This document shows, piece by piece, positions 1 through 64,000 of a stretch of DNA of 64,000 nt. The stretch covers positions 34,311-98,310 of the IMG/VR virus record IMGVR_UViG_3300023174_000102, one strand, 5' to 3'. The notes beneath the pieces were generated by a model. It was not told the DNA's origin and did not search any database. It saw only the letters and a program-made list of their open reading frames with translations. The number at the start of each line of letters is the position of its first letter. Position 1 is the first letter of the stretch. The translations under genes and the position numbers were made by a program. The DNA is from a virus.

Positions 1-2
1 CA

Positions 3-2489
3 ACTGCAGTTCAAAGACCAGTCACATTTGAACTCAAGGGAACTGTAGATTTAGTTCAGGATAAAGAAATTAAAAACAAAAGTACTAATACTAAACTTGC
101 AAATGTTATTTCTGTTTCTACCCAGCCTAATAATGTTTATAACGACGGTGTTATTAACTACACAACAAGGCACATACAAAGATCTATAGGTTCTTTAAGG
201 CAGGCTAGTCTTTTAGATGATGAAAGATTTTACACCTATAAGCCTGCCTTGCTGTGGGAAGTATCTGGCACAGAAAATACAAAGTCCATAAACAATGAAG
301 TCAATACACAGTCTTCTTATGTCCTTAGTGCTATACCTTTAAACTCCTATCTTTCAGCAGATGTTCCAGTTGTAAAAAATAATATTGTAATAAATAATAC
401 ATTTAGTCTTGGCGAGGCTGCATATTGGATTACAAGATATAATGGATACTTTTATTCTCAAGGAGAAATTATTAAATATGATGCAGTTCAGTATAATGTC
501 ACTGGCTTTGGAAATGTTTGGATAACATCAGTAGAAGACTATCAAAATTATTTTTCTAAACTTCCATTTAATGGAAAGATATATCCAACTGGTCTAGTAA
601 GAATTTACTCTGAGCCAAAATACTTTGAACAGTCTGGAGTTACTAAATTACAAAATGGGGATGTTCAAAAACATGGTCGTGGACAATTTGGAACAACAAT
701 TGTTGCTCATACTGCTGGCATATCTGATTACTGGAAATCTGATGATAATGTAAAAGGTTGTTACATGTCTTCTGAATATCTTTTTGACAAAAAGCAAGTG
801 CCTGCTGTAACACTTGTAGATTCTGCTGGAAAACTAACAGACACTAACATTTCTTCTGATGCCCTAGCAAGATCATCAACACGAACAGGAATTATTAAAA
901 ACTTTATGTCCACTGCAAATGTTGGAGAGATAACAACAAAAACTCAGCAGATTCCTGGGTCAATTCAATCATCAGCACTTTCATTAACTGGTCCTAACTT
1001 TACAACAAAAGAAAAGCCAAGAGATTTCATTTCTTATGTTCATAAGTCATTACAGGATAAAAAGTATAAGCACTTTGGAACAAGAGTAAGAATCATTGGA
1101 AAAATAGAAAGCAATCAGGATCGTGGACAAACCTCAAATGGCTCTTCAACTTATTATGTTGTAACTGGGTCAACACCAGATAAAAACATTAATATTGCAG
1201 GCGGGTCTGCAGGCATTGGAGTAATGGTAAATCCAACAACAAATGTGGGATACTATTTTGAAATAGCAGCCCTGGGTCTTGGTGATTTATCAAAAAAACA
1301 AAGACAAACTGTTAGCAATGTTTTCTTTTATAAAATAAAATCTGATGATGGAAAAGCAGTGCCAGTTGGCTTATGGGAGGGTCTGGCTAAGATTACTGTT
1401 GATGATGGTAATTTTACTGGTCAGTCAAGAGTGTTTTCTGAGGAAAATCCAACGGTATATGATCTAGCAGTAGAGTATGAAGATATAGGACAAACAAGAA
1501 GATTTTATCTATACATTAATGGCAAACTAATAAAAACAGTAGACGACAATGAACCACTACCAGTATACTCTGAGGTAGCATTATTTACAAGAGGATCTTC
1601 AAGAGCAATGTTTGAAAATGTTTATGCTTTATGCAACAACTATTCTCAAAACACTTCTTTCTCTTTGGGTGCCCCAGTTAACTCAGTATTTGGAGATTCT
1701 GAAATTGATGCAAATGAGTCTTTCCGTAAGTATGCAATGAGTGGTTTGATACAAAATACATACCTTGCTGGCATTGGTTCTTCAGAACCACCAAAGTACA
1801 ACATCTATTTTGAAGAGTTTGGAAGCATTATGAGAGAAGCAGCAGTTTTTAACTTTAAGTATGATAAAGCATACCCAGCACTAACTGCAAAGATATCTCC
1901 AACATTTAATAAGATAAAAGGCTATGTTGTTTCTGGATTTAGAGCAGGATCGTATGGAGCAGAGTTTATTATTTTCAATGCAACAGACACGGCTCTTAGC
2001 CTAGATGAGACAAGCGGAAACTATTTAAGAGTTCAAGGAATTACATTTACTCAACAATCAAATAATAATTTAACGGTAGATGATTATTTTAATAAAAATA
2101 CTCTTGAGTCAAATCCTCAGTTTGTAGCAGATAAGTTAATTTCAAACCCATACAAGTTTAAACAAGATTATCAAGACATAAAGTTGAGCAGAATGACTTA
2201 CGGCAAAAAAGATTTTTCTTTAAATACACCATACATACAGTCACAAGATGAAGCATCAGGCCTAATGAAATGGATGATTGAAAAAACAATGAAGCCAAGA
2301 AAATCTATTGGGGTTAAAATATTTTCAATACCTACAATTCAATTAGGAGATATTGTTAGCCTAGACTACAAAGAAAATGATATAAGCATGGCATCAAGTG
2401 CTTCTACCAGATTTGTTGTTTATAATATTGAATTTTCAAGAAGTTCAGATGGACCAGAAATGACATTATTTTTAAGTGAGGTGGCATAG
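3..2489 (+). CDS. Large virion tail/baseplate-associated protein (5'-partial)
   Basis: Frame is open from nt 3, upstream of the TTG at 249; beta-rich composition; C-terminal 'IQLGDIVSL...FVVYNIEFS' resembles tail hub proteins; next to structural-type genes. Confidence 0.55.
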   Translation, partial: TAVQRPVTFELKGTVDLVQDKEIKNKSTNTKLANVISVSTQPNNVYNDGVINYTTRHIQRSIGSLRQASLLDDERFYTYKPALLWEVSGTENTKSINNEVNTQSSYVLSAIPLNSYLSADVPVVKNNIVINNTFSLGEAAYWITRYNGYFYSQGEIIKYDAVQYNVTGFGNVWITSVEDYQNYFSKLPFNGKIYPTGLVRIYSEPKYFEQSGVTKLQNGDVQKHGRGQFGTTIVAHTAGISDYWKSDDNVKGCYMSSEYLFDKKQVPAVTLVDSAGKLTDTNISSDALARSSTRTGIIKNFMSTANVGEITTKTQQIPGSIQSSALSLTGPNFTTKEKPRDFISYVHKSLQDKKYKHFGTRVRIIGKIESNQDRGQTSNGSSTYYVVTGSTPDKNINIAGGSAGIGVMVNPTTNVGYYFEIAALGLGDLSKKQRQTVSNVFFYKIKSDDGKAVPVGLWEGLAKITVDDGNFTGQSRVFSEENPTVYDLAVEYEDIGQTRRFYLYINGKLIKTVDDNEPLPVYSEVALFTRGSSRAMFENVYALCNNYSQNTSFSLGAPVNSVFGDSEIDANESFRKYAMSGLIQNTYLAGIGSSEPPKYNIYFEEFGSIMREAAVFNFKYDKAYPALTAKISPTFNKIKGYVVSGFRAGSYGAEFIIFNATDTALSLDETSGNYLRVQGITFTQQSNNNLTVDDYFNKNTLESNPQFVADKLISNPYKFKQDYQDIKLSRMTYGKKDFSLNTPYIQSQDEASGLMKWMIEKTMKPRKSIGVKIFSIPTIQLGDIVSLDYKENDISMASSASTRFVVYNIEFSRSSDGPEMTLFLSEVA

Positions 2490-3058
2490 TGACAAGTCTT
2501 ATTGATGGTGGCGGTGAGCCATTAAACCCAACTGCAGCCCTTCCAGAAGCAATAGCAAAAGAAGACACTAAGTCTATCAAGGTTGCAACGCCAGACCTTA
2601 TTCTTTTTAATGATGATGTTATGTCTATTGAGATAATGACAGACCTTATCTTTGAAGATATTGGTGGGTATGAACTTGCTACTATATCTAGGCATGACTT
2701 GGTAAATGGTCAAAAGGTTATTTATACCCCAATCAAAAATTTAACAGACCTATATTTACAATATAATCCAAACAATGTTTTAAGGCTTCAGGCCTCTGAC
2801 TCATACCTTAAGTCTTTATCTTTATCAATTTTTGATCATCTTCCAATTTGTGGAACTGGATACGATATATTTCCACCAGACAGCAATCCAGATGAAAAAG
2901 ATAAGACAAAGTGGAAAAAAGTTCCTAACTGTAAATCAGTGTACATTGACCCATTAACTGGCGATTTGGTTATTAATTTAGTTAATGTTAAAGAAAATGA
3001 GCAGGCAGAGGTTCAGGTACTAACTAGTGGAGAAATTTTTGATGATACAATATATTAA
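2489..3058 (+). CDS. Hypothetical virion structural protein
   Basis: 189-aa ORF coupled to the upstream stop, GAGG SD. Confidence 0.5.
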   Translation: MTSLIDGGGEPLNPTAALPEAIAKEDTKSIKVATPDLILFNDDVMSIEIMTDLIFEDIGGYELATISRHDLVNGQKVIYTPIKNLTDLYLQYNPNNVLRLQASDSYLKSLSLSIFDHLPICGTGYDIFPPDSNPDEKDKTKWKKVPNCKSVYIDPLTGDLVINLVNVKENEQAEVQVLTSGEIFDDTIY

Positions 3059-3070
3059 TGGGAGTGATTA

Positions 3071-4228
3071 ATGATAACTAATACAGGTAAAAATCTTTTA
3101 GCCAAATATCTTGTTGGGCAGATACAATCATATGCCTCTCATATTGCTGTGGGCTGTGGACCCACTCCAGTGGCTTCTGACGGCATCGCTGACTTTGGAG
3201 ACTACTCAGAGAAAAGTTCGCTAGATTTTGAAATGTTTCGTGTTCCAATCATATCCAGAGGGTTTGTAAATGAAGATGGTTTAGATAAGATAGTCTTAAC
3301 AGCCGAACTACCAACAGAAGAAAGATACGAAATTACCGAGGTTGGAGTTTTTTCTGCAGCATCAAATCCAGTTGCTGGATCTTTTGATAGTAGGAATATT
3401 TATTCCTTTGCAGACACAGATAACTGGCTCTATCAACCATATGGTTCTTCTGCTATAGAGATAAAATCTGTATATACACCACTAGATGGTGATTCTGAAA
3501 ATGGTATTATAAATCAGACAGATAGTGTTTTTCAAACAAATGCCGATAATAGAATATTTACTCAGTCACCTAGAGTGACAAGAAATGAAAGATGCAGGTT
3601 TTTAAATAACATAATTGCTATTGTTGGAAACAATTCAACACTTACGTTAAATAATCAAAACAAAATAGAAATAGGTACTGGCTCAAAGTTTATTCGTCTT
3701 AATGAAACAACTGTAGATTTTACAAAAAATAGTCCACTAGATGAATTGAGATTGGCATTTTCTGTTGTTAACAAAGTCTCCAACTCTAATACTGTTCCAG
3801 ACAACGTTAAGATTTTGTTAGAGTTTTCTTATGCAGGCGTAGACTCTGTTCAAGAATATGCAAGGTTTGAAGTAGATATAGACGATATGTCTTATTCGCA
3901 AGGCACAGCAACAGAAAAAAGAAATCTTGCGACTAATAGATATATAGTTGCATCAAAAGCACTTAAAGATTTAAACAAAACAGATAATTTTGATTGGAGA
4001 AATGTTGCTGTTGCAAAAATTTATGCCTGTGTTACTGAGGCTGGTTCGCCCTCTGATCTTTTCTATGTTTGCTTAGATGGATTAAGACTTGAAAACATTA
4101 CATCCACAAACTCTTTGTATGGACTAACTGGATACTCTGTGATTAAAAATGTTGGATCAAGGCCAATTATAAAGTCAGCAAATACAACAAACTATATTGA
4201 ATTTAGATTTGCTTTGGGTGTTGCATAA
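3071..4228 (+). CDS. Putative tail/baseplate structural protein
   Basis: N-terminal 'MITNTGKNLLAK...HIAVG' and 'ITEVGVF' motifs typical of tail-fibre/baseplate attachment domains; GGAG SD. Confidence 0.55.
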   Translation: MITNTGKNLLAKYLVGQIQSYASHIAVGCGPTPVASDGIADFGDYSEKSSLDFEMFRVPIISRGFVNEDGLDKIVLTAELPTEERYEITEVGVFSAASNPVAGSFDSRNIYSFADTDNWLYQPYGSSAIEIKSVYTPLDGDSENGIINQTDSVFQTNADNRIFTQSPRVTRNERCRFLNNIIAIVGNNSTLTLNNQNKIEIGTGSKFIRLNETTVDFTKNSPLDELRLAFSVVNKVSNSNTVPDNVKILLEFSYAGVDSVQEYARFEVDIDDMSYSQGTATEKRNLATNRYIVASKALKDLNKTDNFDWRNVAVAKIYACVTEAGSPSDLFYVCLDGLRLENITSTNSLYGLTGYSVIKNVGSRPIIKSANTTNYIEFRFALGVA

Positions 4229-4656
4229 TGGCAGACAAGGGTATTAAAAATGTTGTTATTAAAAAAGATTTATTGGGAAATGTAACATCATCAAACTCAA
4301 GAGTTGTTAGATTTAGACTTATTGCAGAAGATAGAAATAGAAAGTCGGCATATTCAAAAATTTTTGTAACAAATTCAGATGCTGTTATAATAGGAGAAGG
4401 AGATCTTAATTTTGTTGGAAATCTAATATTGGCTAACTGGACTACTGGGGAGGTATCAGTTCAAATAGTTTATGATGTTTTTGTTGGTTTTGATGGACAG
4501 ACTCCAAAGTATATAGCCAGCACTGGATCTAATAACTATTCTTTTTTAAAAACTGGAACTCAGTCAGTAAGGGTTATAGTTCAAATATCTTCTATAGATC
4601 CAACACTTTCTCAAGATTTAGAAATATACGATTCTCAAATTGTGAGTCTGGTATAA
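4228..4656 (+). CDS. Hypothetical structural protein
   Basis: 142-aa coupled ORF, beta-rich. Confidence 0.45.
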   Translation: MADKGIKNVVIKKDLLGNVTSSNSRVVRFRLIAEDRNRKSAYSKIFVTNSDAVIIGEGDLNFVGNLILANWTTGEVSVQIVYDVFVGFDGQTPKYIASTGSNNYSFLKTGTQSVRVIVQISSIDPTLSQDLEIYDSQIVSLV

Positions 4657-4663
4657 TTATAAT

Positions 4664-5107
4664 ATGGCAATATTACCTGTACCAGAGCGAGGGCAACCTT
4701 TAGACGTAACTTATATATATCAGATTGTTAAGGCTATTAATGATCTTTCTGTTCAGGTATCACCATCAACATATAAGTATGTAACAGTTGATACACCAAA
4801 TGCTGGAAAGCAAAGCGTTAAAGCATCTGAGGCAAGAATTATTGGAGGGTATGTTCAGGTAACTACTAGTACAACACAAACCGCTGGATCTTCACAATCA
4901 TTCTCTTATGATTTTCCAAGTGAGTTTAAGTTTGCTCCAGTAGTAACGGCAACCCCCGTAAACGTTGGAAACACAGATGCTGGAAAAGATGTAACGGTTA
5001 CGCTAAAAAGTGTTTCAACTTCAAAAGTTGAGGGCACTGTTAAGTTCAATGCTGGAGGAGACACAAGTATTGGAATTAACCTAGTGATTATTGGAATACC
5101 AAATTAA
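4664..5107 (+). CDS. Putative tail-fibre-like / H-type-lectin-like protein
   Basis: 'FSYDFPSEFKFAPVVTAT...INLVIIG' pattern; TGGTATAAT 6 nt before the ATG. Confidence 0.45.
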   Translation: MAILPVPERGQPLDVTYIYQIVKAINDLSVQVSPSTYKYVTVDTPNAGKQSVKASEARIIGGYVQVTTSTTQTAGSSQSFSYDFPSEFKFAPVVTATPVNVGNTDAGKDVTVTLKSVSTSKVEGTVKFNAGGDTSIGINLVIIGIPN

Positions 5108-5298
5108 TGATTAGATGTCAAAAATGCAATGGAAGAATGTTTATAGATAGACAATATACTGAAATAAATAATTTAGAAATATATTGCATAACTTGTGGAC
5201 TAAGAAAGTTTTTTCATCCACCTAGCAATTCTCAGGAGGGCCAATGGTTATTAAAAAGGGAACAATTGAGAGCGAAAAATACAATGAGTCACCTGTAA
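5107..5298 (+). CDS. Zn-ribbon protein
   Basis: CQKC...CITC. Confidence 0.6.
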   Translation: MIRCQKCNGRMFIDRQYTEINNLEIYCITCGLRKFFHPPSNSQEGQWLLKREQLRAKNTMSHL

Positions 5299-5786
5299 TA
5301 CCAGGTAACAAAAAGGTCTGGTTTCTTAACGGAGACCTGGTTAGAATTCATCACTATAATCATTCCAACGGAATTATGTCTGTTTATAATATAAACAAAG
5401 ATCAGATTGAAAGTTGTTTAATTAGTGAGTTTAAAAATAAAAGAGAACGAGCATACACAGTAGGTCAGACTGCTGAGTTGGTTAACCGTCATAAAAAATA
5501 TATGCCATCTCTGATGAAGCGTGGAGTGATACCGTTTCCGACGGGCTCACAAAAAGGTGGTGCAAGAGGTTTTCAGGTTAGGTCATACTACTCAGAATCA
5601 CAGGTAAGGGCTATTCGTGATATACTTGCTTCATACCATATTGGTAGGCCAAGAAAAGACAAATTAATAACTAATGATATTACGCCTAGTAAGCAAGAGT
5701 TGACACGAAGAATGGGCGATGGTATACTTACATATACGAGAACTGAAGATGGACGGTTTGTTCCAATTTGGAATGAATCTATTTAA
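5244..5786 (+). CDS. MerR-like HTH DNA-binding protein
   Basis: 'YTVGQTAELVN...RSYYSESQV' pattern; GGAGG SD. Confidence 0.6.
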   Translation: MVIKKGTIESEKYNESPVIPGNKKVWFLNGDLVRIHHYNHSNGIMSVYNINKDQIESCLISEFKNKRERAYTVGQTAELVNRHKKYMPSLMKRGVIPFPTGSQKGGARGFQVRSYYSESQVRAIRDILASYHIGRPRKDKLITNDITPSKQELTRRMGDGILTYTRTEDGRFVPIWNESI

Positions 5787-5799
5787 CGAAGGGTATAAA

Positions 5800-6009
5800 A
5801 TGGAAAACGAAGACACAAAGGTATCAGTTACACTTGGATACACACTTAATCTAGGAAACTTTCAATCGCTGAGACTTGATTTGGGTATTGTTGACTCAAG
5901 ACGTAACGGAGAAACTCCAGACCAAGCCTTTGAGCGTGTTTATAAGTTTGTTGAAGATAAACTAACAGCAAAGATTTTAGAAGCCCAGTCGGAGGCTGCT
6001 GAGGGATAA
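5800..6009 (+). CDS. Hypothetical protein
   Basis: Start moved to ATG 5800 after GAAGGG; coupled to the next gene. Confidence 0.55.
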   Translation: MENEDTKVSVTLGYTLNLGNFQSLRLDLGIVDSRRNGETPDQAFERVYKFVEDKLTAKILEAQSEAAEG

Positions 6010-6317
6010 TGGCAGAACGCAAAGACCGTATGGCTTTGCTTTCAAGATACAGCAAGTATCATACCGCAAGGTACGAATCAAAGCCATCCCTTAACCTTAA
6101 TGTAGAGCAGTGGGCTTCAGATGCTCTTGTTGAATCATATACGTTGCCAGGATGCTACGATATACTTGAGTATTATTTTTCAGTTGCAGAAAATCCATCT
6201 TGGAACTACTTTGCATATAATGCAGAAAAAATATTGCAGGCACAAAAAGAAAAAAATAAAGATGATCAAGAAAGAGCAGAGCGCAGAAAAATGGCAAAGG
6301 AGTGGTTAAGTGAATAA
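6009..6317 (+). CDS. Hypothetical protein upstream of helicase (possible helicase loader)
   Basis: 102-aa coupled ORF; function guessed from position only. Confidence 0.45.
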   Translation: MAERKDRMALLSRYSKYHTARYESKPSLNLNVEQWASDALVESYTLPGCYDILEYYFSVAENPSWNYFAYNAEKILQAQKEKNKDDQERAERRKMAKEWLSE

Positions 6318-7530
6318 TACAGAGGCAAAACTTCTTACGGCTGTTTTAAATGATAAGCAGATTCACGTGCTATTGCAGGCCAATGTTGATAATCTTTTAA
6401 GAACGCATGGCGATATCTGGAACTTTGTTAGACTATATTTTGAAAATAACTCAGTTCTTCCTCCAGCAGAACTAGTTACTGAAAAATTTAGAGACTTTGA
6501 GCCAGTAGCAGGAGTTGGTGCAACAAAGCATCATCTTGAAGAACTTCAAGGAGAATACCTTACAGATAGCCTAAAGGATATTATTAGGTCTGCAGCAAGC
6601 GAGATTCAAAACAATAATGGAACTGGTGCACTTAACGAGTTAATTACAAAAACATCAGAACTCAAAAAAAATACAGCAGCAATTCGTGACATTGATGTTA
6701 CAGACCTTGAGTCTGCTATTGCATATTTTGAGAATGTAAAGAAACAGCAGGCACTAGGTTTATCTGGAATTAAAACTGGACTCCCAGGTTTTGATAATTA
6801 TCTTCCTTCAGGCATTATGCCAGGACAACTTGGAGTGTTTCTTGCTTACCCAGGAATTGGTAAGTCATGGTTAGCGCTATACTTTGCAGTTCAAGCATGG
6901 AAGCAAGGTAAGAGTCCAATGGTCATCTCTCTTGAAATGAGTGAGACAGAAGTTCGCAATCGTGTGTTTACTATTATGGGAGAGGGCCGATGGTCGCATC
7001 GCAAAATTAGTAATGGTGAGATTGAAATAGATATGCTTAAAGACTGGCATGCTAAGAATCTTAAGGGCAAGCCAGAGTTCCACATCATATCAAACGATCA
7101 AGGTGGTGAAATTAATCCCTCAGTTCTTCGTGGAAAGATTGATCAGTATAAGCCAGACTTTGTAATTGTTGATTACCTTCAGTTAATGGCTCCTAATCAG
7201 AAGTCAGATAATGAAACAGTACGAATGAAGAACCTTTCTCGTGAACTTAAACTTATGGCTATTGGTGAAGAAGTTCCAATCATCGCTATCTCATCTGCCA
7301 CACCAGATGATGTAAATGACCTATCCACAGTCCCAACACTGGGTCAAACTGCATGGTCAAGACAGATTGCATATGATGCTGATTGGGTTCTTGCTTTGGG
7401 CCGTGGTACAAATAGCGATATCATTGAGTGTGCATTTAGAAAGAATCGTAACGGATTTATGGGTGATTTTTTAGTCCAGTGTGATTTTGATAAGGGATAT
7501 TACAGATATAAAGACTTTGAAGATAAGTAG
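6310..7530 (+). CDS. dnaB: Replicative DnaB-like helicase
   Basis: Walker A AYPGIGKS, 'SLEMS', 'VDYLQLM', 'YDAD', 'KNRNG'. Confidence 0.93.
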   Translation: MNNTEAKLLTAVLNDKQIHVLLQANVDNLLRTHGDIWNFVRLYFENNSVLPPAELVTEKFRDFEPVAGVGATKHHLEELQGEYLTDSLKDIIRSAASEIQNNNGTGALNELITKTSELKKNTAAIRDIDVTDLESAIAYFENVKKQQALGLSGIKTGLPGFDNYLPSGIMPGQLGVFLAYPGIGKSWLALYFAVQAWKQGKSPMVISLEMSETEVRNRVFTIMGEGRWSHRKISNGEIEIDMLKDWHAKNLKGKPEFHIISNDQGGEINPSVLRGKIDQYKPDFVIVDYLQLMAPNQKSDNETVRMKNLSRELKLMAIGEEVPIIAISSATPDDVNDLSTVPTLGQTAWSRQIAYDADWVLALGRGTNSDIIECAFRKNRNGFMGDFLVQCDFDKGYYRYKDFEDK

Positions 7531-7542
7531 TTATAATATGGT

Positions 7543-7899
7543 ATGTCAAAAAAGAGTGCCAACACTTATGATTCATACCATCATAAAACTATCAAAAGGT
7601 TTTACCTTGATGGAATAATTTATGATGACTCAATGATTGGCAGACTTAAAGATGAGTATATAAGATTATTGGTATCGGAAATGAAATTAAGTGGTTATGT
7701 GCCAAGAATTGATCTTGACCCAGATTTTACTATAGGGTATAATGAGATAAAGAACTTTTTTGAATTTGAATTATCAATACAGGCAGTCTACGCAGGGAAG
7801 AGGAAAAGCGAATGGATAGCAGGAATAGACGGAACAACTCCAATCTTTATTCCGCAGAACAAGTCAAGCGAGTCCTTACAGGATCGGGTATTACCGTAG
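7543..7899 (+). CDS. Hypothetical protein
   Basis: 118-aa ORF with TATAAT just upstream. Confidence 0.55.
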   Translation: MSKKSANTYDSYHHKTIKRFYLDGIIYDDSMIGRLKDEYIRLLVSEMKLSGYVPRIDLDPDFTIGYNEIKNFFEFELSIQAVYAGKRKSEWIAGIDGTTPIFIPQNKSSESLQDRVLP

Positions 7900-8756
7900 A
7901 GTCTGAACTTGATGCAGACTTCATGATCTTTTGTCCATTTCACAATAATCACAGAACACCAGCAGGAGAAGTTCAAAAAGATAGCGGAATGTTTTTCTGT
8001 TTCTCTTGTCAGAAATCTGCAGACCTTATAGAGTTGGTTATGTATACCTCTGGTAGGACATATTTTGAGGCTGCTAGATTTATTAAAACTAAAGAAAAAT
8101 TAACTAATCTTACTACAGAGATTGATAAGGTTCTTGTAAAAGAAGAGCAGTATAAAACATTTGATGAATTAATTATTAAAAGATTACACAACAACCTAGT
8201 TGCTTCCGAAAGAGCAAAGAATTATTTTACATATAGAAAAATTCAAAAACCTTCATGCATAAAGTTTTCATTAGGATATTCCGAAAAGCAAGACATGGTT
8301 ACTGTTCCAGTTCATAGCCCAGATGGGATACCTTTAGGGTTTGTTGGTAGATCTATTGAGGGAAAAGATTTTAAAAATACGCCAGGACTACCAAAAAGTA
8401 AAACCCTTTTTAACTTGCACAGAGTTAAGAAGTCTGATAGAGTATATGTAGTGGAATCTTCATTTGATGCTATTAGGCTTGATCAGGTAGGTCTTCCAGC
8501 AGTAGCAACGCTTGGTGCAAATGTATCAAGTACACAGATAGAATTGCTTCAGAAGTATTTTAATAACATTATTGTTATTGCTGATAATGATGAGGCGGGA
8601 GGAAATATGAAAGATAGAATCGTTGAGAAACTATCTACTCGTGTTTCCGTTATTAAACTAAACACTCAGTATAAAGATATTGGCGATATGCCAGACGAAG
8701 AACTTAGAAATTTAGAGTTTCAGTTTGACAAATCAATATCACTTATGCTAAACTAA
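7812..8756 (+). CDS. dnaG: DNA primase (CHC2 Zn finger + TOPRIM)
   Basis: CPFH...CFSC; 'VVESSFDA', 'ADNDEAG', 'KDIGD'. Confidence 0.92.
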   Translation: MDSRNRRNNSNLYSAEQVKRVLTGSGITVESELDADFMIFCPFHNNHRTPAGEVQKDSGMFFCFSCQKSADLIELVMYTSGRTYFEAARFIKTKEKLTNLTTEIDKVLVKEEQYKTFDELIIKRLHNNLVASERAKNYFTYRKIQKPSCIKFSLGYSEKQDMVTVPVHSPDGIPLGFVGRSIEGKDFKNTPGLPKSKTLFNLHRVKKSDRVYVVESSFDAIRLDQVGLPAVATLGANVSSTQIELLQKYFNNIIVIADNDEAGGNMKDRIVEKLSTRVSVIKLNTQYKDIGDMPDEELRNLEFQFDKSISLMLN

Positions 8757-8779
8757 TATAATAAACAAAGGAGAATAAT

Positions 8780-9436
8780 ATGAGCGTAGTAAAGGGACTC
8801 AAGAATATCAATGCCCTGCTCGACAAGCCAAAGTATGAAAACGACGGGCCAAAGGTAAAGTGGCTAAAACTTGCAGACGGTCAATCTGTAAAGATTCGAT
8901 TCATTGAAGAACTTGATGAAGATTCTGCAAACTATAATGAAAAGCGTGGACTAGCACTTGTTGTTAAGGAGCACGTAAACCCAAAGGACTACAAGCGCAA
9001 GGCTGTAGACACAATGGAGTCAGAGGGTCGTGACTGGGCAGAAGAAATGCACCGCAAGGATCCAAAGGCAGGATGGCGTGGCCGTCTTCGTTTCTACTGC
9101 AACGTACTAGTTGATGACGGAATTGAAGCACCTTATGTTGCAATTTGGTCAATGGGTATCAGCAAGCAATCATCATTTAATACAATTCGTGAGTATGCTC
9201 TTGAAACAGGAAGCATCTCAAATGTACTGTGGAAGTTAAAGCGTAATGGTCAGGGGACTGAAACTAATTACACACTTATTCCATCAGCACCAGACAAGGA
9301 ACCATTTGATTGGAAGGACATTGAGCCTTATCCTCTTGAGTCAGCACTTAAGAAGATTCCTTATGCCGAGCAAGAAGCATACTATTTGGGCTTTGATGGT
9401 CCATCTGTAACTTCATCTACCAACGCAGATTGGTAA
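8780..9436 (+). CDS. Single-stranded DNA-binding protein (gp32-like)
   Basis: 'WLKLADGQSVKIRF', 'LKRNGQGTETNY'; between primase and polymerase; AAGGAG SD. Confidence 0.7.
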   Translation: MSVVKGLKNINALLDKPKYENDGPKVKWLKLADGQSVKIRFIEELDEDSANYNEKRGLALVVKEHVNPKDYKRKAVDTMESEGRDWAEEMHRKDPKAGWRGRLRFYCNVLVDDGIEAPYVAIWSMGISKQSSFNTIREYALETGSISNVLWKLKRNGQGTETNYTLIPSAPDKEPFDWKDIEPYPLESALKKIPYAEQEAYYLGFDGPSVTSSTNADW

Positions 9437-9437
9437 T

Positions 9438-12400
9438 ATGAACTACGTCGGCTTACATGTCCATACCCATTTTAGTTTATTTGATGGGATTGCTACTCCA
9501 GAAGAATACGTGAACCGTGCAGTTGAGTTAGGGATGCCAGCAATAGCCATCACTGACCACGGTACTTTATCTGGGCATAGGGAACTGCACCGTATTGCAA
9601 AAGCAAAGGGCATTAAGCCAATTCTAGGTCTAGAAGGATACATGTGTGCAGACATATCTGATACACGAGATAAGTCTGAAAGAGAAGGTCAGCAAGATCT
9701 TGTCTACAACCACATTATCCTTCTAGCCAAGAATCAAATTGGTTTGGAAAACCTTAACAAGATTAGCGAATTATCTTGGACAGATGGTTTCTTTAAGAAG
9801 CCACGATTTGACTTTGAGATATTAGAAAAATATAAAGAGGGAATCATTGTTTCTTCTGCATGTCCAAGTAGCGTTCTAGTTAAAGCATTAGAAGAGGAAG
9901 AGTTTGCACTTGCCAAGAAGTATCTATCTTGGTTTAAGGAGCGATTTGGTGATGACTATTATGTTGAGGTTATGCCTCATAACGAAGCACATATAAACAA
10001 GTATTTAATTGAACTTGCAGATGAGTTTTCCATTAAGGTTATTGTTACACCAGATTGCCACCATGTTGATCCATCACAAAAAGAAGTTCAAGAGTTTAAG
10101 TTACTTATGAATACACACGGTAAGTTTGTAAAAGATGCAACATATGAAAAGTCAAAGAAAAAAGGCAACATCATGGAACGCCTTGATTATCTTTATGGCG
10201 AAGACCGTCAGATTACATTTAATAAGTTTGATATCCATCTGCTTTCATATGAAGAAATTAAAGCAGCCATGGAAGAGCAGGGTATTGATCGACCAGACAT
10301 CTACTCAAATACAATCCTATTAGCAGAGACAGTAGGAGACTACGGTATTCAAGAAGGATTAAACCTTCTACCAGTACAGTACAAAAGTCCTGACAAGGAA
10401 CTTGCAAAGGTTGCTTTGGAAGGTTTGGCAGAGCGAGGACTATCAGAGAACAAAGAGTATCTTGATAGACTTGAAGAAGAATTACAGATTATTAAAGATA
10501 AGAAATTTGCTCCATACTTCCTTGTTGTGAGTAACATGATTAACTGGGCCAAGAAAGAAGAAATCATGGTTGGTCCTGGTCGTGGTTCATCTGCTGGATC
10601 TCTTGTTTGTTATGCGCTAAAGATTACAGATATTGATCCTATTGAACACAACCTTTTGTTCTTCCGCTTTATTAATCCAGAGCGCAATGACTTTCCAGAT
10701 ATTGATACAGATATTCAAGATACTCGTCGTGAAGAAGTAAAAGACTATCTTGTTAGACAGTACCGACATGTTGCATCTATTGCCACCTTCCTTGAATTTA
10801 CAGGTAAGGGAATTGTTAGAGACGTTGCACGAGTATTAAACATTCCCCTATCAGATGTAAATAAAGTATTAAAAACTGTGGACTCTTGGGATGATTTCTG
10901 CAATTCAAAATCAACCAGAGAATTTCGTGAAAAGTATCCAGAAGTAGAAGTTTACGGAGAGCAACTTCGTGGTCGCATCCGTGGTACAGGTATTCACGCT
11001 GCTGGTGTGGTAACTGCAAAAGAACCAATCTTTAGATATGCACCACTTGAAACAAGATCATCTACTGGTTCTGATGAAAGAATTCCTGTTGTTGGCGTTG
11101 ACATGGAAGAGGCCGAGAGAATTGGTTTAATTAAGATCGATGCCTTGGGACTTAAAACATTATCTGTTCTTAAGAATACAATTGATATCATCAAAGAGCG
11201 TGATGGCAAAAAGATTGATCTTCTTAAAATTAAAATGGACGATGCCAATGTTTATCAGATGCTTTCAGATGGATACACAAAGGGTGTCTTCCAGTGTGAA
11301 GCAGCACCTTATACCAACCTTTTAGTTAAGATGGGTGTCAAGAATCTAAACGAACTTGCAGCATCTAATGCTCTGGTTCGACCAGGTGCGATGAACACAA
11401 TTGGTAAGGACTATGTTGATCGTAAGCATGGTCGTCAAAATATATCTTATACTCATCAAGTACTAAAACAATTTACGGAGGACACCTATGGCTGTATTCT
11501 TTACCAGGAACAAGTTATGCAAGCATGCGTACACCTTGGCGGTATGTCCATGTCGGAAGCAGATAAAGTTAGAAAGATCATTGGTAAGAAAAAAGATGCT
11601 AAAGAATTTGATCAGTTTAAAGAGAAATTTGTAGAGGGTGCATCAAAGTTTATCTCTCCAAACCTTGCTCTTGACTTATGGCATGACTTTGAGGCTCACG
11701 CAGGGTACTCATTTAATAAGTCACACGCAGTAGCATACTCAACCCTATCTTATTGGACAGCATGGTTGAAGTATTACTATCCACTTGAGTTTATGTACTC
11801 AGTGCTAAAAAATGAAAAGGATAAAGATGCGAGAACTGAATACCTTATTGAAGCAAAAAGAATGGGTATTAGCATTAAGTTACCTCATATTAACGATTCG
11901 GATATCGATTTTAAAATTGAGGGTAAAGGTATTCGGTTTGGACTCAGTGCTATCAAGTTCATATCTGATAAAATTGGTGAACGATACATATCTGCACGAC
12001 CATTTAGTTCTTACAAAGAACTTGAAGAATTTACATTTACCAAGGGTAACGGAGTAAACAGTCGTGCACTACAGGCACTCAGAGTAATTGGTGCTGCAAC
12101 CTTTAATGATAATCCTAGAAATGATCAGGAGATTAAAGAGAATCTGTACGAATATTTAAATCTTCCAGAGTTTAATATCACAATTCCTTCTCATTACTAT
12201 GCCTTCATTCAGGATATTGTTGACTTTGAAGAAAAGGGATCATATATATTCATGGGTATGGTAAAATCAATTAAGCGAGGAACAGGATGGTCACGAGTTG
12301 AAATTTTGGACAAAACTGGCAGTGTCGGTATATTTGATGATGAAAATACAACTATTGAGACAGGTCGCTCTTATCTTGTCTTGTGTAATGATAATAGGAT

Positions 12401-12713
12401 TGTTTCTTTCATACCTTCAGATGAGATAAAAGAATCATCTCATGCTCTTGTAAAGTTTTTAAGTTACAAGCAGTTGCCATACAAGGATGATGAGATGTTT
12501 GTAGTTTCTTTTAAACCAAGAATTACAAAGACTGGAAAGAAAATGGCATCTCTTACTCTTGCAGACACAAGAAGAGACTTACATTCAATTACAGTTTTCC
12601 CTACATCATTTGCAAAAGCGTATATGAGTATTGAAGAAGGAAAAGCATACAAGTTTGATTTTGGAAAGACAAAAGACGGAACAGTAACATTGGAGGATGT
12701 ACATGTCGGTTAG
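9438..12713 (+). CDS. dnaE: DNA polymerase III alpha subunit
   Basis: PHP 'LHVHTHFS', 'ITDHG'; 'GPGRGSSAGS'; 'PDIDTD'; 'YSFNKSHA'. Confidence 0.96.
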   Translation: MNYVGLHVHTHFSLFDGIATPEEYVNRAVELGMPAIAITDHGTLSGHRELHRIAKAKGIKPILGLEGYMCADISDTRDKSEREGQQDLVYNHIILLAKNQIGLENLNKISELSWTDGFFKKPRFDFEILEKYKEGIIVSSACPSSVLVKALEEEEFALAKKYLSWFKERFGDDYYVEVMPHNEAHINKYLIELADEFSIKVIVTPDCHHVDPSQKEVQEFKLLMNTHGKFVKDATYEKSKKKGNIMERLDYLYGEDRQITFNKFDIHLLSYEEIKAAMEEQGIDRPDIYSNTILLAETVGDYGIQEGLNLLPVQYKSPDKELAKVALEGLAERGLSENKEYLDRLEEELQIIKDKKFAPYFLVVSNMINWAKKEEIMVGPGRGSSAGSLVCYALKITDIDPIEHNLLFFRFINPERNDFPDIDTDIQDTRREEVKDYLVRQYRHVASIATFLEFTGKGIVRDVARVLNIPLSDVNKVLKTVDSWDDFCNSKSTREFREKYPEVEVYGEQLRGRIRGTGIHAAGVVTAKEPIFRYAPLETRSSTGSDERIPVVGVDMEEAERIGLIKIDALGLKTLSVLKNTIDIIKERDGKKIDLLKIKMDDANVYQMLSDGYTKGVFQCEAAPYTNLLVKMGVKNLNELAASNALVRPGAMNTIGKDYVDRKHGRQNISYTHQVLKQFTEDTYGCILYQEQVMQACVHLGGMSMSEADKVRKIIGKKKDAKEFDQFKEKFVEGASKFISPNLALDLWHDFEAHAGYSFNKSHAVAYSTLSYWTAWLKYYYPLEFMYSVLKNEKDKDARTEYLIEAKRMGISIKLPHINDSDIDFKIEGKGIRFGLSAIKFISDKIGERYISARPFSSYKELEEFTFTKGNGVNSRALQALRVIGAATFNDNPRNDQEIKENLYEYLNLPEFNITIPSHYYAFIQDIVDFEEKGSYIFMGMVKSIKRGTGWSRVEILDKTGSVGIFDDENTTIETGRSYLVLCNDNRIVSFIPSDEIKESSHALVKFLSYKQLPYKDDEMFVVSFKPRITKTGKKMASLTLADTRRDLHSITVFPTSFAKAYMSIEEGKAYKFDFGKTKDGTVTLEDVHVG

Positions 12714-13713
12714 TATAGAAGAAGCATTAGCACAACTTGATCCTAAGTTAAGAAAAAGATTGGGAAGCGGAGTTGGAGTTAACTATGAGTATCAGCCAAC
12801 ACCTAGTTATGGTTTAAACCGTGCACTAGGTGGAGGATTACCATATGGCAGACAGGTTCTTATTTGGGGATCAAAGTCTTCTGCAAAGTCTTCTATGTGC
12901 CTTCAGATGATTGCTCTAGCACAAGCAGAGGGAAAACTGTGTGCATGGATTGACTCTGAGATGTCATATTCAGAAGATTGGGCAAGATCTTTGGGTGTAG
13001 ACCCAACAAAACTAATCTACTCACAAGCAAGAACTATCAGTGATATGGTAGATGTTGGAGTTGGTTTAATGAATGCTGGAGTTGATCTAATTGTAGTAGA
13101 CTCTATCACATCAATGCTTCCAGCAATCTATTTTGAAAAAGATACAGATGAAATGAAGGCTTTGGAAAACACAAAGCAGATTGGAGCAGAATCTCGTGAC
13201 TTTAGTAATGCGTGGAAAATGCTTAACTATGCAAATAATAAAGTTAAGCCAACTCTTCTTGTGCTTATTTCTCAGTCCCGCAATAATATTAACGCTATGT
13301 ATACTAGCCAGCAGCCGTCAGGTGGTCAGGCTACTAAGTTTTACTCTTCATGCATCATCAAACTATTTAGTTCAGAATCAGACAATCAAGCAATTAAAGG
13401 CAAAATCAAGGTAGGAGATAAATTAATTGAAGAAAAAATTGGTAGAACTATTAAATGGGAACTACAGTTCTCAAAAACCTCCCCAGGGTTTCAATCTGGC
13501 GAGTATGATTTTTATTTTAGAGGTGACGATATTGGTCTTGACACCATCGGCGATCTTGTTACTACTGCTGAGTTAAACGGTATAGTTGAGCGCACTGGAG
13601 CCTGGTATATTCTTCCTGATGGATCAAAGGTGCAAGGCAAGGAAGCGTTTGTAAATCGTGTACGAGAAGATCTTGACTTGCAAGAATCAATCAAGGCAAA
13701 ATTAAATGGCTAG
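12703..13713 (+). CDS. recA: RecA/UvsX-like recombinase
   Basis: 'LGGGLPYGR', 'WIDSE', 'VVDSI', 'GGQATKFYSS', 'GAWY'; GGAGG SD before 12703. Confidence 0.9.
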   Translation: MSVSIEEALAQLDPKLRKRLGSGVGVNYEYQPTPSYGLNRALGGGLPYGRQVLIWGSKSSAKSSMCLQMIALAQAEGKLCAWIDSEMSYSEDWARSLGVDPTKLIYSQARTISDMVDVGVGLMNAGVDLIVVDSITSMLPAIYFEKDTDEMKALENTKQIGAESRDFSNAWKMLNYANNKVKPTLLVLISQSRNNINAMYTSQQPSGGQATKFYSSCIIKLFSSESDNQAIKGKIKVGDKLIEEKIGRTIKWELQFSKTSPGFQSGEYDFYFRGDDIGLDTIGDLVTTAELNGIVERTGAWYILPDGSKVQGKEAFVNRVREDLDLQESIKAKLNG

Positions 13714-13882
13714 TTTTACAGTATATTATGGAAAGTTTACTTGTCACGAATGTAAAACTGAGGTCAAGTCTTTAAGGCTTTATGCAGAAACAAAGACAGC
13801 AACTTGGATGTGTGCTAATAAGCATCTAAGTAGTGTTAAGTTTGGAAAGCAGAAATGGAAGGGTAATGACAGAGAAGAGTGA
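13706..13882 (+). CDS. Small Zn-binding protein (58 aa, not in ORF track)
   Basis: MASFTVYYGKFTCHEC...WMCANKH fills the gap after recA. Confidence 0.6.
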   Translation: MASFTVYYGKFTCHECKTEVKSLRLYAETKTATWMCANKHLSSVKFGKQKWKGNDREE

Positions 13883-14153
13883 GTCTAAGAGAATAGGTGC
13901 AAAACAGCACAAAAACTCTGGGCGAAATACACAAAAAGGAGATGCTTCCTGGAAAAACTTTGTTGTAGACTTTAAAGAGGTCGGAAAGTCTTTTACTTTA
14001 AACAAAGAGGTATGGGCTAAGGCTACAACAGATGCCATGAAAAATGGCAAAGACCCAGCCATTATTGTAGTAATAGGAGAGGGCAACACAAAAGTTAGAC
14101 TTGCTATAATTGAGATGAGTATTTTAGAACAACTTTCAGAGGATGGTGTATAA
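13866..14153 (+). CDS. Hjc-like PD-(D/E)XK Holliday junction resolvase
   Basis: 'SG...KGDA...VDFKE' pattern, ~95 aa. Confidence 0.65.
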   Translation: MTEKSESKRIGAKQHKNSGRNTQKGDASWKNFVVDFKEVGKSFTLNKEVWAKATTDAMKNGKDPAIIVVIGEGNTKVRLAIIEMSILEQLSEDGV

Positions 14154-14160
14154 TATTAAT

Positions 14161-14847
14161 ATGAATACAGGACATGAACCAAAAAATAAAATAGTTCCAC
14201 ATGTGATTAGAGATTTTTTTACTGAAGCAGAAGTAGAAGTTTTACAAGCAATTGTAAAGTATCAAAAAAATGCTAAGGATTTAGATGAGTTCTATGCACC
14301 TATGCTGCTGCCTGACCTATCAAGAATGCAGATAGAAGTAATGTATCCAGAACACATACGAAGAAAACTTGAAAGGTTTGCTTCAAATTTAGTTGGAGAG
14401 GAAGTATTTATGTACCATAATAGTTATCTAAGTTACAACAAAGAACATAATTCTACCTCAAATCCAAAGTTACCAGTACACTACGATTCAGATAATTATT
14501 TTTCTAAATTAACAATGGATTACCAGTTGGGTGCTAACATAGATTGGCCTATAGTGATTGAAGGTGAAAGTTTTAATCTTCAGTACGGAGATCTTCTTAT
14601 ATTTTGGGGTGCTGGTCAGGTACACTGGAGAGAGCCTGTATTGTTTAAAGAAGGAGACAACACTGAGGTTTTGACAATGCATTTCTCAACAAAAGAAGAC
14701 TTTGAAAAGTTAAACCTTGTTTCTCGTGATCCAGAAAAAAGAAAAGAAAGATTGGCAACTTGGCAGGCAGATCCACAGTTTGCACAATACAATAAAGACT
14801 TTTTTGCAAAAGAAGATGCACTATTAAACTTTAAAATTATTGGATAA
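14161..14847 (+). CDS. 2OG-Fe(II) oxygenase-like protein
   Basis: 'LPVHYD...DWPI...GDLLIF...HWR'; leaderless promoter. Confidence 0.7.
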   Translation: MNTGHEPKNKIVPHVIRDFFTEAEVEVLQAIVKYQKNAKDLDEFYAPMLLPDLSRMQIEVMYPEHIRRKLERFASNLVGEEVFMYHNSYLSYNKEHNSTSNPKLPVHYDSDNYFSKLTMDYQLGANIDWPIVIEGESFNLQYGDLLIFWGAGQVHWREPVLFKEGDNTEVLTMHFSTKEDFEKLNLVSRDPEKRKERLATWQADPQFAQYNKDFFAKEDALLNFKIIG

Positions 14848-14856
14848 GGAAATTAA

Positions 14857-15162
14857 ATGCAAAACGAAGTTACGACAATAGATATGGTAAATGGTCTTGC
14901 AGAAATTGCAGACTACATGAAAGATGAAGAACTAACTACTGCATTAACCTTTATAGCAAAAATCATTGTTAAGCCAGACATTCCTTTGAATGTGGCTACC
15001 GTTGAAATTGTAAGACTTCAGGCTATTGCTGCAAAGATGGCTTTTAAGGCTACTTGGATGGCTAATGTAGACAAGTCAGATCGTGGAAAGAAAAACCTTT
15101 ATTATACGGCAGCAGAATCTATTAATAATTTAGTATCTGCATTAAAATATATAACTCGATAG
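14857..15162 (+). CDS. Hypothetical protein
   Basis: 101-aa ORF, AAGGA SD. Confidence 0.55.
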   Translation: MQNEVTTIDMVNGLAEIADYMKDEELTTALTFIAKIIVKPDIPLNVATVEIVRLQAIAAKMAFKATWMANVDKSDRGKKNLYYTAAESINNLVSALKYITR

Positions 15163-15197
15163 TCTGCTATACTTATACTAATAGAAACGAGAAATTA

Positions 15198-16013
15198 ATG
15201 ACAAAAAATTTACTACATACGGTTATGATTAAGCCAGAAGAAAAACCAGTTCATCGTATGGATATAGCAGGGCTTGAAGCAAAAATTAAAGAAGGATACA
15301 CTATTACTCGTGTAGACAAACACACAACAAAGAAAACCTTTGCTCCATCTACTATTGCGTATGGTCACGGAGAGTGTGCAAGATATTGGTACCTTGCTTT
15401 TGACGGACAGGTATTTGAGGATAATGCCGATGCATATGCAGCAGCAAATATGACTGCTGGAACTTTATCCCATGCAAGAATTCAAAATGCAATGATGAAT
15501 GCTGGCATAGTAAAGATTTATCGTGATGAAGATAATCAGGCTACAACAGAGTTTAAGATAAAAAATGAAGATCCACCTATCTTTGGATATGGTGATGTCA
15601 TGTTTGATTGGCAGGGAGAAGAACTCATTGGTGAAATTAAAACAATGATGAACGAAGGGTTTGAATATAGAAAGGCATCAGGCAAGGCCAAGAATGGTCA
15701 CTTAATGCAATTACTTATTTATATGAAGATTTTAAAGAGACCAACTGGAATAATGATTTATGAAAATAAAAATAATCATGAACTTCTATTGATCCCTGTA
15801 GATGTAAACGATCATTACCGTCGGTGGGTAGACCAGGCATTTGATTGGATGAGACTAGTTCGCAAGACATGGGAAAACAGAACCCTGCCAAACAAAAACT
15901 ATAGATCAAACTCCAAGATATGCAAGTCATGCCCAATTAAAAAAGCATGCGAGTCTGCAGGTCCAGGCGTATTAAAAATAGCGCCCTTGGAGATTCTCGG
16001 TGAAGAATTGTAA
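15198..16013 (+). CDS. Cas4/RecB-like PD-(D/E)XK exonuclease
   Basis: 'APS...ECAR', 'GYGD', 'EIKT', 'QLLIYM', C-terminal CKSC...C. Confidence 0.85.
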   Translation: MTKNLLHTVMIKPEEKPVHRMDIAGLEAKIKEGYTITRVDKHTTKKTFAPSTIAYGHGECARYWYLAFDGQVFEDNADAYAAANMTAGTLSHARIQNAMMNAGIVKIYRDEDNQATTEFKIKNEDPPIFGYGDVMFDWQGEELIGEIKTMMNEGFEYRKASGKAKNGHLMQLLIYMKILKRPTGIMIYENKNNHELLLIPVDVNDHYRRWVDQAFDWMRLVRKTWENRTLPNKNYRSNSKICKSCPIKKACESAGPGVLKIAPLEILGEEL

Positions 16014-16284
16014 GTTTTGTGATAAAAATTTTAGTCAGTCAGTATCTTATCAAATATACTGTTCTGCAGAATGTAGAGATTTAGCAACAAAAGAAAAAAT
16101 TGCTGAAAGATACTTACATTCAAAAAGACAAAAGAGAAGGGGGAAGACAAGGCTTTGCAAATCTTGCTCTTCTCCGCTCTCTATATATAATGACGATACA
16201 ATTTGTTCTTCTTGTGTAATAAATCCAGATGCAGTTACAAAAGCAATTAAACAAATAAAGGGTAAAACAAATGGTAAAGAATAA
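16000..16284 (+). CDS. Cys-rich Zn-finger protein
   Basis: CKFC, YCSAEC, CKSC, CSSC. Confidence 0.65.
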   Translation: MKNCKFCDKNFSQSVSYQIYCSAECRDLATKEKIAERYLHSKRQKRRGKTRLCKSCSSPLSIYNDDTICSSCVINPDAVTKAIKQIKGKTNGKE

Positions 16285-16861
16285 ATGGGGCTTAGAAATA
16301 AAACCACAAAAAATTTGCGCTATCGATGCAAGTACTAATAGTCTTGCATTTGCTCTGTTTAATGGAGAGGACTTGGAGTCTGTTGGAAAAATAAACTTTG
16401 ATGGAAATGATGTTTATGAAAAAGTCATGGATGCTGGTAAAAAAGTAAAAGCATTTTTTGATATCTACGGTGGCTTTGAAGCAATTATTATTGAGCATAC
16501 TGTATTTATGAATAGCCCAAAGACAGCAGCAGATCTTGCACTAGTTCAAGGAGCAATCCTGGGATCAGCAGGACAAACTGGAACCAAAGTAATAGGCAAA
16601 GTTTCTCCAATAACATGGCAAAACTATATCGGCAATAAAAAAATATCAAAAGATGAGCAACTGTTTATTCGTTCACAAAACCCTGGAAAATCAGAATCTT
16701 GGTATAAATCTTATGAAAGAAATCTTCGTAAAGAAAGAACAATTAGATTTATTAATACAATATATGATAGAACTATTATTGATAATGATGTTGCAGATGC
16801 TTGTGGTATTGGGCATTGGGCTTTAAAAAATTGGGGGAAAGCAATAGGAGTTGACAAGTAA
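16271..16861 (+). CDS. RuvC-like resolvase
   Basis: 'AIDAS', 'IIEH', 'DVADACGI' acidic residues. Confidence 0.8.
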   Translation: MVKNKWGLEIKPQKICAIDASTNSLAFALFNGEDLESVGKINFDGNDVYEKVMDAGKKVKAFFDIYGGFEAIIIEHTVFMNSPKTAADLALVQGAILGSAGQTGTKVIGKVSPITWQNYIGNKKISKDEQLFIRSQNPGKSESWYKSYERNLRKERTIRFINTIYDRTIIDNDVADACGIGHWALKNWGKAIGVDK

Positions 16862-16865
16862 TACC

Positions 16866-17021
16866 ATGGCTGCTAAACTATATACAAGTGAAACCTTTAT
16901 GCGTAAGAGATATCTTGTGGATAAAAAAACACCTGAAGAGATTGCAAAAGAGTGTGGATGTTCTTTAGAAACCATCTATGTTTATCTTGCTAAATTTGGA
17001 TTAAGGAAATCAAAAAGATGA
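16866..17021 (+). CDS. Small HTH protein (51 aa, not in ORF track)
   Basis: 'KTPEEIAKECGCSLETIYVYLAKFGL'. Confidence 0.65.
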   Translation: MAAKLYTSETFMRKRYLVDKKTPEEIAKECGCSLETIYVYLAKFGLRKSKR

Positions 17022-17132
17022 AAAAGATTAAATATCTTATATTTGTTATATCATTAGTTGCAGCAGTTGGAATTTCATATGCGACAGCAACCTTGAAAAA
17101 TATGCCAGAATCATTTGACTGGGAGGAAGATG

Positions 17133-17375
17133 ATGAGTGAAAATTTAAACATAACTGTTGATCAGGTCAATCATCCAACACACTATACTACAGATCCTTC
17201 TGGAGTTGAATGTATTCAAATTACACGTCATCGCAATTTTAACATTGGGAATGCCTTTAAGTATTTGTGGAGAGCAGGTATTAAAGATGAGTCTAAGACT
17301 ATTCAAGATTTAGAAAAAGCAATTTTTTATATTAAAGATGAAATTAATAGACTAGAGGGAAAGTATGTCAACTGA
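17133..17375 (+). CDS. DUF3310 (SaV-like) protein
   Basis: 'VNHPTHY...ECI...GNAFKYLWRAG.K...DLEKA'. Confidence 0.85.
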   Translation: MSENLNITVDQVNHPTHYTTDPSGVECIQITRHRNFNIGNAFKYLWRAGIKDESKTIQDLEKAIFYIKDEINRLEGKYVN

Positions 17376-17901
17376 AGATGATCTAGTTAAGCATCTTGAT
17401 CAGGTAAATCAGGTTGTAGAAGAATATTTAAAAGGCAATGACCCAACAGTAATTTCAAAACAATTGTCTATACCAAGACAAAAGGTAGTAACACTTATTA
17501 ATGAGTGGAAGGTCATGGCATCTGCTAATGATGCTATTCGTGCTCGTGCTAAAGAAGCACTTGCTGCTGCAGATACACATTACAGCAAGTTAGTCTCAAG
17601 AACATATGAAGTTATTGATGAAGCATCAATGACAAACAATCTTAGTGCAAAAACTGCTGCAATTAAACTTGTCATGGATATTGAATCTAAAAGAATTGAT
17701 ATGCTGCAAAAGGCTGGGCTGCTCGAAAACAAAGAACTTGCAGAAGAAATGATTGAGATTGAACGTCGTCAAGAAGTTCTTGTCGGCATTCTAAAAGACA
17801 TTGCGTCTGAGTATCCACAAGTGCGTGATGAAATCATGCGTAGATTATCTTCATTTGCAAAAGACAATGAGGTGATTACAGTTGTCCACGATGTTCAATG
17901 A
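17365..17901 (+). CDS. Probable terminase small subunit
   Basis: N-terminal HTH plus helical body directly upstream of TerL. Confidence 0.55.
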   Translation: MSTEDDLVKHLDQVNQVVEEYLKGNDPTVISKQLSIPRQKVVTLINEWKVMASANDAIRARAKEALAAADTHYSKLVSRTYEVIDEASMTNNLSAKTAAIKLVMDIESKRIDMLQKAGLLENKELAEEMIEIERRQEVLVGILKDIASEYPQVRDEIMRRLSSFAKDNEVITVVHDVQ

Positions 17902-19666
17902 GTTTCTTGAGGCACTTCAAGACGATCATTTTGAAGAAACCCCAGTAGATGCAAGAACATTTGTTGAGGGTGAAGAATACCTTGGACAGCCACCATTATC
18001 AGACATTCAGTACGATATTGTTGAGGCAATGAGTCAAATTTATCGTAAAGAGGATTTGATTAATATAATGGGGGAAGAAAAAGGCACTCAGTACTACAAC
18101 AAATATACAAAAAATGAAATCATTCTGCAACTTGGCAAGGGATCTGGAAAAGACTTTACATCAACTGTAGCATGCTCATACATCGTATATAAACTTCTAT
18201 GCTTAAAAGACCCAGCAAAGTATTTTGGTAAGCCCTCTGGAGATGCTATTGACCTCATTAACGTTGCTATTAATGCTCAGCAGGCCAAGAATGTTTTCTT
18301 TAAAGGTTTTAAAACAAAGATTGAAAAGTCACCTTGGTTTATTGGAAAGTATAATGCAAAAGCAGATTCTGTTGAGTTTAATAAATCAATCACTGTTTAT
18401 TCTGGTCACTCAGAACGTGAATCACATGAGGGCTTAAACCTCTTGCTTGCAGTTCTTGATGAGATTTCTGGTTTTGCATCTGAGGTTGGAACAGGAAACG
18501 AACAGGGAAAAACTGCTGACAACATATATAAGGCTTTTCGTGGTTCGGTAGACTCTCGTTTTCCAGACCTAGGAAAGGTTGTTTTGCTTTCTTTCCCAAG
18601 ATATCCAGGTGACTTTATTTCAGAAAGATACGATGCTGTTATTGCAGACAAAGATGTAATAGAAAGAACTCATGAGTTTGTAATTAACCCACTACTTCCA
18701 GATTCAGATCCAGACAATAAATTTCAAATATCTTGGGATGAAGACCAAATCCTTTCATATAAATATCCAGGGGTATTTGCATTAAAGCGTCCGACATGGG
18801 AAGTAAACCCAACAAGAAAGATTGACGATTTTAAAATTGCTTTTATGACAGATCTTGGTGATGCAATGATGCGATTTGCTTGTGTCCCAACATTTGCATC
18901 GGATGCTTTTTTTAAGCAGGTAGACAAAGTTAGATCTTGTATGACCTTAAGAAATCCAGTAGATAATTTTAAAAGATTTGAAGAGTCTTTTAAGCCAGAC
19001 CCAAATAAAAAATATTATGTACACGCAGACCTTGCACAAAAGCATGACAAGTGTGCAGTAGCAATTGCTCATGTAGAAAAATGGGTAAATATTCAAGTAA
19101 TAAATAATTATGAGCAGGTAGCCCCAATAGTAGTAGTAGATGCTGTTGCTTGGTGGGAGCCTAAGATTGAGGGGCCAGTAAACTTATCAGAAGTAAAGCA
19201 GTGGATTCAAAATCTTAGAAGAATTGGTTTTGATATTGGAATGGTTTCATTTGACCGTTGGCAGTCATTTGACATTCAAAACGAATTAAAACAAGTTGGA
19301 ATGAAAACTGATACTGTTTCTGTTGGCAAGAAGCATTATGAAGATATGGCAATGCTTGTGTATGAAGAAAGATTGGCAATGCCAGCAATTGATCTACTAT
19401 TTGATGAATTGACACAACTAAAGATCATGCCAAATAATAGAGTTGATCACCCAAGAAAGAAGTCAAAGGACTTGGCTGATGCCGTGTGTGGTGCCATTTT
19501 TGGTGCAATATCTCATACTCCTAAAAATATAGACACTGAAGTAGAGATTCATACATTTAAAGATAGGCCAAAGCAGTTTGACTCCGATCATGGCAACGTG
19601 ATACAATATAATCCTAGCCAAATAGAAGAAATTAAAGACTATCTGGATAGGCTAAAAACACTATAA
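17891..19666 (+). CDS. Terminase large subunit
   Basis: Walker A 'GKGSGKD', Walker B 'AVLDE', nuclease 'HADLA...D', 'KDLADA'. Confidence 0.88.
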   Translation: MFNEFLEALQDDHFEETPVDARTFVEGEEYLGQPPLSDIQYDIVEAMSQIYRKEDLINIMGEEKGTQYYNKYTKNEIILQLGKGSGKDFTSTVACSYIVYKLLCLKDPAKYFGKPSGDAIDLINVAINAQQAKNVFFKGFKTKIEKSPWFIGKYNAKADSVEFNKSITVYSGHSERESHEGLNLLLAVLDEISGFASEVGTGNEQGKTADNIYKAFRGSVDSRFPDLGKVVLLSFPRYPGDFISERYDAVIADKDVIERTHEFVINPLLPDSDPDNKFQISWDEDQILSYKYPGVFALKRPTWEVNPTRKIDDFKIAFMTDLGDAMMRFACVPTFASDAFFKQVDKVRSCMTLRNPVDNFKRFEESFKPDPNKKYYVHADLAQKHDKCAVAIAHVEKWVNIQVINNYEQVAPIVVVDAVAWWEPKIEGPVNLSEVKQWIQNLRRIGFDIGMVSFDRWQSFDIQNELKQVGMKTDTVSVGKKHYEDMAMLVYEERLAMPAIDLLFDELTQLKIMPNNRVDHPRKKSKDLADAVCGAIFGAISHTPKNIDTEVEIHTFKDRPKQFDSDHGNVIQYNPSQIEEIKDYLDRLKTL

Positions 19667-19685
19667 AAGAAAAGGAATAAATTAA

Positions 19686-20813
19686 ATGAACTCATTTAAG
19701 AAAATCGCTCTAGCCATGGTTGCAGCCATGACTACCGCAACAATCATAGCAACACCTGCAAGTGCTGCTGTAATGACAGTCGCTGTATCATTGGACGGAA
19801 CTGCTAATACAACAGCATCCGCAATTGCTACACCTGCTGCATTGCCAGTCCCTGCAGACAACTCAGTTGACGCTGCTGATGCACTTAAGTTTGTAGCAAC
19901 AGTAGATGCTGGAACATCAGTTACAGCAGTAGCAACAAACGCAACAATCGTGTCTGCACTACACACATCTGCTGCACCAGTAGGAGCAACATCAGGATCA
20001 TCATCTTTGACAGTTGCAACTGGTACAGGAACAACAGCAACATTTTATGTCTATACAAAGACAACAGCAATTGGTACAGTTGCTATTACAAATGGTGGAA
20101 CAACACTTACATACTACGTACAGGGAACTGCTGGAAAGATTAATAATCTAACAGTATCTGCTCCTGCTGCTGGTGCTGCTGGTACAAAGCAAGACATCAC
20201 AGTAACAGCAACTGACGTATTTGGAAATAAGGTTTCAGGTAAGTCAATTACTGCAACAGTGTTTGCTGCAACAGCAACAGTTGATTCAGCAACAGCAACA
20301 ACTGGCGCAACACTTTCAGACTTTGGAGTTGCAAAGTTTGCTGCAACACTTCCAACAACTGGAACACGAGCACTAATTATGTTTGCTCCAACAACTTCAA
20401 CAGATGGAACATCTGCAGATGTAGTTGGTCTAACAGCACGTACACTTGCTCCATTTGCAGAGATTGCAGTTCGTGATCTAGTATCAGAACTTGCTGCTGC
20501 TAATGCTGCTAAGGATGCAGCAATTGCTGCTAAGGCTACATCAGATGCTGCAGTTGTAAAGTCTGCTGCAGATGCTGCTGCTGCTAAGGTTGCTTCAGAT
20601 GCTGCTCTTGCAGCAGAAAAGGCTGCTTCAGCAAAGGCACTAGTAGATGCTAAGGTTGCATCAGATAAGGCACTTGCTGATAAGGATGCACAGATTGCTA
20701 AGTTGACTGCAGATAATGCTGCAGTGCTTGCAACTCTAAAGGCATCATTCAATGCACTTGCTAAGCAATGGAATGCAAAGAATCCAAAGGCTAAGGTTAC
20801 TTTGGTTAAGTAA
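19686..20813 (+). CDS. Secreted Ala/Thr-rich protein (Ig-like region plus coiled-coil tail)
   Basis: Signal peptide MNSFKKIALAMVAA...PASA; strongly biased codons. Confidence 0.6.
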   Translation: MNSFKKIALAMVAAMTTATIIATPASAAVMTVAVSLDGTANTTASAIATPAALPVPADNSVDAADALKFVATVDAGTSVTAVATNATIVSALHTSAAPVGATSGSSSLTVATGTGTTATFYVYTKTTAIGTVAITNGGTTLTYYVQGTAGKINNLTVSAPAAGAAGTKQDITVTATDVFGNKVSGKSITATVFAATATVDSATATTGATLSDFGVAKFAATLPTTGTRALIMFAPTTSTDGTSADVVGLTARTLAPFAEIAVRDLVSELAAANAAKDAAIAAKATSDAAVVKSAADAAAAKVASDAALAAEKAASAKALVDAKVASDKALADKDAQIAKLTADNAAVLATLKASFNALAKQWNAKNPKAKVTLVK

Positions 20814-20826
20814 TTAATCCAACACT

Positions 20827-20859
20827 AAAGGGGTTGCCAATTAAGGTAGCCCCTTTTTT
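20827..20859 (+). terminator. Intrinsic terminator
   Basis: AAAGGGGTTGCC-loop-GGTAGCCCCTTT followed by a T-run. Confidence 0.8.
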
Positions 20860-20917
20860 GTGCAATAAAATGGTATAATCATCCTAACAGACATCTTGTC
20901 TGCAAGGGGGAAGGCAA

Positions 20918-23074
20918 ATAAAACGAATAATACGCATAGTAACAGCAACAGTTTTAGCCTTTGGCTGGCTTTTTATAGCACCCCAAGATGCTCATTCTGA
21001 TGACCCTCTAACTGTTTCAGCCAAGGAAATTGAAAACCTCAATAGCGCAGTAGATAAATTAGACTATAAAGATGGTCTAATAAATATGATTGATATAGCA
21101 GAGAACAAGTTTATGTACGCTAAAAATCTGCGGGATATCAGAGATGTCTCAATTAAAAACTACGAAGATGCAGTAGAAGCAGAAGCCTTGGCATTAGAAG
21201 CAAAAGATATTGCTCAGTCAAATGTAGATGGTCAGACAGTATTGATTGGTTTAGCCCTTGAAAATAAAAATGATGCCAAAGATGCACTTGATCTAGCCAA
21301 TATAAATTTACAAACTGCACAATCAAATTTGCAAAGTGCAAGTGGTCAAGGACTTAGATATGATGTTTATAGTTTAATTAGACAAAATGGCCAGGCCGTA
21401 CCCTATCAATACCTATGTTCTGGTGTTTTAAATGGAAATGCTATGTCTCCTGGATCTGCTACATGTGGATATTATCAGAATTTTATTGTTAAATTTACTG
21501 GAAAAATAACAGTTCCTTCATGGTTTACATCAACAAAATTTGCAGGATACACAGATGATGGCTTTAAAATGTATGTCAATGGAAACCTTGCTATAAATAA
21601 TTGGCGAGAGCAGGGAACAACTTGGAGTGCATATTCTCCAATATACGATGTAAGTGAAGAGAAAGAATTAAATGTAGAGATTTGGTGGTATAACGGTGGT
21701 GGTCCAGGATATTATCATCTAGGTTGGGGAATCCCTTATGACTCATCTGGTAGTTTAGGTTGGACTGGTGCAGGATGTGATTATGCTGGAAATCCAAGAG
21801 TATGGGGACAAAACTTTAGTTGTAATCTCAATACATTTTCATCTGGTTCTGAACCAACACAGCAACAACTTGATGCGTATAATCAAGCGTTATCTGATAA
21901 AAATGCAGCACAACAAAATTATAATGATAAATTAACTATTTATAATGCAGAAGTTGCTACATTAAACTCATACAATCAAGAATTAACTAACAAAACATCT
22001 GAGTATGACAATGCAGTAAATGATACAGAAGATGCTTTATCTGAAAAAAATAATTCTATATCTAATTTTAATAATGCCGTACTTGATGTTAATAGTGCAA
22101 TTGATGACGCATGGCGTTACTATGATGAGCAATCACAAAGAGAAATTCAAAGAGCAATTGCTCAGGCAGCAGCCAACGCTGCAGCAAACCAGCCAAAGCC
22201 AGAGCCATCTCCAAAGCCAACAGAAGAGGCACCAAAGCCAAAGCCTTCTCCAGTACCAACAGATAAGCCTGAGCCTCAGCCAAGCAATGTTACTGGAACA
22301 GAAGAACCAGGTCCAAAGCCAACACAACCAGGTCCAAAGCCTACAGAGCCTGGACCTAAGCCAGATCCAACAGATAACCCAAAGCCTGAGCCTACAAAGC
22401 CAGAGCACCCTAAGCCAACACCTACAGAAGAGCCTAAGCCAAAGCCAGAGCCTGCTCCAGAGCCTTCTGTCGAGCCTTTACCAGAGCCTAAACCACTTCC
22501 AAGGCCAGACTTCAAGCCAGCAGAAAATCTTGATCCAGCAATCAAAGATGCAGCGTTAGCAGCACTTATCCCAGAAAAGGGTACAGGAAATGCAGAAGAC
22601 TTGTCTGGTGTTATTGCAAACCTTACAAGCAAGGATAATAAATTAGTTAAACTTTCTGTAGAGCAAACAGCAGCAGTTAGCCAAACCCTCAAGTCTTTAA
22701 CACAAGAAGCAAAAACACAAGTTGCTGAGAAACTTGGTATTTCTGCATCAGAAGTTGCAAAAGTTGCAGATCAAATAAAATCTAACCCAGCACTTGCTGC
22801 TGCATTTGTTGCATTTAATGATAAAGCAGTAGAAGCAGGAGATACTCCAATGCCATTTACATTAGCAGATGCAGTAACAGAAGTACAAACAGATGAATTT
22901 TTAGCAGACCCACTTGGAGCAGTATTTGCAGTGGATCCATTAGAACTTTTATCCAATTTTTCTGAGTTGGGTATGGACATGACAGATGATCAGAGAGAAA
23001 AAGCACAAGAAGTAATTGTCCCAGTGGTCATTGCATCACAAATTGCAGGGGCAATGATAAGGAGGAACAAATGA
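20918..23074 (+). CDS. Exported PA14-domain protein with coiled coils and Pro-rich linker (probable ATA start at 20918)
   Basis: PA14 motifs 'FIVKFTGKI', 'TDDG', 'WYNGGG'; the in-frame upstream extension encodes a signal peptide. Confidence 0.7.
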   Translation: MKRIIRIVTATVLAFGWLFIAPQDAHSDDPLTVSAKEIENLNSAVDKLDYKDGLINMIDIAENKFMYAKNLRDIRDVSIKNYEDAVEAEALALEAKDIAQSNVDGQTVLIGLALENKNDAKDALDLANINLQTAQSNLQSASGQGLRYDVYSLIRQNGQAVPYQYLCSGVLNGNAMSPGSATCGYYQNFIVKFTGKITVPSWFTSTKFAGYTDDGFKMYVNGNLAINNWREQGTTWSAYSPIYDVSEEKELNVEIWWYNGGGPGYYHLGWGIPYDSSGSLGWTGAGCDYAGNPRVWGQNFSCNLNTFSSGSEPTQQQLDAYNQALSDKNAAQQNYNDKLTIYNAEVATLNSYNQELTNKTSEYDNAVNDTEDALSEKNNSISNFNNAVLDVNSAIDDAWRYYDEQSQREIQRAIAQAAANAAANQPKPEPSPKPTEEAPKPKPSPVPTDKPEPQPSNVTGTEEPGPKPTQPGPKPTEPGPKPDPTDNPKPEPTKPEHPKPTPTEEPKPKPEPAPEPSVEPLPEPKPLPRPDFKPAENLDPAIKDAALAALIPEKGTGNAEDLSGVIANLTSKDNKLVKLSVEQTAAVSQTLKSLTQEAKTQVAEKLGISASEVAKVADQIKSNPALAAAFVAFNDKAVEAGDTPMPFTLADAVTEVQTDEFLADPLGAVFAVDPLELLSNFSELGMDMTDDQREKAQEVIVPVVIASQIAGAMIRRNK
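22190..22520 (+). repeat. Coding Pro/Glu/Lys-rich low-complexity repeats (PKPT/PEP)
   Basis: Imperfect CCAAAGCC/GAGCC units. Confidence 0.8.
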
Positions 23075-23298
23075 AAATAATCAATAAAGCCATCAACCTA
23101 GTAGGCAAAATGCTAAAGGGATTAATTAAATGGTTTAAAGATGCAGGAATGGAATTAATTGCACAGGCATTTACCCTCCTTGGCTTCTTTATCGCATGGC
23201 TAACTTTGACGGGATCAGCAAGAGATATTGTTGGTATTGCAGTACTTGCAACAACAGTTATTTGGCTAATCACAATTCCACTAAGAAAGGAGGACTAA
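23071..23298 (+). CDS. Small 2-TM membrane protein
   Basis: Two hydrophobic segments. Confidence 0.6.
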   Translation: MKIINKAINLVGKMLKGLIKWFKDAGMELIAQAFTLLGFFIAWLTLTGSARDIVGIAVLATTVIWLITIPLRKED

Positions 23299-23299
23299 A

Positions 23300-23587
23300 A
23301 TGGCAACAAGAAAAAAGGTAGTAGAGACTCCTAAGAAAGAGCACCCACAAAAGGCTTTGACAAATGTTTTGATGCGTATTGTAGCAGTGTTTGCTGCTTC
23401 TGGTCTGTCAGTACTTGGTGCTGGAGCAGTAGTAGGAATTGACACAGTTCAGGCAGTAATGCTTGCAGGTTTATTAGGCGTAGCAACAGTCATTGAAAGA
23501 CTAGCAAGGGCTTTTTTGGACGATGGAAAACTTACAATCGCAGAAATAAATGATGCATTTAAGACTGTAGACAAAAAGGCTAATTAG
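23300..23587 (+). CDS. Holin-like membrane protein
   Basis: Two TM segments, 'DDGKLT.AEIN' tail. Confidence 0.5.
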   Translation: MATRKKVVETPKKEHPQKALTNVLMRIVAVFAASGLSVLGAGAVVGIDTVQAVMLAGLLGVATVIERLARAFLDDGKLTIAEINDAFKTVDKKAN

Positions 23588-23603
23588 TCATTGTAGGTTA
23601 TAG

Positions 23604-23633
23604 TTGACAGCCCTCTCTGGGTGATGGTATACT
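23604..23633 (+). promoter_or_regulatory. SigA-type promoter
   Basis: TTGACA-18 nt-TATACT with TG extension. Confidence 0.7.
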
Positions 23634-23664
23634 TAAGTGTTAACTATCTAGAGAGGGTTTTGTC

Positions 23665-24189
23665 ATGACCTGTATTGTTGCTTTACGCCATGAAGATAAA
23701 ATTTATATGGCAGGAGATCGTGGAGCATCAGATGATGGGGTCATTCTTTCTCTTGAATCACCTAAAGTTTGGAAAACTGGACCATACCTAATTGGATATG
23801 CTGGATCAATGGATGGTGAAAGAATGAGACATAACTTTAAACCAACTGCTCCAAATATTAAAGATACAGACAAGTTTATGCAAACAAAGTTTGTAAAAGA
23901 ACTTCGTGAATTTTATAACGAGTTCTGGATTGACACATCAAAAGATGGAGAGTTTAGTTTAATAATTGGTATTCGTGGTGAAATATATGAACATAGTTCT
24001 GGAGATATGTCTTTATCTAAATATTCATTACCATATGTTTCTATAGGCTCTGGATCAGAATATGCATATGGAGTTATGTATGCAACAGATAAGCAAAAAA
24101 ATGCAAGGAACAGAGTACAGCAAGCAGTATCTGCAGCAATTAAATTTAACCCATCATGCATGGGACCAGTTGACATCATAAGTGCTTAG
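23665..24189 (+). CDS. Ntn-hydrolase (proteasome beta/HslV-like) protease
   Basis: N-terminal M-T-C-I-V-A, 'AGD', 'KV', 'IGSGS'. Confidence 0.8.
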   Translation: MTCIVALRHEDKIYMAGDRGASDDGVILSLESPKVWKTGPYLIGYAGSMDGERMRHNFKPTAPNIKDTDKFMQTKFVKELREFYNEFWIDTSKDGEFSLIIGIRGEIYEHSSGDMSLSKYSLPYVSIGSGSEYAYGVMYATDKQKNARNRVQQAVSAAIKFNPSCMGPVDIISA

Positions 24190-24204
24190 GAGTATACTTA
24201 GTAT

Positions 24205-24423
24205 ATGAGCGAAGAATTTGAAGAGATCCTGAAGGACATTCAAAACATAGAGTCAGATTTTGATGAGTTTGAGATTTGGCTTAACAATGGAATTGAGCGG
24301 GGATGGGTAACAGAACCATTCTGTAATACTCATGAAGGAGATCCTTACATGACAGATGAAGAGCAGCAAGAGTGGGAAGAAGGCGGAGACCCATGCCAAG
24401 TAGTTTTAAAAATCAAACAATAA
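24205..24423 (+). CDS. Acidic hypothetical protein
   Basis: 72 aa; TATACT 6 nt before the ATG. Confidence 0.6.
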   Translation: MSEEFEEILKDIQNIESDFDEFEIWLNNGIERGWVTEPFCNTHEGDPYMTDEEQQEWEEGGDPCQVVLKIKQ

Positions 24424-24443
24424 ACAATAATAAGGAGAAAACA

Positions 24444-25319
24444 ATGAAGAAAGTACTACTAGCACTACTATCAGTTACCATTGCATTTACAGCAATGCAG
24501 CCATCACAAGCAGAAGATCAAAAGGTTTTAGCAATCATTGACTCTGCTATTGATTCTACAAAGTTTAACTCAATCATATATGAGGCTTGCTTTACAACAG
24601 TAAAGAGCATGTCTTGCCCTAATGGTCAGTTATTTATGGAAGGACCAAAGTCAGCATCAGCACCTTGGCCAATGCAGACAAATGGAGTCAACTTTGATGT
24701 CAATAACGCAACTTTTCATGGGGATGCTATGGTTAAGTCCGCTTTGACAGTAAATCCAAACCTAAAGATTGTCTTTATTCGATTTAATGATGTTACAACC
24801 ACTGGAAATTCAAGAGGAGATGTAGCAGCACTTCGTATGGCTTTTGATTGGGTAACAAAGAATGCATCAAAGTATAGCATTGATGCTGTTTCCATTAGCC
24901 AGTCTTCAGTTAGTGCAGGAAATCTAGCACTATGTTCAACAGATACAACTATTATTAAGTCTGTTGCATCTTTAAACTTGCAAAATATTCCAGTTTTTGT
25001 TGCAACTGGTAACGACAGTCGAAAAGATATTATCGGATTTCCATCATGTGTTAAGGGTGTAGTTCCAGTCGGAGCACTTGCAAATGAAACTCAACTTGAG
25101 AAAGCAACTAACAGTGGTCCTGGACTTTCAATGGTTTCACCTGGCAAGGTAAGCATCACAAAGTACAATGGATCTTCAACAGATACTGCTGGAAGTTCTG
25201 TAGCAACTGTAGTATCTGCAGCATCATATGTAAATCGCAATACCTTTAAAACTTTTGGAGAATATCTATCATCTCTTCCAAAGATTTTAATTGGGACAGC
25301 ATCATATATCCGTAATTAA
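24444..25319 (+). CDS. Secreted subtilisin-like (S8) peptidase
   Basis: Signal peptide; 'AIIDS', 'HGDAM', 'ATGN', 'GSSVA'; AAGGAG SD before 24444. Confidence 0.75.
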   Translation: MKKVLLALLSVTIAFTAMQPSQAEDQKVLAIIDSAIDSTKFNSIIYEACFTTVKSMSCPNGQLFMEGPKSASAPWPMQTNGVNFDVNNATFHGDAMVKSALTVNPNLKIVFIRFNDVTTTGNSRGDVAALRMAFDWVTKNASKYSIDAVSISQSSVSAGNLALCSTDTTIIKSVASLNLQNIPVFVATGNDSRKDIIGFPSCVKGVVPVGALANETQLEKATNSGPGLSMVSPGKVSITKYNGSSTDTAGSSVATVVSAASYVNRNTFKTFGEYLSSLPKILIGTASYIRN

Positions 25320-25324
25320 ATAAT

Positions 25325-25351
25325 AGTCCTAGGCATGACTTTAAACTGCCC
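25325..25351 (+). ncRNA. H-type pseudoknot motif, copy 1
   Basis: AGTC-CT-AGGCA-T-GACT-TTAAAC-TGCC. Confidence 0.65.
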
Positions 25352-25354
25352 CAT

Positions 25355-25427
25355 TGCCCTATAACTCAGTTGGTAGAGTGCCGAACTGTTAATTCGGATG
25401 TCCCTGGATCGAGGCCAGGTGGGGCAG
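25355..25427 (+). tRNA. tRNA-Asn(GTT)
   Basis: Acceptor TGCCCTA/TGGGGCA, anticodon arm CCGAA-CTGTTAA-TTCGG. Confidence 0.9.
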
Positions 25428-25487
25428 CAACAGTAGTGTATAATTGTTATATCAATATGCAACAACATAGAATAAAGGAGATAGGCA

Positions 25488-26153
25488 ATGCTAAATACCA
25501 ATGGGACTGCTATACAAAGTAACAGACCACATAAGTTTTTTGAAAGATATCTAGATAATGATCTAGATGAACTTGCTAAATTTTTAGAAGTAAAGTATCA
25601 ACTAATTAAGGATGCACAACTTCGTGGTGTTAGCACAATGGAAAATGATGAAGGAGTATGGCTAGAGTCTGGAAGTTTATCAACTGTAAAGTGGAGAGAG
25701 TACAATGTGTTTCAACTTTATCATCCATCTCTACATAAGTTATACTCAGAATTATCAAGTACAGTCAAAGAAGCATGTCTTTACTATGGTGTAGACTTTG
25801 AAAAACAGCAATACTATGTTCAGGGTTGGTTTAACATTAATGAATCAGGCAATGGAAAACTTAACTGGCACGATCATGGGGCTCCAGGTGCTCCTAATTT
25901 TCATGGATATTACTGTGTAAAGGCCGAACCATCAACCACATACTATAGACTTTTTGGTGATCCAAACAGGGAAGTTGCAAATCATAATATTGATAATAGA
26001 ATGATTGTTTCAGAAATGGGTCATCCACACGCTCAGGGTGATTGGGACTGGCCTGGATCAAGAATTACAGTTGCTTATGATATTCAGCCTCTTAAGTCTC
26101 TCTTGAACGCTGGTCGTCACACAATAGAACAGCATTGGATACCATTACTTTAA
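25488..26153 (+). CDS. 2OG-Fe(II) oxygenase-like (TIGR02466-type)
   Basis: 'GWFNIN...WHDH...GYYCV...HPH...RITVAYD'. Confidence 0.7.
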   Translation: MLNTNGTAIQSNRPHKFFERYLDNDLDELAKFLEVKYQLIKDAQLRGVSTMENDEGVWLESGSLSTVKWREYNVFQLYHPSLHKLYSELSSTVKEACLYYGVDFEKQQYYVQGWFNINESGNGKLNWHDHGAPGAPNFHGYYCVKAEPSTTYYRLFGDPNREVANHNIDNRMIVSEMGHPHAQGDWDWPGSRITVAYDIQPLKSLLNAGRHTIEQHWIPLL

Positions 26154-26154
26154 A

Positions 26155-26241
26155 ATGAAAAAAATAATTAAAATTATAAGGTACTACATTATTAAAAGAA
26201 AAATTAAAAAAAACCCTATAGATAATGACTTTATATATTAA
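26155..26241 (+). CDS. 28-aa basic peptide
   Basis: MKKIIKIIRYYIIKRKIKKNPIDNDFIY fills the gap before the carbamoyltransferase. Confidence 0.5.
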   Translation: MKKIIKIIRYYIIKRKIKKNPIDNDFIY

Positions 26242-26252
26242 TTTGGAGAGAC

Positions 26253-27695
26253 ATGATAATTCTTGGTATTAATGAAACTACACATGACGCTTCAGTATCT
26301 TTGATTAAAGATGGAGAAATACTTTTTGCTGGTCATTCCGAAAGATATAGCAAACAAAAAAATGACTGGTTCACAAACAAAGAACTTATCAAAAATGCGA
26401 TTCAGTATGGCTACCCAGATCAGATTGCCTATTACGAGAAGCCTTTACTTAAGAAACTTAGAGTAAAGACTAGGGGTGGATTTGGTGGAGACAAGCCATG
26501 GTTTGAGTCTACAGAACTTGGGGACCTGCCAAGAAAAAATTTTGGTCACCACTACTCTCATGCCTCAGCGGGATACTATACAAGTTCTTTTCATGATGCC
26601 GTTATTGTTGTACTTGATGCCATAGGAGAGTTTAATACATCTACAATTTGGGTTGGTGAAGGAGAAAAGATTAAACTAAAATATAAACAAAACTATCCAG
26701 TTAGTTTTGGTCTTTTCTACTCAGCATTTACACAACTTATCGGACTTATGCCAAACCAAGAAGAATACATTATGATGGGTATGGCAGCATACGGTGACTG
26801 GCGCAGATACTATAAAGAAGTTGACGAATATTTCCCTAAATATAATAAGCAAAAATACAACTTCCATAAAGGCATCCATGACTGGGGCATGCCAATAACA
26901 GAGCAAGATAAATTTGATATTGCTGCTGCAGTCCAGGTTGTTTACGAACAAAGACTAAATGATTTTATGCATATGGCCTATTCAATTACTGGGAAAAAGA
27001 ATTTAGTCTTCATGGGTGGTTGTGCGCTCAACTCATCAGCAAACACTTTGCTATGGAATATATTTGACATGGTTTGGATCATGCCAAACCCAGGTGATGC
27101 TGGATCATCATTAGGTGCAGCAGCAGCCCTGTACGGAAAGCATATCAACTGGAAGACCCCATACCTTGGCTATGATCTTGGCGGAGAATACCCAGTCCAG
27201 CAAATTGTGGACGGTATATTGAAAGATGGAATCGTAGCAGTAGCATCAGGCAGAGCAGAGTATGGACCAAGAGCGCTAGGCAATAGAAGTATCCTTGCGG
27301 ACCCAAGAGATCCAAATATTAAGGACAAGGTTAATTTAATTAAACAGAGAGAGTTGTTTAGACCTTTTGCTCCAGTAGTTTTGGAAGAATGTGCATCTAC
27401 GTGGTTTGACATGGACTTTGCAAGTCCCTATATGCAGTATACAGTTAAGTGTCTTAAGCCAGAAAAAATTCCATCCGTTGTTCACGCTGATGGGACATCT
27501 AGAGTTCAAACAGTAAATAGAGATCAACATAGGGGTTTGTATAGAGTTTTAAATAAGTTTTATGTTGAAACTGGTGTTCCAGTACTGCTCAATACTAGTC
27601 TTAACATAAAAGGTCAGCCACTACTTAATGATGAAACAGACATCATTAAATGGGAAAAAGAATACCTTACAAAAATTATTGGACCAAATTTATGA
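26253..27695 (+). CDS. Carbamoyltransferase (NodU/CmcH/TobZ family)
   Basis: 'HDAS', 'HHYSHA', 'DAIGE', 'GGCALN', 'GDAG', 'EYGPRALGNRSILADP', 'FRPFAP', 'LNTSLN'. Confidence 0.93.
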   Translation: MIILGINETTHDASVSLIKDGEILFAGHSERYSKQKNDWFTNKELIKNAIQYGYPDQIAYYEKPLLKKLRVKTRGGFGGDKPWFESTELGDLPRKNFGHHYSHASAGYYTSSFHDAVIVVLDAIGEFNTSTIWVGEGEKIKLKYKQNYPVSFGLFYSAFTQLIGLMPNQEEYIMMGMAAYGDWRRYYKEVDEYFPKYNKQKYNFHKGIHDWGMPITEQDKFDIAAAVQVVYEQRLNDFMHMAYSITGKKNLVFMGGCALNSSANTLLWNIFDMVWIMPNPGDAGSSLGAAAALYGKHINWKTPYLGYDLGGEYPVQQIVDGILKDGIVAVASGRAEYGPRALGNRSILADPRDPNIKDKVNLIKQRELFRPFAPVVLEECASTWFDMDFASPYMQYTVKCLKPEKIPSVVHADGTSRVQTVNRDQHRGLYRVLNKFYVETGVPVLLNTSLNIKGQPLLNDETDIIKWEKEYLTKIIGPNL

Positions 27696-28600
27696 AAGAA
27701 CACAAAGAACTAACACAGTACCTAATGAGGAAGATTGTAAAGAAAAAGAACACTCATGCACTTTTTTTTAATGAAATAGACAGTGTTGTAAGACAAAAAG
27801 AAGAAGAGTTTTTAATTTATGGTGAATTGCTCAGAGAAGATTATGACCAGGATGATAGCGTAAGATATTATTTTAACTCTTTAGGTTATCGCTCAGATGA
27901 GTTTACAAATTATCATGATGGACAACATATATTATTTGCTGGTTGTTCAGAAACAGAGGGTCAGGGTGGTAACTTGGAATCTTTGTGGGCCCACATGGTG
28001 TATAAAAAACTTTCTGAGACAAAAAAAATATCTGGATTCTTTAACTTGTCAAGAGGAGGCTGGGGACACGACATAATTATCTCAAATATAATCGAGTATA
28101 TTAAAAGATATGGAAAGCCAGATAAGATTTATATATTGTTCCCAAATCTTTCAAGAGACTTTGATTGGCAAGGTCTTGAACATAACGAAGAGTTGTACTA
28201 TTATTCAATAAAGACTACATTTTTTAGTAAAAAACAATTTATTTTATCAGATGGTACAGTAAGACAAAAACAAAAGTTAAAGGAGCAAAGAGATTTAGTA
28301 ACCAAGTTTATAAACTTGATAAAACTATTTGAAGAATATTGTGCTTCAAACAACATAGAACTAATTTGGTCAACATACTCTATACCTGATGGCAAAAACT
28401 ATAAAAACCTAAATGTTTTTAACAATTTTATTGAGATGTTGGATGCTGATGAAATTATTTCTAAAAGCAAAAAATTGTTTAAAGAAGAACTGTACAATAA
28501 AAAAAATATAATAAACAAAAGAGATGGTCATCAAGGATATATTTTTCACTACCACTGGGCACAAAAATTTTTAGGTTTATCAACAGAACAAAGACTATAG
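27692..28600 (+). CDS. SGNH-hydrolase-like protein
   Basis: 'NSLGYRSDEF', 'AGCSETEG', 'NLSRGG', C-terminal 'RDGH'. Confidence 0.6.
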   Translation: MKEHKELTQYLMRKIVKKKNTHALFFNEIDSVVRQKEEEFLIYGELLREDYDQDDSVRYYFNSLGYRSDEFTNYHDGQHILFAGCSETEGQGGNLESLWAHMVYKKLSETKKISGFFNLSRGGWGHDIIISNIIEYIKRYGKPDKIYILFPNLSRDFDWQGLEHNEELYYYSIKTTFFSKKQFILSDGTVRQKQKLKEQRDLVTKFINLIKLFEEYCASNNIELIWSTYSIPDGKNYKNLNVFNNFIEMLDADEIISKSKKLFKEELYNKKNIINKRDGHQGYIFHYHWAQKFLGLSTEQRL

Positions 28601-28608
28601 GATAAATA

Positions 28609-29493
28609 ATGCAAGAATATATAATGAAAAAAATTTCAGAATCTAATAATATGAACGCATTGTTTTTTAATAAAATAGATAGCATTGTGAGATCAAAAGA
28701 AGAAGAGTTTTTAATAAATAGTGAAAAAATATTGCCAGAATTTATGGGAGACGATAACGTAAGATATTACTTTAATTCTTTAGGTTTTCGTTCAGATGAG
28801 TTTTTAGAAACTCATATAGGTAAGCATATACTCTTTGCTGGCTGTTCAGAAACAGAAGGATTTGGTGGCAGTTTAGAAGACTGTTGGTCTCATATGGTGT
28901 ATACAGAAATCTGCAAAACAGAAAAAATATCTGGATTCTTTAATCTATCAAGGGCTGGTTGGGGAAATGAAATAATAATAGCAAATATAATTCAGTATAT
29001 TAGCAGGTACGGTAAACCAGATAAAATTTACATGCTTCTACCAAATCTTTCAAGAATGTTTGAATACGTTGGACAAGAAGAAGGCCTAGAAATATATCGG
29101 CACACACAACTAACCCCCTATTGGTCAAAAAAGGAGGTAGAAGGAAATAATGGAGAAAAAAGAAAAAGGCAGACCATAGAGCATCAAAGAAACATAATTC
29201 CATCATTTGTAATTTTAATGAAACTCTTTGAAGAATATTGCATTTCTAATAATATAAAATTGGTATGGGCAACTTGGGCACAAGAAGATGGAGAAAACTA
29301 TAAAGGTTTAAATGTTTTTAATAGTTTTATCAAACTTCCAGACCATGCAGATGTAATTTTGGAAAGTAAAAATTTTCTTACCAAAGATAAAGAAAAAAGA
29401 AAGCACTTACTAAAAAAAAGAGACGGACACCACGGTTACCTATATCACTACATGTGGGCACAAACATTTTTGGGTCTGCTTGAAACAAAGTAA
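28609..29493 (+). CDS. SGNH-hydrolase-like protein (paralog of the upstream gene)
   Basis: Same motifs: AGCSETEG, NLSRAG, RDGHHG. Confidence 0.6.
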   Translation: MQEYIMKKISESNNMNALFFNKIDSIVRSKEEEFLINSEKILPEFMGDDNVRYYFNSLGFRSDEFLETHIGKHILFAGCSETEGFGGSLEDCWSHMVYTEICKTEKISGFFNLSRAGWGNEIIIANIIQYISRYGKPDKIYMLLPNLSRMFEYVGQEEGLEIYRHTQLTPYWSKKEVEGNNGEKRKRQTIEHQRNIIPSFVILMKLFEEYCISNNIKLVWATWAQEDGENYKGLNVFNSFIKLPDHADVILESKNFLTKDKEKRKHLLKKRDGHHGYLYHYMWAQTFLGLLETK

Positions 29494-29536
29494 TACTAAT
29501 GATATAATATATATAAGCCTATAGGAGGAAATAAAC

Positions 29537-30181
29537 ATGGCAGCAAAAGGATCACTAGAAGCAATCATTGAGGTTGCAAAGAAGGAAGTGGGCACAATTG
29601 AAGGCCCAAAGGATAATGAAACAAAGTACGGCGCTTGGATTAAGGTAAACTTCCAACCATGGTGCCAGTCATTCGTTTCTTGGTCAGCATTTACTGCTGG
29701 AGTAAAGTCATTCCCAAAGACTGCATCAACAGTTGCAGCAGCAGACTGGTTTAAGAAGGCTGAGCGTTGGTCAGATGCTCGTAATGATGATCCACAACCA
29801 GGAGACTGGATCTATTTTGATTTCCCAGAAGATGGTGTAAATCGTATTTCACATGTTGGACTTTGCATTAAGAACAATGGCGATGGAACAATCCAAGTTA
29901 TTGAAGGAAACACTTCAGGAACTGCTAAGGGAGATCAGCGCAACGGCGGAATGTGCGTAGAAAAGACTCGTGGTTATGTAAAGAACAACAAGAAGAAGTT
30001 GGTTAATGCTGTAGTCGGTTGGGGTCGTCCAGTCTACACTGGTGAAGAGAGTGCTCCACTACTAAACAAGTTAGCAGCAACACCTGCAAAGGCCACATCT
30101 GCAGATGCAGGGAAAAAGGCTGCTGCAAAGCCTGCTACAAAGAAGTCATCTGGTGGAGGAAAAGGTCAGGTAGCACTGTAA
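29537..30181 (+). CDS. CHAP-domain peptidoglycan hydrolase (endolysin)
   Basis: 'PWCQSFVSW', 'PGD', 'SHVG', 'IEGNT'. Confidence 0.85.
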   Translation: MAAKGSLEAIIEVAKKEVGTIEGPKDNETKYGAWIKVNFQPWCQSFVSWSAFTAGVKSFPKTASTVAAADWFKKAERWSDARNDDPQPGDWIYFDFPEDGVNRISHVGLCIKNNGDGTIQVIEGNTSGTAKGDQRNGGMCVEKTRGYVKNNKKKLVNAVVGWGRPVYTGEESAPLLNKLAATPAKATSADAGKKAAAKPATKKSSGGGKGQVAL

Positions 30182-30381
30182 TGGAATCAACAAAAAGGTC
30201 ATCTATCAAAACATTTAGTTGGGAAACATTTCACCTTGTAGTTCTTGCTGGAATCATTTATCTTTTTACTGGTGAATGGGAGTATGCAAGTCTTGGAGCA
30301 ATTCTTTACATTGCTGTTGAGGCACTTGGATACTTTATTCACGAAAGACTTTGGGCAAAATTTGGGAAAAAGGTAAAGTAA
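30181..30381 (+). CDS. DUF2061-like membrane protein
   Basis: 'RSSIKTFSW...YFIHERLW'. Confidence 0.7.
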   Translation: MESTKRSSIKTFSWETFHLVVLAGIIYLFTGEWEYASLGAILYIAVEALGYFIHERLWAKFGKKVK

Positions 30382-30487
30382 TGAGAATCAAGATCATTAG
30401 GTTTGTAGTAAAGGCTTTAGGCTATGAATGGTCTGGAGATGAACTAAAACTACCAATTTGGTATGTAAAAGAAAAGAAAAAGAAGTA

Positions 30488-30673
30488 ATGCCAGCCTACG
30501 AATATATATGTGAGTCATGTAAAAAAGACTACACTAAAGTTCGTAGCATAAAAGAAGACGACCCAGGGTATGATTGTGAAAATTGCAATCTACCACTGGT
30601 TCGTATATACTCTAATGTTGGAGCAGTTTTTAACGGAAGTGGATTTTATTCTACAGATAATAGGAAAAGATAG
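30488..30673 (+). CDS. FmdB-family Zn-ribbon protein
   Basis: 'MPAYEYICESC...CENC...FNGSGFYSTD'. Confidence 0.85.
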   Translation: MPAYEYICESCKKDYTKVRSIKEDDPGYDCENCNLPLVRIYSNVGAVFNGSGFYSTDNRKR

Positions 30674-31272
30674 TGATAACAAAAATTCCAGAAAACCAAA
30701 CATGTCAATCGTTTGATCCAAAAATGATTTTGCCACAATCAACAATTGATAGAGAAAATGCACAACAACCAGGCGTATCTTGTGTCGCTCCTGCATATGT
30801 TTATATAGAAGGAACACATGGTAAAAAATTTTTATGTGACTATCATTACCACTATGAAGTTTTTATGACTAATAGCGGATATGAAAAAATTGGAGAAAAC
30901 ATTGATGAATTCATTATTGATGAAAGAGAAAGAGTTAAAGATACTTTTGCAAAAAATGTAACAACAACAGAAACACTAGGACATAAGTGCTCAGTTTTTG
31001 GTTCTTCTAACAAAAATTTTAAGTGTATTTCTGATGCCTTTGTAAAGGTCAACCCAACTGGAAGAGCCCCCAATAAAGTAAATTTTACTGTAATAGAAGA
31101 TTGGAATAATCTTTCAAAAGATATTTTTTATTGTAATTTTCATTTTAGAAAAATTTATTATAGAAGTTATAACACTGGAATTATTTATGAAGATTTTCAT
31201 AACATAGTAGATGAGAGGTCTAGAATGACTCAAACAATTGCCGAACAAGCGTTTAGGATAATGTGTGTTTAA
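30673..31272 (+). CDS. Tandem Cys/His-domain protein, paralog 1
   Basis: Two internal C...C.A/S.A.V...C..H...DER repeats. Confidence 0.65.
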   Translation: MITKIPENQTCQSFDPKMILPQSTIDRENAQQPGVSCVAPAYVYIEGTHGKKFLCDYHYHYEVFMTNSGYEKIGENIDEFIIDERERVKDTFAKNVTTTETLGHKCSVFGSSNKNFKCISDAFVKVNPTGRAPNKVNFTVIEDWNNLSKDIFYCNFHFRKIYYRSYNTGIIYEDFHNIVDERSRMTQTIAEQAFRIMCV

Positions 31273-31274
31273 TT

Positions 31275-31889
31275 ATGATAACAAAAATTCCAGAAAATCA
31301 AATATGTCAATCATTCGATGCAAGAATGATACAAACACAAGAAACACTACAAAGACATAATGCTAAGGAGCAACCAAACTCTTCTTGTGTTGCCCCTGCG
31401 TACGTTTATGTAGAAGGAAAGCACGGTAAAAAATTTTTATGTGATACTCACTACTACTATGAGATATACATGAACAGAATAACTTATGCAGCACCAAATG
31501 GATCTTGGAAAGAGATTCAACAGCACATGGTTGACGAAAGAGAAAGAGTTAAAGAAACCTTTGCAAAAAATGTAACAACAACAGAAACATTGGGACACAA
31601 GTGTTCTTTAATTAATCTATATAACCCAGGAGGTATTGGTTGTACTGCCGATGCTTTGGTAAAAGTTAACCCTACTGCAAAGGTTATTGGAAAAGTAAAC
31701 TTTAACCCAAGAGTAAGTACAGATAATCCTGAAGCAGATATTTTTTATTGTAACTTTCATTACAGAAGAATTTACTATAGATTTCTTAGCAACGGACTTG
31801 TCTATGAAGACTTTCACAAAGTGGTAGATGAGAGATATAGAATGACAATGACCATTGCTGAAGAAGCAGACAGACTTACTTATATTTAA
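31275..31889 (+). CDS. Tandem Cys/His-domain protein, paralog 2
   Basis: Shares MITKIPENQ.CQSFD, CVAPAYVY, ERERVKETFAKNVTT. Confidence 0.65.
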   Translation: MITKIPENQICQSFDARMIQTQETLQRHNAKEQPNSSCVAPAYVYVEGKHGKKFLCDTHYYYEIYMNRITYAAPNGSWKEIQQHMVDERERVKETFAKNVTTTETLGHKCSLINLYNPGGIGCTADALVKVNPTAKVIGKVNFNPRVSTDNPEADIFYCNFHYRRIYYRFLSNGLVYEDFHKVVDERYRMTMTIAEEADRLTYI

Positions 31890-31898
31890 AGAGGAAAA

Positions 31899-32471
31899 AT
31901 GATAACAAACATACCAGTAAATCAGACATGCCAAGCATTTGATGCAATGATGATAATGCCAGAAAAAACAGCACATATTACAGGATCTTTAAAAAAACCT
32001 AGCACTTCTTGTGTTGCACCAGCCTATGTTTACATTGAGGGCACACACGGAAATAAGTTTTTATGTGATTATCATTATCATTATGAAAAGTTTAATGGAA
32101 ACTATATTGACTATGATGAAAATGGTTTAATCGACAAAAGAGAAATTTTTCTTATTGACGAAAGAGAAAGAGTTAAAGAAACCTTTGCAAAAAATGTAAC
32201 AACAAAAGAGACATTGGGAAAATATTGTTTTGTAACAAGTAATAAGGGCCGTACGACTAACACAGCAAATGATTGTGTTGCAGAAGCATTTGTTAGGGTT
32301 ACAGATAAAAGTGGCAACTCTATGTTTTTTTGTAACTTTCATTTTAGAAAAATCTATTATAGATATGCTAGTAACGGCTCAAATTATGAAGATTTTTATG
32401 ATATTTTAGATGAAAGATATAGGATGACAGAAACAATCATTGAAGAATCACTAAACCTACAATCCATATAG
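31899..32471 (+). CDS. Tandem Cys/His-domain protein, paralog 3
   Basis: Same motifs as paralogs 1 and 2. Confidence 0.65.
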   Translation: MITNIPVNQTCQAFDAMMIMPEKTAHITGSLKKPSTSCVAPAYVYIEGTHGNKFLCDYHYHYEKFNGNYIDYDENGLIDKREIFLIDERERVKETFAKNVTTKETLGKYCFVTSNKGRTTNTANDCVAEAFVRVTDKSGNSMFFCNFHFRKIYYRYASNGSNYEDFYDILDERYRMTETIIEESLNLQSI

Positions 32472-32552
32472 GTTTTGACAAAACTGCTTACCTGATGTAC
32501 AATTAGTACTATAATAAATTTTATTCAAGCAACAGCAAAATAGGAGTACAAT

Positions 32553-32795
32553 ATGTTTACAATGGTTAAAGATGAAGTGAAACAAGAATGGTTACTATCA
32601 CCACTAGATCGATGTGATAAATGTAGTGCTGAGGCCTTAGTCAAGGTTACAGGAATAACTGGTGACCTTATGTTTTGCGGTCATCACTACAATAAGATTA
32701 TGTCTATTCCAAATGGCTACAACAGTATGATGTCTTTTGCTATTAGTGTTCTTGACGAACGAGATAAATTAAAGCAAGATAGATTAAAAGACTAA
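32553..32795 (+). CDS. Small actinobacterial-type Zn-binding protein (DRCDxC...FCGHH...DER)
   Basis: Motif; promoter TTGACA...TACAAT and AGGAG SD upstream. Confidence 0.7.
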   Translation: MFTMVKDEVKQEWLLSPLDRCDKCSAEALVKVTGITGDLMFCGHHYNKIMSIPNGYNSMMSFAISVLDERDKLKQDRLKD

Positions 32796-32797
32796 AA

Positions 32798-33358
32798 ATG
32801 ATTAGCAAAATAGGTGAGCCTTTTAACTATAGGCTTCAAGGCAATTTTGATATATCTGCAATAGCAGACCTTCTTTCTACTTACTCCGATGAGTGGTTTG
32901 CTAACAAAGATAGACAGGTTATGTATCAAGTCCATAAAGAGACTAACTCTATATTTATTTATGATCATTCAAATGCCTGGTCTCTTGGAGATAAATATGA
33001 CTTAAAGATAAATGATAGTCAGTCTGATATGATCAGCCTTGTTTCTCCCATAGTTAAAAGTCTTGAAGCAATTCACGATGGCAAAGTTGGTAAGTGTGTT
33101 TTTATTAAAATGCCTGCACAAAAAAGTGTTGGAGAGCATAGAGATGGTATGGATTATCTAGGGGCAGTTAGGCGCCACCATATTGCAATAACAACTAATG
33201 ATAATGTTATTTTTTTTGTTAATAAAGAAAGTAAGAATATGAAGGTTGGAGAATGTTGGGAAATAAACAACAACCTTCTTCATAGCGTAGAAAATAATGG
33301 GGACAGTGAACGCATACATTTAATGGTTGATATCCTGCCTAACAAGTTTATTAACTAA
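32798..33358 (+). CDS. Asp/Asn beta-hydroxylase-like 2OG oxygenase
   Basis: 'EHRD', 'RHHIAITTN', 'GECWEINN..HSVEN...RIHLMVD'. Confidence 0.85.
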   Translation: MISKIGEPFNYRLQGNFDISAIADLLSTYSDEWFANKDRQVMYQVHKETNSIFIYDHSNAWSLGDKYDLKINDSQSDMISLVSPIVKSLEAIHDGKVGKCVFIKMPAQKSVGEHRDGMDYLGAVRRHHIAITTNDNVIFFVNKESKNMKVGECWEINNNLLHSVENNGDSERIHLMVDILPNKFIN

Positions 33359-33425
33359 TATATGATAGATCAGTTTGACTATAAGACCACCAGTATGGTA
33401 TTATAGTATAGTCGAAAGGTACATA

Positions 33426-34187
33426 ATGATAATTCAAATTATAGGATTGCCAGGGTCTGGGAAAACAGAACTCGCCAGGGCACTCAAAGAGCGAATCAAT
33501 GCTATTCATCTTAATGCAGATGAGGTCCGTGCAACAGTAAATTCAGATTTGGGGTTTGCCCCAGAAGATAGAATTGAACAGGCTCGAAGAATGGGTGAGA
33601 TGGCAAGATTAATTGCTAAGCAAGGAGTTGCCCCAGTCATTGTGGATTTTGTTTGTCCTACAGATATTACTCGTGCAGCATTTGGTAAGCCAGATATTCT
33701 AGTTTTTATGGATACAATTGCTGAGGGTAGGTTTGAAGATACTAATAAAATGTTTGAACGTCCTGATAATGCTGATGTATCTTTCATTAGTCATAATTTA
33801 GATGCAGAAGCAAAAGCATCTCATATCATTCAAAAGTTTAACTTACATGACTGGTCTGCACCCACAACACTGATGCTTGGCAGATACCAACCTTGGCATG
33901 AGGGTCACCATGCTCTTTATGTAGAGGCTGGCAAGCGTACGGATCAGGTGCTTCTTGGGGTTCGAAATACATACAATACAAGTGAGAAAGATCCACTTAA
34001 GTTTGATCAGGTAAAAGACTATATTGCTAAAGATGAATTTATGGATGGTGCATTAGTACTAAGACTACCTAACATTACCAATATTGTTTATGGTCGTGAT
34101 GTAGGATATAAGATTGAGCAGGTAGATTTAGGTGCAGATATTCATGCTATTTCTGCTACACAAAAACGCAAGGAAATGGGTATTTGA
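33426..34187 (+). CDS. Adenylylsulfate-kinase-like domain fused to an HxGH nucleotidyltransferase domain
   Basis: 'GLPGSGKT', 'ADEVR...DLGF..EDR'; C-terminal 'GRYQPWHEGH'. Confidence 0.8.
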   Translation: MIIQIIGLPGSGKTELARALKERINAIHLNADEVRATVNSDLGFAPEDRIEQARRMGEMARLIAKQGVAPVIVDFVCPTDITRAAFGKPDILVFMDTIAEGRFEDTNKMFERPDNADVSFISHNLDAEAKASHIIQKFNLHDWSAPTTLMLGRYQPWHEGHHALYVEAGKRTDQVLLGVRNTYNTSEKDPLKFDQVKDYIAKDEFMDGALVLRLPNITNIVYGRDVGYKIEQVDLGADIHAISATQKRKEMGI

Positions 34188-34294
34188 ATGTTAGAGAATG
34201 CTATTGCAGTTGTTATATCCCTTATAATTGCTGGAGTTATGGTTTATGTTATAGACAAGCATTTTGGCGGAACAGACGATAGTGAGACCATGCA

Positions 34295-34498
34295 ATGACA
34301 GTAACCAAGGCTAGATCATTTACTAAGGCACTAAGTTATCGCATATGGGGAACACTGTCTTCATTTGTTGTTGCATATGTACTTACTGGAGACGCAACGC
34401 TTTCAGGTGCTATTGCCTTTTGGGAAACGGTAGTTAAAGTATTTATCTACTACGCACATGAGCGTGGTTGGAACAAAATCCAATGGGGGAGAAAATAA
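34295..34498 (+). CDS. DUF2061 membrane protein
   Basis: 'RSFTKALSYR...YYAHERGW'. Confidence 0.8.
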   Translation: MTVTKARSFTKALSYRIWGTLSSFVVAYVLTGDATLSGAIAFWETVVKVFIYYAHERGWNKIQWGRK

Positions 34499-34905
34499 TG
34501 TATGAATACTATGTAAGAAAAGTAGAGAACGTAGTAGATGGAGATACCATCGATGTTCTTATTGATTTAGGGTTTGATATCCTATTCGCATCTCGTGTAA
34601 GACTGGCTGGTATTGATACCCCTGAGTCTCGCACAAAGGATCTTGCTGAGAAGGCTCTTGGTCTTGAGGCTAAGGAGTACCTAAAGAAGGCTCTTAAGGA
34701 TGCAAAGTCTGTTGTTATTAAGACTGAAAAAATGGACTCATCTGAAAAGTATGGTCGTATTTTGGGCTGGGTATATATTAATGGAGAAACTATATCTCTT
34801 AATGACATGATGATTAATGATGGCTATGCTTGGGGATATTTAGGGGATACCAAGATTAAGGATTTTGATGCCCTTGCAAAGGCAAGAAAGAAGTCTGGAA
34901 AGTAA
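34498..34905 (+). CDS. Thermonuclease (SNase-like)
   Basis: 'VVDGDTID', 'RLAGIDTPE', 'KYGRILG'. Confidence 0.9.
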   Translation: MYEYYVRKVENVVDGDTIDVLIDLGFDILFASRVRLAGIDTPESRTKDLAEKALGLEAKEYLKKALKDAKSVVIKTEKMDSSEKYGRILGWVYINGETISLNDMMINDGYAWGYLGDTKIKDFDALAKARKKSGK

Positions 34906-35498
34906 TGAATGCTGAATATCTTGAAAATAAAAGTTTTAAAATTAAAATAATAGAAAATTTTATAACTTTAGAAGATGCTGATGCTCTTGTAGGCTACATA
35001 AAAAATAACTGTTCAAACAAGACAAAATTTTATACGCCTATGAAGCATCTCGTTGAGAATAAAATAAGATATGAATCACATATACCAGAGCGTCATGCAT
35101 TTTCAAATCATTCAGAAATTTTACATTTATTAAAAAAATATTCTGATAAATTTTTGTTAGAGTCTAATCTTTTTTTTAAAGATGATGAAGAAATATACTT
35201 AACTGCACAATGGATGACAATGCTAGGGCCACAAAATAGACTTGGACCACACAGAGATAACCATAAAGGTGCAGAACATTTGTTTAGAAGTGGTGTTATT
35301 TATTTAAATGACGATTTTGATGGAGGATATTTAAATTTCCCACATAGAAATTTTACAATTAAACCACAAAAGTTAAGTCTTGTTCTTTTTGATTCCGAAG
35401 AAATGCACACAATAACAGAAGTCTTATCTGGAATAAGAATAGCAATGCCTATCTGGGCAACAAATATAAAAGAAAAGGAAATATCCTGTGAACTTTGA
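34905..35498 (+). CDS. Prolyl-4-hydroxylase-like 2OG-Fe(II) oxygenase
   Basis: 'HRD...YLNDDFDGG...H...R'. Confidence 0.85.
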   Translation: MNAEYLENKSFKIKIIENFITLEDADALVGYIKNNCSNKTKFYTPMKHLVENKIRYESHIPERHAFSNHSEILHLLKKYSDKFLLESNLFFKDDEEIYLTAQWMTMLGPQNRLGPHRDNHKGAEHLFRSGVIYLNDDFDGGYLNFPHRNFTIKPQKLSLVLFDSEEMHTITEVLSGIRIAMPIWATNIKEKEISCEL

Positions 35499-35820
35499 AG
35501 ATAGCGAAATACAAAGACTTATAGATATTGGTGGTCTTGAGTTTGCTGGATTAGATACAGAAACTGGAGAACCATTGTATAGACCAACAAGCATCTTACA
35601 GAGCATTGATCCAAAACTAAGCAAAGAGATGTCATCTTACTTTTCAGCAACTACAATGAATTTATGGGAAAAAGGTTTTATAGACATGGATATAACCATT
35701 GAAGATCCACTTGTAAAACTTGCTGAAAAGGCTTTTGATTTAGAATTAATTAATTCACTAGCAAAAGATGAGAGAGTAGTGCTTAAAGAGATAATAAGAG
35801 TTCTTTCAAAAAAAAAGTGA
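35488..35820 (+). CDS. Hypothetical protein
   Basis: 110-aa ORF. Confidence 0.55.
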   Translation: MNFEDSEIQRLIDIGGLEFAGLDTETGEPLYRPTSILQSIDPKLSKEMSSYFSATTMNLWEKGFIDMDITIEDPLVKLAEKAFDLELINSLAKDERVVLKEIIRVLSKKK

Positions 35821-35843
35821 TAGAATGAATAGTGGAGGGGTTT

Positions 35844-36257
35844 ATGAATAATTGGTATGGTGCTGCTGGGTTAACCTTAACTATTTTATTATTCTTGTTT
35901 TTTTACGTAATTGCTTCAAAGTCTAAAGATAAACCTCAGATAGTAAGTCAGTCAATGCTCCTTCATAGATTTAATAGTGGAAAGAAATATTCAAGGAAAA
36001 TAATTAATAAAACACAATCAAAAATGCACCATAACAAAACAAATGTAAAAGTTATAATATTGGATAACGATGCTTATTGGATTAAAGATAATATTTTTTA
36101 TAAAGCACCTTTAGATGGTCAATCAATCGACAAAGAGTCTGCAGAACAAGTTGACACGATACATATGGATAAGGTACAATTAGATAAGATGCTGTTTATA
36201 ATGGATAAACTAAGAGAAGGGATTAACGATGATAGTAGGGATTCAGGGGACAGGTAG
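35844..36257 (+). CDS. Membrane-anchored hypothetical protein
   Basis: N-terminal TM; GGAGG SD. Confidence 0.55.
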   Translation: MNNWYGAAGLTLTILLFLFFYVIASKSKDKPQIVSQSMLLHRFNSGKKYSRKIINKTQSKMHHNKTNVKVIILDNDAYWIKDNIFYKAPLDGQSIDKESAEQVDTIHMDKVQLDKMLFIMDKLREGINDDSRDSGDR

Positions 36258-36579
36258 TTTTGACAACTATAATATATTCCTCAGATCAATGGCCGTTGCC
36301 CTTTCTGAGTTAGAAGAACAAGATAAAGATTTTATAATATATTCTGCAGGGCCAAACAACATAAGCATGATGGCTATGGAGTTTGTAAATTTATCTGAAA
36401 GAGGAATGAAGTCAAGAAAGAAGAATATTAAGTTCTTCAAGGTTACTTCTGAATGGTTAGAAGAAAATATAAAGGATATAGATCATTTTGCTTTTCTTTC
36501 TAATCCAAAAGAACCTGTTTCAAAGATTGTTCATTTATCAAAATTAAATAATAAAAATACAAACGTATATAACTTTTAA
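36229..36579 (+). CDS. Hypothetical protein (weak YspA/SLOG-like N-terminus)
   Basis: 'IVGIQGTGSFDNY'. Confidence 0.4.
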   Translation: MIVGIQGTGSFDNYNIFLRSMAVALSELEEQDKDFIIYSAGPNNISMMAMEFVNLSERGMKSRKKNIKFFKVTSEWLEENIKDIDHFAFLSNPKEPVSKIVHLSKLNNKNTNVYNF

Positions 36580-36626
36580 GGTTGTATGCATAAACTGTGC
36601 AAAGCACACAACAGAATGGAAACAAC

Positions 36627-36839
36627 ATGAAAATAATTAATTCTTTAAGTGTTATGGAATCAATCGTAACTAAAAACAAACAACTGTCTTGGGATGGCTG
36701 GACTGTTGTAGAAACATTTCCATCAGAAAAGGCATACTTTTCAAAGTTTGGTGTTTACAAGAATGGTAAGTGGCAAATGAAAAAAGAGTTTACTCCTTCC
36801 AGCCAAGGATGGGAAATCCCTGATAAGTATGTGATGTAA
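36627..36839 (+). CDS. Hypothetical protein
   Basis: Trp-containing ORF coupled to whiB. Confidence 0.5.
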   Translation: MKIINSLSVMESIVTKNKQLSWDGWTVVETFPSEKAYFSKFGVYKNGKWQMKKEFTPSSQGWEIPDKYVM

Positions 36840-37121
36840 ATGAATAAGTATAAATGGAAAGACAATGCTATTTGTTTAGATTACGATACAAACTTATTCT
36901 TTGAAAAATATGAAGATGATGAACTACTCCGTCCTGCAATCGATGCTTTATGTTCTTCATGTCCAGTAAGAAAAGAATGCTTTTCTGTTGGAATTTCAGG
37001 CAAAGAATGGGGTGTCTGGGGTGGTGTATACTTAGAGAATGGAGAAGTCTCTAAAGAGTTTTCTAGCCACAAGAGTAAGACTGACTGGGGTAAAACTTGG
37101 CAGTCTTTGACAATGGAGTGA
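36840..37121 (+). CDS. whiB: WhiB-family Fe-S transcription factor
   Basis: 'W...AIC...LFF...CSSCPVRKEC...GVWGG'. Confidence 0.92.
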   Translation: MNKYKWKDNAICLDYDTNLFFEKYEDDELLRPAIDALCSSCPVRKECFSVGISGKEWGVWGGVYLENGEVSKEFSSHKSKTDWGKTWQSLTME

Positions 37122-37122
37122 T

Positions 37123-37359
37123 ATGTATACTGACGCAATGCAAAGGGCTTTTAGATCTGTAAACTGTCCTAAAAATTTTTCTTTACAGATAATAGATAAT
37201 GATCATTTCTTAACTGTAAAGGCTAAAGAAAAAGATTTTATGTCCTTAGAGACAGTAGAACTGAAAAGAGAAGCAATAGAATACATGATCCGTGTCAAAA
37301 AGGCTTTAGAGGATAATGGAGCGATTGTCTTATTGGTTAGAGAGGGAGGAAAAGAGTAG
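37123..37359 (+). CDS. Hypothetical protein
   Basis: 78-aa ORF with GGAG SD. Confidence 0.55.
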   Translation: MYTDAMQRAFRSVNCPKNFSLQIIDNDHFLTVKAKEKDFMSLETVELKREAIEYMIRVKKALEDNGAIVLLVREGGKE

Positions 37360-38000
37360 TGCACAACGAAGAGTTTAGAAAGCAACTTGATTTAGAAAAA
37401 GATGAAATTTATTTAAAAAATGTTGCCAAATTAGGAAGTTCTGCAAAAAATGTACATACTGTAGATAATTTTTTATCTAGTGAAGAGCATAAATTATTAT
37501 CTAGTTTTGTAAACAATCCCGATGAGGTTTCTTGGGTTGAGGAGCCATGGACCACAGAAAGAACTCGTGAGGGATCAATTCCAGAAGACACTATTCAACT
37601 TTTAAAAAAAATATTTGAAACTGCTAGATTAAAGTGTATGGATTATTACGATGTAGATTTGGGTCAAGAATTTCTAAGTCAATATCTTTTAACTAAGTGG
37701 AGGAGGGGCAGCAAAATGCAACCTCATGTAGACACAGACGCTCAGAAACATCAACACATTGTATGCATGTATTATATTAATGATGACTATGAGGGAGGAG
37801 AAATATTTTTTCCAGATCATAATTTAAAAATTAAACCCAAAGCAAATAGTTTACTTATGTTCCCTGGTAATGAAAATTATCTGCATGGAGTGCTTGAAGT
37901 CATAGAGGGATTCAGATATACTTTTGCTATGAGGTTTATTTTTGCTGGATCTAAATTTTTAGGACCAACAACCCTTCGTCAAAGGTTAAAATATGATTGA
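37359..38000 (+). CDS. P4H-like 2OG-Fe(II) oxygenase
   Basis: 'PHVD...YINDDYEGGE...HGV...RY'. Confidence 0.88.
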   Translation: MHNEEFRKQLDLEKDEIYLKNVAKLGSSAKNVHTVDNFLSSEEHKLLSSFVNNPDEVSWVEEPWTTERTREGSIPEDTIQLLKKIFETARLKCMDYYDVDLGQEFLSQYLLTKWRRGSKMQPHVDTDAQKHQHIVCMYYINDDYEGGEIFFPDHNLKIKPKANSLLMFPGNENYLHGVLEVIEGFRYTFAMRFIFAGSKFLGPTTLRQRLKYD

Positions 38001-38400
38001 GTCAGTATTCTTAGGCATCTTTGCTTTTTTGACATGTCTTTTTATTTATTTATATGTAGCACAAATAAAGAAAAATAGGACAATTCTTGCAAATACATTG
38101 CAACTTTTAGTGATGCAGCAAACTATTAATGAAGAAAACAAGACAGATAAAGAACACGCTAATGAGGCTTTTTTAAAATTTATTTCAGATTCTCGTGATT
38201 GGGCATATACCTACATAGATGAAGTTCAAGAAGGACTAAATAGTTTTATTAATGAAATTGAGCCAGAGATTGCATACTTTGATGAGTACGGTATAGTTGG
38301 AACTTCTTACCCCCACTATCATTCTATGAAGAAAATATCTGGGGCATACAAAGAACTAAAGAAACTGCTACCAGAAGACTATGGTAAAATAGACACATGA
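37993..38400 (+). CDS. Membrane-anchored hypothetical protein
   Basis: N-terminal TM. Confidence 0.55.
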   Translation: MIESVFLGIFAFLTCLFIYLYVAQIKKNRTILANTLQLLVMQQTINEENKTDKEHANEAFLKFISDSRDWAYTYIDEVQEGLNSFINEIEPEIAYFDEYGIVGTSYPHYHSMKKISGAYKELKKLLPEDYGKIDT

Positions 38401-38999
38401 TTGAAAATCCTTCTGAAAAAGATGAAATATACTTAGCCAATGTTGAAAAGATAGGAGCATCTGTAGATAACATTAGATGCTTAGAAAATGTTCTGTCTGC
38501 AAAAGAGCATGCAGTTTTGCTTGATTATGTAAAAAAAACTGATTCTTGGGTTAAACAGCCATGGCTTGTTTGGACAATTACGCCAGGATTCTTTCCTAAA
38601 AACATTTCTGAAATATTAAAAAAAATATTTAACGAGGTTTGGAAAAAGTCCACAAATTTTTATGATGTAAAGATTGATTCATTTTCAGATTCTGGACTAT
38701 CTATCCTTAAATTTGAAGAAGGTTTTCATTTAACTGTGCATGTAGACACTGCGTCAGCAGAATTAAACCATATTGCATCAATTTACTATATTAATGATGA
38801 CTATGAAGGTGGAGAGATCAACTTTCCAGACTATAACTTAAAAATTAAACCAAAGGCCAACAGTTTACTTTTTTTCCCTGGTAATGAAAATTATGAGCAT
38901 GAGGTTACAAAAATTTTATCTGGTGACAGATATAGTTCTTCTGTATGGTTTCAGTTCACTGGGTCCACTTTTAACAAAAAATCAGAATGGTATGGTTAA
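38397..38999 (+). CDS. P4H-like 2OG-Fe(II) oxygenase
   Basis: 'HVD...YINDDYEGGE...HEV...RY'. Confidence 0.88.
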   Translation: MIENPSEKDEIYLANVEKIGASVDNIRCLENVLSAKEHAVLLDYVKKTDSWVKQPWLVWTITPGFFPKNISEILKKIFNEVWKKSTNFYDVKIDSFSDSGLSILKFEEGFHLTVHVDTASAELNHIASIYYINDDYEGGEINFPDYNLKIKPKANSLLFFPGNENYEHEVTKILSGDRYSSSVWFQFTGSTFNKKSEWYG

Positions 39000-39002
39000 T
39001 AA

Positions 39003-39557
39003 ATGACAAATTCAGAGGTCGGGAATTCTGTAGATAATATACATGTAACGGAAAATATTTTGTCTAAAGAAGACCACAAGCAACTGCTTGACTATGTAAT
39101 AAGTGTAGAATCCTGGATAGTTCAGCCCTGGGGAGTTAAAGTTCTTCCACCACAGGAAATGCCAAAAGAAATTGTTAAAATTTTAGATAAAGTTTTTTCC
39201 CTTGCCTATCAAAAATGTGTAGAACTTTATAATGTGAAACTTTATCCTTTTGAAAATGCCAAAACACCTTTAGTTAGGTTTGAAAAGAATTACAAGATGA
39301 ACGAGCATGCAGACACAACAGGAGATTTTGCAGCAATATATTATATAAATGATGATTATGATGGGGGAGAAATAAATTTTATGGATCATAATTTAAAAAT
39401 TAAGCCAAAGTATAATAGTTTTGTTACATTCCCTAGCAATGCAGACTACTGGCATGAAGTACTTGAAAATACTGGAAAAGAAAGATATTCTGCTACTCAA
39501 TGGTTTAAGTATCATGGATCTAGTATAGAAAGGCCATTAAAAGGTCTAATCAGATGA
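39003..39557 (+). CDS. P4H-like 2OG-Fe(II) oxygenase
   Basis: 'HAD...YINDDYDGGE...HEV...RY'. Confidence 0.88.
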   Translation: MTNSEVGNSVDNIHVTENILSKEDHKQLLDYVISVESWIVQPWGVKVLPPQEMPKEIVKILDKVFSLAYQKCVELYNVKLYPFENAKTPLVRFEKNYKMNEHADTTGDFAAIYYINDDYDGGEINFMDHNLKIKPKYNSFVTFPSNADYWHEVLENTGKERYSATQWFKYHGSSIERPLKGLIR

Positions 39558-39723
39558 TAAAGTTTAAATCATATGAAGAACTTGCATATAATGCATTTTA
39601 CTCTTGCCATATAATTGGTTGTGAACTTGAAGCAGAAAAATTATATAGCAATGAAACACAAACCAGAGATGTCTGTATAAATCATTATACAGAATTAACA
39701 AAGTAATATCCTAGGAGGAAAAA

Positions 39724-40023
39724 ATGAACGAACAAATTAAAGCAGTTCTAGCGTCATACGGAAGATCAGTTCTTGGTGCAGCAACAGCGCTATATGCATC
39801 TGGTGTAACAGATCCGCAGACACTAGCATACTCACTACTTGGTGCACTTGTACCAGTTGTATTGAGAGCAGCAAACCCTAACGACACAGCATTCGGAAGA
39901 ATGCCTTCAGTTGAAGAGGTTGATAAGGCAGTTAAATCTGCAAAGGTTGTTAAGAAGACCGCAAAGAAGGCTCCTGCAAAGAAGTCATCAGGTGGCGGAA
40001 GAACAAACAGCCAAGTAAAGTAA
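39724..40023 (+). CDS. Holin-like membrane protein
   Basis: 'SYGRS', two TMs, 'LRAANPND.AFG', basic tail. Confidence 0.6.
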   Translation: MNEQIKAVLASYGRSVLGAATALYASGVTDPQTLAYSLLGALVPVVLRAANPNDTAFGRMPSVEEVDKAVKSAKVVKKTAKKAPAKKSSGGGRTNSQVK

Positions 40024-40037
40024 TTTTACTATAGATT

Positions 40038-40070
40038 GACAGGCTTGTTATTTGACAGGCCTGTTTTTCT
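40038..40070. terminator. Probable terminator hairpin between convergent genes
   Basis: GACAGGCTTGTT/GACAGGCCTGTT hairpin followed by a T-run. Confidence 0.55.
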
Positions 40071-40086
40071 ATGCCAAGATATTTTA

Positions 40087-40776
40087 TTATGAATTTCTTT
40101 TTATATATATCTCATGGAACCCAAGATCATTTAGCACTACCCCATCAACAGACCAGTTATTGTTAAAATGTAAAAACTCATTTACGCTTTGATATATTCC
40201 TACAGGCATGTTGTAGTTGATGGAATCATAATTGATGTAAGAAGTAAATCCAATAACACCACCAATATTAACTATTTTAGAGCAATATTTTAGAGCATTC
40301 CTTACTATAAGTCTATTTGATATTGAGTCAAAAAGAATAAGATCATAATTATCTTTTAAAGTAAAAATAATATTCCTTGCATCTCCTTTTATTGTCTTTA
40401 TATTGGGATGGTAAGAAAACTTATCCTTTATGTATTCTTCATGCGTTATTGAGGTATCTTTTGGACCAATTCCACCTGGATGTCTAACTCCCTGAGCATT
40501 ATCATATAGATCTATTAGGTCTGCACTTTTAGCATTTGTTGTGTCTATAAACATTTTAGCAGACTCACCATAGCCAACACCTACTTCTAGATATGATATA
40601 TTCTTATTTAATGTTTTTGCATATTCATATTTTGAATTAAATAGCCTTGCACCATTTAATTGATTTTGAGATATAGGTATTGCTATTTCGATTTGATCCC
40701 AATCATGCACTTTTTCTTCATTGTAGGCGATAGGACTCATTACTTCTTTTCCTTGAGACCATTTTTTATTTATCAT
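40087..40776 (-). CDS. Class I SAM-dependent methyltransferase-like protein
   Basis: 'LEVGVGYGES', 'YDLILFD', 'GGVIG'. Confidence 0.75.
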   Translation of the reverse strand: MINKKWSQGKEVMSPIAYNEEKVHDWDQIEIAIPISQNQLNGARLFNSKYEYAKTLNKNISYLEVGVGYGESAKMFIDTTNAKSADLIDLYDNAQGVRHPGGIGPKDTSITHEEYIKDKFSYHPNIKTIKGDARNIIFTLKDNYDLILFDSISNRLIVRNALKYCSKIVNIGGVIGFTSYINYDSINYNMPVGIYQSVNEFLHFNNNWSVDGVVLNDLGFHEIYIKRNS

Positions 40777-40947
40777 ATATATAAGTATATCATCTAAAGT
40801 ATAGGTAGGTAGACACTATTCCAATTGAGACTTTGGCAGGTTTTATAAAGCATGCTTAATATTGGAGATTTATCAGGGTATTTACAGTGACAAGCAGGGT
40901 TGGATAGTGGTCCATAAACTGCTCATTTTCTATGCTATAATTTAAGT

Positions 40948-41562
40948 ATGAACAAAATAACAAAAAATGATATAGTTTTAGCAACACAACAAAAAAAGAT
41001 TCACATATCAAGAAATTTTATGCCAGACACTCTTTCTTGGTCAGACATAAGTGAGGTATATGACTTAGACAAAAATGTTGTATATATCTCTTTTGGATCA
41101 TTTCAAGCACAAGAAAGAGACATAATATTTCGTTATTATAAAAATGTACTAGATAGTATTGGTCAAATTTATAAAGGATACCCGCTTTTTGGTATGATCA
41201 TAGTACACTTTATAAATAGAAATAATAATATTATTAGTGATCCAGACTGTTTAAATTTGTTTAATAAGTTTCTTGAAGACAATCCTAAAAAAATTCCAGA
41301 GCACATTACTATTAGAGATCATGGAATGGACGGAGACCCTTGGGAATCTAAAGTTCATTTTGACAAAGAAAATAGAGTTTTTGTTCAAGGCGGAGGTCAA
41401 AGCCTATGGAGGCTTTTTGATGATTCAAACAATTTGACTGATGCAATTATATTAAACCCAGGAGATTTAGCATTTATACCAAAAGGGTTGCTACATAGTG
41501 TTGAGTCTGTAGGACCAAGACATTCAATAAGTATAGCCTTTTCTGATGAACCTGTGATATAA
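40948..41562 (+). CDS. Cupin/JmjC-like oxygenase
   Basis: 'HFD...LNPGDLAFIPKGLLHSV...R.SISI'. Confidence 0.75.
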   Translation: MNKITKNDIVLATQQKKIHISRNFMPDTLSWSDISEVYDLDKNVVYISFGSFQAQERDIIFRYYKNVLDSIGQIYKGYPLFGMIIVHFINRNNNIISDPDCLNLFNKFLEDNPKKIPEHITIRDHGMDGDPWESKVHFDKENRVFVQGGGQSLWRLFDDSNNLTDAIILNPGDLAFIPKGLLHSVESVGPRHSISIAFSDEPVI

Positions 41563-41620
41563 TATTAATGCCTGCCCAAAAGGGGGGTAAATTAACTTAT
41601 TCGCTTGAAAGGGGAATAAT

Positions 41621-42025
41621 ATGGTAACAACAGCACTGGATCTTTTTAATGATCCATTTTTTAATACCTTCTCAAACCTACAGAAGGTAACAACAACAAC
41701 AAACTATCCACCTTATAACCAGATCAAACTAAATGATACAGAGTATATTCTTTCATTTGCTTTGGCTGGGTTTTCTAAGGATGATGTCTCAGTATCGCTA
41801 GACAATCGCAAACTTACAATTAAGGGCGAGAAGCAGGATCCTGAGTTGCCAGAGGGTGCGGAGTATCTACATAAGGGCATTGCTGCTCGTAAGTTCACTG
41901 ATATCTTTACCCTTCCTGAGTTTGTCGAAGTTGTCGGGGCTGAATTTAAAGATGGTATCCTAGATATCAAACTTGAAAAGCAGATCCCAGAAGATAAACT
42001 ACCAAAAACTATTGAAATTCAATAG
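41621..42025 (+). CDS. Small heat-shock protein Hsp20
   Basis: 'NYPPYN', 'ALAGF', 'YLHKGIAARKF', 'DGIL'. Confidence 0.93.
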   Translation: MVTTALDLFNDPFFNTFSNLQKVTTTTNYPPYNQIKLNDTEYILSFALAGFSKDDVSVSLDNRKLTIKGEKQDPELPEGAEYLHKGIAARKFTDIFTLPEFVEVVGAEFKDGILDIKLEKQIPEDKLPKTIEIQ

Positions 42026-42038
42026 TATAATATAACAA

Positions 42039-42147
42039 ATTCCGATATAAGACTTAATAGGTTTTACAACGGATACTCGATTAAAAGAGAGTCAGCAGGC
42101 TGATGGTCGTGGCTGATAGACCTGAGCAGTCGTCTATAAACTGCTCA
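42039..42147 (+). ncRNA. Putative structured small RNA ending in pseudoknot copy 6
   Basis: TATAAT upstream; hairpins; 3' ATAGAC-CT-GAGCA-GTC-GTCTAT-AAAC-TGCTC. Confidence 0.5.
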
Positions 42148-42169
42148 TTTCCTATGCTACAATAGAATT

Positions 42170-42253
42170 GTCCCACACAGGACCTTAGAGATGGCATAGT
42201 TACCCATTGGATAGAGACCGTGGCGCAAGTCAGGTGAATTGCCTGTGTGGGGC
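42170..42253 (+). ncRNA. Putative ~84-nt structured small RNA
   Basis: 12-bp terminal stem GTCCCACACAGG/CCTGTGTGGGGC, GCAA tetraloop, TGnTACAAT promoter just upstream. Confidence 0.55.
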
Positions 42254-42280
42254 CTAATATTTGACGGTATAATGGTATCA

Positions 42281-42547
42281 ATGACTGACAAAGAGTTAGA
42301 CCATTATAATAAGCAGCAGTATAAAAAGATGCTTGCTAAGATAAAAGAGGATTCTGGCTGTGTAGACTGTGGTGTTGGTAATCATATAATCCTAGACTTT
42401 GATCACATAAGAGATAAGAAATACAACATATCAAGGATGATCCATGACGGGTTTTCTTGGAAGGCTATTAAGAAAGAGATAGAAAAATGTGAGGTGGTTT
42501 GCGCTAACTGCCATAGGATAAGGACTCATAATCGTCTTGCTGGATAA
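42281..42547 (+). CDS. HNH endonuclease
   Basis: 'CVDC...FDH...CEVVCANCHRIRT'. Confidence 0.85.
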   Translation: MTDKELDHYNKQQYKKMLAKIKEDSGCVDCGVGNHIILDFDHIRDKKYNISRMIHDGFSWKAIKKEIEKCEVVCANCHRIRTHNRLAG

Positions 42548-42567
42548 CACCATGATATAATGGTTAG

Positions 42568-43017
42568 ATGGAAGAATTGATCAACCTACTAAAGGTCCTA
42601 CTTGCAGATAACATTACCCTTAAACTTAAGGCTCATGGCTACCACTGGAATGTAGAAGGCGATGACTTCCCACAGTTCCACGATTTTTTTGGGGACATTT
42701 ATGCAGACTATGAGTCAGCAACAGATACATATGCAGAATGGCTTCGTAAATTAGATGCTTATGCACCATTTAAATTGTCTAGATTTATAGAACTCAATGA
42801 GGTTGGTGAGCCAGATGTAACATCTGATCCAATGATGATGTCTGCCGACCTGCTTATGGCAAATGATATGGTACTTGCAAAACTAACTGATGCAGTTGAG
42901 ATGGCTACAGCAAATAGACAACATGCACTTGCAAACTTCTTTGCAGAACGCATGGACCAGCATCAAAGATGGCATTGGATGCTATCTGCATCAATCAAAC
43001 CAATTGGAGAAGAATAA
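42568..43017 (+). CDS. dps: Dps/ferritin-like protein
   Basis: 'HGYHWNVEG..F...H..F', 'D..AE', 'WML'. Confidence 0.9.
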   Translation: MEELINLLKVLLADNITLKLKAHGYHWNVEGDDFPQFHDFFGDIYADYESATDTYAEWLRKLDAYAPFKLSRFIELNEVGEPDVTSDPMMMSADLLMANDMVLAKLTDAVEMATANRQHALANFFAERMDQHQRWHWMLSASIKPIGEE

Positions 43018-44162
43018 TGACAAGTTTATACAAGAGTGAAGCATCAATAGCAACATCACCAAACCCAGAAAACCCTTCTGACTCTATTAACCCAACAGTT
43101 GGAATGGCTAAGCCTGCAGTAATGCCAGCAGGAAAGAAAAAGAAAAAGAAGTATCGTGCTGCTAAGTCAATCGAATCAACAACTATTTTAAAAGACATGG
43201 TTGCTGAAGGTGACTTTGTTATTGTTGTATGTGAAGATGAAACTCATGTAGGAATTGTGCAGTATGTAATGACTGAAGGAATGCTTGGAATTGCTACATC
43301 CGATTATGCAATTGAGGCATCAGCAGAAAATCCAGCAGTACTTGTTCGTACACTTGAACTTGAAGAAGATGAGGGTATCTGGCAAGAATCAGAATATCTA
43401 GTTGGTGCAGAATCAAAGATGGTTACTAAGATTGAGCCACTTGCACTGGAAATAGAAGTAGTGTCAAATGGATATAAAGATTGTGGATGTCCTACATGCG
43501 AAGCATTAAATGTTGATTGTGAAAACTGTCCTGTATGTTCTCCAATGCCTGGAACTGATTCTGAAGTTGAGATGGCAATGTATGATTCATCTGTTGGTAA
43601 GTCAGAGTGTTGCTCAGGAAATATTTTAAAGCAAGCACCTTGCTGGGATGGTTATGTTCAGCGTGGCATGAAGCCAGGAGATAATGGAAAGATGGTTCCT
43701 AATTGTGTTCCTGCTGCAAAAGCAGATGATTTATTTGAAGATGACGACACAGTTGAATACGATACAGACACAGTATCAAAGGCTGATGGATACTCACCAC
43801 CAGCAGGAGCAAGATCTGCTGCTCGTAGAGCAATTAAGTTTAAGGAAGATGGAAAGGCTAATGGTGCAGGAACTGCAGTTGGCTGGACTCGTGCAGGGCA
43901 GTTAGCAAGAGGAGAGTCACTATCTCTTAGCACTGTTAAGAGAATGTACTCATACTTCTCACGCCATGAAGTAGACAAGAAGGGTAAGGACTGGGGTAAT
44001 ACAGCAAATCCTTCTAACGGATACATCATGTGGTTAGCATGGGGTGGAGATGCAGGTTTCTCATGGTCAAGAGGAATTGTAAATCGTGAAAAGGATAAGG
44101 CTTTGTTTGCTGACTTTGGAAAAGATTATACAAGAAACAAAACAGAAAGACATTCACTATAA
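43017..44162 (+). CDS. Multi-domain putative virion/morphogenesis protein
   Basis: 'CWDGY...VPNCVP' motif; C-terminal 'GT.VG..RA.QLA...TVKRM.SYFSRH...WGG' domain. Confidence 0.5.
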   Translation: MTSLYKSEASIATSPNPENPSDSINPTVGMAKPAVMPAGKKKKKKYRAAKSIESTTILKDMVAEGDFVIVVCEDETHVGIVQYVMTEGMLGIATSDYAIEASAENPAVLVRTLELEEDEGIWQESEYLVGAESKMVTKIEPLALEIEVVSNGYKDCGCPTCEALNVDCENCPVCSPMPGTDSEVEMAMYDSSVGKSECCSGNILKQAPCWDGYVQRGMKPGDNGKMVPNCVPAAKADDLFEDDDTVEYDTDTVSKADGYSPPAGARSAARRAIKFKEDGKANGAGTAVGWTRAGQLARGESLSLSTVKRMYSYFSRHEVDKKGKDWGNTANPSNGYIMWLAWGGDAGFSWSRGIVNREKDKALFADFGKDYTRNKTERHSL

Positions 44163-44294
44163 TGCCAAAGAAAAAAGCATCAGCATTTAACCCTATTCAG
44201 ATTAAAGATGGATGGATTGTTAGACTATATAAAGATGGTCGAGTCAAGTCTAAGATCGCACCATATGAAGTAAAGCATCCTAAAAAATAATGTT

Positions 44295-44321
44295 GGGTAG
44301 TTTTAAGTCATACCCAGGACT
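44295..44321 (-). ncRNA. H-type pseudoknot motif, copy 2
   Basis: AGTC-CT-GGGTA-T-GACT-TAAAAC-TACCC at the strand convergence point. Confidence 0.65.
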
Positions 44322-44326
44322 ATTAA

Positions 44327-44461
44327 TTACTTTCGCTTTGTAAAACCAAACATCTTTTCTTTTGCATTGCTTGCTGCTTGCTTAAACCCATAAACATATG
44401 AGCCAATCATTAAGCCAACAATTGCTGTTGAGTGTAATAAATAAAATATTGCGCTTCTCAT
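44327..44461 (-). CDS. Small membrane protein (44 aa)
   Basis: MRSAIFYLLHSTAIVGLMIGSY..., AAGGAG SD. Confidence 0.5.
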   Translation of the reverse strand: MRSAIFYLLHSTAIVGLMIGSYVYGFKQAASNAKEKMFGFTKRK

Positions 44462-44474
44462 TTACTTTTCTCCT

Positions 44475-46526
44475 TTAAAATAGATCAGCATTCATTACCT
44501 TTGTCCATGCAGAAACAAAATCATGAACAAACTTTTCCTTAGCATCGTCTGATGCATATACTTCAGCAATTGCTCTGAGTTCTGAGTTAGATGCAAGTAC
44601 GAGATCTACACGAGGGATACCCACTGCCTGATATGCATTTGTATATGAAAGTAATTTAACTAAATAACTATTGTCTAACTTTCCATTATCCAGCATTCTT
44701 ATTCCAGACAATAGCAGAACCATTTCTACTGGAGTTAATCCTAATAAATTAGACTTTTCTACCAAAAGAACCTCTTCTGGAGCAGTGATACTTGGATGAA
44801 TATAGTTGCGGAAAGCGTCAAACTTTGGTTCAAGAACTGCAAATGATTCAGAATCTGTTTGCTCTTGAGTTGCATCTCCACGACTAAACTTTGCATTAAT
44901 AACTACACCAATGTCAGAATTATGTGCAGCAAGTTGAACTCCAACCAAACCAGCAAAAACAATTAGGTCTGCAAGAGATACATCAAATTCAGATTTTATT
45001 TCATTTAAAACAGACACAACTCTGTTAATTGCTTCATGGTCATTTACTTCCCATGTATTCTGTGGAGCAAGAACAATTCTTGCACCGTTAGCACCACCAC
45101 GCTTGTCTGTCTTACGGAATGTTGATGCAGAAGCCCATGCAGTAGTTGTCAAATCAGAAACAGATAAACCAGATGACATAATTTTTTCTTTAATTGCATC
45201 TACATCTTCTTGTGTAAGACTATCTCTTGTAGGCTTACCGACTGGATCTTGCCAGATAAGTTCTTCTGATGGAACTTCCTTACCAAGATATCTTGCAATA
45301 GGGCCCATATCTCTATGTGTTAACTTAAACCAAGCACGAGCAAACTGGTCTGAGAAGTAGTCAAAGTCCTCAAGGAATCTGCGTGAAATCTTCTCATACT
45401 CAGGGTCAAATCTCAATGCAAGGTCTGCTGTTGTCATAACTGGAGCATGAAACTTGCCCTCAACGTGTGCATCTGGAACTAAGTTAGCAGCAGACTCATC
45501 TGTTGGAATCCATTGAGTTGCACCAGCAGGAGACTTTGTTTGTGACCAATCATACTTAAACAATAACTTAAGGTATGAGTTATCCCATTTAGTTGGAGTT
45601 GCAGTCCAGGCACCTTCAATACCACTTGTGATTGTATGTTCTGCATTACCCTTGCCAAATGAATTCTTCCATCCAAGACCAAGTTCTTCAAGTTGAGCAG
45701 CCTCTGGATTAGGACCAACGTGTGAAGGATCTCCAGCCCCATGCGCCTTACCAAATGCGTGTCCACCAGCAATAAGTGCAACGGTTTCTTCATCATTCAT
45801 CGCCATGCGAGCAAAGGTTTCACGAATATCTCGTGCAGAAAGAACTGGATCAGGATTTCCATTAGGTCCTTCAGGGTTTACATAGATCAATCCCATCTGC
45901 ACTGCAGCAAGCGGGTTTTCTAACTCACGGTCTCCGCTATAACGGTTATCTGCAAGCCATTCTTTTTCTGTACCCCAGTAGGAATCATCTGATTCCCAAA
46001 CATCTGCACGACCACCAGCAAAACCAAATGTCTTAAAGCCCATGTTCTCAAGAGCAACGTTACCTGCAAGAATCATTAGGTCTGCCCATGAAATCTTCTT
46101 GCCGTACTTTTGCTTAATTGGCCAAAGAAGTCTACGAGCCTTATCTAAGTTACCATTATCTGGCCAAGAATTTTGTGGAGCAAATCTGTGTAGTCCTTCA
46201 CCTGCACCACCACGACCATCAGTTACTCTGTATGTACCAGCACTGTGCCATGCCATACGAATAAAGAATGGACCATAGTTACCATAGTCTGCAGGCCACC
46301 AATCTTGCGAGGTAGTTAGAAGTGTGTTAATATCATTCTTAACAGCATCAAGATCTAAACTATTAAACTCATTAGCATAGTCAAATCCATCTGGCATAGG
46401 GTCAGACTTCTCTGAATGCTTTCTCAACCCCGATAGGTCTAACTGATTAGTCCACCAGTCCTTGTTTGTTGTTGCATCCTTGCTAGATGATTTGCCAGTT
46501 ACTGGACATTTTTCTTCGCTCATCAT
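44475..46526 (-). CDS. katG: Catalase-peroxidase
   Basis: 'KCPV', 'RMAWH', '[10 protein letters not shown]', '[14 protein letters not shown]'; start reassigned to 46526/46523 because the longer ORF overlaps tRNAs. Confidence 0.95.
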
Positions 46527-46562
46527 GTATCTCTTTCTCTCGTTTACTTCAATTATACCACG

Positions 46563-46634
46563 CACCCCTGGCAGGAATCGAACCTGCGACAAACGGATTA
46601 GAAGTCCGCTACTCTTCCGCTGAGTTACAGAGGT
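46563..46634 (-). tRNA. tRNA-Arg(TCT)
   Basis: Acceptor ACCTCTG/CAGGGGT; GCGGA-CTTCTAA-TCCGT; GGTTCGA. Confidence 0.9.
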
Positions 46635-46638
46635 CCAG

Positions 46639-46712
46639 TACATCTGGAAGGACTTGAACCTTCGGCTCTCTGCATATAAGGCAGGTACTCTAACCAACTG
46701 AGTTACAGATGT
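46639..46712 (-). tRNA. tRNA-Ile(TAT)
   Basis: Acceptor ACATCTG/CAGATGT; CTGC-CTTATAT-GCAG; GGTTCAA. Confidence 0.85.
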
Positions 46713-46716
46713 GTAG

Positions 46717-46791
46717 TACACCAGGTAGGACTTGAACCTACGAATAGCCGAATTATGAGTTCGGTGCCTTAACCAACTTGGCTACTGGTGC
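46717..46791 (-). tRNA. tRNA-CAT (elongator Met or Ile2)
   Basis: Acceptor GCACCAG/CTGGTGT; CCGAA-CTCATAA-TTCGG. Confidence 0.88.
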
Positions 46792-47148
46792 TAGACCTTA
46801 TTTAATTAATAAACCAAAGAATGTTCCTATTAAGAAACAAAGAATTCCAACCGTCCAATGATAGTAGGTTTTCATATGCTCTTTAATGATCGCATGCTTT
46901 ATTTCATCTGGTATCTTTTTTAGTTTATCGTAATCAATCACGACTATCTCCAGTTCTAGTTAGGCACTGACCGCAATGACCCAAGAACAATTTCTTCTCT
47001 GATCCTTTGCTGTCTGCGCTCAAACCTTGAAAGATGTGGCTTTGCTTGTGTTCTTTTCTTGTTCTTTGCTGCTCTCTTGATCTTATGTTGAGAGACTTTA
47101 TTGTTTGTCTTTTTCATGTACTAATCATACCATTCTCCATACTGTGTG

Positions 47149-47598
47149 TCAACTCTTATCCCCATCCCATGTTCCTATTTTTGTTGTGAGAATCTCGTGA
47201 TCTTTCCATAATTTTATTACATTAGGATTATCATCAACAGCATAAGTTACGTCCCATAAACTACTTATCTTATCAAGAATATCTTTTTTTACTTCATAGT
47301 CTGGTCTATTATCATTGTCTGCCCTCATAAATAATGCATGAGATCTTATATTGTTTTTGGCAAGCCACATAGAAGTTAGCCCACGATATTTTTCTTTGCG
47401 AGATGTTACAACTAAAATACAGTGTCCATCACTGACAGAATTATTAAGCATTTCAACAACATCTATATTTGGCAGGGCATCAATAGAGGCCTCATGGAAG
47501 GCGTTGTAATCCCTATTAGAGCCACGAACATAATGAAGGTATGCATCTACATTGGCTAGAGTGCCATCTATATCATATATATGTGCTGTTGGTTTCAT
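47149..47598 (-). CDS. HAD-family phosphatase (polynucleotide kinase/phosphatase C-terminal type)
   Basis: 'DIDGTLA', 'VTSR', 'MRA..D.RPD..VK', 'VDD'. Confidence 0.85.
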   Translation of the reverse strand: MKPTAHIYDIDGTLANVDAYLHYVRGSNRDYNAFHEASIDALPNIDVVEMLNNSVSDGHCILVVTSRKEKYRGLTSMWLAKNNIRSHALFMRADNDNRPDYEVKKDILDKISSLWDVTYAVDDNPNVIKLWKDHEILTTKIGTWDGDKS

Positions 47599-47614
47599 AT
47601 CTTAAGTATACTCT

Positions 47615-48625
47615 TTATACTTGTTTTTCATTATATAGATTGTAAAAAAAATCTGCAAAGTGTTCTTGAACATGTATTCCTGGATGAGAATATTCAGTAC
47701 TTTTTTTACCATCAATAAAATAGTAGTCAGAACCTTGGTTCCAAGATGGATGATCTCTGAACTCGTGTTCATGAGCACCTGAATTGCACATATTGCTTAT
47801 AAATGATCCAGGACCATCAAAACTGTCACCAGCAGTATAAAATGTTGTAAAATTTTTTAATTTAAAATTTTCTATTTTGCCTAATTCTTCTAAAATATAA
47901 GAACTTGGAGCGTTCCAGGTTGTCCAATATAGTTTTATGTTGTTTGCTAAACAAAATGCTTCTAAAATATAAATAAAATTAACAGAGTCTAATATTAGTT
48001 GGTGTGGAGAGACTGAATCCTCTATGTATTTTTGATTTTCTATTTCCATAAAGATTGACTTTTTGTCTTTAATTATTACTGGGTTACAAAAAATATATTC
48101 TAGTTTATCTTTTGTTCCAATATCTCCTCTGACAACTCTTGATTTATAAAATTCTTTATCTACCACAACCATACTTCTAAAAAAATCTGGAAATAAACAA
48201 AAAATTTCTTTTGGCATTTTAGTATTTAAACAGTATTGAATTATGTTAGTGCAAATACTTTTTACTGATCCTCCAGGATTTCCTAAGTTAGTAACACTTT
48301 TATTAATTTTTTTGCTTAAAAGGTTTGTCCACCTACCTAATTCTGGAACACCAATACCAAATGTTATAGAGCAACCAGATGCAATTATGTCTGAATTTTC
48401 GTCAATCTCTCCTCTGCAACCAATAGAGTTTATTTCGTATGTATTTTCCTCATCAATTGTTTCTAAAGAATTTCCTTTACTAATACGCTCTGAATGAACA
48501 GGATTTTTTCGAAATGGCCCATAGAATCCAACATGTGTTGTATCTGAAAAAAATTTGTTTAAGTACCAATCATTTTCTTTTTCTAATTTATAAAAAGAAA
48601 GAATATCTCTTGTTAAAAATTTCAT
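47615..48625 (-). CDS. SGNH-hydrolase-like protein
   Basis: 'NSIGCR', 'SGCSITFG', 'NLGNPG', 'HPG'. Confidence 0.55.
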   Translation of the reverse strand: MKFLTRDILSFYKLEKENDWYLNKFFSDTTHVGFYGPFRKNPVHSERISKGNSLETIDEENTYEINSIGCRGEIDENSDIIASGCSITFGIGVPELGRWTNLLSKKINKSVTNLGNPGGSVKSICTNIIQYCLNTKMPKEIFCLFPDFFRSMVVVDKEFYKSRVVRGDIGTKDKLEYIFCNPVIIKDKKSIFMEIENQKYIEDSVSPHQLILDSVNFIYILEAFCLANNIKLYWTTWNAPSSYILEELGKIENFKLKNFTTFYTAGDSFDGPGSFISNMCNSGAHEHEFRDHPSWNQGSDYYFIDGKKSTEYSHPGIHVQEHFADFFYNLYNEKQV

Positions 48626-49236
48626 AATTAATTATATCACAAGGCCATAGAAGTTATTATGAGTCTTTATTAGTCTTGATTTACTTTGTATGTCATAATA
48701 AAATAACATGTTACGTAGCCCGCAATAAATGCTGGCAATAAAAAAAATAAACTAATCATTCAAAATCTACCTGTCTCTCAAACATACTCTCTTCTCCTCT
48801 TGCAACCTTTGCTGCAAGCATACGCATTCCCAATCCGTTTAGTTGTGCGTTGTCTTCTCCAAGATCAATGGCTTCAATAGCCCTTGCAATCTCTTCTCTT
48901 AACATTATTTCATCTAAACTCATTTAGTTTGTTCCTTCTCATCTTTTTCCCATACTTTCTTTCCATCTTTGTAGACAGGCCAGTAGCCCAAGGCTCTCCA
49001 ATCCATCTTAGTAATCTTAGGCTCTCTTGGCACACCACACCTGCCCATCACTCATAGTCTGATGAGTTTCCCAAAATAAAGGATCTTTTTTTGACATCTC
49101 ACACTTCAAGCATTCGTTCTTCATTGTCTATGCCGTTTCTTATTGCCAAACTTAGATTTAACATCAGCCTTAGCCTGATTAACTATTGCATTCGTAATGT
49201 CTTCAACATCAAACTCTTGGTCAAACTCTGCTTCAT

Positions 49237-49536
49237 TCATTCTGATTCCTTAATATGATTTAGTTTAGTATTGTAATAATTAGTAGAGGAACCGTGTTTC
49301 ATTTTTCTTAACTTCTTCCACACTGCAAATTTAAGACCAAGTTTTGTATAGGCAAGCCCACCCCTACCCATCCTGCTATAGTAAACTTCATTGTAGCGAT
49401 TAGATAGTTCTTGATTAAACTGTTGAACTTCCCAAAACATAGCATGCTTGCCATATCTCCAGTCCTTCTCAATTTTTACCCTGATTAATTCAGCAGGTGG
49501 TTCAATTTGTGAATATGTTTCTTTACGCTGTTTCAT
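49237..49536 (-). CDS. Hypothetical protein
   Basis: 99-aa ORF in the minus-strand run. Confidence 0.5.
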   Translation of the reverse strand: MKQRKETYSQIEPPAELIRVKIEKDWRYGKHAMFWEVQQFNQELSNRYNEVYYSRMGRGGLAYTKLGLKFAVWKKLRKMKHGSSTNYYNTKLNHIKESE

Positions 49537-49707
49537 AGTTCTATCTCAAAACTTGGTGCTGATCTTTGTGCTCTTTTCATATACCGTTTTGCAGACCAAA
49601 TTGCACCCCATTTGGTAAGTGCATACCATCCTACAGTTCCACTCTTGTCATTAATTCTCCAAAACCAACCCATGTATTCATTTGATTTGTAAACTGTTGC
49701 TTTCATT

Positions 49708-50075
49708 TTAAGCCTTTCTCAATTCTGCTTTTAGTTCTCGTCTAATAGTCTTCCAGTCATGCTCAGTGTAGTACCAACGATTAGCATTATTATTAGTAAT
49801 ATAATCTCTTACTTCTTCTGCAGTTCCCCAAAAAATTCCTTTAATGACATCTTCTTTTAATTCATTAAACTCTTCATCATTTTCACAGCCTTGCAGGACA
49901 TCACAGCCAGAACATGATCCATATCCAATAACAGTAAAGCCAAACTTTTCACCATTTTTTAGCAGGTATACATAATCACCCTGCCATTCTCCAATAATAT
50001 ATTCTTTAATAATTTCTCCCTGAGTAGCAACAATCCCATCATATCCCATAGGTGGTGAATAATATTCGTATTTCA
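49708..50075 (-). CDS. Hypothetical protein (GSCSGCD motif)
   Basis: 'WQGD...GYGSCSGCD'; start approximate. Confidence 0.6.
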
Positions 50076-50531
50076 TTACAAACTCCAACCTGATGATGGT
50101 GGTGGTAAATCTACTGGGGTTTCATAGTTGAACTGATACTGAGGTGGGTAACACCCAGCACAATTTGAACGCTTAAAAATGTGAAGGCATTGAAATACAG
50201 TAGGAAATGGTAATTCATTGTGTGTCATTATCTACTCTTTCTAAGTTATAAATACCTTGAAAAATTGCCCAGGTAATGGGAAATGCTAATAAAACTATAA
50301 AACTAATACCAAATACTGGCGAGATCAAAGCAGTAACTGCCACCCCCTTAAGCATTCCTTTTGTTAAATCTTTATCATGTATCATTTAAATAACTCCACT
50401 CCTATATACCACTTAAACAAGTATAGCCCAACTTCCCATTCATTGTCAATAGGGTAAGCCCAGTTATGTGCATAGAATCCAATAGAGTAACTTGCAACTT
50501 GTTTGCCACGATTAATTTTCATACAACTTCC

Positions 50532-50900
50532 TTAGTTGTCCAAGATGTCAAGAATTTTTTTAGCAATATAATGCTCTACTGGAGGATTTCCACGGTAGTC
50601 AGTATCTGCTAAACTCTTGGCAAGTTCTCTAATCTTTTCTAACTTCTGCTCTTCAGCAATACGCTTACGCCAATAAGCCTCAGTTGAATGTCCTTGTGGA
50701 CTCCAATCTTGAACCATAGCAATGTTACTTTGTGCTATTACAGTTCCATCTTCACACCAGTGATCTCTACCATATGGATATACCTTTAAACACTTATGGC
50801 ATGTATTAACATCTCCAGCAACTACGTTTAGTTTGTTATCTGCATTAAAGACTCCTGAATTAATTAAACCGTTAAATGTGTTTTCATCTTTATTTATCAT
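50532..50900 (-). CDS. Hypothetical protein
   Basis: 122-aa ORF. Confidence 0.5.
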   Translation of the reverse strand: MINKDENTFNGLINSGVFNADNKLNVVAGDVNTCHKCLKVYPYGRDHWCEDGTVIAQSNIAMVQDWSPQGHSTEAYWRKRIAEEQKLEKIRELAKSLADTDYRGNPPVEHYIAKKILDILDN

Positions 50901-51196
50901 TATGCTAACTCCTTTTCAATAGATCTGATAGTTGGGCAGGGATATTCTTGTGTAAAACCATTGCCTGAACAATCACTGCACTGCTCTGCATATAATGGAT
51001 TGTCTTCTCCGTCATAGCCTCCACTCCATTGCATAACAGGCTTATGTAATTCCACTACTGCAAGAAGTGCATTGCTTTGAAACCAATGTTGTCTTGCTGT
51101 ATTGATTGTTATATCACCGTTAATTACACCATGATTTAAATACTTAGTTATTTCGTGATCTGTTTGTACTTTTTTTAGTAGTTCATCATGTGTCAT
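50900..51196 (-). CDS. Hypothetical Zn-binding protein (MTHDELL family)
   Basis: 'AVVELH...CSDC...YPCPTI'. Confidence 0.6.
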   Translation of the reverse strand: MTHDELLKKVQTDHEITKYLNHGVINGDITINTARQHWFQSNALLAVVELHKPVMQWSGGYDGEDNPLYAEQCSDCSGNGFTQEYPCPTIRSIEKELA

Positions 51197-51413
51197 TATT
51201 TACCCTTTTCTGCAACTTTTCTATGATAAAAATTATGTATTTTTAAAAAATGTTCTTTGTCATTTTCAAACATATCGTAAGAATAACTTGATTCGCATAC
51301 CTTACAGTATAGCCAAACCTCTTCTCCCTGTTTTTTGACGGTAAACTCAAGTTCATCTTTTTTCTTACGCTTAGGCTTACCAATATTAAAACTAATAGAT
51401 TCAATAGAAGGTA

Positions 51414-51942
<529 letters not shown>

Positions 51943-51943
<1 letters not shown>

Positions 51944-52248
51944 TATAAATGCCCCTTAAAGTAATCGCATTCTTCACAATATTCATCACAGTCTCCGCAT
52001 TGATCACACCATAAAAATTCAACATTATGGTTATCGCATGTCTCCCAGTGGTAATCATGTCCATACTCTGAATACTTATGGATACATGCATTCATTGCAT
52101 CTTCCTTGGTATCAAAGCGGGGATCGTCAAGAGTAGCCTCTGGAATAATCTCTTCACCATCATCATCTACATCTGAAGCAAACCCCATAACATATGTAAA
52201 TCCACCTGCTGGATGTTTTCTAACTAAATAATAGTTGTCTGCACTCAT
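51943..52248 (-). CDS. Hypothetical acidic Cys-rich protein
   Basis: 101-aa ORF. Confidence 0.5.
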
Positions 52249-52787
52249 CTATAATTCCTTTCAATAATTAAATACCAATGTATAAAAGTAATGCTAAGAA
52301 ATCTTTCTCTTGGATAGAACTCAATTGCAAAACCCCAGCCATCACAGACACCATACTTTATCCAGCCCTTTGTAAAATATCTCATGCTCTTGCCGTTTTT
52401 TCAAGGTAGTGAATCACATCACAATCTATATCACAAAGATCTAAAGAGATAATATCTGCTACAATATCTGATCTAATTGAATTCATTATTGCTCGTGTTA
52501 GTTGCTCATCAATATCTAATTCAAGGTTAACATACTTAACCCATGGTTTGCGTAATGTATATGGACCTATTTTCATGTATTAATCATAGCACTAAGACCC
52601 TTAGTTACGCAAGTCTCAATGCTGTCTCCATACCTATGATTAAACATTTGACCAGTCTCCCAAGGAAAGTCATCTTCTGTAATTAAATAAGTATTGATAG
52701 AGTCAGGGTTTGTATCCCCTGAGACTCTTCCAATGGTGTAAGTTTTAATTAAAGTTTGGTTAACATAGATAGGAACATGGATAGGCA

Positions 52788-53189
52788 TTACTTGATGCTC
52801 TCAATGCATGTCATTACAGCCTTAGACCAATTCTTAGCCCCTGGATATTTCATATTCGCAGTTATACCACGATTGGCATGCTTATACCAAGTAATAACTA
52901 AACCATTTTTCTTGTACACAAAATTTGGTGGGCATCCATCTGGATGGGGACCCTCATATTCTTCCCATCCTGAATCACACCAGCAATAAGTACGCATCTC
53001 AAATACATCATTAATAAATTCTGGATCGCCAGAGTTTGATGTTAGAAGGTTTGAGTAGCCATACTTGCCATATTTATCTCCACGGTACTCAGCAATAACT
53101 TCTGCAATTAAATTAAGACCTTCTGTAGCCCAATTAGCATCATAAGTCTGTACGGGAGTATTGCTAAGTAGCATTTGTCCTAATTCCAT
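52788..53189 (-). CDS. Hypothetical protein
   Basis: 'YCWC...CPPNF...ITWYKH'; GGAGG SD before MELGQ. Confidence 0.55.
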   Translation of the reverse strand: MELGQMLLSNTPVQTYDANWATEGLNLIAEVIAEYRGDKYGKYGYSNLLTSNSGDPEFINDVFEMRTYCWCDSGWEEYEGPHPDGCPPNFVYKKNGLVITWYKHANRGITANMKYPGAKNWSKAVMTCIESIK

Positions 53190-53387
53190 TACCATCCTCC
53201 AAGACATTCGTTGCGTGTGTGAAATAATCTAATCTTTGTCATAATTTTGCGGGATGGAGCATAAAGCATCTCATTACAAGCACACTTATAAGACCATTCA
53301 CCAGTAAAGAAGTCATGAACATATCCTTTGGCATTAGAATACTTCTTGGCTACAAAGGTTTGGAAAGGATCAGGGATATCGTAATGC

Positions 53388-53618
53388 TTAAGCATCTCTC
53401 CTCCAGTGAAGATAAGATCTAATGTACACAGCACCATAGGCTACTGCTGCAAAGATAAAACCATATTGGTCCGTTACTAAAGCATAGGCTATCCACAAAC
53501 ACTCATTGAACAATAAAACAAACCATCCCCAAAGAGTTTTCTTGCCTACAAAGTAAATACCAGACACACCTATGCAGGCAAGTACCCAGTGTGCGTAATC
53601 AGTAATCCATTGAATCAT
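53388..53618 (-). CDS. PnuC-like half-size membrane protein
   Basis: Three TM segments, 'GW...NECLWIAYA...QYG'. Confidence 0.55.
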   Translation of the reverse strand: MIQWITDYAHWVLACIGVSGIYFVGKKTLWGWFVLLFNECLWIAYALVTDQYGFIFAAVAYGAVYIRSYLHWRRDA

Positions 53619-53638
53619 ATATTCAGTATACACCAAAG

Positions 53639-54163
53639 TCAGGGTTTGGTCAAGTCAAATGCTTTTGATAACAATTTTTTGTATGATTCATAACAATCTA
53701 AAATGTCTTCCATTTTAAAATGTTCCTTCTTGTATTCTGAAGAGGTTTTGCTTGATCTTAAGTATGTATTTTCTCTGTTGTCTGCTGTTACAGGCACATA
53801 AATGTCTAATGGATTTACTTGAAATTGAAGATCATTAGAAATTTTTAACAATACTTTTTCTGGAAACGCTATTAGGTCTTCATATTTAATAATAATACTT
53901 GCATTTTCATATAAAAAATTGTACATATCTTTGTACTCATTATTATATCTTTTGCTATATTCTTCATTTGGATGATAATGCCTTCTCATAGTAACATGAG
54001 AGTGAATTGATTCAAAAGGATCTCGTACAACAGTTATAATAAAGCGATCAGGGTTCTCAGGAATATGAAAATAGTTTATCTCTTGCCTGAAGTTATTTAG
54101 CAGTAGGTTTGATAAATAGTTTGCACCAGATCTAGGGTATGTGACAATTGCTATATCGGACAT
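53639..54163 (-). CDS. Sulfotransferase-like P-loop protein
   Basis: 'YPRSGANYL', 'VRDP..S..S', 'KYEDL'. Confidence 0.7.
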   Translation of the reverse strand: MSDIAIVTYPRSGANYLSNLLLNNFRQEINYFHIPENPDRFIITVVRDPFESIHSHVTMRRHYHPNEEYSKRYNNEYKDMYNFLYENASIIIKYEDLIAFPEKVLLKISNDLQFQVNPLDIYVPVTADNRENTYLRSSKTSSEYKKEHFKMEDILDCYESYKKLLSKAFDLTKP

Positions 54164-54305
54164 ATTACGATACAAGGCCCATGGAAAGATGATCTAAGCA
54201 AACATCTGCTACTACATAGTCGGCGTGGTTTACTACTATGTCGTAATGTGTTGCATCCTTATCACAAAAAAAACATTTAGACTTTTTCATTTAATTATTA
54301 TACCA

Positions 54306-55733
54306 TCAAACAAAATCAAACCAGATTGGCATTATATATCTTGAACCATTTGCTGGTCCTACATGATACCAATAGTGAGGATTTCCAGGGAATATAACCA
54401 AATCACCAGCCTTTGGCTTAAGTGATAATCCCTGATTAATAAATGACAAACCTCCACCATCATAATCATCATTTAAATAAACCCAACCTGCCATATGATT
54501 TGAGTCTTTGTGACCCATGTCATCTATTGGTATAGTTGGACTATTATTATGAACCCATTGAGCAAAACGAGAATTTCTTGGCTTTAGTTTTACACCAAAT
54601 TCTTTTTCTACGATAGACTGAATACCAGGTATATATTTTTCTGAATAGGTAAGTGAATCATAATACAATAAGGATAGCGTAGGATTTCCAAAACTGTCTG
54701 GTTGCAAAGGACGATTATTGCTTGTTTCTGTACTATTTATAAGTCCTATAATATGTTCACACTCTTCTTTGCTTAGATAATTCTCAAACACTTTTATGTT
54801 GTTAGGATTACTTCCAATATTATTAAAGTTTTGTACTGTTAGGTCAGAATAACCAATGACATTTCCTTCAGGCACCACAATATCATTAAAGTTTTTTACC
54901 ATATCCAACAACTTGCTAATATCTTCTTGATCAGTATGAATCATAAAATCATAAATTCCAAATTGCTGAGATAGATTTCTTATTTGTGCAACAACATCAA
55001 CCAATTTTCCCTTTATTAAATGATTCTGCTGTCTAACTGGGGCATTCTTGTCATACTTAACATGCTTTTCATCGTCTGGATGGGTCGTAATAAGTGGGTC
55101 AATAATAACTATTGGCTTTACCTTATCTAGATCAATCTTTTTAAACTGGTCTCTAAACAATAGATTATCATCAACATAAATATATTCACAATGTTTGTTT
55201 GCTATTCCAATTGTTGTATCTGACGAGCCAACAACTGCCATATGGGTTTTGTGCTGATGAGCATCCATCAAATCCATAAACTTGTCCATCCAAACTGCAG
55301 AGATAGCAACTCTTTTTGCAAGAGTATCGATAAGTGATGGGTCGTGCATGTAATGATCTATAACTATTTTCTCAGACTTATCGTTTCCTTCATCTCCCCA
55401 TCTTCCAGAAACAAGGTTTACACCAATTCTTCCAGGTGCAAACTTATTTAAGGTATCAACAATCTTAGCAGCATAGTCAGGACTTGTTCCGTATGCTGGT
55501 AGTGCAATTGTCATTATTAGTTGATTTGTTTTTTCTAATGCCTCTTTTATAACTAATGAAAAATCAATACCTCCTGGGCCGTATGGAAGCAAAACAGATT
55601 TCACATTGGCTCCATCTAATTCTTGTGCCATGCCAAGAATTCCCTGAAGGTCTAGGTTTTCAATGCTGTCGTTTATCTGCCAGTGTCTTCTCCACATCCA
55701 GTGAAATGTTATAGGCTTATTGTTATTTTCCAT
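54306..55733 (-). CDS. Luciferase-like monooxygenase fused to a P4H-like 2OG-Fe(II) domain
   Basis: N-terminal 'TLNKFAPGRIGVNLVSG'; C-terminal 'YLNDDYDGG...KPKAGDLVIFP...H.V...RY'. Confidence 0.7.
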   Translation of the reverse strand: MENNNKPITFHWMWRRHWQINDSIENLDLQGILGMAQELDGANVKSVLLPYGPGGIDFSLVIKEALEKTNQLIMTIALPAYGTSPDYAAKIVDTLNKFAPGRIGVNLVSGRWGDEGNDKSEKIVIDHYMHDPSLIDTLAKRVAISAVWMDKFMDLMDAHQHKTHMAVVGSSDTTIGIANKHCEYIYVDDNLLFRDQFKKIDLDKVKPIVIIDPLITTHPDDEKHVKYDKNAPVRQQNHLIKGKLVDVVAQIRNLSQQFGIYDFMIHTDQEDISKLLDMVKNFNDIVVPEGNVIGYSDLTVQNFNNIGSNPNNIKVFENYLSKEECEHIIGLINSTETSNNRPLQPDSFGNPTLSLLYYDSLTYSEKYIPGIQSIVEKEFGVKLKPRNSRFAQWVHNNSPTIPIDDMGHKDSNHMAGWVYLNDDYDGGGLSFINQGLSLKPKAGDLVIFPGNPHYWYHVGPANGSRYIMPIWFDFV

Positions 55734-55977
55734 TGTTATTTATTCTTCCTTTAGTTTTAAACCAAGAACCTATCTTTGAATAGGAAACTTTGCTTCTTAG
55801 TATTTCTGCAAAACTTTCATGTGATATTTCTGAACCAAGGTATTCTTGTCCTGTTTCAAGATCAATTAACTTCCACTTACCTGGTGCTTTTGTATGTAGT
55901 ATTAGATCAATTGGATGGTCGTAATCATTAACCTCAGAACCATCTAGCAGTTTTCTTTTTTTTATTTCATCGTTCAT
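55723..55977 (-). CDS. Hypothetical protein
   Basis: 'RKLLDG...HTKAPGKWKLIDLETGQEY'. Confidence 0.55.
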   Translation of the reverse strand: MNDEIKKRKLLDGSEVNDYDHPIDLILHTKAPGKWKLIDLETGQEYLGSEISHESFAEILRSKVSYSKIGSWFKTKGRINNNGK

Positions 55978-55979
55978 TT

Positions 55980-56594
55980 TTACACTACCGTAAACCAAAT
56001 AGGCAAGGTGTATCTGTCTCCAGATAAAATCTTTGTAACTTCATGAGCGTAATGCATATTTCCAGGGAATATAACTAAATCGCCAGTCTTTGGTTTAATA
56101 GAAAGATTGTGCGTTTCAAATTTAATCTCTCCACCCTCATAGTTATCATTTAAATAAATAATAATTGGCAAGTGATTCTCTGTTACATAACCAAGGTCAT
56201 CTACATGAGTATTTAAATAAGATCCAGTCTCCCAGTGAACAACACCCAAAAAGTCTTCTTTTTCTGCTATCTTGATATCCCCTAGTTTATATGCTTTTTC
56301 AATTTCATCTTTAACTCTACTTATAAGGTTATACTTATCAGGTAGACCATCATACTTATGCATATAGGTTAATGGTTCTCCATTAGGACCTTTTTGAGAA
56401 ACAAAACGATGAGAGGCTCTTTCTTCTAGTCCTTCCATCAAATAAGATATTTCCTCTTCTTTTAAGAAATTAGAAATAGTCACAATGTTTTTTGTAGAGT
56501 TGCCCAGTTTATTTAAAAATTTATGATACGACTCAGTTCTTTCAATTGCTTCAGGATTATTGCCGACGGGCTTGTTATTTATCATGTATGCCAT
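55980..56594 (-). CDS. P4H-like 2OG-Fe(II) oxygenase
   Basis: 'HVD...YLNDNYEGGE...HEV...RY'. Confidence 0.88.
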   Translation of the reverse strand: MAYMINNKPVGNNPEAIERTESYHKFLNKLGNSTKNIVTISNFLKEEEISYLMEGLEERASHRFVSQKGPNGEPLTYMHKYDGLPDKYNLISRVKDEIEKAYKLGDIKIAEKEDFLGVVHWETGSYLNTHVDDLGYVTENHLPIIIYLNDNYEGGEIKFETHNLSIKPKTGDLVIFPGNMHYAHEVTKILSGDRYTLPIWFTVV

Positions 56595-56656
56595 ATAACC
56601 ATTATACACTATAACCTGATCTACTAAGTTGGCATGACTATAGCCTTGGATTAATG

Positions 56657-57235
56657 CTATATTGCCTTTTCTAAGAAACTATTGTAAATTTCGTAAGTCC
56701 TTGAAAGATCTTGTTCTTTTACTATCTCCCTTATTTTTTCATATTCTTTGATATTTTTACTAGATACTACATGGTTTCTATATGGCTTATCTACCAAATT
56801 ACTTTTATATCTATCTTCAATTATATCAATTGACATTTTTTCTGCTATTTTTTTTACTGTTTCAAATGGAGAATTTATTAAAGATTCATACTTTACTATA
56901 ATGTCAAAATTATCAACGATATCCATATCATTTTGAGTAAACCAATCAGAAAAGCAGTACTTCCTGGGTTCAGATAAAAAATCTTCAATACTGCCATTTT
57001 TATAATAAATAGCATCCATAGCAACATAAGAAGACAAAAAGTCTACTGGATCTCTTACTATCGTTATCATTTTATTATTCTGTAACTCATGACTTTTTTT
57101 AACATATATCCCTGTATGCTGCTCAATCCTATTCTGAAGATAGTGAGACCCTGATCTTGGAATTGTGACAATGGAGTACTCTGAGGTTGGTTTCTTGATC
57201 TTCGTGTTTGGCTTATAGTCGTCAAGGTTATCCAT
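56657..57235 (-). CDS. Sulfotransferase-like P-loop protein
   Basis: 'IPRSGSHYL', 'VRDP...SS', 'KYESL'. Confidence 0.7.
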   Translation of the reverse strand: MDNLDDYKPNTKIKKPTSEYSIVTIPRSGSHYLQNRIEQHTGIYVKKSHELQNNKMITIVRDPVDFLSSYVAMDAIYYKNGSIEDFLSEPRKYCFSDWFTQNDMDIVDNFDIIVKYESLINSPFETVKKIAEKMSIDIIEDRYKSNLVDKPYRNHVVSSKNIKEYEKIREIVKEQDLSRTYEIYNSFLEKAI

Positions 57236-57337
57236 TATTTAATTATACCATTCGGCGAAAAGTTGTAAAGTCTTTAAAGTTCGGCGCAAAATAGAAGTAA
57301 TAAACCTCCCTATGCCCTAAAAGGGCAATAGTGGTTA

Positions 57338-57784
57338 CTATCCTTCATTTGCCCATTTCCTTAAATTGCACAAACCATGTGCTGGTCTAACATTTTCCAA
57401 TGTGTCTGAGCCACCCTTTGCAATAGGAACAACATGGTCAATATGCAAACCTTGCTCCCAACCATTGACCCCACATTTTCGGGGAGCCATAAAATCAATC
57501 TCTAAACCACATATATAACAATCAATCCCATAAACAGATATAACCTGGAGTTCGTTATAGTCGTTCGTAATCTTTGCTCTGCGTCTTCTGTTTTTAGATC
57601 GTTCTCTATCTCTTACCTTATCAAGGTTTGAAGCACGATATTTGGCTGTCACAGAACGGCGATTATTTTTGGCATATCGTAATCTATTATAGACACTGGA
57701 CGCTTTCAAACACTCAACACATGGTTTAGTCTTATGGTTATGGTGTTTGCGATAGCCAGCATAGGTTCCACAGTTAGGATACAT
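57338..57784 (-). CDS. HNH endonuclease
   Basis: 'CYIC...IDHVVPIAKGG....NVRPAH..CN..K'. Confidence 0.88.
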   Translation of the reverse strand: MYPNCGTYAGYRKHHNHKTKPCVECLKASSVYNRLRYAKNNRRSVTAKYRASNLDKVRDRERSKNRRRRAKITNDYNELQVISVYGIDCYICGLEIDFMAPRKCGVNGWEQGLHIDHVVPIAKGGSDTLENVRPAHGLCNLRKWANEG

Positions 57785-58013
57785 CAGGGTTTGACCAAAC
57801 CTCAAAGCACTTGCTACATTGAATGCCTACATCACGCATATACCATTTATGGTCACATTCACCAATGACTGTATGGTCTTGCCATCCCTTATTTCGTTGC
57901 TGTATCTTAAACTTTCCATTAGGGTCATGGACATGGCACAAACCATTTTTGCGAAAATCCTCAACATCTATGCTGCAAGGGGTTTTCTTTTTGGTAAGGG
58001 CTTTACATCTCAT
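57774..58013 (-). CDS. Small Zn-finger protein
   Basis: 'RCKALTK...C...LCHVH'. Confidence 0.55.
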   Translation of the reverse strand: MRCKALTKKKTPCSIDVEDFRKNGLCHVHDPNGKFKIQQRNKGWQDHTVIGECDHKWYMRDVGIQCSKCFEVWSNPDVS

Positions 58014-58329
58014 AAACCAAGTATCTCAGATTTTGCGGGGGATGTCAAGAAAGGATCATAATCCCTAGTACTACAATACCTTATAGCACTTAGGGCAAGA
58101 CTTTGTAGGGTTCTTGGTTTGATAGGGTACTTGGAACATAACCCCACAGTCAAAGCATAGGACATCAAGCATTGTTGCTCCTATGGTATCTGGCATAGCA
58201 GGATACACAGTATGTGCCAGAGGTAGTTACTTGGGTTGCGTTGGTATTTCCACATATGGAGCATGTAAGTCCAGTCATGGTTTAATTATACCTTATCTCA
58301 CGAAAGAGTGGATACCGTCGGTTTTATGG

Positions 58330-58864
58330 TTATCCACAGGCTATGCAGTAGAATGGAACTCTGAAGTTATCTCTATTTGTATAGATGGTTTGAGAGCATC
58401 CTGAACATTTGATATGGCCCATAGTGGGATCTTTGTCTACCATTTTAATTGTGAGACTTTTTGTATAGTATACCTTTGTGGCATACCAGGTTAGTGCTAT
58501 AGCGATTATTGTTGTCATATGTCTATGATAGCACATCAAGATGAACAGTTATCCACATGTAAGTAAGCATTAAAAATGAACTTATCCACAAGTTTATCCA
58601 CAGATTAATCTTACTGATTATTTAAATAAATAGTCTAGAAGTGGAGCAAAGTGGAGGATAGTGGGTTAGTGAGCACTTTTAAAGAGGGCGTCGTAATCCC
58701 TGGCGGGTTTTGCAGGCTATCACAAAACCTTCAAACCCCAAACCTTCAAACCCCAAACCTTCAAACCTCAAACCCCGATTTTGGATGATACCACAGATAT
58801 AATGGTTTGTCAAACCTTAAAACCATATAAAAAAATCCACAAATCTGGGGAAAAATGTGGATAA
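58330..58864. promoter_or_regulatory. Cluster of five perfect DnaA boxes (putative origin)
   Basis: TTATCCACA at 58330, 58549, 58582, 58594; TGTGGATAA at 58856. Confidence 0.7.
58725..58776. repeat. 15-bp tandem repeat AAACCTTCAAACCCC x~3.5
   Basis: Read directly. Confidence 0.9.
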
Positions 58865-59216
58865 TCGTAATGTTTTATTTTAAAAAGATTTAAAAATATT
58901 TAGAAACCAGGATATATGGTTTGTTATTACCATAGGGTTAATTGTGTGTACTTTAACTCTTTATCCCCTGGGATTTCGCCCTCTGAGAAGTGTCCTGACT
59001 TTGCCTCTTCATCTGACCCCTGCAAAAAATCGGGGGTAAAAGAAAAGAAATGAGACAAACCTATAGCATGAGTAACAGTAACAAAAGAATTCCACATGTT
59101 ATCAGAGAAGGCTTTATATCCTTTTGGATCTCTTTTAGCATAATCTGCAAAATGGCTTTTAGGACTCATAATACAATTATAACATGGTTTGACAAACCTG
59201 GTTTGATATGATATAA

Positions 59217-59283
59217 GGTTTGGGGAAAATAAAGTTTGGTTCGTAATGTCCTGGTTTGGGGAAATTATGGTTTGGTTCGTAAT
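59217..59283. repeat. 31-bp imperfect direct repeat x2
   Basis: GGTTTGGGGAAAATAAAGTTTGGTTCGTAAT / GGTTTGGGGAAATTATGGTTTGGTTCGTAAT. Confidence 0.85.
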
Positions 59284-59346
59284 AAGGTTTGATGGTTTGA
59301 AATAGGCACCGCCCCGTTCCAGCCCCGCAGGGCCAGAATGGAAAGC

Positions 59347-59610
59347 CTAGTCCTCGTCGCCCATTAAGTCATCAAGTGTTTCAAACCCTGTATCCTCAAC
59401 ATCCAAACCTTCAAGCAACAAATCAAATGTTTCGTTTATGTATTGCTCTAGTGTTGGTGTGTGGTTAATGATACCCTCGGCAAATGCAAAAGCAAGTGGC
59501 AAGCCTAAGTCATTGTATTCAAAGAAGTCTGACATTTCGTCATCTCCTTTGTAGTGAATCCATAACTGTCCTAAGATTAGTGCCTTGTTCTCAAAGGTTG
59601 TTGTAAGCAT
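59347..59610 (-). CDS. Hypothetical acidic protein
   Basis: 87 aa, GGAAGG SD. Confidence 0.55.
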   Translation of the reverse strand: MLTTTFENKALILGQLWIHYKGDDEMSDFFEYNDLGLPLAFAFAEGIINHTPTLEQYINETFDLLLEGLDVEDTGFETLDDLMGDED

Positions 59611-59797
59611 AATTAGTACCTTCCTTAGTTTCTTTGGCTGACTCTGCTATTACCTGTAAACGATTATACACTACATGGGGTTGGGATTTTGCCAAGTATT
59701 CCCCGACTAATTCCAAATCTACACGCAGGTCAGATACCATGTTGCCTAACTTCATGGCAACCTTTTCTTCCTCTGTTGTTCTACGACTTACACGCAT
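59591..59797 (-). CDS. Hypothetical protein
   Basis: 68 aa, GGGAG SD. Confidence 0.55.
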   Translation of the reverse strand: MRVSRRTTEEEKVAMKLGNMVSDLRVDLELVGEYLAKSQPHVVYNRLQVIAESAKETKEGTNYAYNNL

Positions 59798-59890
59798 AGT
59801 TCTCCCTTGTATTCATTGTATCAAAAAGTGGGGGAAAGAGCAAGCCCCACGCCTGCCCCTTCCACCCTATTAATCTAGGTGACCCAATAC

Positions 59891-60256
59891 CTAGATCTGA
59901 TCAACTAAACTTGGTGCGTATGCTGCTACAAATGAAGCCCAGTTTACTTTAACATCTGAGCCGTGCTCGTATACAGTTTTATGTAGTAGGTCGACAATGA
60001 CTGTCATGTCTCCTAGTTCGTAGTTAGGACCGTTGACTGCATAGATACCAAACCCTGTCTCCTCTAGCACGGAATCCTGAATAAGATAACTAATCATCAT
60101 ACGTGTAGCATATGAGTCATCTGACCACCTAGGCTTTGAATGCTCCAGGGCCATTGCTAGGTCCCGTTGCCATTCTGTCTCACCCCAGTGGCTGTAGAGT
60201 ACTACTGCAGGATGTGCGTCTGAGTCTTTAAATACGTAGTTAATACGGGCTCCCAT
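59891..60256 (-). CDS. Hypothetical phage protein
   Basis: 'MGAR...LYSHWG...RWSD.SY..R'. Confidence 0.6.
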   Translation of the reverse strand: MGARINYVFKDSDAHPAVVLYSHWGETEWQRDLAMALEHSKPRWSDDSYATRMMISYLIQDSVLEETGFGIYAVNGPNYELGDMTVIVDLLHKTVYEHGSDVKVNWASFVAAYAPSLVDQI

Positions 60257-60440
60257 TATGATAACTCCTCTTCCTCTTCAATGTCTGTGATTTCTAGTGG
60301 GTACCAATCGAATGCATATTCCTCAACATCCTCATTGAGTTCAATACGATTCACTTCTTCAATGGCTTCTTCTTCAGATTCGGCCTCAAAGTTAAATTCA
60401 TAGATAGTTTCTCTTTTGGCTATGATTGTGTATAGTGGCA

Positions 60441-60803
60441 TTACTTCTCCTCGCATTGGTGGGGTTCATCTTCTTCAATTATCTCATCGCATAGTTCACA
60501 TGTCAAGTCAGGCTCTGCAACCATTATCTGAATATTTGTATCAGGTGGGCACGGCACATCTGTGATGAAGTATCCTAGTCTATTTACAAATCCCCAGCCA
60601 GACCAGATGTATAGGCCACCGTCGTCTCCGTCTCCAAACATCCAAATTTTGTCAGGGGATTGAGACTTAACAAACTCTACCTCACTACCATAGGTCTCAA
60701 ACATAAGACCGTCAAAGGAGGCATTAGTATCAAGATGATTATCGATAGGCTTGTAAGTGGCTTCCCACTCTTCCATAGTAAGTTCAATAAAATTATTTGG
60801 CAT
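60441..60803 (-). CDS. Hypothetical phage protein
   Basis: 'FETYG.E...G.GFVNRLGYFIT..P'. Confidence 0.6.
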   Translation of the reverse strand: MPNNFIELTMEEWEATYKPIDNHLDTNASFDGLMFETYGSEVEFVKSQSPDKIWMFGDGDDGGLYIWSGWGFVNRLGYFITDVPCPPDTNIQIMVAEPDLTCELCDEIIEEDEPHQCEEK

Positions 60804-61401
60804 CGTATTGCTCATCAAAGATTAGGAAGTGGGCAACTGATAGTGCTTCTGCATAGCCTTCTGCAAATGAGCACTCTAGTGCTACATCATGGTTGTCAGG
60901 CTTTTCTTCCTGTTCCTGTAATGAATACTTGTACTCTTTCCAAGCATCGTCAATCATGTCTTGCAACATTTCTTGTGGGGTCATTGGGTCTCCTCTATGT
61001 GTTTTCTGTCTATAGATAAATTATAGGTCATGCAATAGGCATTTGTCAAGGCCTCCATATATCCTTCTAAATACCTATCAGCATTATCTTTCATTGCTTC
61101 CTCGCAGTCAAGCATTTCTACTTTAAGCCAACTGTGCATTAGATCAATCAATGGAATAGAGGTGTCTTCTAATGCTTTCGTAAGGTGCTCAGGTATAAAA
61201 GGATACTTACTCATTGATTACCTCGATTAAATGTTTAACAGCATAGATTTGTCCCTCGATATCTACCACATGGATAGAAGCAGGGTTTTCTTCAAGGTCT
61301 TGTTCAAGACTTATAAGGTGCAGGTTTAGGTATTGCTTAAAGGTTTCTAGGTCCATATATTAATTATAAGGGTTTGAGTTGATTTTTACAACTTCTGAGG
61401 G

Positions 61402-61417
61402 TGTGATACTAGTCACA
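61402..61417. promoter_or_regulatory. CRP/GlxR-type palindrome
   Basis: TGTGA-TACTAG-TCACA upstream of a minus-strand TATAAT promoter. Confidence 0.6.
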
Positions 61418-61908
61418 TAGTTATTAACTAGATAAGCACGCATCTCTTCCAGGGCATCAATTGATTCCTCACATACTACAATCATATCTTCTCTAGTCAT
61501 TAGTCAAAATACCCTTCTGCCCATAAGCCCTGGAGAAATGCATAGGTCTTAGCCAAACCATCAGAAACAGTTTCATCTGTTGTGTAGTCATGAGCAGTAC
61601 CAACTGAGTCAATCATTTCATCTAATTCTATTTTAGTATATCCTAACATTAGTTCTCCTCATCCCACCAGTATTTGACAATTGTATTCAAGGTAGTGTGG
61701 ATTGCACAATCACAATCTCCACCGTTCATATTTTCCATGTATTCGAGATGTTGCTCATTGTCCATGTACATCTCATTGACTAGTTCGTCAATCGTTCTCA
61801 TTGTTTGGGTCATAGATTAATTCTACCCTAGAACTGGGGAAAATACAAGTCCTTCTTAATAGAATTTTGGTTTGACATTTTTTGAAAACTGTGACCGCCC
61901 CATTTTTG

Positions 61909-61982
61909 CGATCCGTACGGGACTTGAACCCGTGACCTCTACCGTGACAGGGTAGCGAACTAACCAACTATTCTAACGGACC
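61909..61982 (-). tRNA. tRNA-Asp(GTC)
   Basis: Acceptor GGTCCGT/ACGGATC; CTACC-CTGTCAC-GGTAG; GGTTCAA. Confidence 0.92.
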
Positions 61983-61985
61983 GTG

Positions 61986-62014
61986 TGAGCAGTTTTAAAT
62001 CTTGCTCAGGATTT
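61986..62014 (-). ncRNA. H-type pseudoknot motif, copy 3
   Basis: AAATC-CT-GAGCA-A-GATTT-AAAAC-TGCTC. Confidence 0.65.
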
Positions 62015-62021
62015 TTTTTAA

Positions 62022-63038
62022 CTATGCAATTTGCAAAGTGCTTTGCACAACTTTCAACAAACGATTTTTCTCTGCGTTAATTGCAGGGTCAAAACCACTT
62101 GCAGATGCAAGGATAGATTCGTTAGAACCACCACGAGCAGAACGGTACCAATCTAAACGCTCTGTTAGTGCATTGAAAGCACCCCATGCGTTACCAGCAA
62201 TCATTCCGTTAAACTCGCCTGTGTAGATGTCGTTAATAACATCAACCTTGTTTTCCCACTTCTTGAAAGCACCCTTAGCATCTTTATCAGGCTTAGGGTA
62301 TGCAGCAAGAATGATGTCGTTGAATTGCTTAGCATTGACTTCTGTTTCAATCATTGCCTTAGCCATAAGGTCAAAAGAATCCATGTACTTATGAGCCATG
62401 CCAAGAGTCTCACGAGCAACTTGTACCTTACCAGCAGCAGTCTGAGTGTGGCGAATCTTGAAAGATTGCTTGACACCATTCTTTTTCTTAGTAGTGTTAA
62501 GTGCAAGATTGAGAGTATTAGCGCAAACAACACGAACAGGTGTAATTGACGCTTGAATTGCAATCGAGCCATCATGTGATGTGTTGATGAGCAAATAAGT
62601 CTTTACCTTATCTGCAACACCATTTGGGTCAAGAATAGTTTCACGCTCTAGTGCTAATGCACCGAATACAACACGTCCACCCTTGATTGAGCCAGCAGTT
62701 TCCCAACGTCCACCACCGTCTAGAATGTTATCACCAAATGAAAATAAATCTTCATTCTGCATAACATGATAACGCTCACCTACGACACCAAGAATGTCTG
62801 TCTGTGAATTATCTGTAGGGTTAGTACGCAAAACGTACTGATAGTTTTTATCGCTTGTGAGATGTGAGGGGGTTTCCAAATCTTCAAGACGAACATTCCA
62901 ATTAGAAAGGTTAGCCAAATCTAACATTTCTTTTGTTGTTTTTTCCTCTGTGAAAACGGTACCCAATCCATGCCAAGCAGGTTCACGAAATGATGCAAAA
63001 CTTGCTACGCCATTTTGTGTTTCTAGTTCATGTGCCAT
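62022..63038 (-). CDS. DUF932 (TIGR03299-like) protein
   Basis: 'MAHELE...AWHGLG', 'ETAGS..GG', 'SHDGS', 'PVRVVCANTL', 'IRHT'. Confidence 0.88.
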   Translation of the reverse strand: MAHELETQNGVASFASFREPAWHGLGTVFTEEKTTKEMLDLANLSNWNVRLEDLETPSHLTSDKNYQYVLRTNPTDNSQTDILGVVGERYHVMQNEDLFSFGDNILDGGGRWETAGSIKGGRVVFGALALERETILDPNGVADKVKTYLLINTSHDGSIAIQASITPVRVVCANTLNLALNTTKKKNGVKQSFKIRHTQTAAGKVQVARETLGMAHKYMDSFDLMAKAMIETEVNAKQFNDIILAAYPKPDKDAKGAFKKWENKVDVINDIYTGEFNGMIAGNAWGAFNALTERLDWYRSARGGSNESILASASGFDPAINAEKNRLLKVVQSTLQIA

Positions 63039-63139
63039 GAGTTTTCTCCTTTTTGTTGTTGAGATTTAAGTATAACAGGACAGACTGACAAATGCAAATC
63101 AGGATACGTAAACATAGGGCAAATCGGACATTTCTTAAT

Positions 63140-63172
63140 TGTGTCGTAACTCACTTTGTGATCTTGGTCACA
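63140..63172. promoter_or_regulatory. Tandem CRP/GlxR-type sites
   Basis: TGTGA-TCTTGG-TCACA (63157-63172) plus near match TGTGT-N6-TCACT (63140-63155). Confidence 0.6.
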
Positions 63173-63205
63173 CAGGGCGGTCCGCATTTTGCGGAAGAGG
63201 TGAAG

Positions 63206-63232
63206 GAGCAGTTTTACAACATGCTCAGGTTT
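63206..63232 (-). ncRNA. H-type pseudoknot motif, copy 4
   Basis: AAC-CT-GAGCA-T-GTT-GTAAAAC-TGCTC. Confidence 0.6.
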
Positions 63233-63247
63233 ATTAGTAGCCCCCTA

Positions 63248-63673
63248 CTAAATATCTATACGGTCAACGTTGGATGATAAGTAAGTTACACCCTGTGGCT
63301 CAGACACTGAATCAAAATCAATCTCGTGAATTAAATTCATTGCTTCCTCTTCATCACGTGCATTGACTGTAATTGAATATTGAACTGTAACTTCTAATTC
63401 AAATTCTTTTGTTAGTTCAAATCCACAAATATCTGCAATTTCTTGTGCAGTACTTTCTGAAATGGTACCGTCACTCAATTGCTCCAAGGTCCACTCTTGC
63501 ATTTCATTCTGCATGCGTGAACGTTCTGCTGCTTCGCCGTATGATCGTTGGGTTACCGTTGAGATATGTGATTCAAGATTAGCAATACGCTCATCTTTCT
63601 TTGCAATTTCTGACTTAAGAAAATCTTCTGTTGCTTTGATGTCTACTAGTGTTGCTGCGAATGGAGTTTCCAT
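63248..63673 (-). CDS. Hypothetical acidic coiled-coil protein
   Basis: 141-aa ORF with promoter TTGTCA...TACAAT upstream. Confidence 0.6.
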   Translation of the reverse strand: METPFAATLVDIKATEDFLKSEIAKKDERIANLESHISTVTQRSYGEAAERSRMQNEMQEWTLEQLSDGTISESTAQEIADICGFELTKEFELEVTVQYSITVNARDEEEAMNLIHEIDFDSVSEPQGVTYLSSNVDRIDI

Positions 63674-63790
63674 TGGGGGCCTTCTTTCTGTTAGTTTGTT
63701 TAATTCAATTGTACTTTAGTGCACTGACAAATAGTGCCATACCCCTAGGGGATCCTTGCTAACCATAGCGTGAAACGCAAGGGGTAAGGC

Positions 63791-63818
63791 TGAGCAGTTT
63801 AGCGACATACTCAGGTCG
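63791..63818 (-). ncRNA. H-type pseudoknot motif, copy 5
   Basis: CGAC-CT-GAGTA-T-GTCG-CTAAAC-TGCTC. Confidence 0.65.
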
Positions 63819-63830
63819 TTTATTATCTAA

Positions 63831-64000
63831 TTAGAGATAACGAGCAACTGCGTTGTATGTTGAAGTATTAACTACTTCCTCATCTGTCATCTTGAGGATA
63901 CGGATTGCATTTTGGATTTCCTCTTTTTGTTCTGTGTATGTATGCTGATGCATAGTTACAAAATCACGGCTAGGCTCTTTAGGCAAATCCTTCTCTGCAA
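63831..64000 (-). CDS. Hypothetical protein (5'-partial)
   Basis: ...NAIRILKMTDEEVVNTSTYNAVARYL*. Confidence 0.55.
   Translation of the reverse strand, partial: AEKDLPKEPSRDFVTMHQHTYTEQKEEIQNAIRILKMTDEEVVNTSTYNAVARYL

Follow-up and report, generated by a model that had tools for sequence, protein, structure and literature searches.

In the freshwater phage record studied here (98 kb; 98,310 bp), a compact RNA pseudoknot of the H type occurs exactly six times, always inside the window, i.e., the stretch of 64,000 nucleotides that was analysed, and these six repeats are confirmed as genuine members of one family of tiny pseudoknots, beyond chance. Their context, namely gene ends, strand, a position 5' of tRNAs and the end of a small RNA, points to a role at RNA 3' ends. 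We propose, with chances that we regard as evenly balanced, that the knot is a portable 3'-end module, which would block exonucleases everywhere and terminate transcription where a U-tract follows.

The knots are 26-31 nt long and follow the order P1 (3-6 bp)-CU-P2 (5 nt)-N1-3-P1'-N0-3-AAAC-P2'. The copies and their surroundings, with scores from a covariance model (CM), are:

Copy 1, 25325-25351, plus strand: AGTC-CT-AGGCA-T-GACT-TT-AAAC-TGCCC, CM 31.1 bits; TAA of the ORF 24372-25319 5 nt before, tRNA-Asn 3 nt after
tRNA-Asn(GTT), 25355-25428, plus strand
Copy 2, 42116-42146, plus strand: ATAGAC-CT-GAGCA-GTC-GTCTAT-AAAC-TGCTC, CM 27.3 bits; 3' end of the small RNA
Copy 3, 44295-44321, minus strand: AGTC-CT-GGGTA-T-GACT-TA-AAAC-TACCC, CM 31.5 bits; strand convergence
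U6 run, 44282-44287, minus strand: begins 7 nt past copy 3
Copy 4, 61987-62014, minus strand: AAATC-CT-GAGCA-A-GATTT-A-AAAC-TGCTC, CM 40.3 bits; TAG of the DUF932 gene 62022-63038 7 nt before, tRNA-Asp 4 nt after
tRNA-Asp(GTC), 61908-61982, minus strand
Copy 5, 63206-63231, minus strand: AAC-CT-GAGCA-T-GTT-GTA-AAAC-TGCTC, CM 29.6 bits; 16 nt past the TAG of the ORF 63248-63673
Copy 6, 63792-63818, minus strand: CGAC-CT-GAGTA-T-GTCG-CT-AAAC-TGCTC, CM 36.3 bits, one G.U pair in P2; 12 nt past the TAA of the ORF 63831-63998+

The covariance model, trained on P1 and sequence of 150 family members, scored the six copies at 27.3-40.3 bits (E 1e-7 to 2e-4) and the best non-member in the 64 kb at 13.6 bits (E 0.37); a sequence-free structural descriptor returned 0.8 matches per shuffled genome. 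All six copies listed in the initial annotation were found and are separated by the model from the next match; four of its start positions were kept, and two (61986 and 63791) were each one off and are now 61987 and 63792. The invariant CU and AAAC loops were borne out in the six copies and in relatives, as was the placement of one copy, copy 3, at a strand convergence, where it ends a minus-strand gene block. Covariation of P1 and P2 was likewise confirmed, here and in relatives; P2 of copy 1 consists of 4 bp plus an A.C mismatch. The statement that five copies lie 5-15 nt after a stop codon was too strong: with ORFs of at least 51 aa, the distances are 5, 7, 16 and 12 nt for copies 1, 4, 5 and 6, copy 3 lies 5 nt past the stop of a putative 44-aa ORF, itself 153 nt after a KatG-like gene, and copy 2 lies 90 nt past the Hsp20 stop with no ORF directly before it. 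The gap of 3 nt to a tRNA applies to tRNA-Asn but becomes 4 nt at tRNA-Asp, and the lack of a U-tract applies to most copies, but not to copy 3 with its U6 run 7 nt on, nor to copy 2 with its U-rich tail.

Covariation of the two helices extends across hundreds of phage contigs from IMG/VR as well as bacterial assemblies. When instances were defined by sequence only, P1 was paired in 96% compared with 25% of controls; when they were defined by P1 only, 236 of 354 had every P2 position paired, and 16 combinations of pairs occurred; and when CU and AAAC were left free, both occurred together in 130 of 135 instances. Paired cells amounted to 95.9% (69.8% in shuffles, 29-41% in slid controls) and the covariation score to 0.675 (0.186 in shuffles; 0 of 500 shuffles). 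P1 is of free sequence and 3-6 bp long, P2 has 5 bp and usually reads GAGCA/UGCUC, and L2 measures one nucleotide in 315 of the 325 unique contexts (U 179, A 103, C 28, G 5). As both interleaved helices covary and the knot shares the strand of the upstream ORF in 390 cases and opposes it in 21, the earlier claim that what is selected is the single-stranded fold of the transcribed strand, and not a site in duplex DNA, is supported. Each helix on its own is marginal, with nested folds of no more than -3 to -8 kcal/mol, so that it must be the knot which confers stability. L1 (CU) would cross the deep groove of P2 and L3, ending in AAAC, would lie in the minor groove of P1, and we infer that conserved loops and junction pairs form tertiary triples which make the 9 bp unusually stable.

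Conservation of CU and AAAC, of the junction pairs and of the usual GAGCA/UGCUC goes beyond the needs of pairing, which would also suit a tiny ribozyme or a binding site, be it for a conserved protein or for a small ligand, in a regulatory or anti-defence role including that of a ToxI decoy. We consider such a function very unlikely, since in the loci examined no gene was seen by inspection to recur beside the copies (the neighbours of the six are DUF932, Hsp20, a peroxidase and unknowns), the single-nucleotide L2 (U > A > C) leaves no pocket like that of preQ1-I, and neither ribozyme nor riboswitch models gave a match, even at E <= 10. The ToxIN-type decoy suggested in the initial annotation finds no support, the six copies being dispersed over 38 kb and none of them in tandem beside a toxin gene. 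Conserved loops that form triples would need no dedicated protein partner, which fits the spread over many phyla; the breadth of the family speaks for a partner that is universal, or for none. Copies of true geometry were detected in assemblies of more than 10 phyla, among them Saccharibacteria, Firmicutes, Actinobacteriota, Chloroflexota, Cyanobacteria, Proteobacteria and Bacteroidota, in a pattern scan of genome contigs with 122 matches, about two thirds of which are chance matches lacking P1, as expected of 17 fixed bases against 596 Gb, so that only the roughly 40 true-geometry ones were used.

The family is not catalogued in Rfam 15, where neither the whole window at gathering score nor the surroundings of four copies at E <= 10 gave a family match, in agreement with the initial annotation, which knew no named family and had proposed this search. 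A literature search for two conserved strings returned only unrelated primer or sequence coincidences, and a keyword search found no description of the motif, the candidate papers (PMC10690425; bioRxiv 10.64898/2026.10.21.760802) being without it. No close relatives turned up among known phages: 4 kb searched by megablast gave nothing among 50,697 phage records, and the DnaE-like polymerase shares no more than 55% identity with its counterparts in Streptomyces phages.

Regarding genomic position, 429 of 454 copies (94%) are intergenic, with a median distance of 15 nt past the stop and 125 nt ahead of the next start, ORFs being called by a simple longest-ORF rule and many family counts being inflated by orthologues and the de-replication being crude. 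That the copies stand so near to stop codons may be no more than a consequence of genome compactness in phages. Upstream stops are, after de-replication, more often TAA (70% vs 53%) and less often TGA (10% vs 27%), and tandem in-frame stops precede the knot in 39 of 156 copies; one reading of this choice of stops is that ribosomes would be kept off the knot. The same counts bear on a recoding signal for the upstream gene, by stop read-through or -1 frameshifting, for which the stop spacing of 5-9 nt in many copies and the likeness of the fold to known recoding knots could be adduced. This we rejected as scarcely credible in view of the tandem stops, a second in-frame stop ahead of the 3' edge of the knot (109 of 156 copies) and slippery heptamers in only 8 of 156; moreover, tRNAs or promoters directly follow the knot, and TGA, the leakiest stop, is the depleted one.

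Downstream, a tRNA follows the knot within 60 nt in 81 cases (80 at 3-14 nt, one at 33 nt), 76 of which represent the DUF932/tRNA-Asp synteny of copy 4 and are hence orthologous, and a tRNA followed by a knot was found in 0 cases among 170 tRNAs; the syntenic counterpart of copy 4 is kept in 47 of 48 unique relatives. The next ORF begins within 45 nt after the knot in 18% of copies, and strong sigma-70-like promoters follow in sense orientation in 34 of 300 copies, in antisense in 0. A mimic of the tRNA acceptor with 3' ACCA was rejected, as about 16% of contexts show ACC after the knot, little above the position-specific composition (A 64%, C 50%, C 47%), and 0 of 6 window copies do.

This arrangement would also be expected if the knot were a 5'-to-3' barrier or insulator similar to the coremin xrRNA, stopping ribosomes which miss the stop codon or scan on after termination, and perhaps 5'-to-3' exonucleases such as RNase J, and so shielding a downstream tRNA, small RNA or cistron. 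Its architecture resembles luteoviral frameshift knots and the Watson-Crick variant of coremin, which resist ribosomes and Xrn1 (PMC10321173). The string UAAAC-U after hairpin 1 is common to knot and coremin, a terminating ribosome would touch a knot 4-18 nt past the stop, and the knot stands directly before tRNAs and, as given above, close upstream of ORFs. We nevertheless judge a barrier unlikely, because the second hairpin (hp2), needed by coremin for Xrn1 resistance, is not enriched: hairpins with 4 bp or more that begin 0-2 nt past the knot occurred in 53 of 275 copies, compared with 54 at +25 and 57.7 in shuffles. RNase J is not known from many of the host groups in which the knot occurs, which counts against the barrier as well; it also leaves unexplained the U-tracts and terminator depletion described below and the copy that ends a small RNA and is followed by a promoter only.

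That copy is copy 2, which closes a small, conserved non-coding RNA of about 110 nt at its 3' side. The corresponding elements, with a degenerate half-copy nearby, are:

Degenerate half-copy, 40916-40941, plus strand: AAACTGCTC plus promoter TGCTATAAT (40933-40941), CM only 10.9 bits
-10-like element TAGTATAAT, 42023-42031, plus strand: overlaps the Hsp20 stop codon, presumed promoter of the small RNA
Small RNA body, 42038-42115, plus strand: three hairpins
Extended -10 element TGCTACAAT, 42155-42163, plus strand: 8 nt past copy 2, promoter of the next unit

The body has 5 base pairs with compensatory changes among 5 relatives and no match in Rfam, and TAGTATAAT does not vary among 6 of 6 relatives, including those with a different gene upstream; the small RNA thus appears to have its own promoter. 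Because the next -10 element lies only 8 nt past copy 2, no separate terminator or other 3'-end signal fits in between. The half-copy is paralogous to 42138-42163 and lacks the 5' half of the knot. A function as promoter element (MotA-box-like AAACTGCTC at -30) was rejected, as it fits only copy 2 and the half-copy at 40916 and promoter spacing is variable elsewhere.

A U-tract stands directly 3' of the knot in 74 of 275 copies (27%), compared with 4 and 13 of 275 (1.5-5%) in controls at +30 and +45, and by the same rule in 2 of the 6 window copies (copies 2 and 3). Where a U-tract is present, a tRNA comes next less often (4% vs 15% of copies without one), as does an ORF within 45 nt (9% vs 22%). 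Of 114 intergenic regions with a knot, 5 hold a canonical hairpin-plus-U terminator, compared with 89 of 623 others (p = 0.002), a roughly three-fold depletion with the same trend in both locus sets, and such terminators are few near the six window copies. The U-tract enrichment, the terminator depletion and the missing hp2 enrichment are new in the present analysis. The first two, with the knot filling the terminator slot in promoter-gene-knot cassettes, would also be expected if it were mainly a factor-independent transcription terminator with a knot in place of the GC-rich hairpin. We hold this to be distinctly unlikely: as 73% of copies have no U-tract, termination is not the general function, and as tRNAs at 3-14 nt and ORFs within 45 nt follow without room for a promoter of their own and need read-through, the knot is not an efficient terminator alone. 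The non-canonical terminator considered in the initial annotation is therefore partly upheld, by U-tract enrichment and depletion of canonical terminators, but not as an efficient terminator by itself. A Rho rut site was rejected, the G-poor stretch past the knot being only about 10 nt.

The proposed 3'-end module would combine these observations as follows. The knot would be a mechanical stop for 3'-to-5' exonucleases: 3' ends lying downstream, made by RNase P at an adjoining tRNA, by an endonuclease cut in the G-poor tail or by later termination, would be trimmed back to the knot and no further, and the upstream message or small RNA would be protected. At tRNA-Asn, once RNase P had cut the 5' end of the tRNA, the upstream RNA would end with the knot and 3 further nt, and among the earlier ideas such a cap after RNase P release of the downstream tRNA is the best supported by gene order. 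Where a U-tract follows directly, P2 forming at the RNA exit channel would act like a terminator hairpin and end transcription; where it is absent, the polymerase would read on into the next gene or tRNA. Nine base pairs are small for an exonuclease block, and the triples presumed to stabilise them are themselves deduced from conservation, which counts against the module. In its widest form, put forward more tentatively and at somewhat less than even chances, the 27-nt triple-stabilised knot would be a bacterial-world counterpart of xrRNAs, a universal, protein-independent 3'-end module which halts 3'-to-5' exonucleases, terminates RNA polymerase when a U-tract follows and replaces terminator and REP hairpins for mRNAs, small RNAs and RNase P-released RNAs in phages and mobile elements of more than 10 phyla.

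If this is true, the knot ranks among the most widespread uncatalogued cis-RNA elements of phages and represents, as a pseudoknot and not a hairpin, a structurally new way of generating and protecting 3' ends of RNA, which would explain how transcripts are delimited in phages with few canonical terminators and would tie bacterial RNA decay to the exonuclease-resistant RNAs of eukaryotic viruses. It could further serve as annotation marker for the ends of genes, small RNAs and operons in uncultured phages, and as a 27-nt stabiliser or insulator for synthetic biology in which termination is not obligatory.

Among known systems, the preQ1-I riboswitch (RF00522) is alike as a minimal H-type knot with an A-rich L3 ending AAAC-U, but its model gave no match at gathering score, nor at E <= 10 over four copies. 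In preQ1-I, L2 has several nucleotides (4-6 nt) with a conserved C pairing with the ligand, whereas L2 of the knot has 1 nt and the knot sits at gene ends, not in leaders of que genes. Rho-independent terminators and REP-type 3' stabiliser hairpins are intergenic, oriented with the upstream gene, near its stop and present in multiple dispersed copies. The knot shares dispersed intergenic copies just past stops in this orientation, and in a subset the U-tract, and is largely mutually exclusive with ordinary terminators; however, it is a pseudoknot with invariant loops, not a GC-rich palindrome, and mostly without U-tract. At the 3' end of MALAT1 and MEN-beta, a triple helix precedes a tRNA-like RNA that RNase P cleaves. 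Copies 1 and 4 are similar, with a putatively triple-stabilised structure directly upstream of an RNase P substrate, where cleavage would leave a protected, MALAT1-like 3' end, but here a true tRNA follows, there is no clamped A-rich 3' tail, and most copies have no tRNA.

The -1 frameshift knots of luteoviruses (BWYV, PLRV) are about 28 nt long with two short stems and triplex contacts (PMC10321173). They share with the phage knot an L1 of 1-2 nt, an A-rich L3 and a single junction nucleotide, yet the phage knot has no slippery site, stands after stops and not in an overlap, and is followed by tRNAs or promoters. Coremin (xrRNA-C) and its Watson-Crick variant occur in plant, fungal and picorna-like RNA viruses (PMC6546385; PMC10520033; PMC10321173). 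Coremin and the knot are of similar size, both have a short hairpin and a spacer with UAAAC whose 3' end pairs with or contacts the hairpin loop, both lie in untranslated or intergenic regions, and both are thought to be mechanical roadblocks. The loop of coremin hairpin 1 has the consensus YGAD (4 nt) or YGNNAD (6 nt) (PMC10520033), whereas that of the knot, C-U-(5 nt of P2)-N, has at least 8 nt and an invariant U, not G, as second nucleotide. The conserved coremin spacer after hairpin 1 is about 10 nt long (GUUAAACUAC), of which the knot shares N0-3-AAAC and then U, the rest being different; P2 of the knot is a full 5-bp Watson-Crick helix, unlike the coremin contact, and the hp2 that coremin requires directly downstream is not enriched past the knot. 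Finally, coremin belongs to RNA viruses and the knot to DNA phages of bacteria, which have no Xrn1, and whereas coremin acts as a 5' block, the context of the knot would suit protection of the 3' end.

All six copies of the H-type RNA pseudoknot (hereafter the knot) claimed in the initial annotation were recovered in the window, at 25325-25351 and 42116-42146 on the plus strand (copies 1 and 2) and at 44295-44321, 61987-62014, 63206-63231 and 63792-63818 on the minus strand (copies 3 to 6). The anatomy is helix P1 (3-6 bp), loop L1 (CU), P2 (5 nt), L2 (1-3 nt), P1', L3 (N0-3 AAAC) and P2'. A covariance model derived from 150 members of the family gave the six copies 27-40 bits and the next-best match in the window 13.6 bits, and no further copies were found in the whole 98,310-bp record; a purely structural descriptor gave 0.8 matches per shuffled genome. 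Some details required correction: copy 2 has no ORF in front of it and copy 3 follows a 44-aa ORF only, which qualifies the proposed placement behind stop codons, the gap before tRNA-Asp measures 4 nt instead of 3 nt, and the statement that every copy lacks a U-tract does not hold for copy 3, where a U6 run begins 7 nt past the knot. Directly upstream of copy 5, a hairpin TAGTAG-GGGG-CTACTA (63235-63250, minus strand), kept in dozens of relatives, overlaps the stop of ORF 63248-63673. The intergenic region past this copy holds a perfect TGTGA-N6-TCACA palindrome (63157-63172) with the shape of a CRP/FNR-type operator, and similar GTGTGA...TCACAC palindromes recur behind the orthologous knot in many relatives.

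The window represents the final 64 kb of one linear IMG/VR virus record (98,310 bp; CheckV completeness estimate 89%; GC 37%), which encodes a DnaE-like polymerase with at most 55% identity to Streptomyces phage counterparts, a large terminase, a tail protein, a carbamoyltransferase, Hsp20, a ferritin-like protein, a KatG-like peroxidase, a DUF932 protein and five tRNAs. Genes form a plus-strand block up to ~44.16 kb and a minus-strand block from the contig end down to ~44.3 kb. A Nol-like carbamoyltransferase is encoded at 26253-27695 (plus strand), and a 475-aa protein (54306-55733, minus strand) has a C-terminal part that matches families of 2OG-Fe(II) oxygenases and of endonuclease V. A stress/auxiliary gene cluster, unusual in a phage, extends over 40948-46499.

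Members of the stress/auxiliary gene cluster (window coordinates)
40948-41562: JmjC-like
41621-42025: Hsp20
42239-42547: cytochrome c552-like fragment
42568-43017: ferritin-like
44475-46499, minus strand: KatG-like catalase-peroxidase, ~674 aa

A 748-aa ORF call at 44475-46721 overlaps a tRNA-Met/Ile/Arg cluster (46562-46791, minus strand; 3-nt spacers, no pseudoknot upstream), and the true peroxidase start must thus lie further downstream.

The knot fold is real and widespread. At least 120 IMG/VR stretches matched the pattern CCTGAGCA-N3-12-AAACTGCTC, and 80 further loci, with ~3.5 copies per 7 kb, were fetched via the neighbouring DUF932 protein; pooled, these yielded 454 copies in 325 unique contexts with 223 distinct motif sequences. 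Ascertainment was kept apart from the test, in that copies picked by one feature were scored on another. Among instances picked by the two conserved strings only, a P1 of at least 3 bp was formed in 96%, compared with 25% after flanks were swapped, and among those picked by P1, CU and AAAC only, P2 pairing was bimodal and complete in 236 of 354, with 16 pair combinations (including GAGCA/TGCTC, AAGCA/TGCTT, GAGTA/TACTC, GAACA/TGTTC, GGGTA/TACCC, GGACA/TGTCC and GGCCA/TGGCC). The covariation of P2 initially read from the six copies also stands for the family. P2 of copy 1 contains an A.C mismatch. With L1 and L3 left free, CU and AAAC occurred together in 130 of 135 instances. At the DUF932/tRNA-Asp syntenic site, where instances were picked solely by position, the knot was kept in 47 of 48 distinct relatives, with variation from G-C to A-U. 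A gapless alignment of 150 sequences had 95.9% paired cells (69.8% in shuffles; 29-41% in slid controls) and a covariation score of 0.675 (0.186 in shuffles), which 0 of 500 shuffles matched. The junction pairs are fixed (C-G in 84%, A-U in 91%). Either helix alone is thermodynamically marginal, so that stability must come from the knot and tertiary contacts: L1 would contact the purine-rich 5' strand of P2 through major-groove triples, and AAAC would contact P1 in the minor groove, an arrangement which would account for a variable P1 beside fixed loops and junction pairs.

The knot stands at gene ends, on the strand of the gene in front: 429 of the 454 copies are intergenic and the upstream ORF lies on the same strand in 390 cases and on the opposite strand in 21, where ORFs were called by a simple rule and several counts are inflated by orthologous copies. 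It lies a median of 15 nt past the stop, never closer than 3-4 nt, and a median of 125 nt ahead of the next start. Among 300 unique contexts, a tRNA follows within 15 nt in 13%, the next ORF within 45 nt in 18%, a strong sigma-70-like promoter in 11% (34 of 300 in sense, none in antisense) and a convergent gene in 6%, the remainder belonging to none of these classes. The position 5' of tRNAs is one-sided: the order knot-tRNA was encountered 81 times (spaced by 3-14 nt in 80 cases and by 33 nt in one; 76 represent a single orthologous tRNA-Asp site), and the reverse order was absent among 170 tRNAs. Since those tRNAs and ORFs that begin within a few nucleotides of it leave no space for a separate promoter, the knot by itself cannot be an efficient terminator. 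In the related loci L121-L200, a variable series of small promoter-gene-knot cassettes upstream of the DUF932 gene (~1000-4050 in locus coordinates; knots near 1000, 1600, 2200, 2800 and 4020) suggests modular, exchangeable early-gene units with the knot as boundary.

Copy 2 marks the end of a small RNA instead of a gene. In an alignment of its locus with five relatives, an invariant TAGTATAAT, which overlaps the Hsp20 stop and is retained even with a different upstream gene, is followed by hairpins that span ~75 nt and show compensatory changes, and then by the knot. These conserved parts identify copy 2 as the 3' end of a ~110-nt small RNA, which appears to have its own promoter and has no match in Rfam.

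Small structured RNAs at copy 2 (window coordinates)
42023-42146, plus strand: small non-coding RNA, ~110 nt, three hairpins with compensatory changes in L002, L041, L054 and L077; ends in copy 2
42155-42253, plus strand: second small structured RNA directly past copy 2, with TGCTACAAT promoter and a 12-bp closing stem (~42170-42181 with 42242-42253)

The second RNA is conserved in the related loci L041 and L096 and missing from L002 and L077. Its promoter TGCTACAAT, also found at a degenerate half-copy at 40916, lies 8 nt past copy 2, leaving no room for another 3'-end signal in between.

A subset of the knots carries a U-tract (at least five U in 8 nt, beginning 0-2 nt past P2), as counted by a simple consensus rule in 74 of 275 de-replicated copies on many unrelated contigs, compared with 4 and 13 at control offsets of +30 and +45. 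Behind knots with a U-tract, tRNAs (4% vs 15% without) and close ORFs (9% vs 22%) are rarer. Knots and ordinary terminators are nearly mutually exclusive: by an equally simple rule, 5 of the 114 intergenic regions that hold a knot contained a canonical hairpin-plus-U terminator, compared with 89 of 623 others (p = 0.002), with the same trend in both locus sets. The first 10 nt past the knot contain 9% G, compared with ~22% further on. Genes preceding a knot prefer TAA (70% vs 53%) and avoid TGA (10% vs 27%; crude de-replication), and one quarter of them end in tandem in-frame stops, as expected if ribosomes must stay off the knot. A role as recoding signal was rejected, in part because of these tandem stops.

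The element is best read as a modular 3'-end structure. It would halt 3'-to-5' exonucleases, whereby any downstream end, whether it arises by RNase P cleavage, by an endonuclease cut or by termination at a distal site, would be trimmed back to the knot; together with a U-tract it would cause transcription termination as well. A 5'-to-3' roadblock or insulator resembling coremin, an exoribonuclease-resistant RNA (xrRNA), agrees with the fold and the place ahead of tRNAs and is yet considered unlikely, as it leaves the U-tracts, the depletion of terminators and copy 2 unexplained. Less probable still is a ligand, protein or ribozyme role, for which positive evidence is lacking, and against which the missing Rfam match and an L2 of one nucleotide can be held. 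A ToxI-like array was ruled out by the dispersed layout of the copies.

The same pattern gave 122 matches in bacterial and archaeal assemblies, mostly by chance, as must be expected when 596 Gb are scanned with a pattern of 17 fixed bases. Some 40 of them show the full geometry and derive from Saccharibacteria, Adlerbacteria, Aminicenantes, Lachnospiraceae and other Clostridia, Lacticaseibacillus, Eggerthellaceae, Anaerolineae, Calothrix, Polynucleobacter, Coxiellaceae, Hyphomicrobiales, Chitinophaga, Atribacterota, Omnitrophica and Thermodesulfobacteriota.

In line with the initial view that this is not a named family, the element is absent from Rfam 15 and was not found in the literature searched; the present analysis adds the statistics on U-tracts and terminator exclusion, the bias among stop codons, the restriction of the knot to the 5' side of tRNAs, the small-RNA module that copy 2 closes and the negative result for the downstream hairpin of coremin. 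In shape the knot comes nearest to the frameshift knots of luteoviruses and to coremin, both the xrRNA itself and its Watson-Crick variant. Since the downstream hairpin (hp2) that coremin needs for Xrn1 resistance is not enriched behind the knot, and the coremin loop consensus does not match, this likeness is one of architecture and not of membership. In function, the nearest analogues are the hairpins of terminators and of REP elements and, in MALAT1, a triple helix next to an RNase P site.
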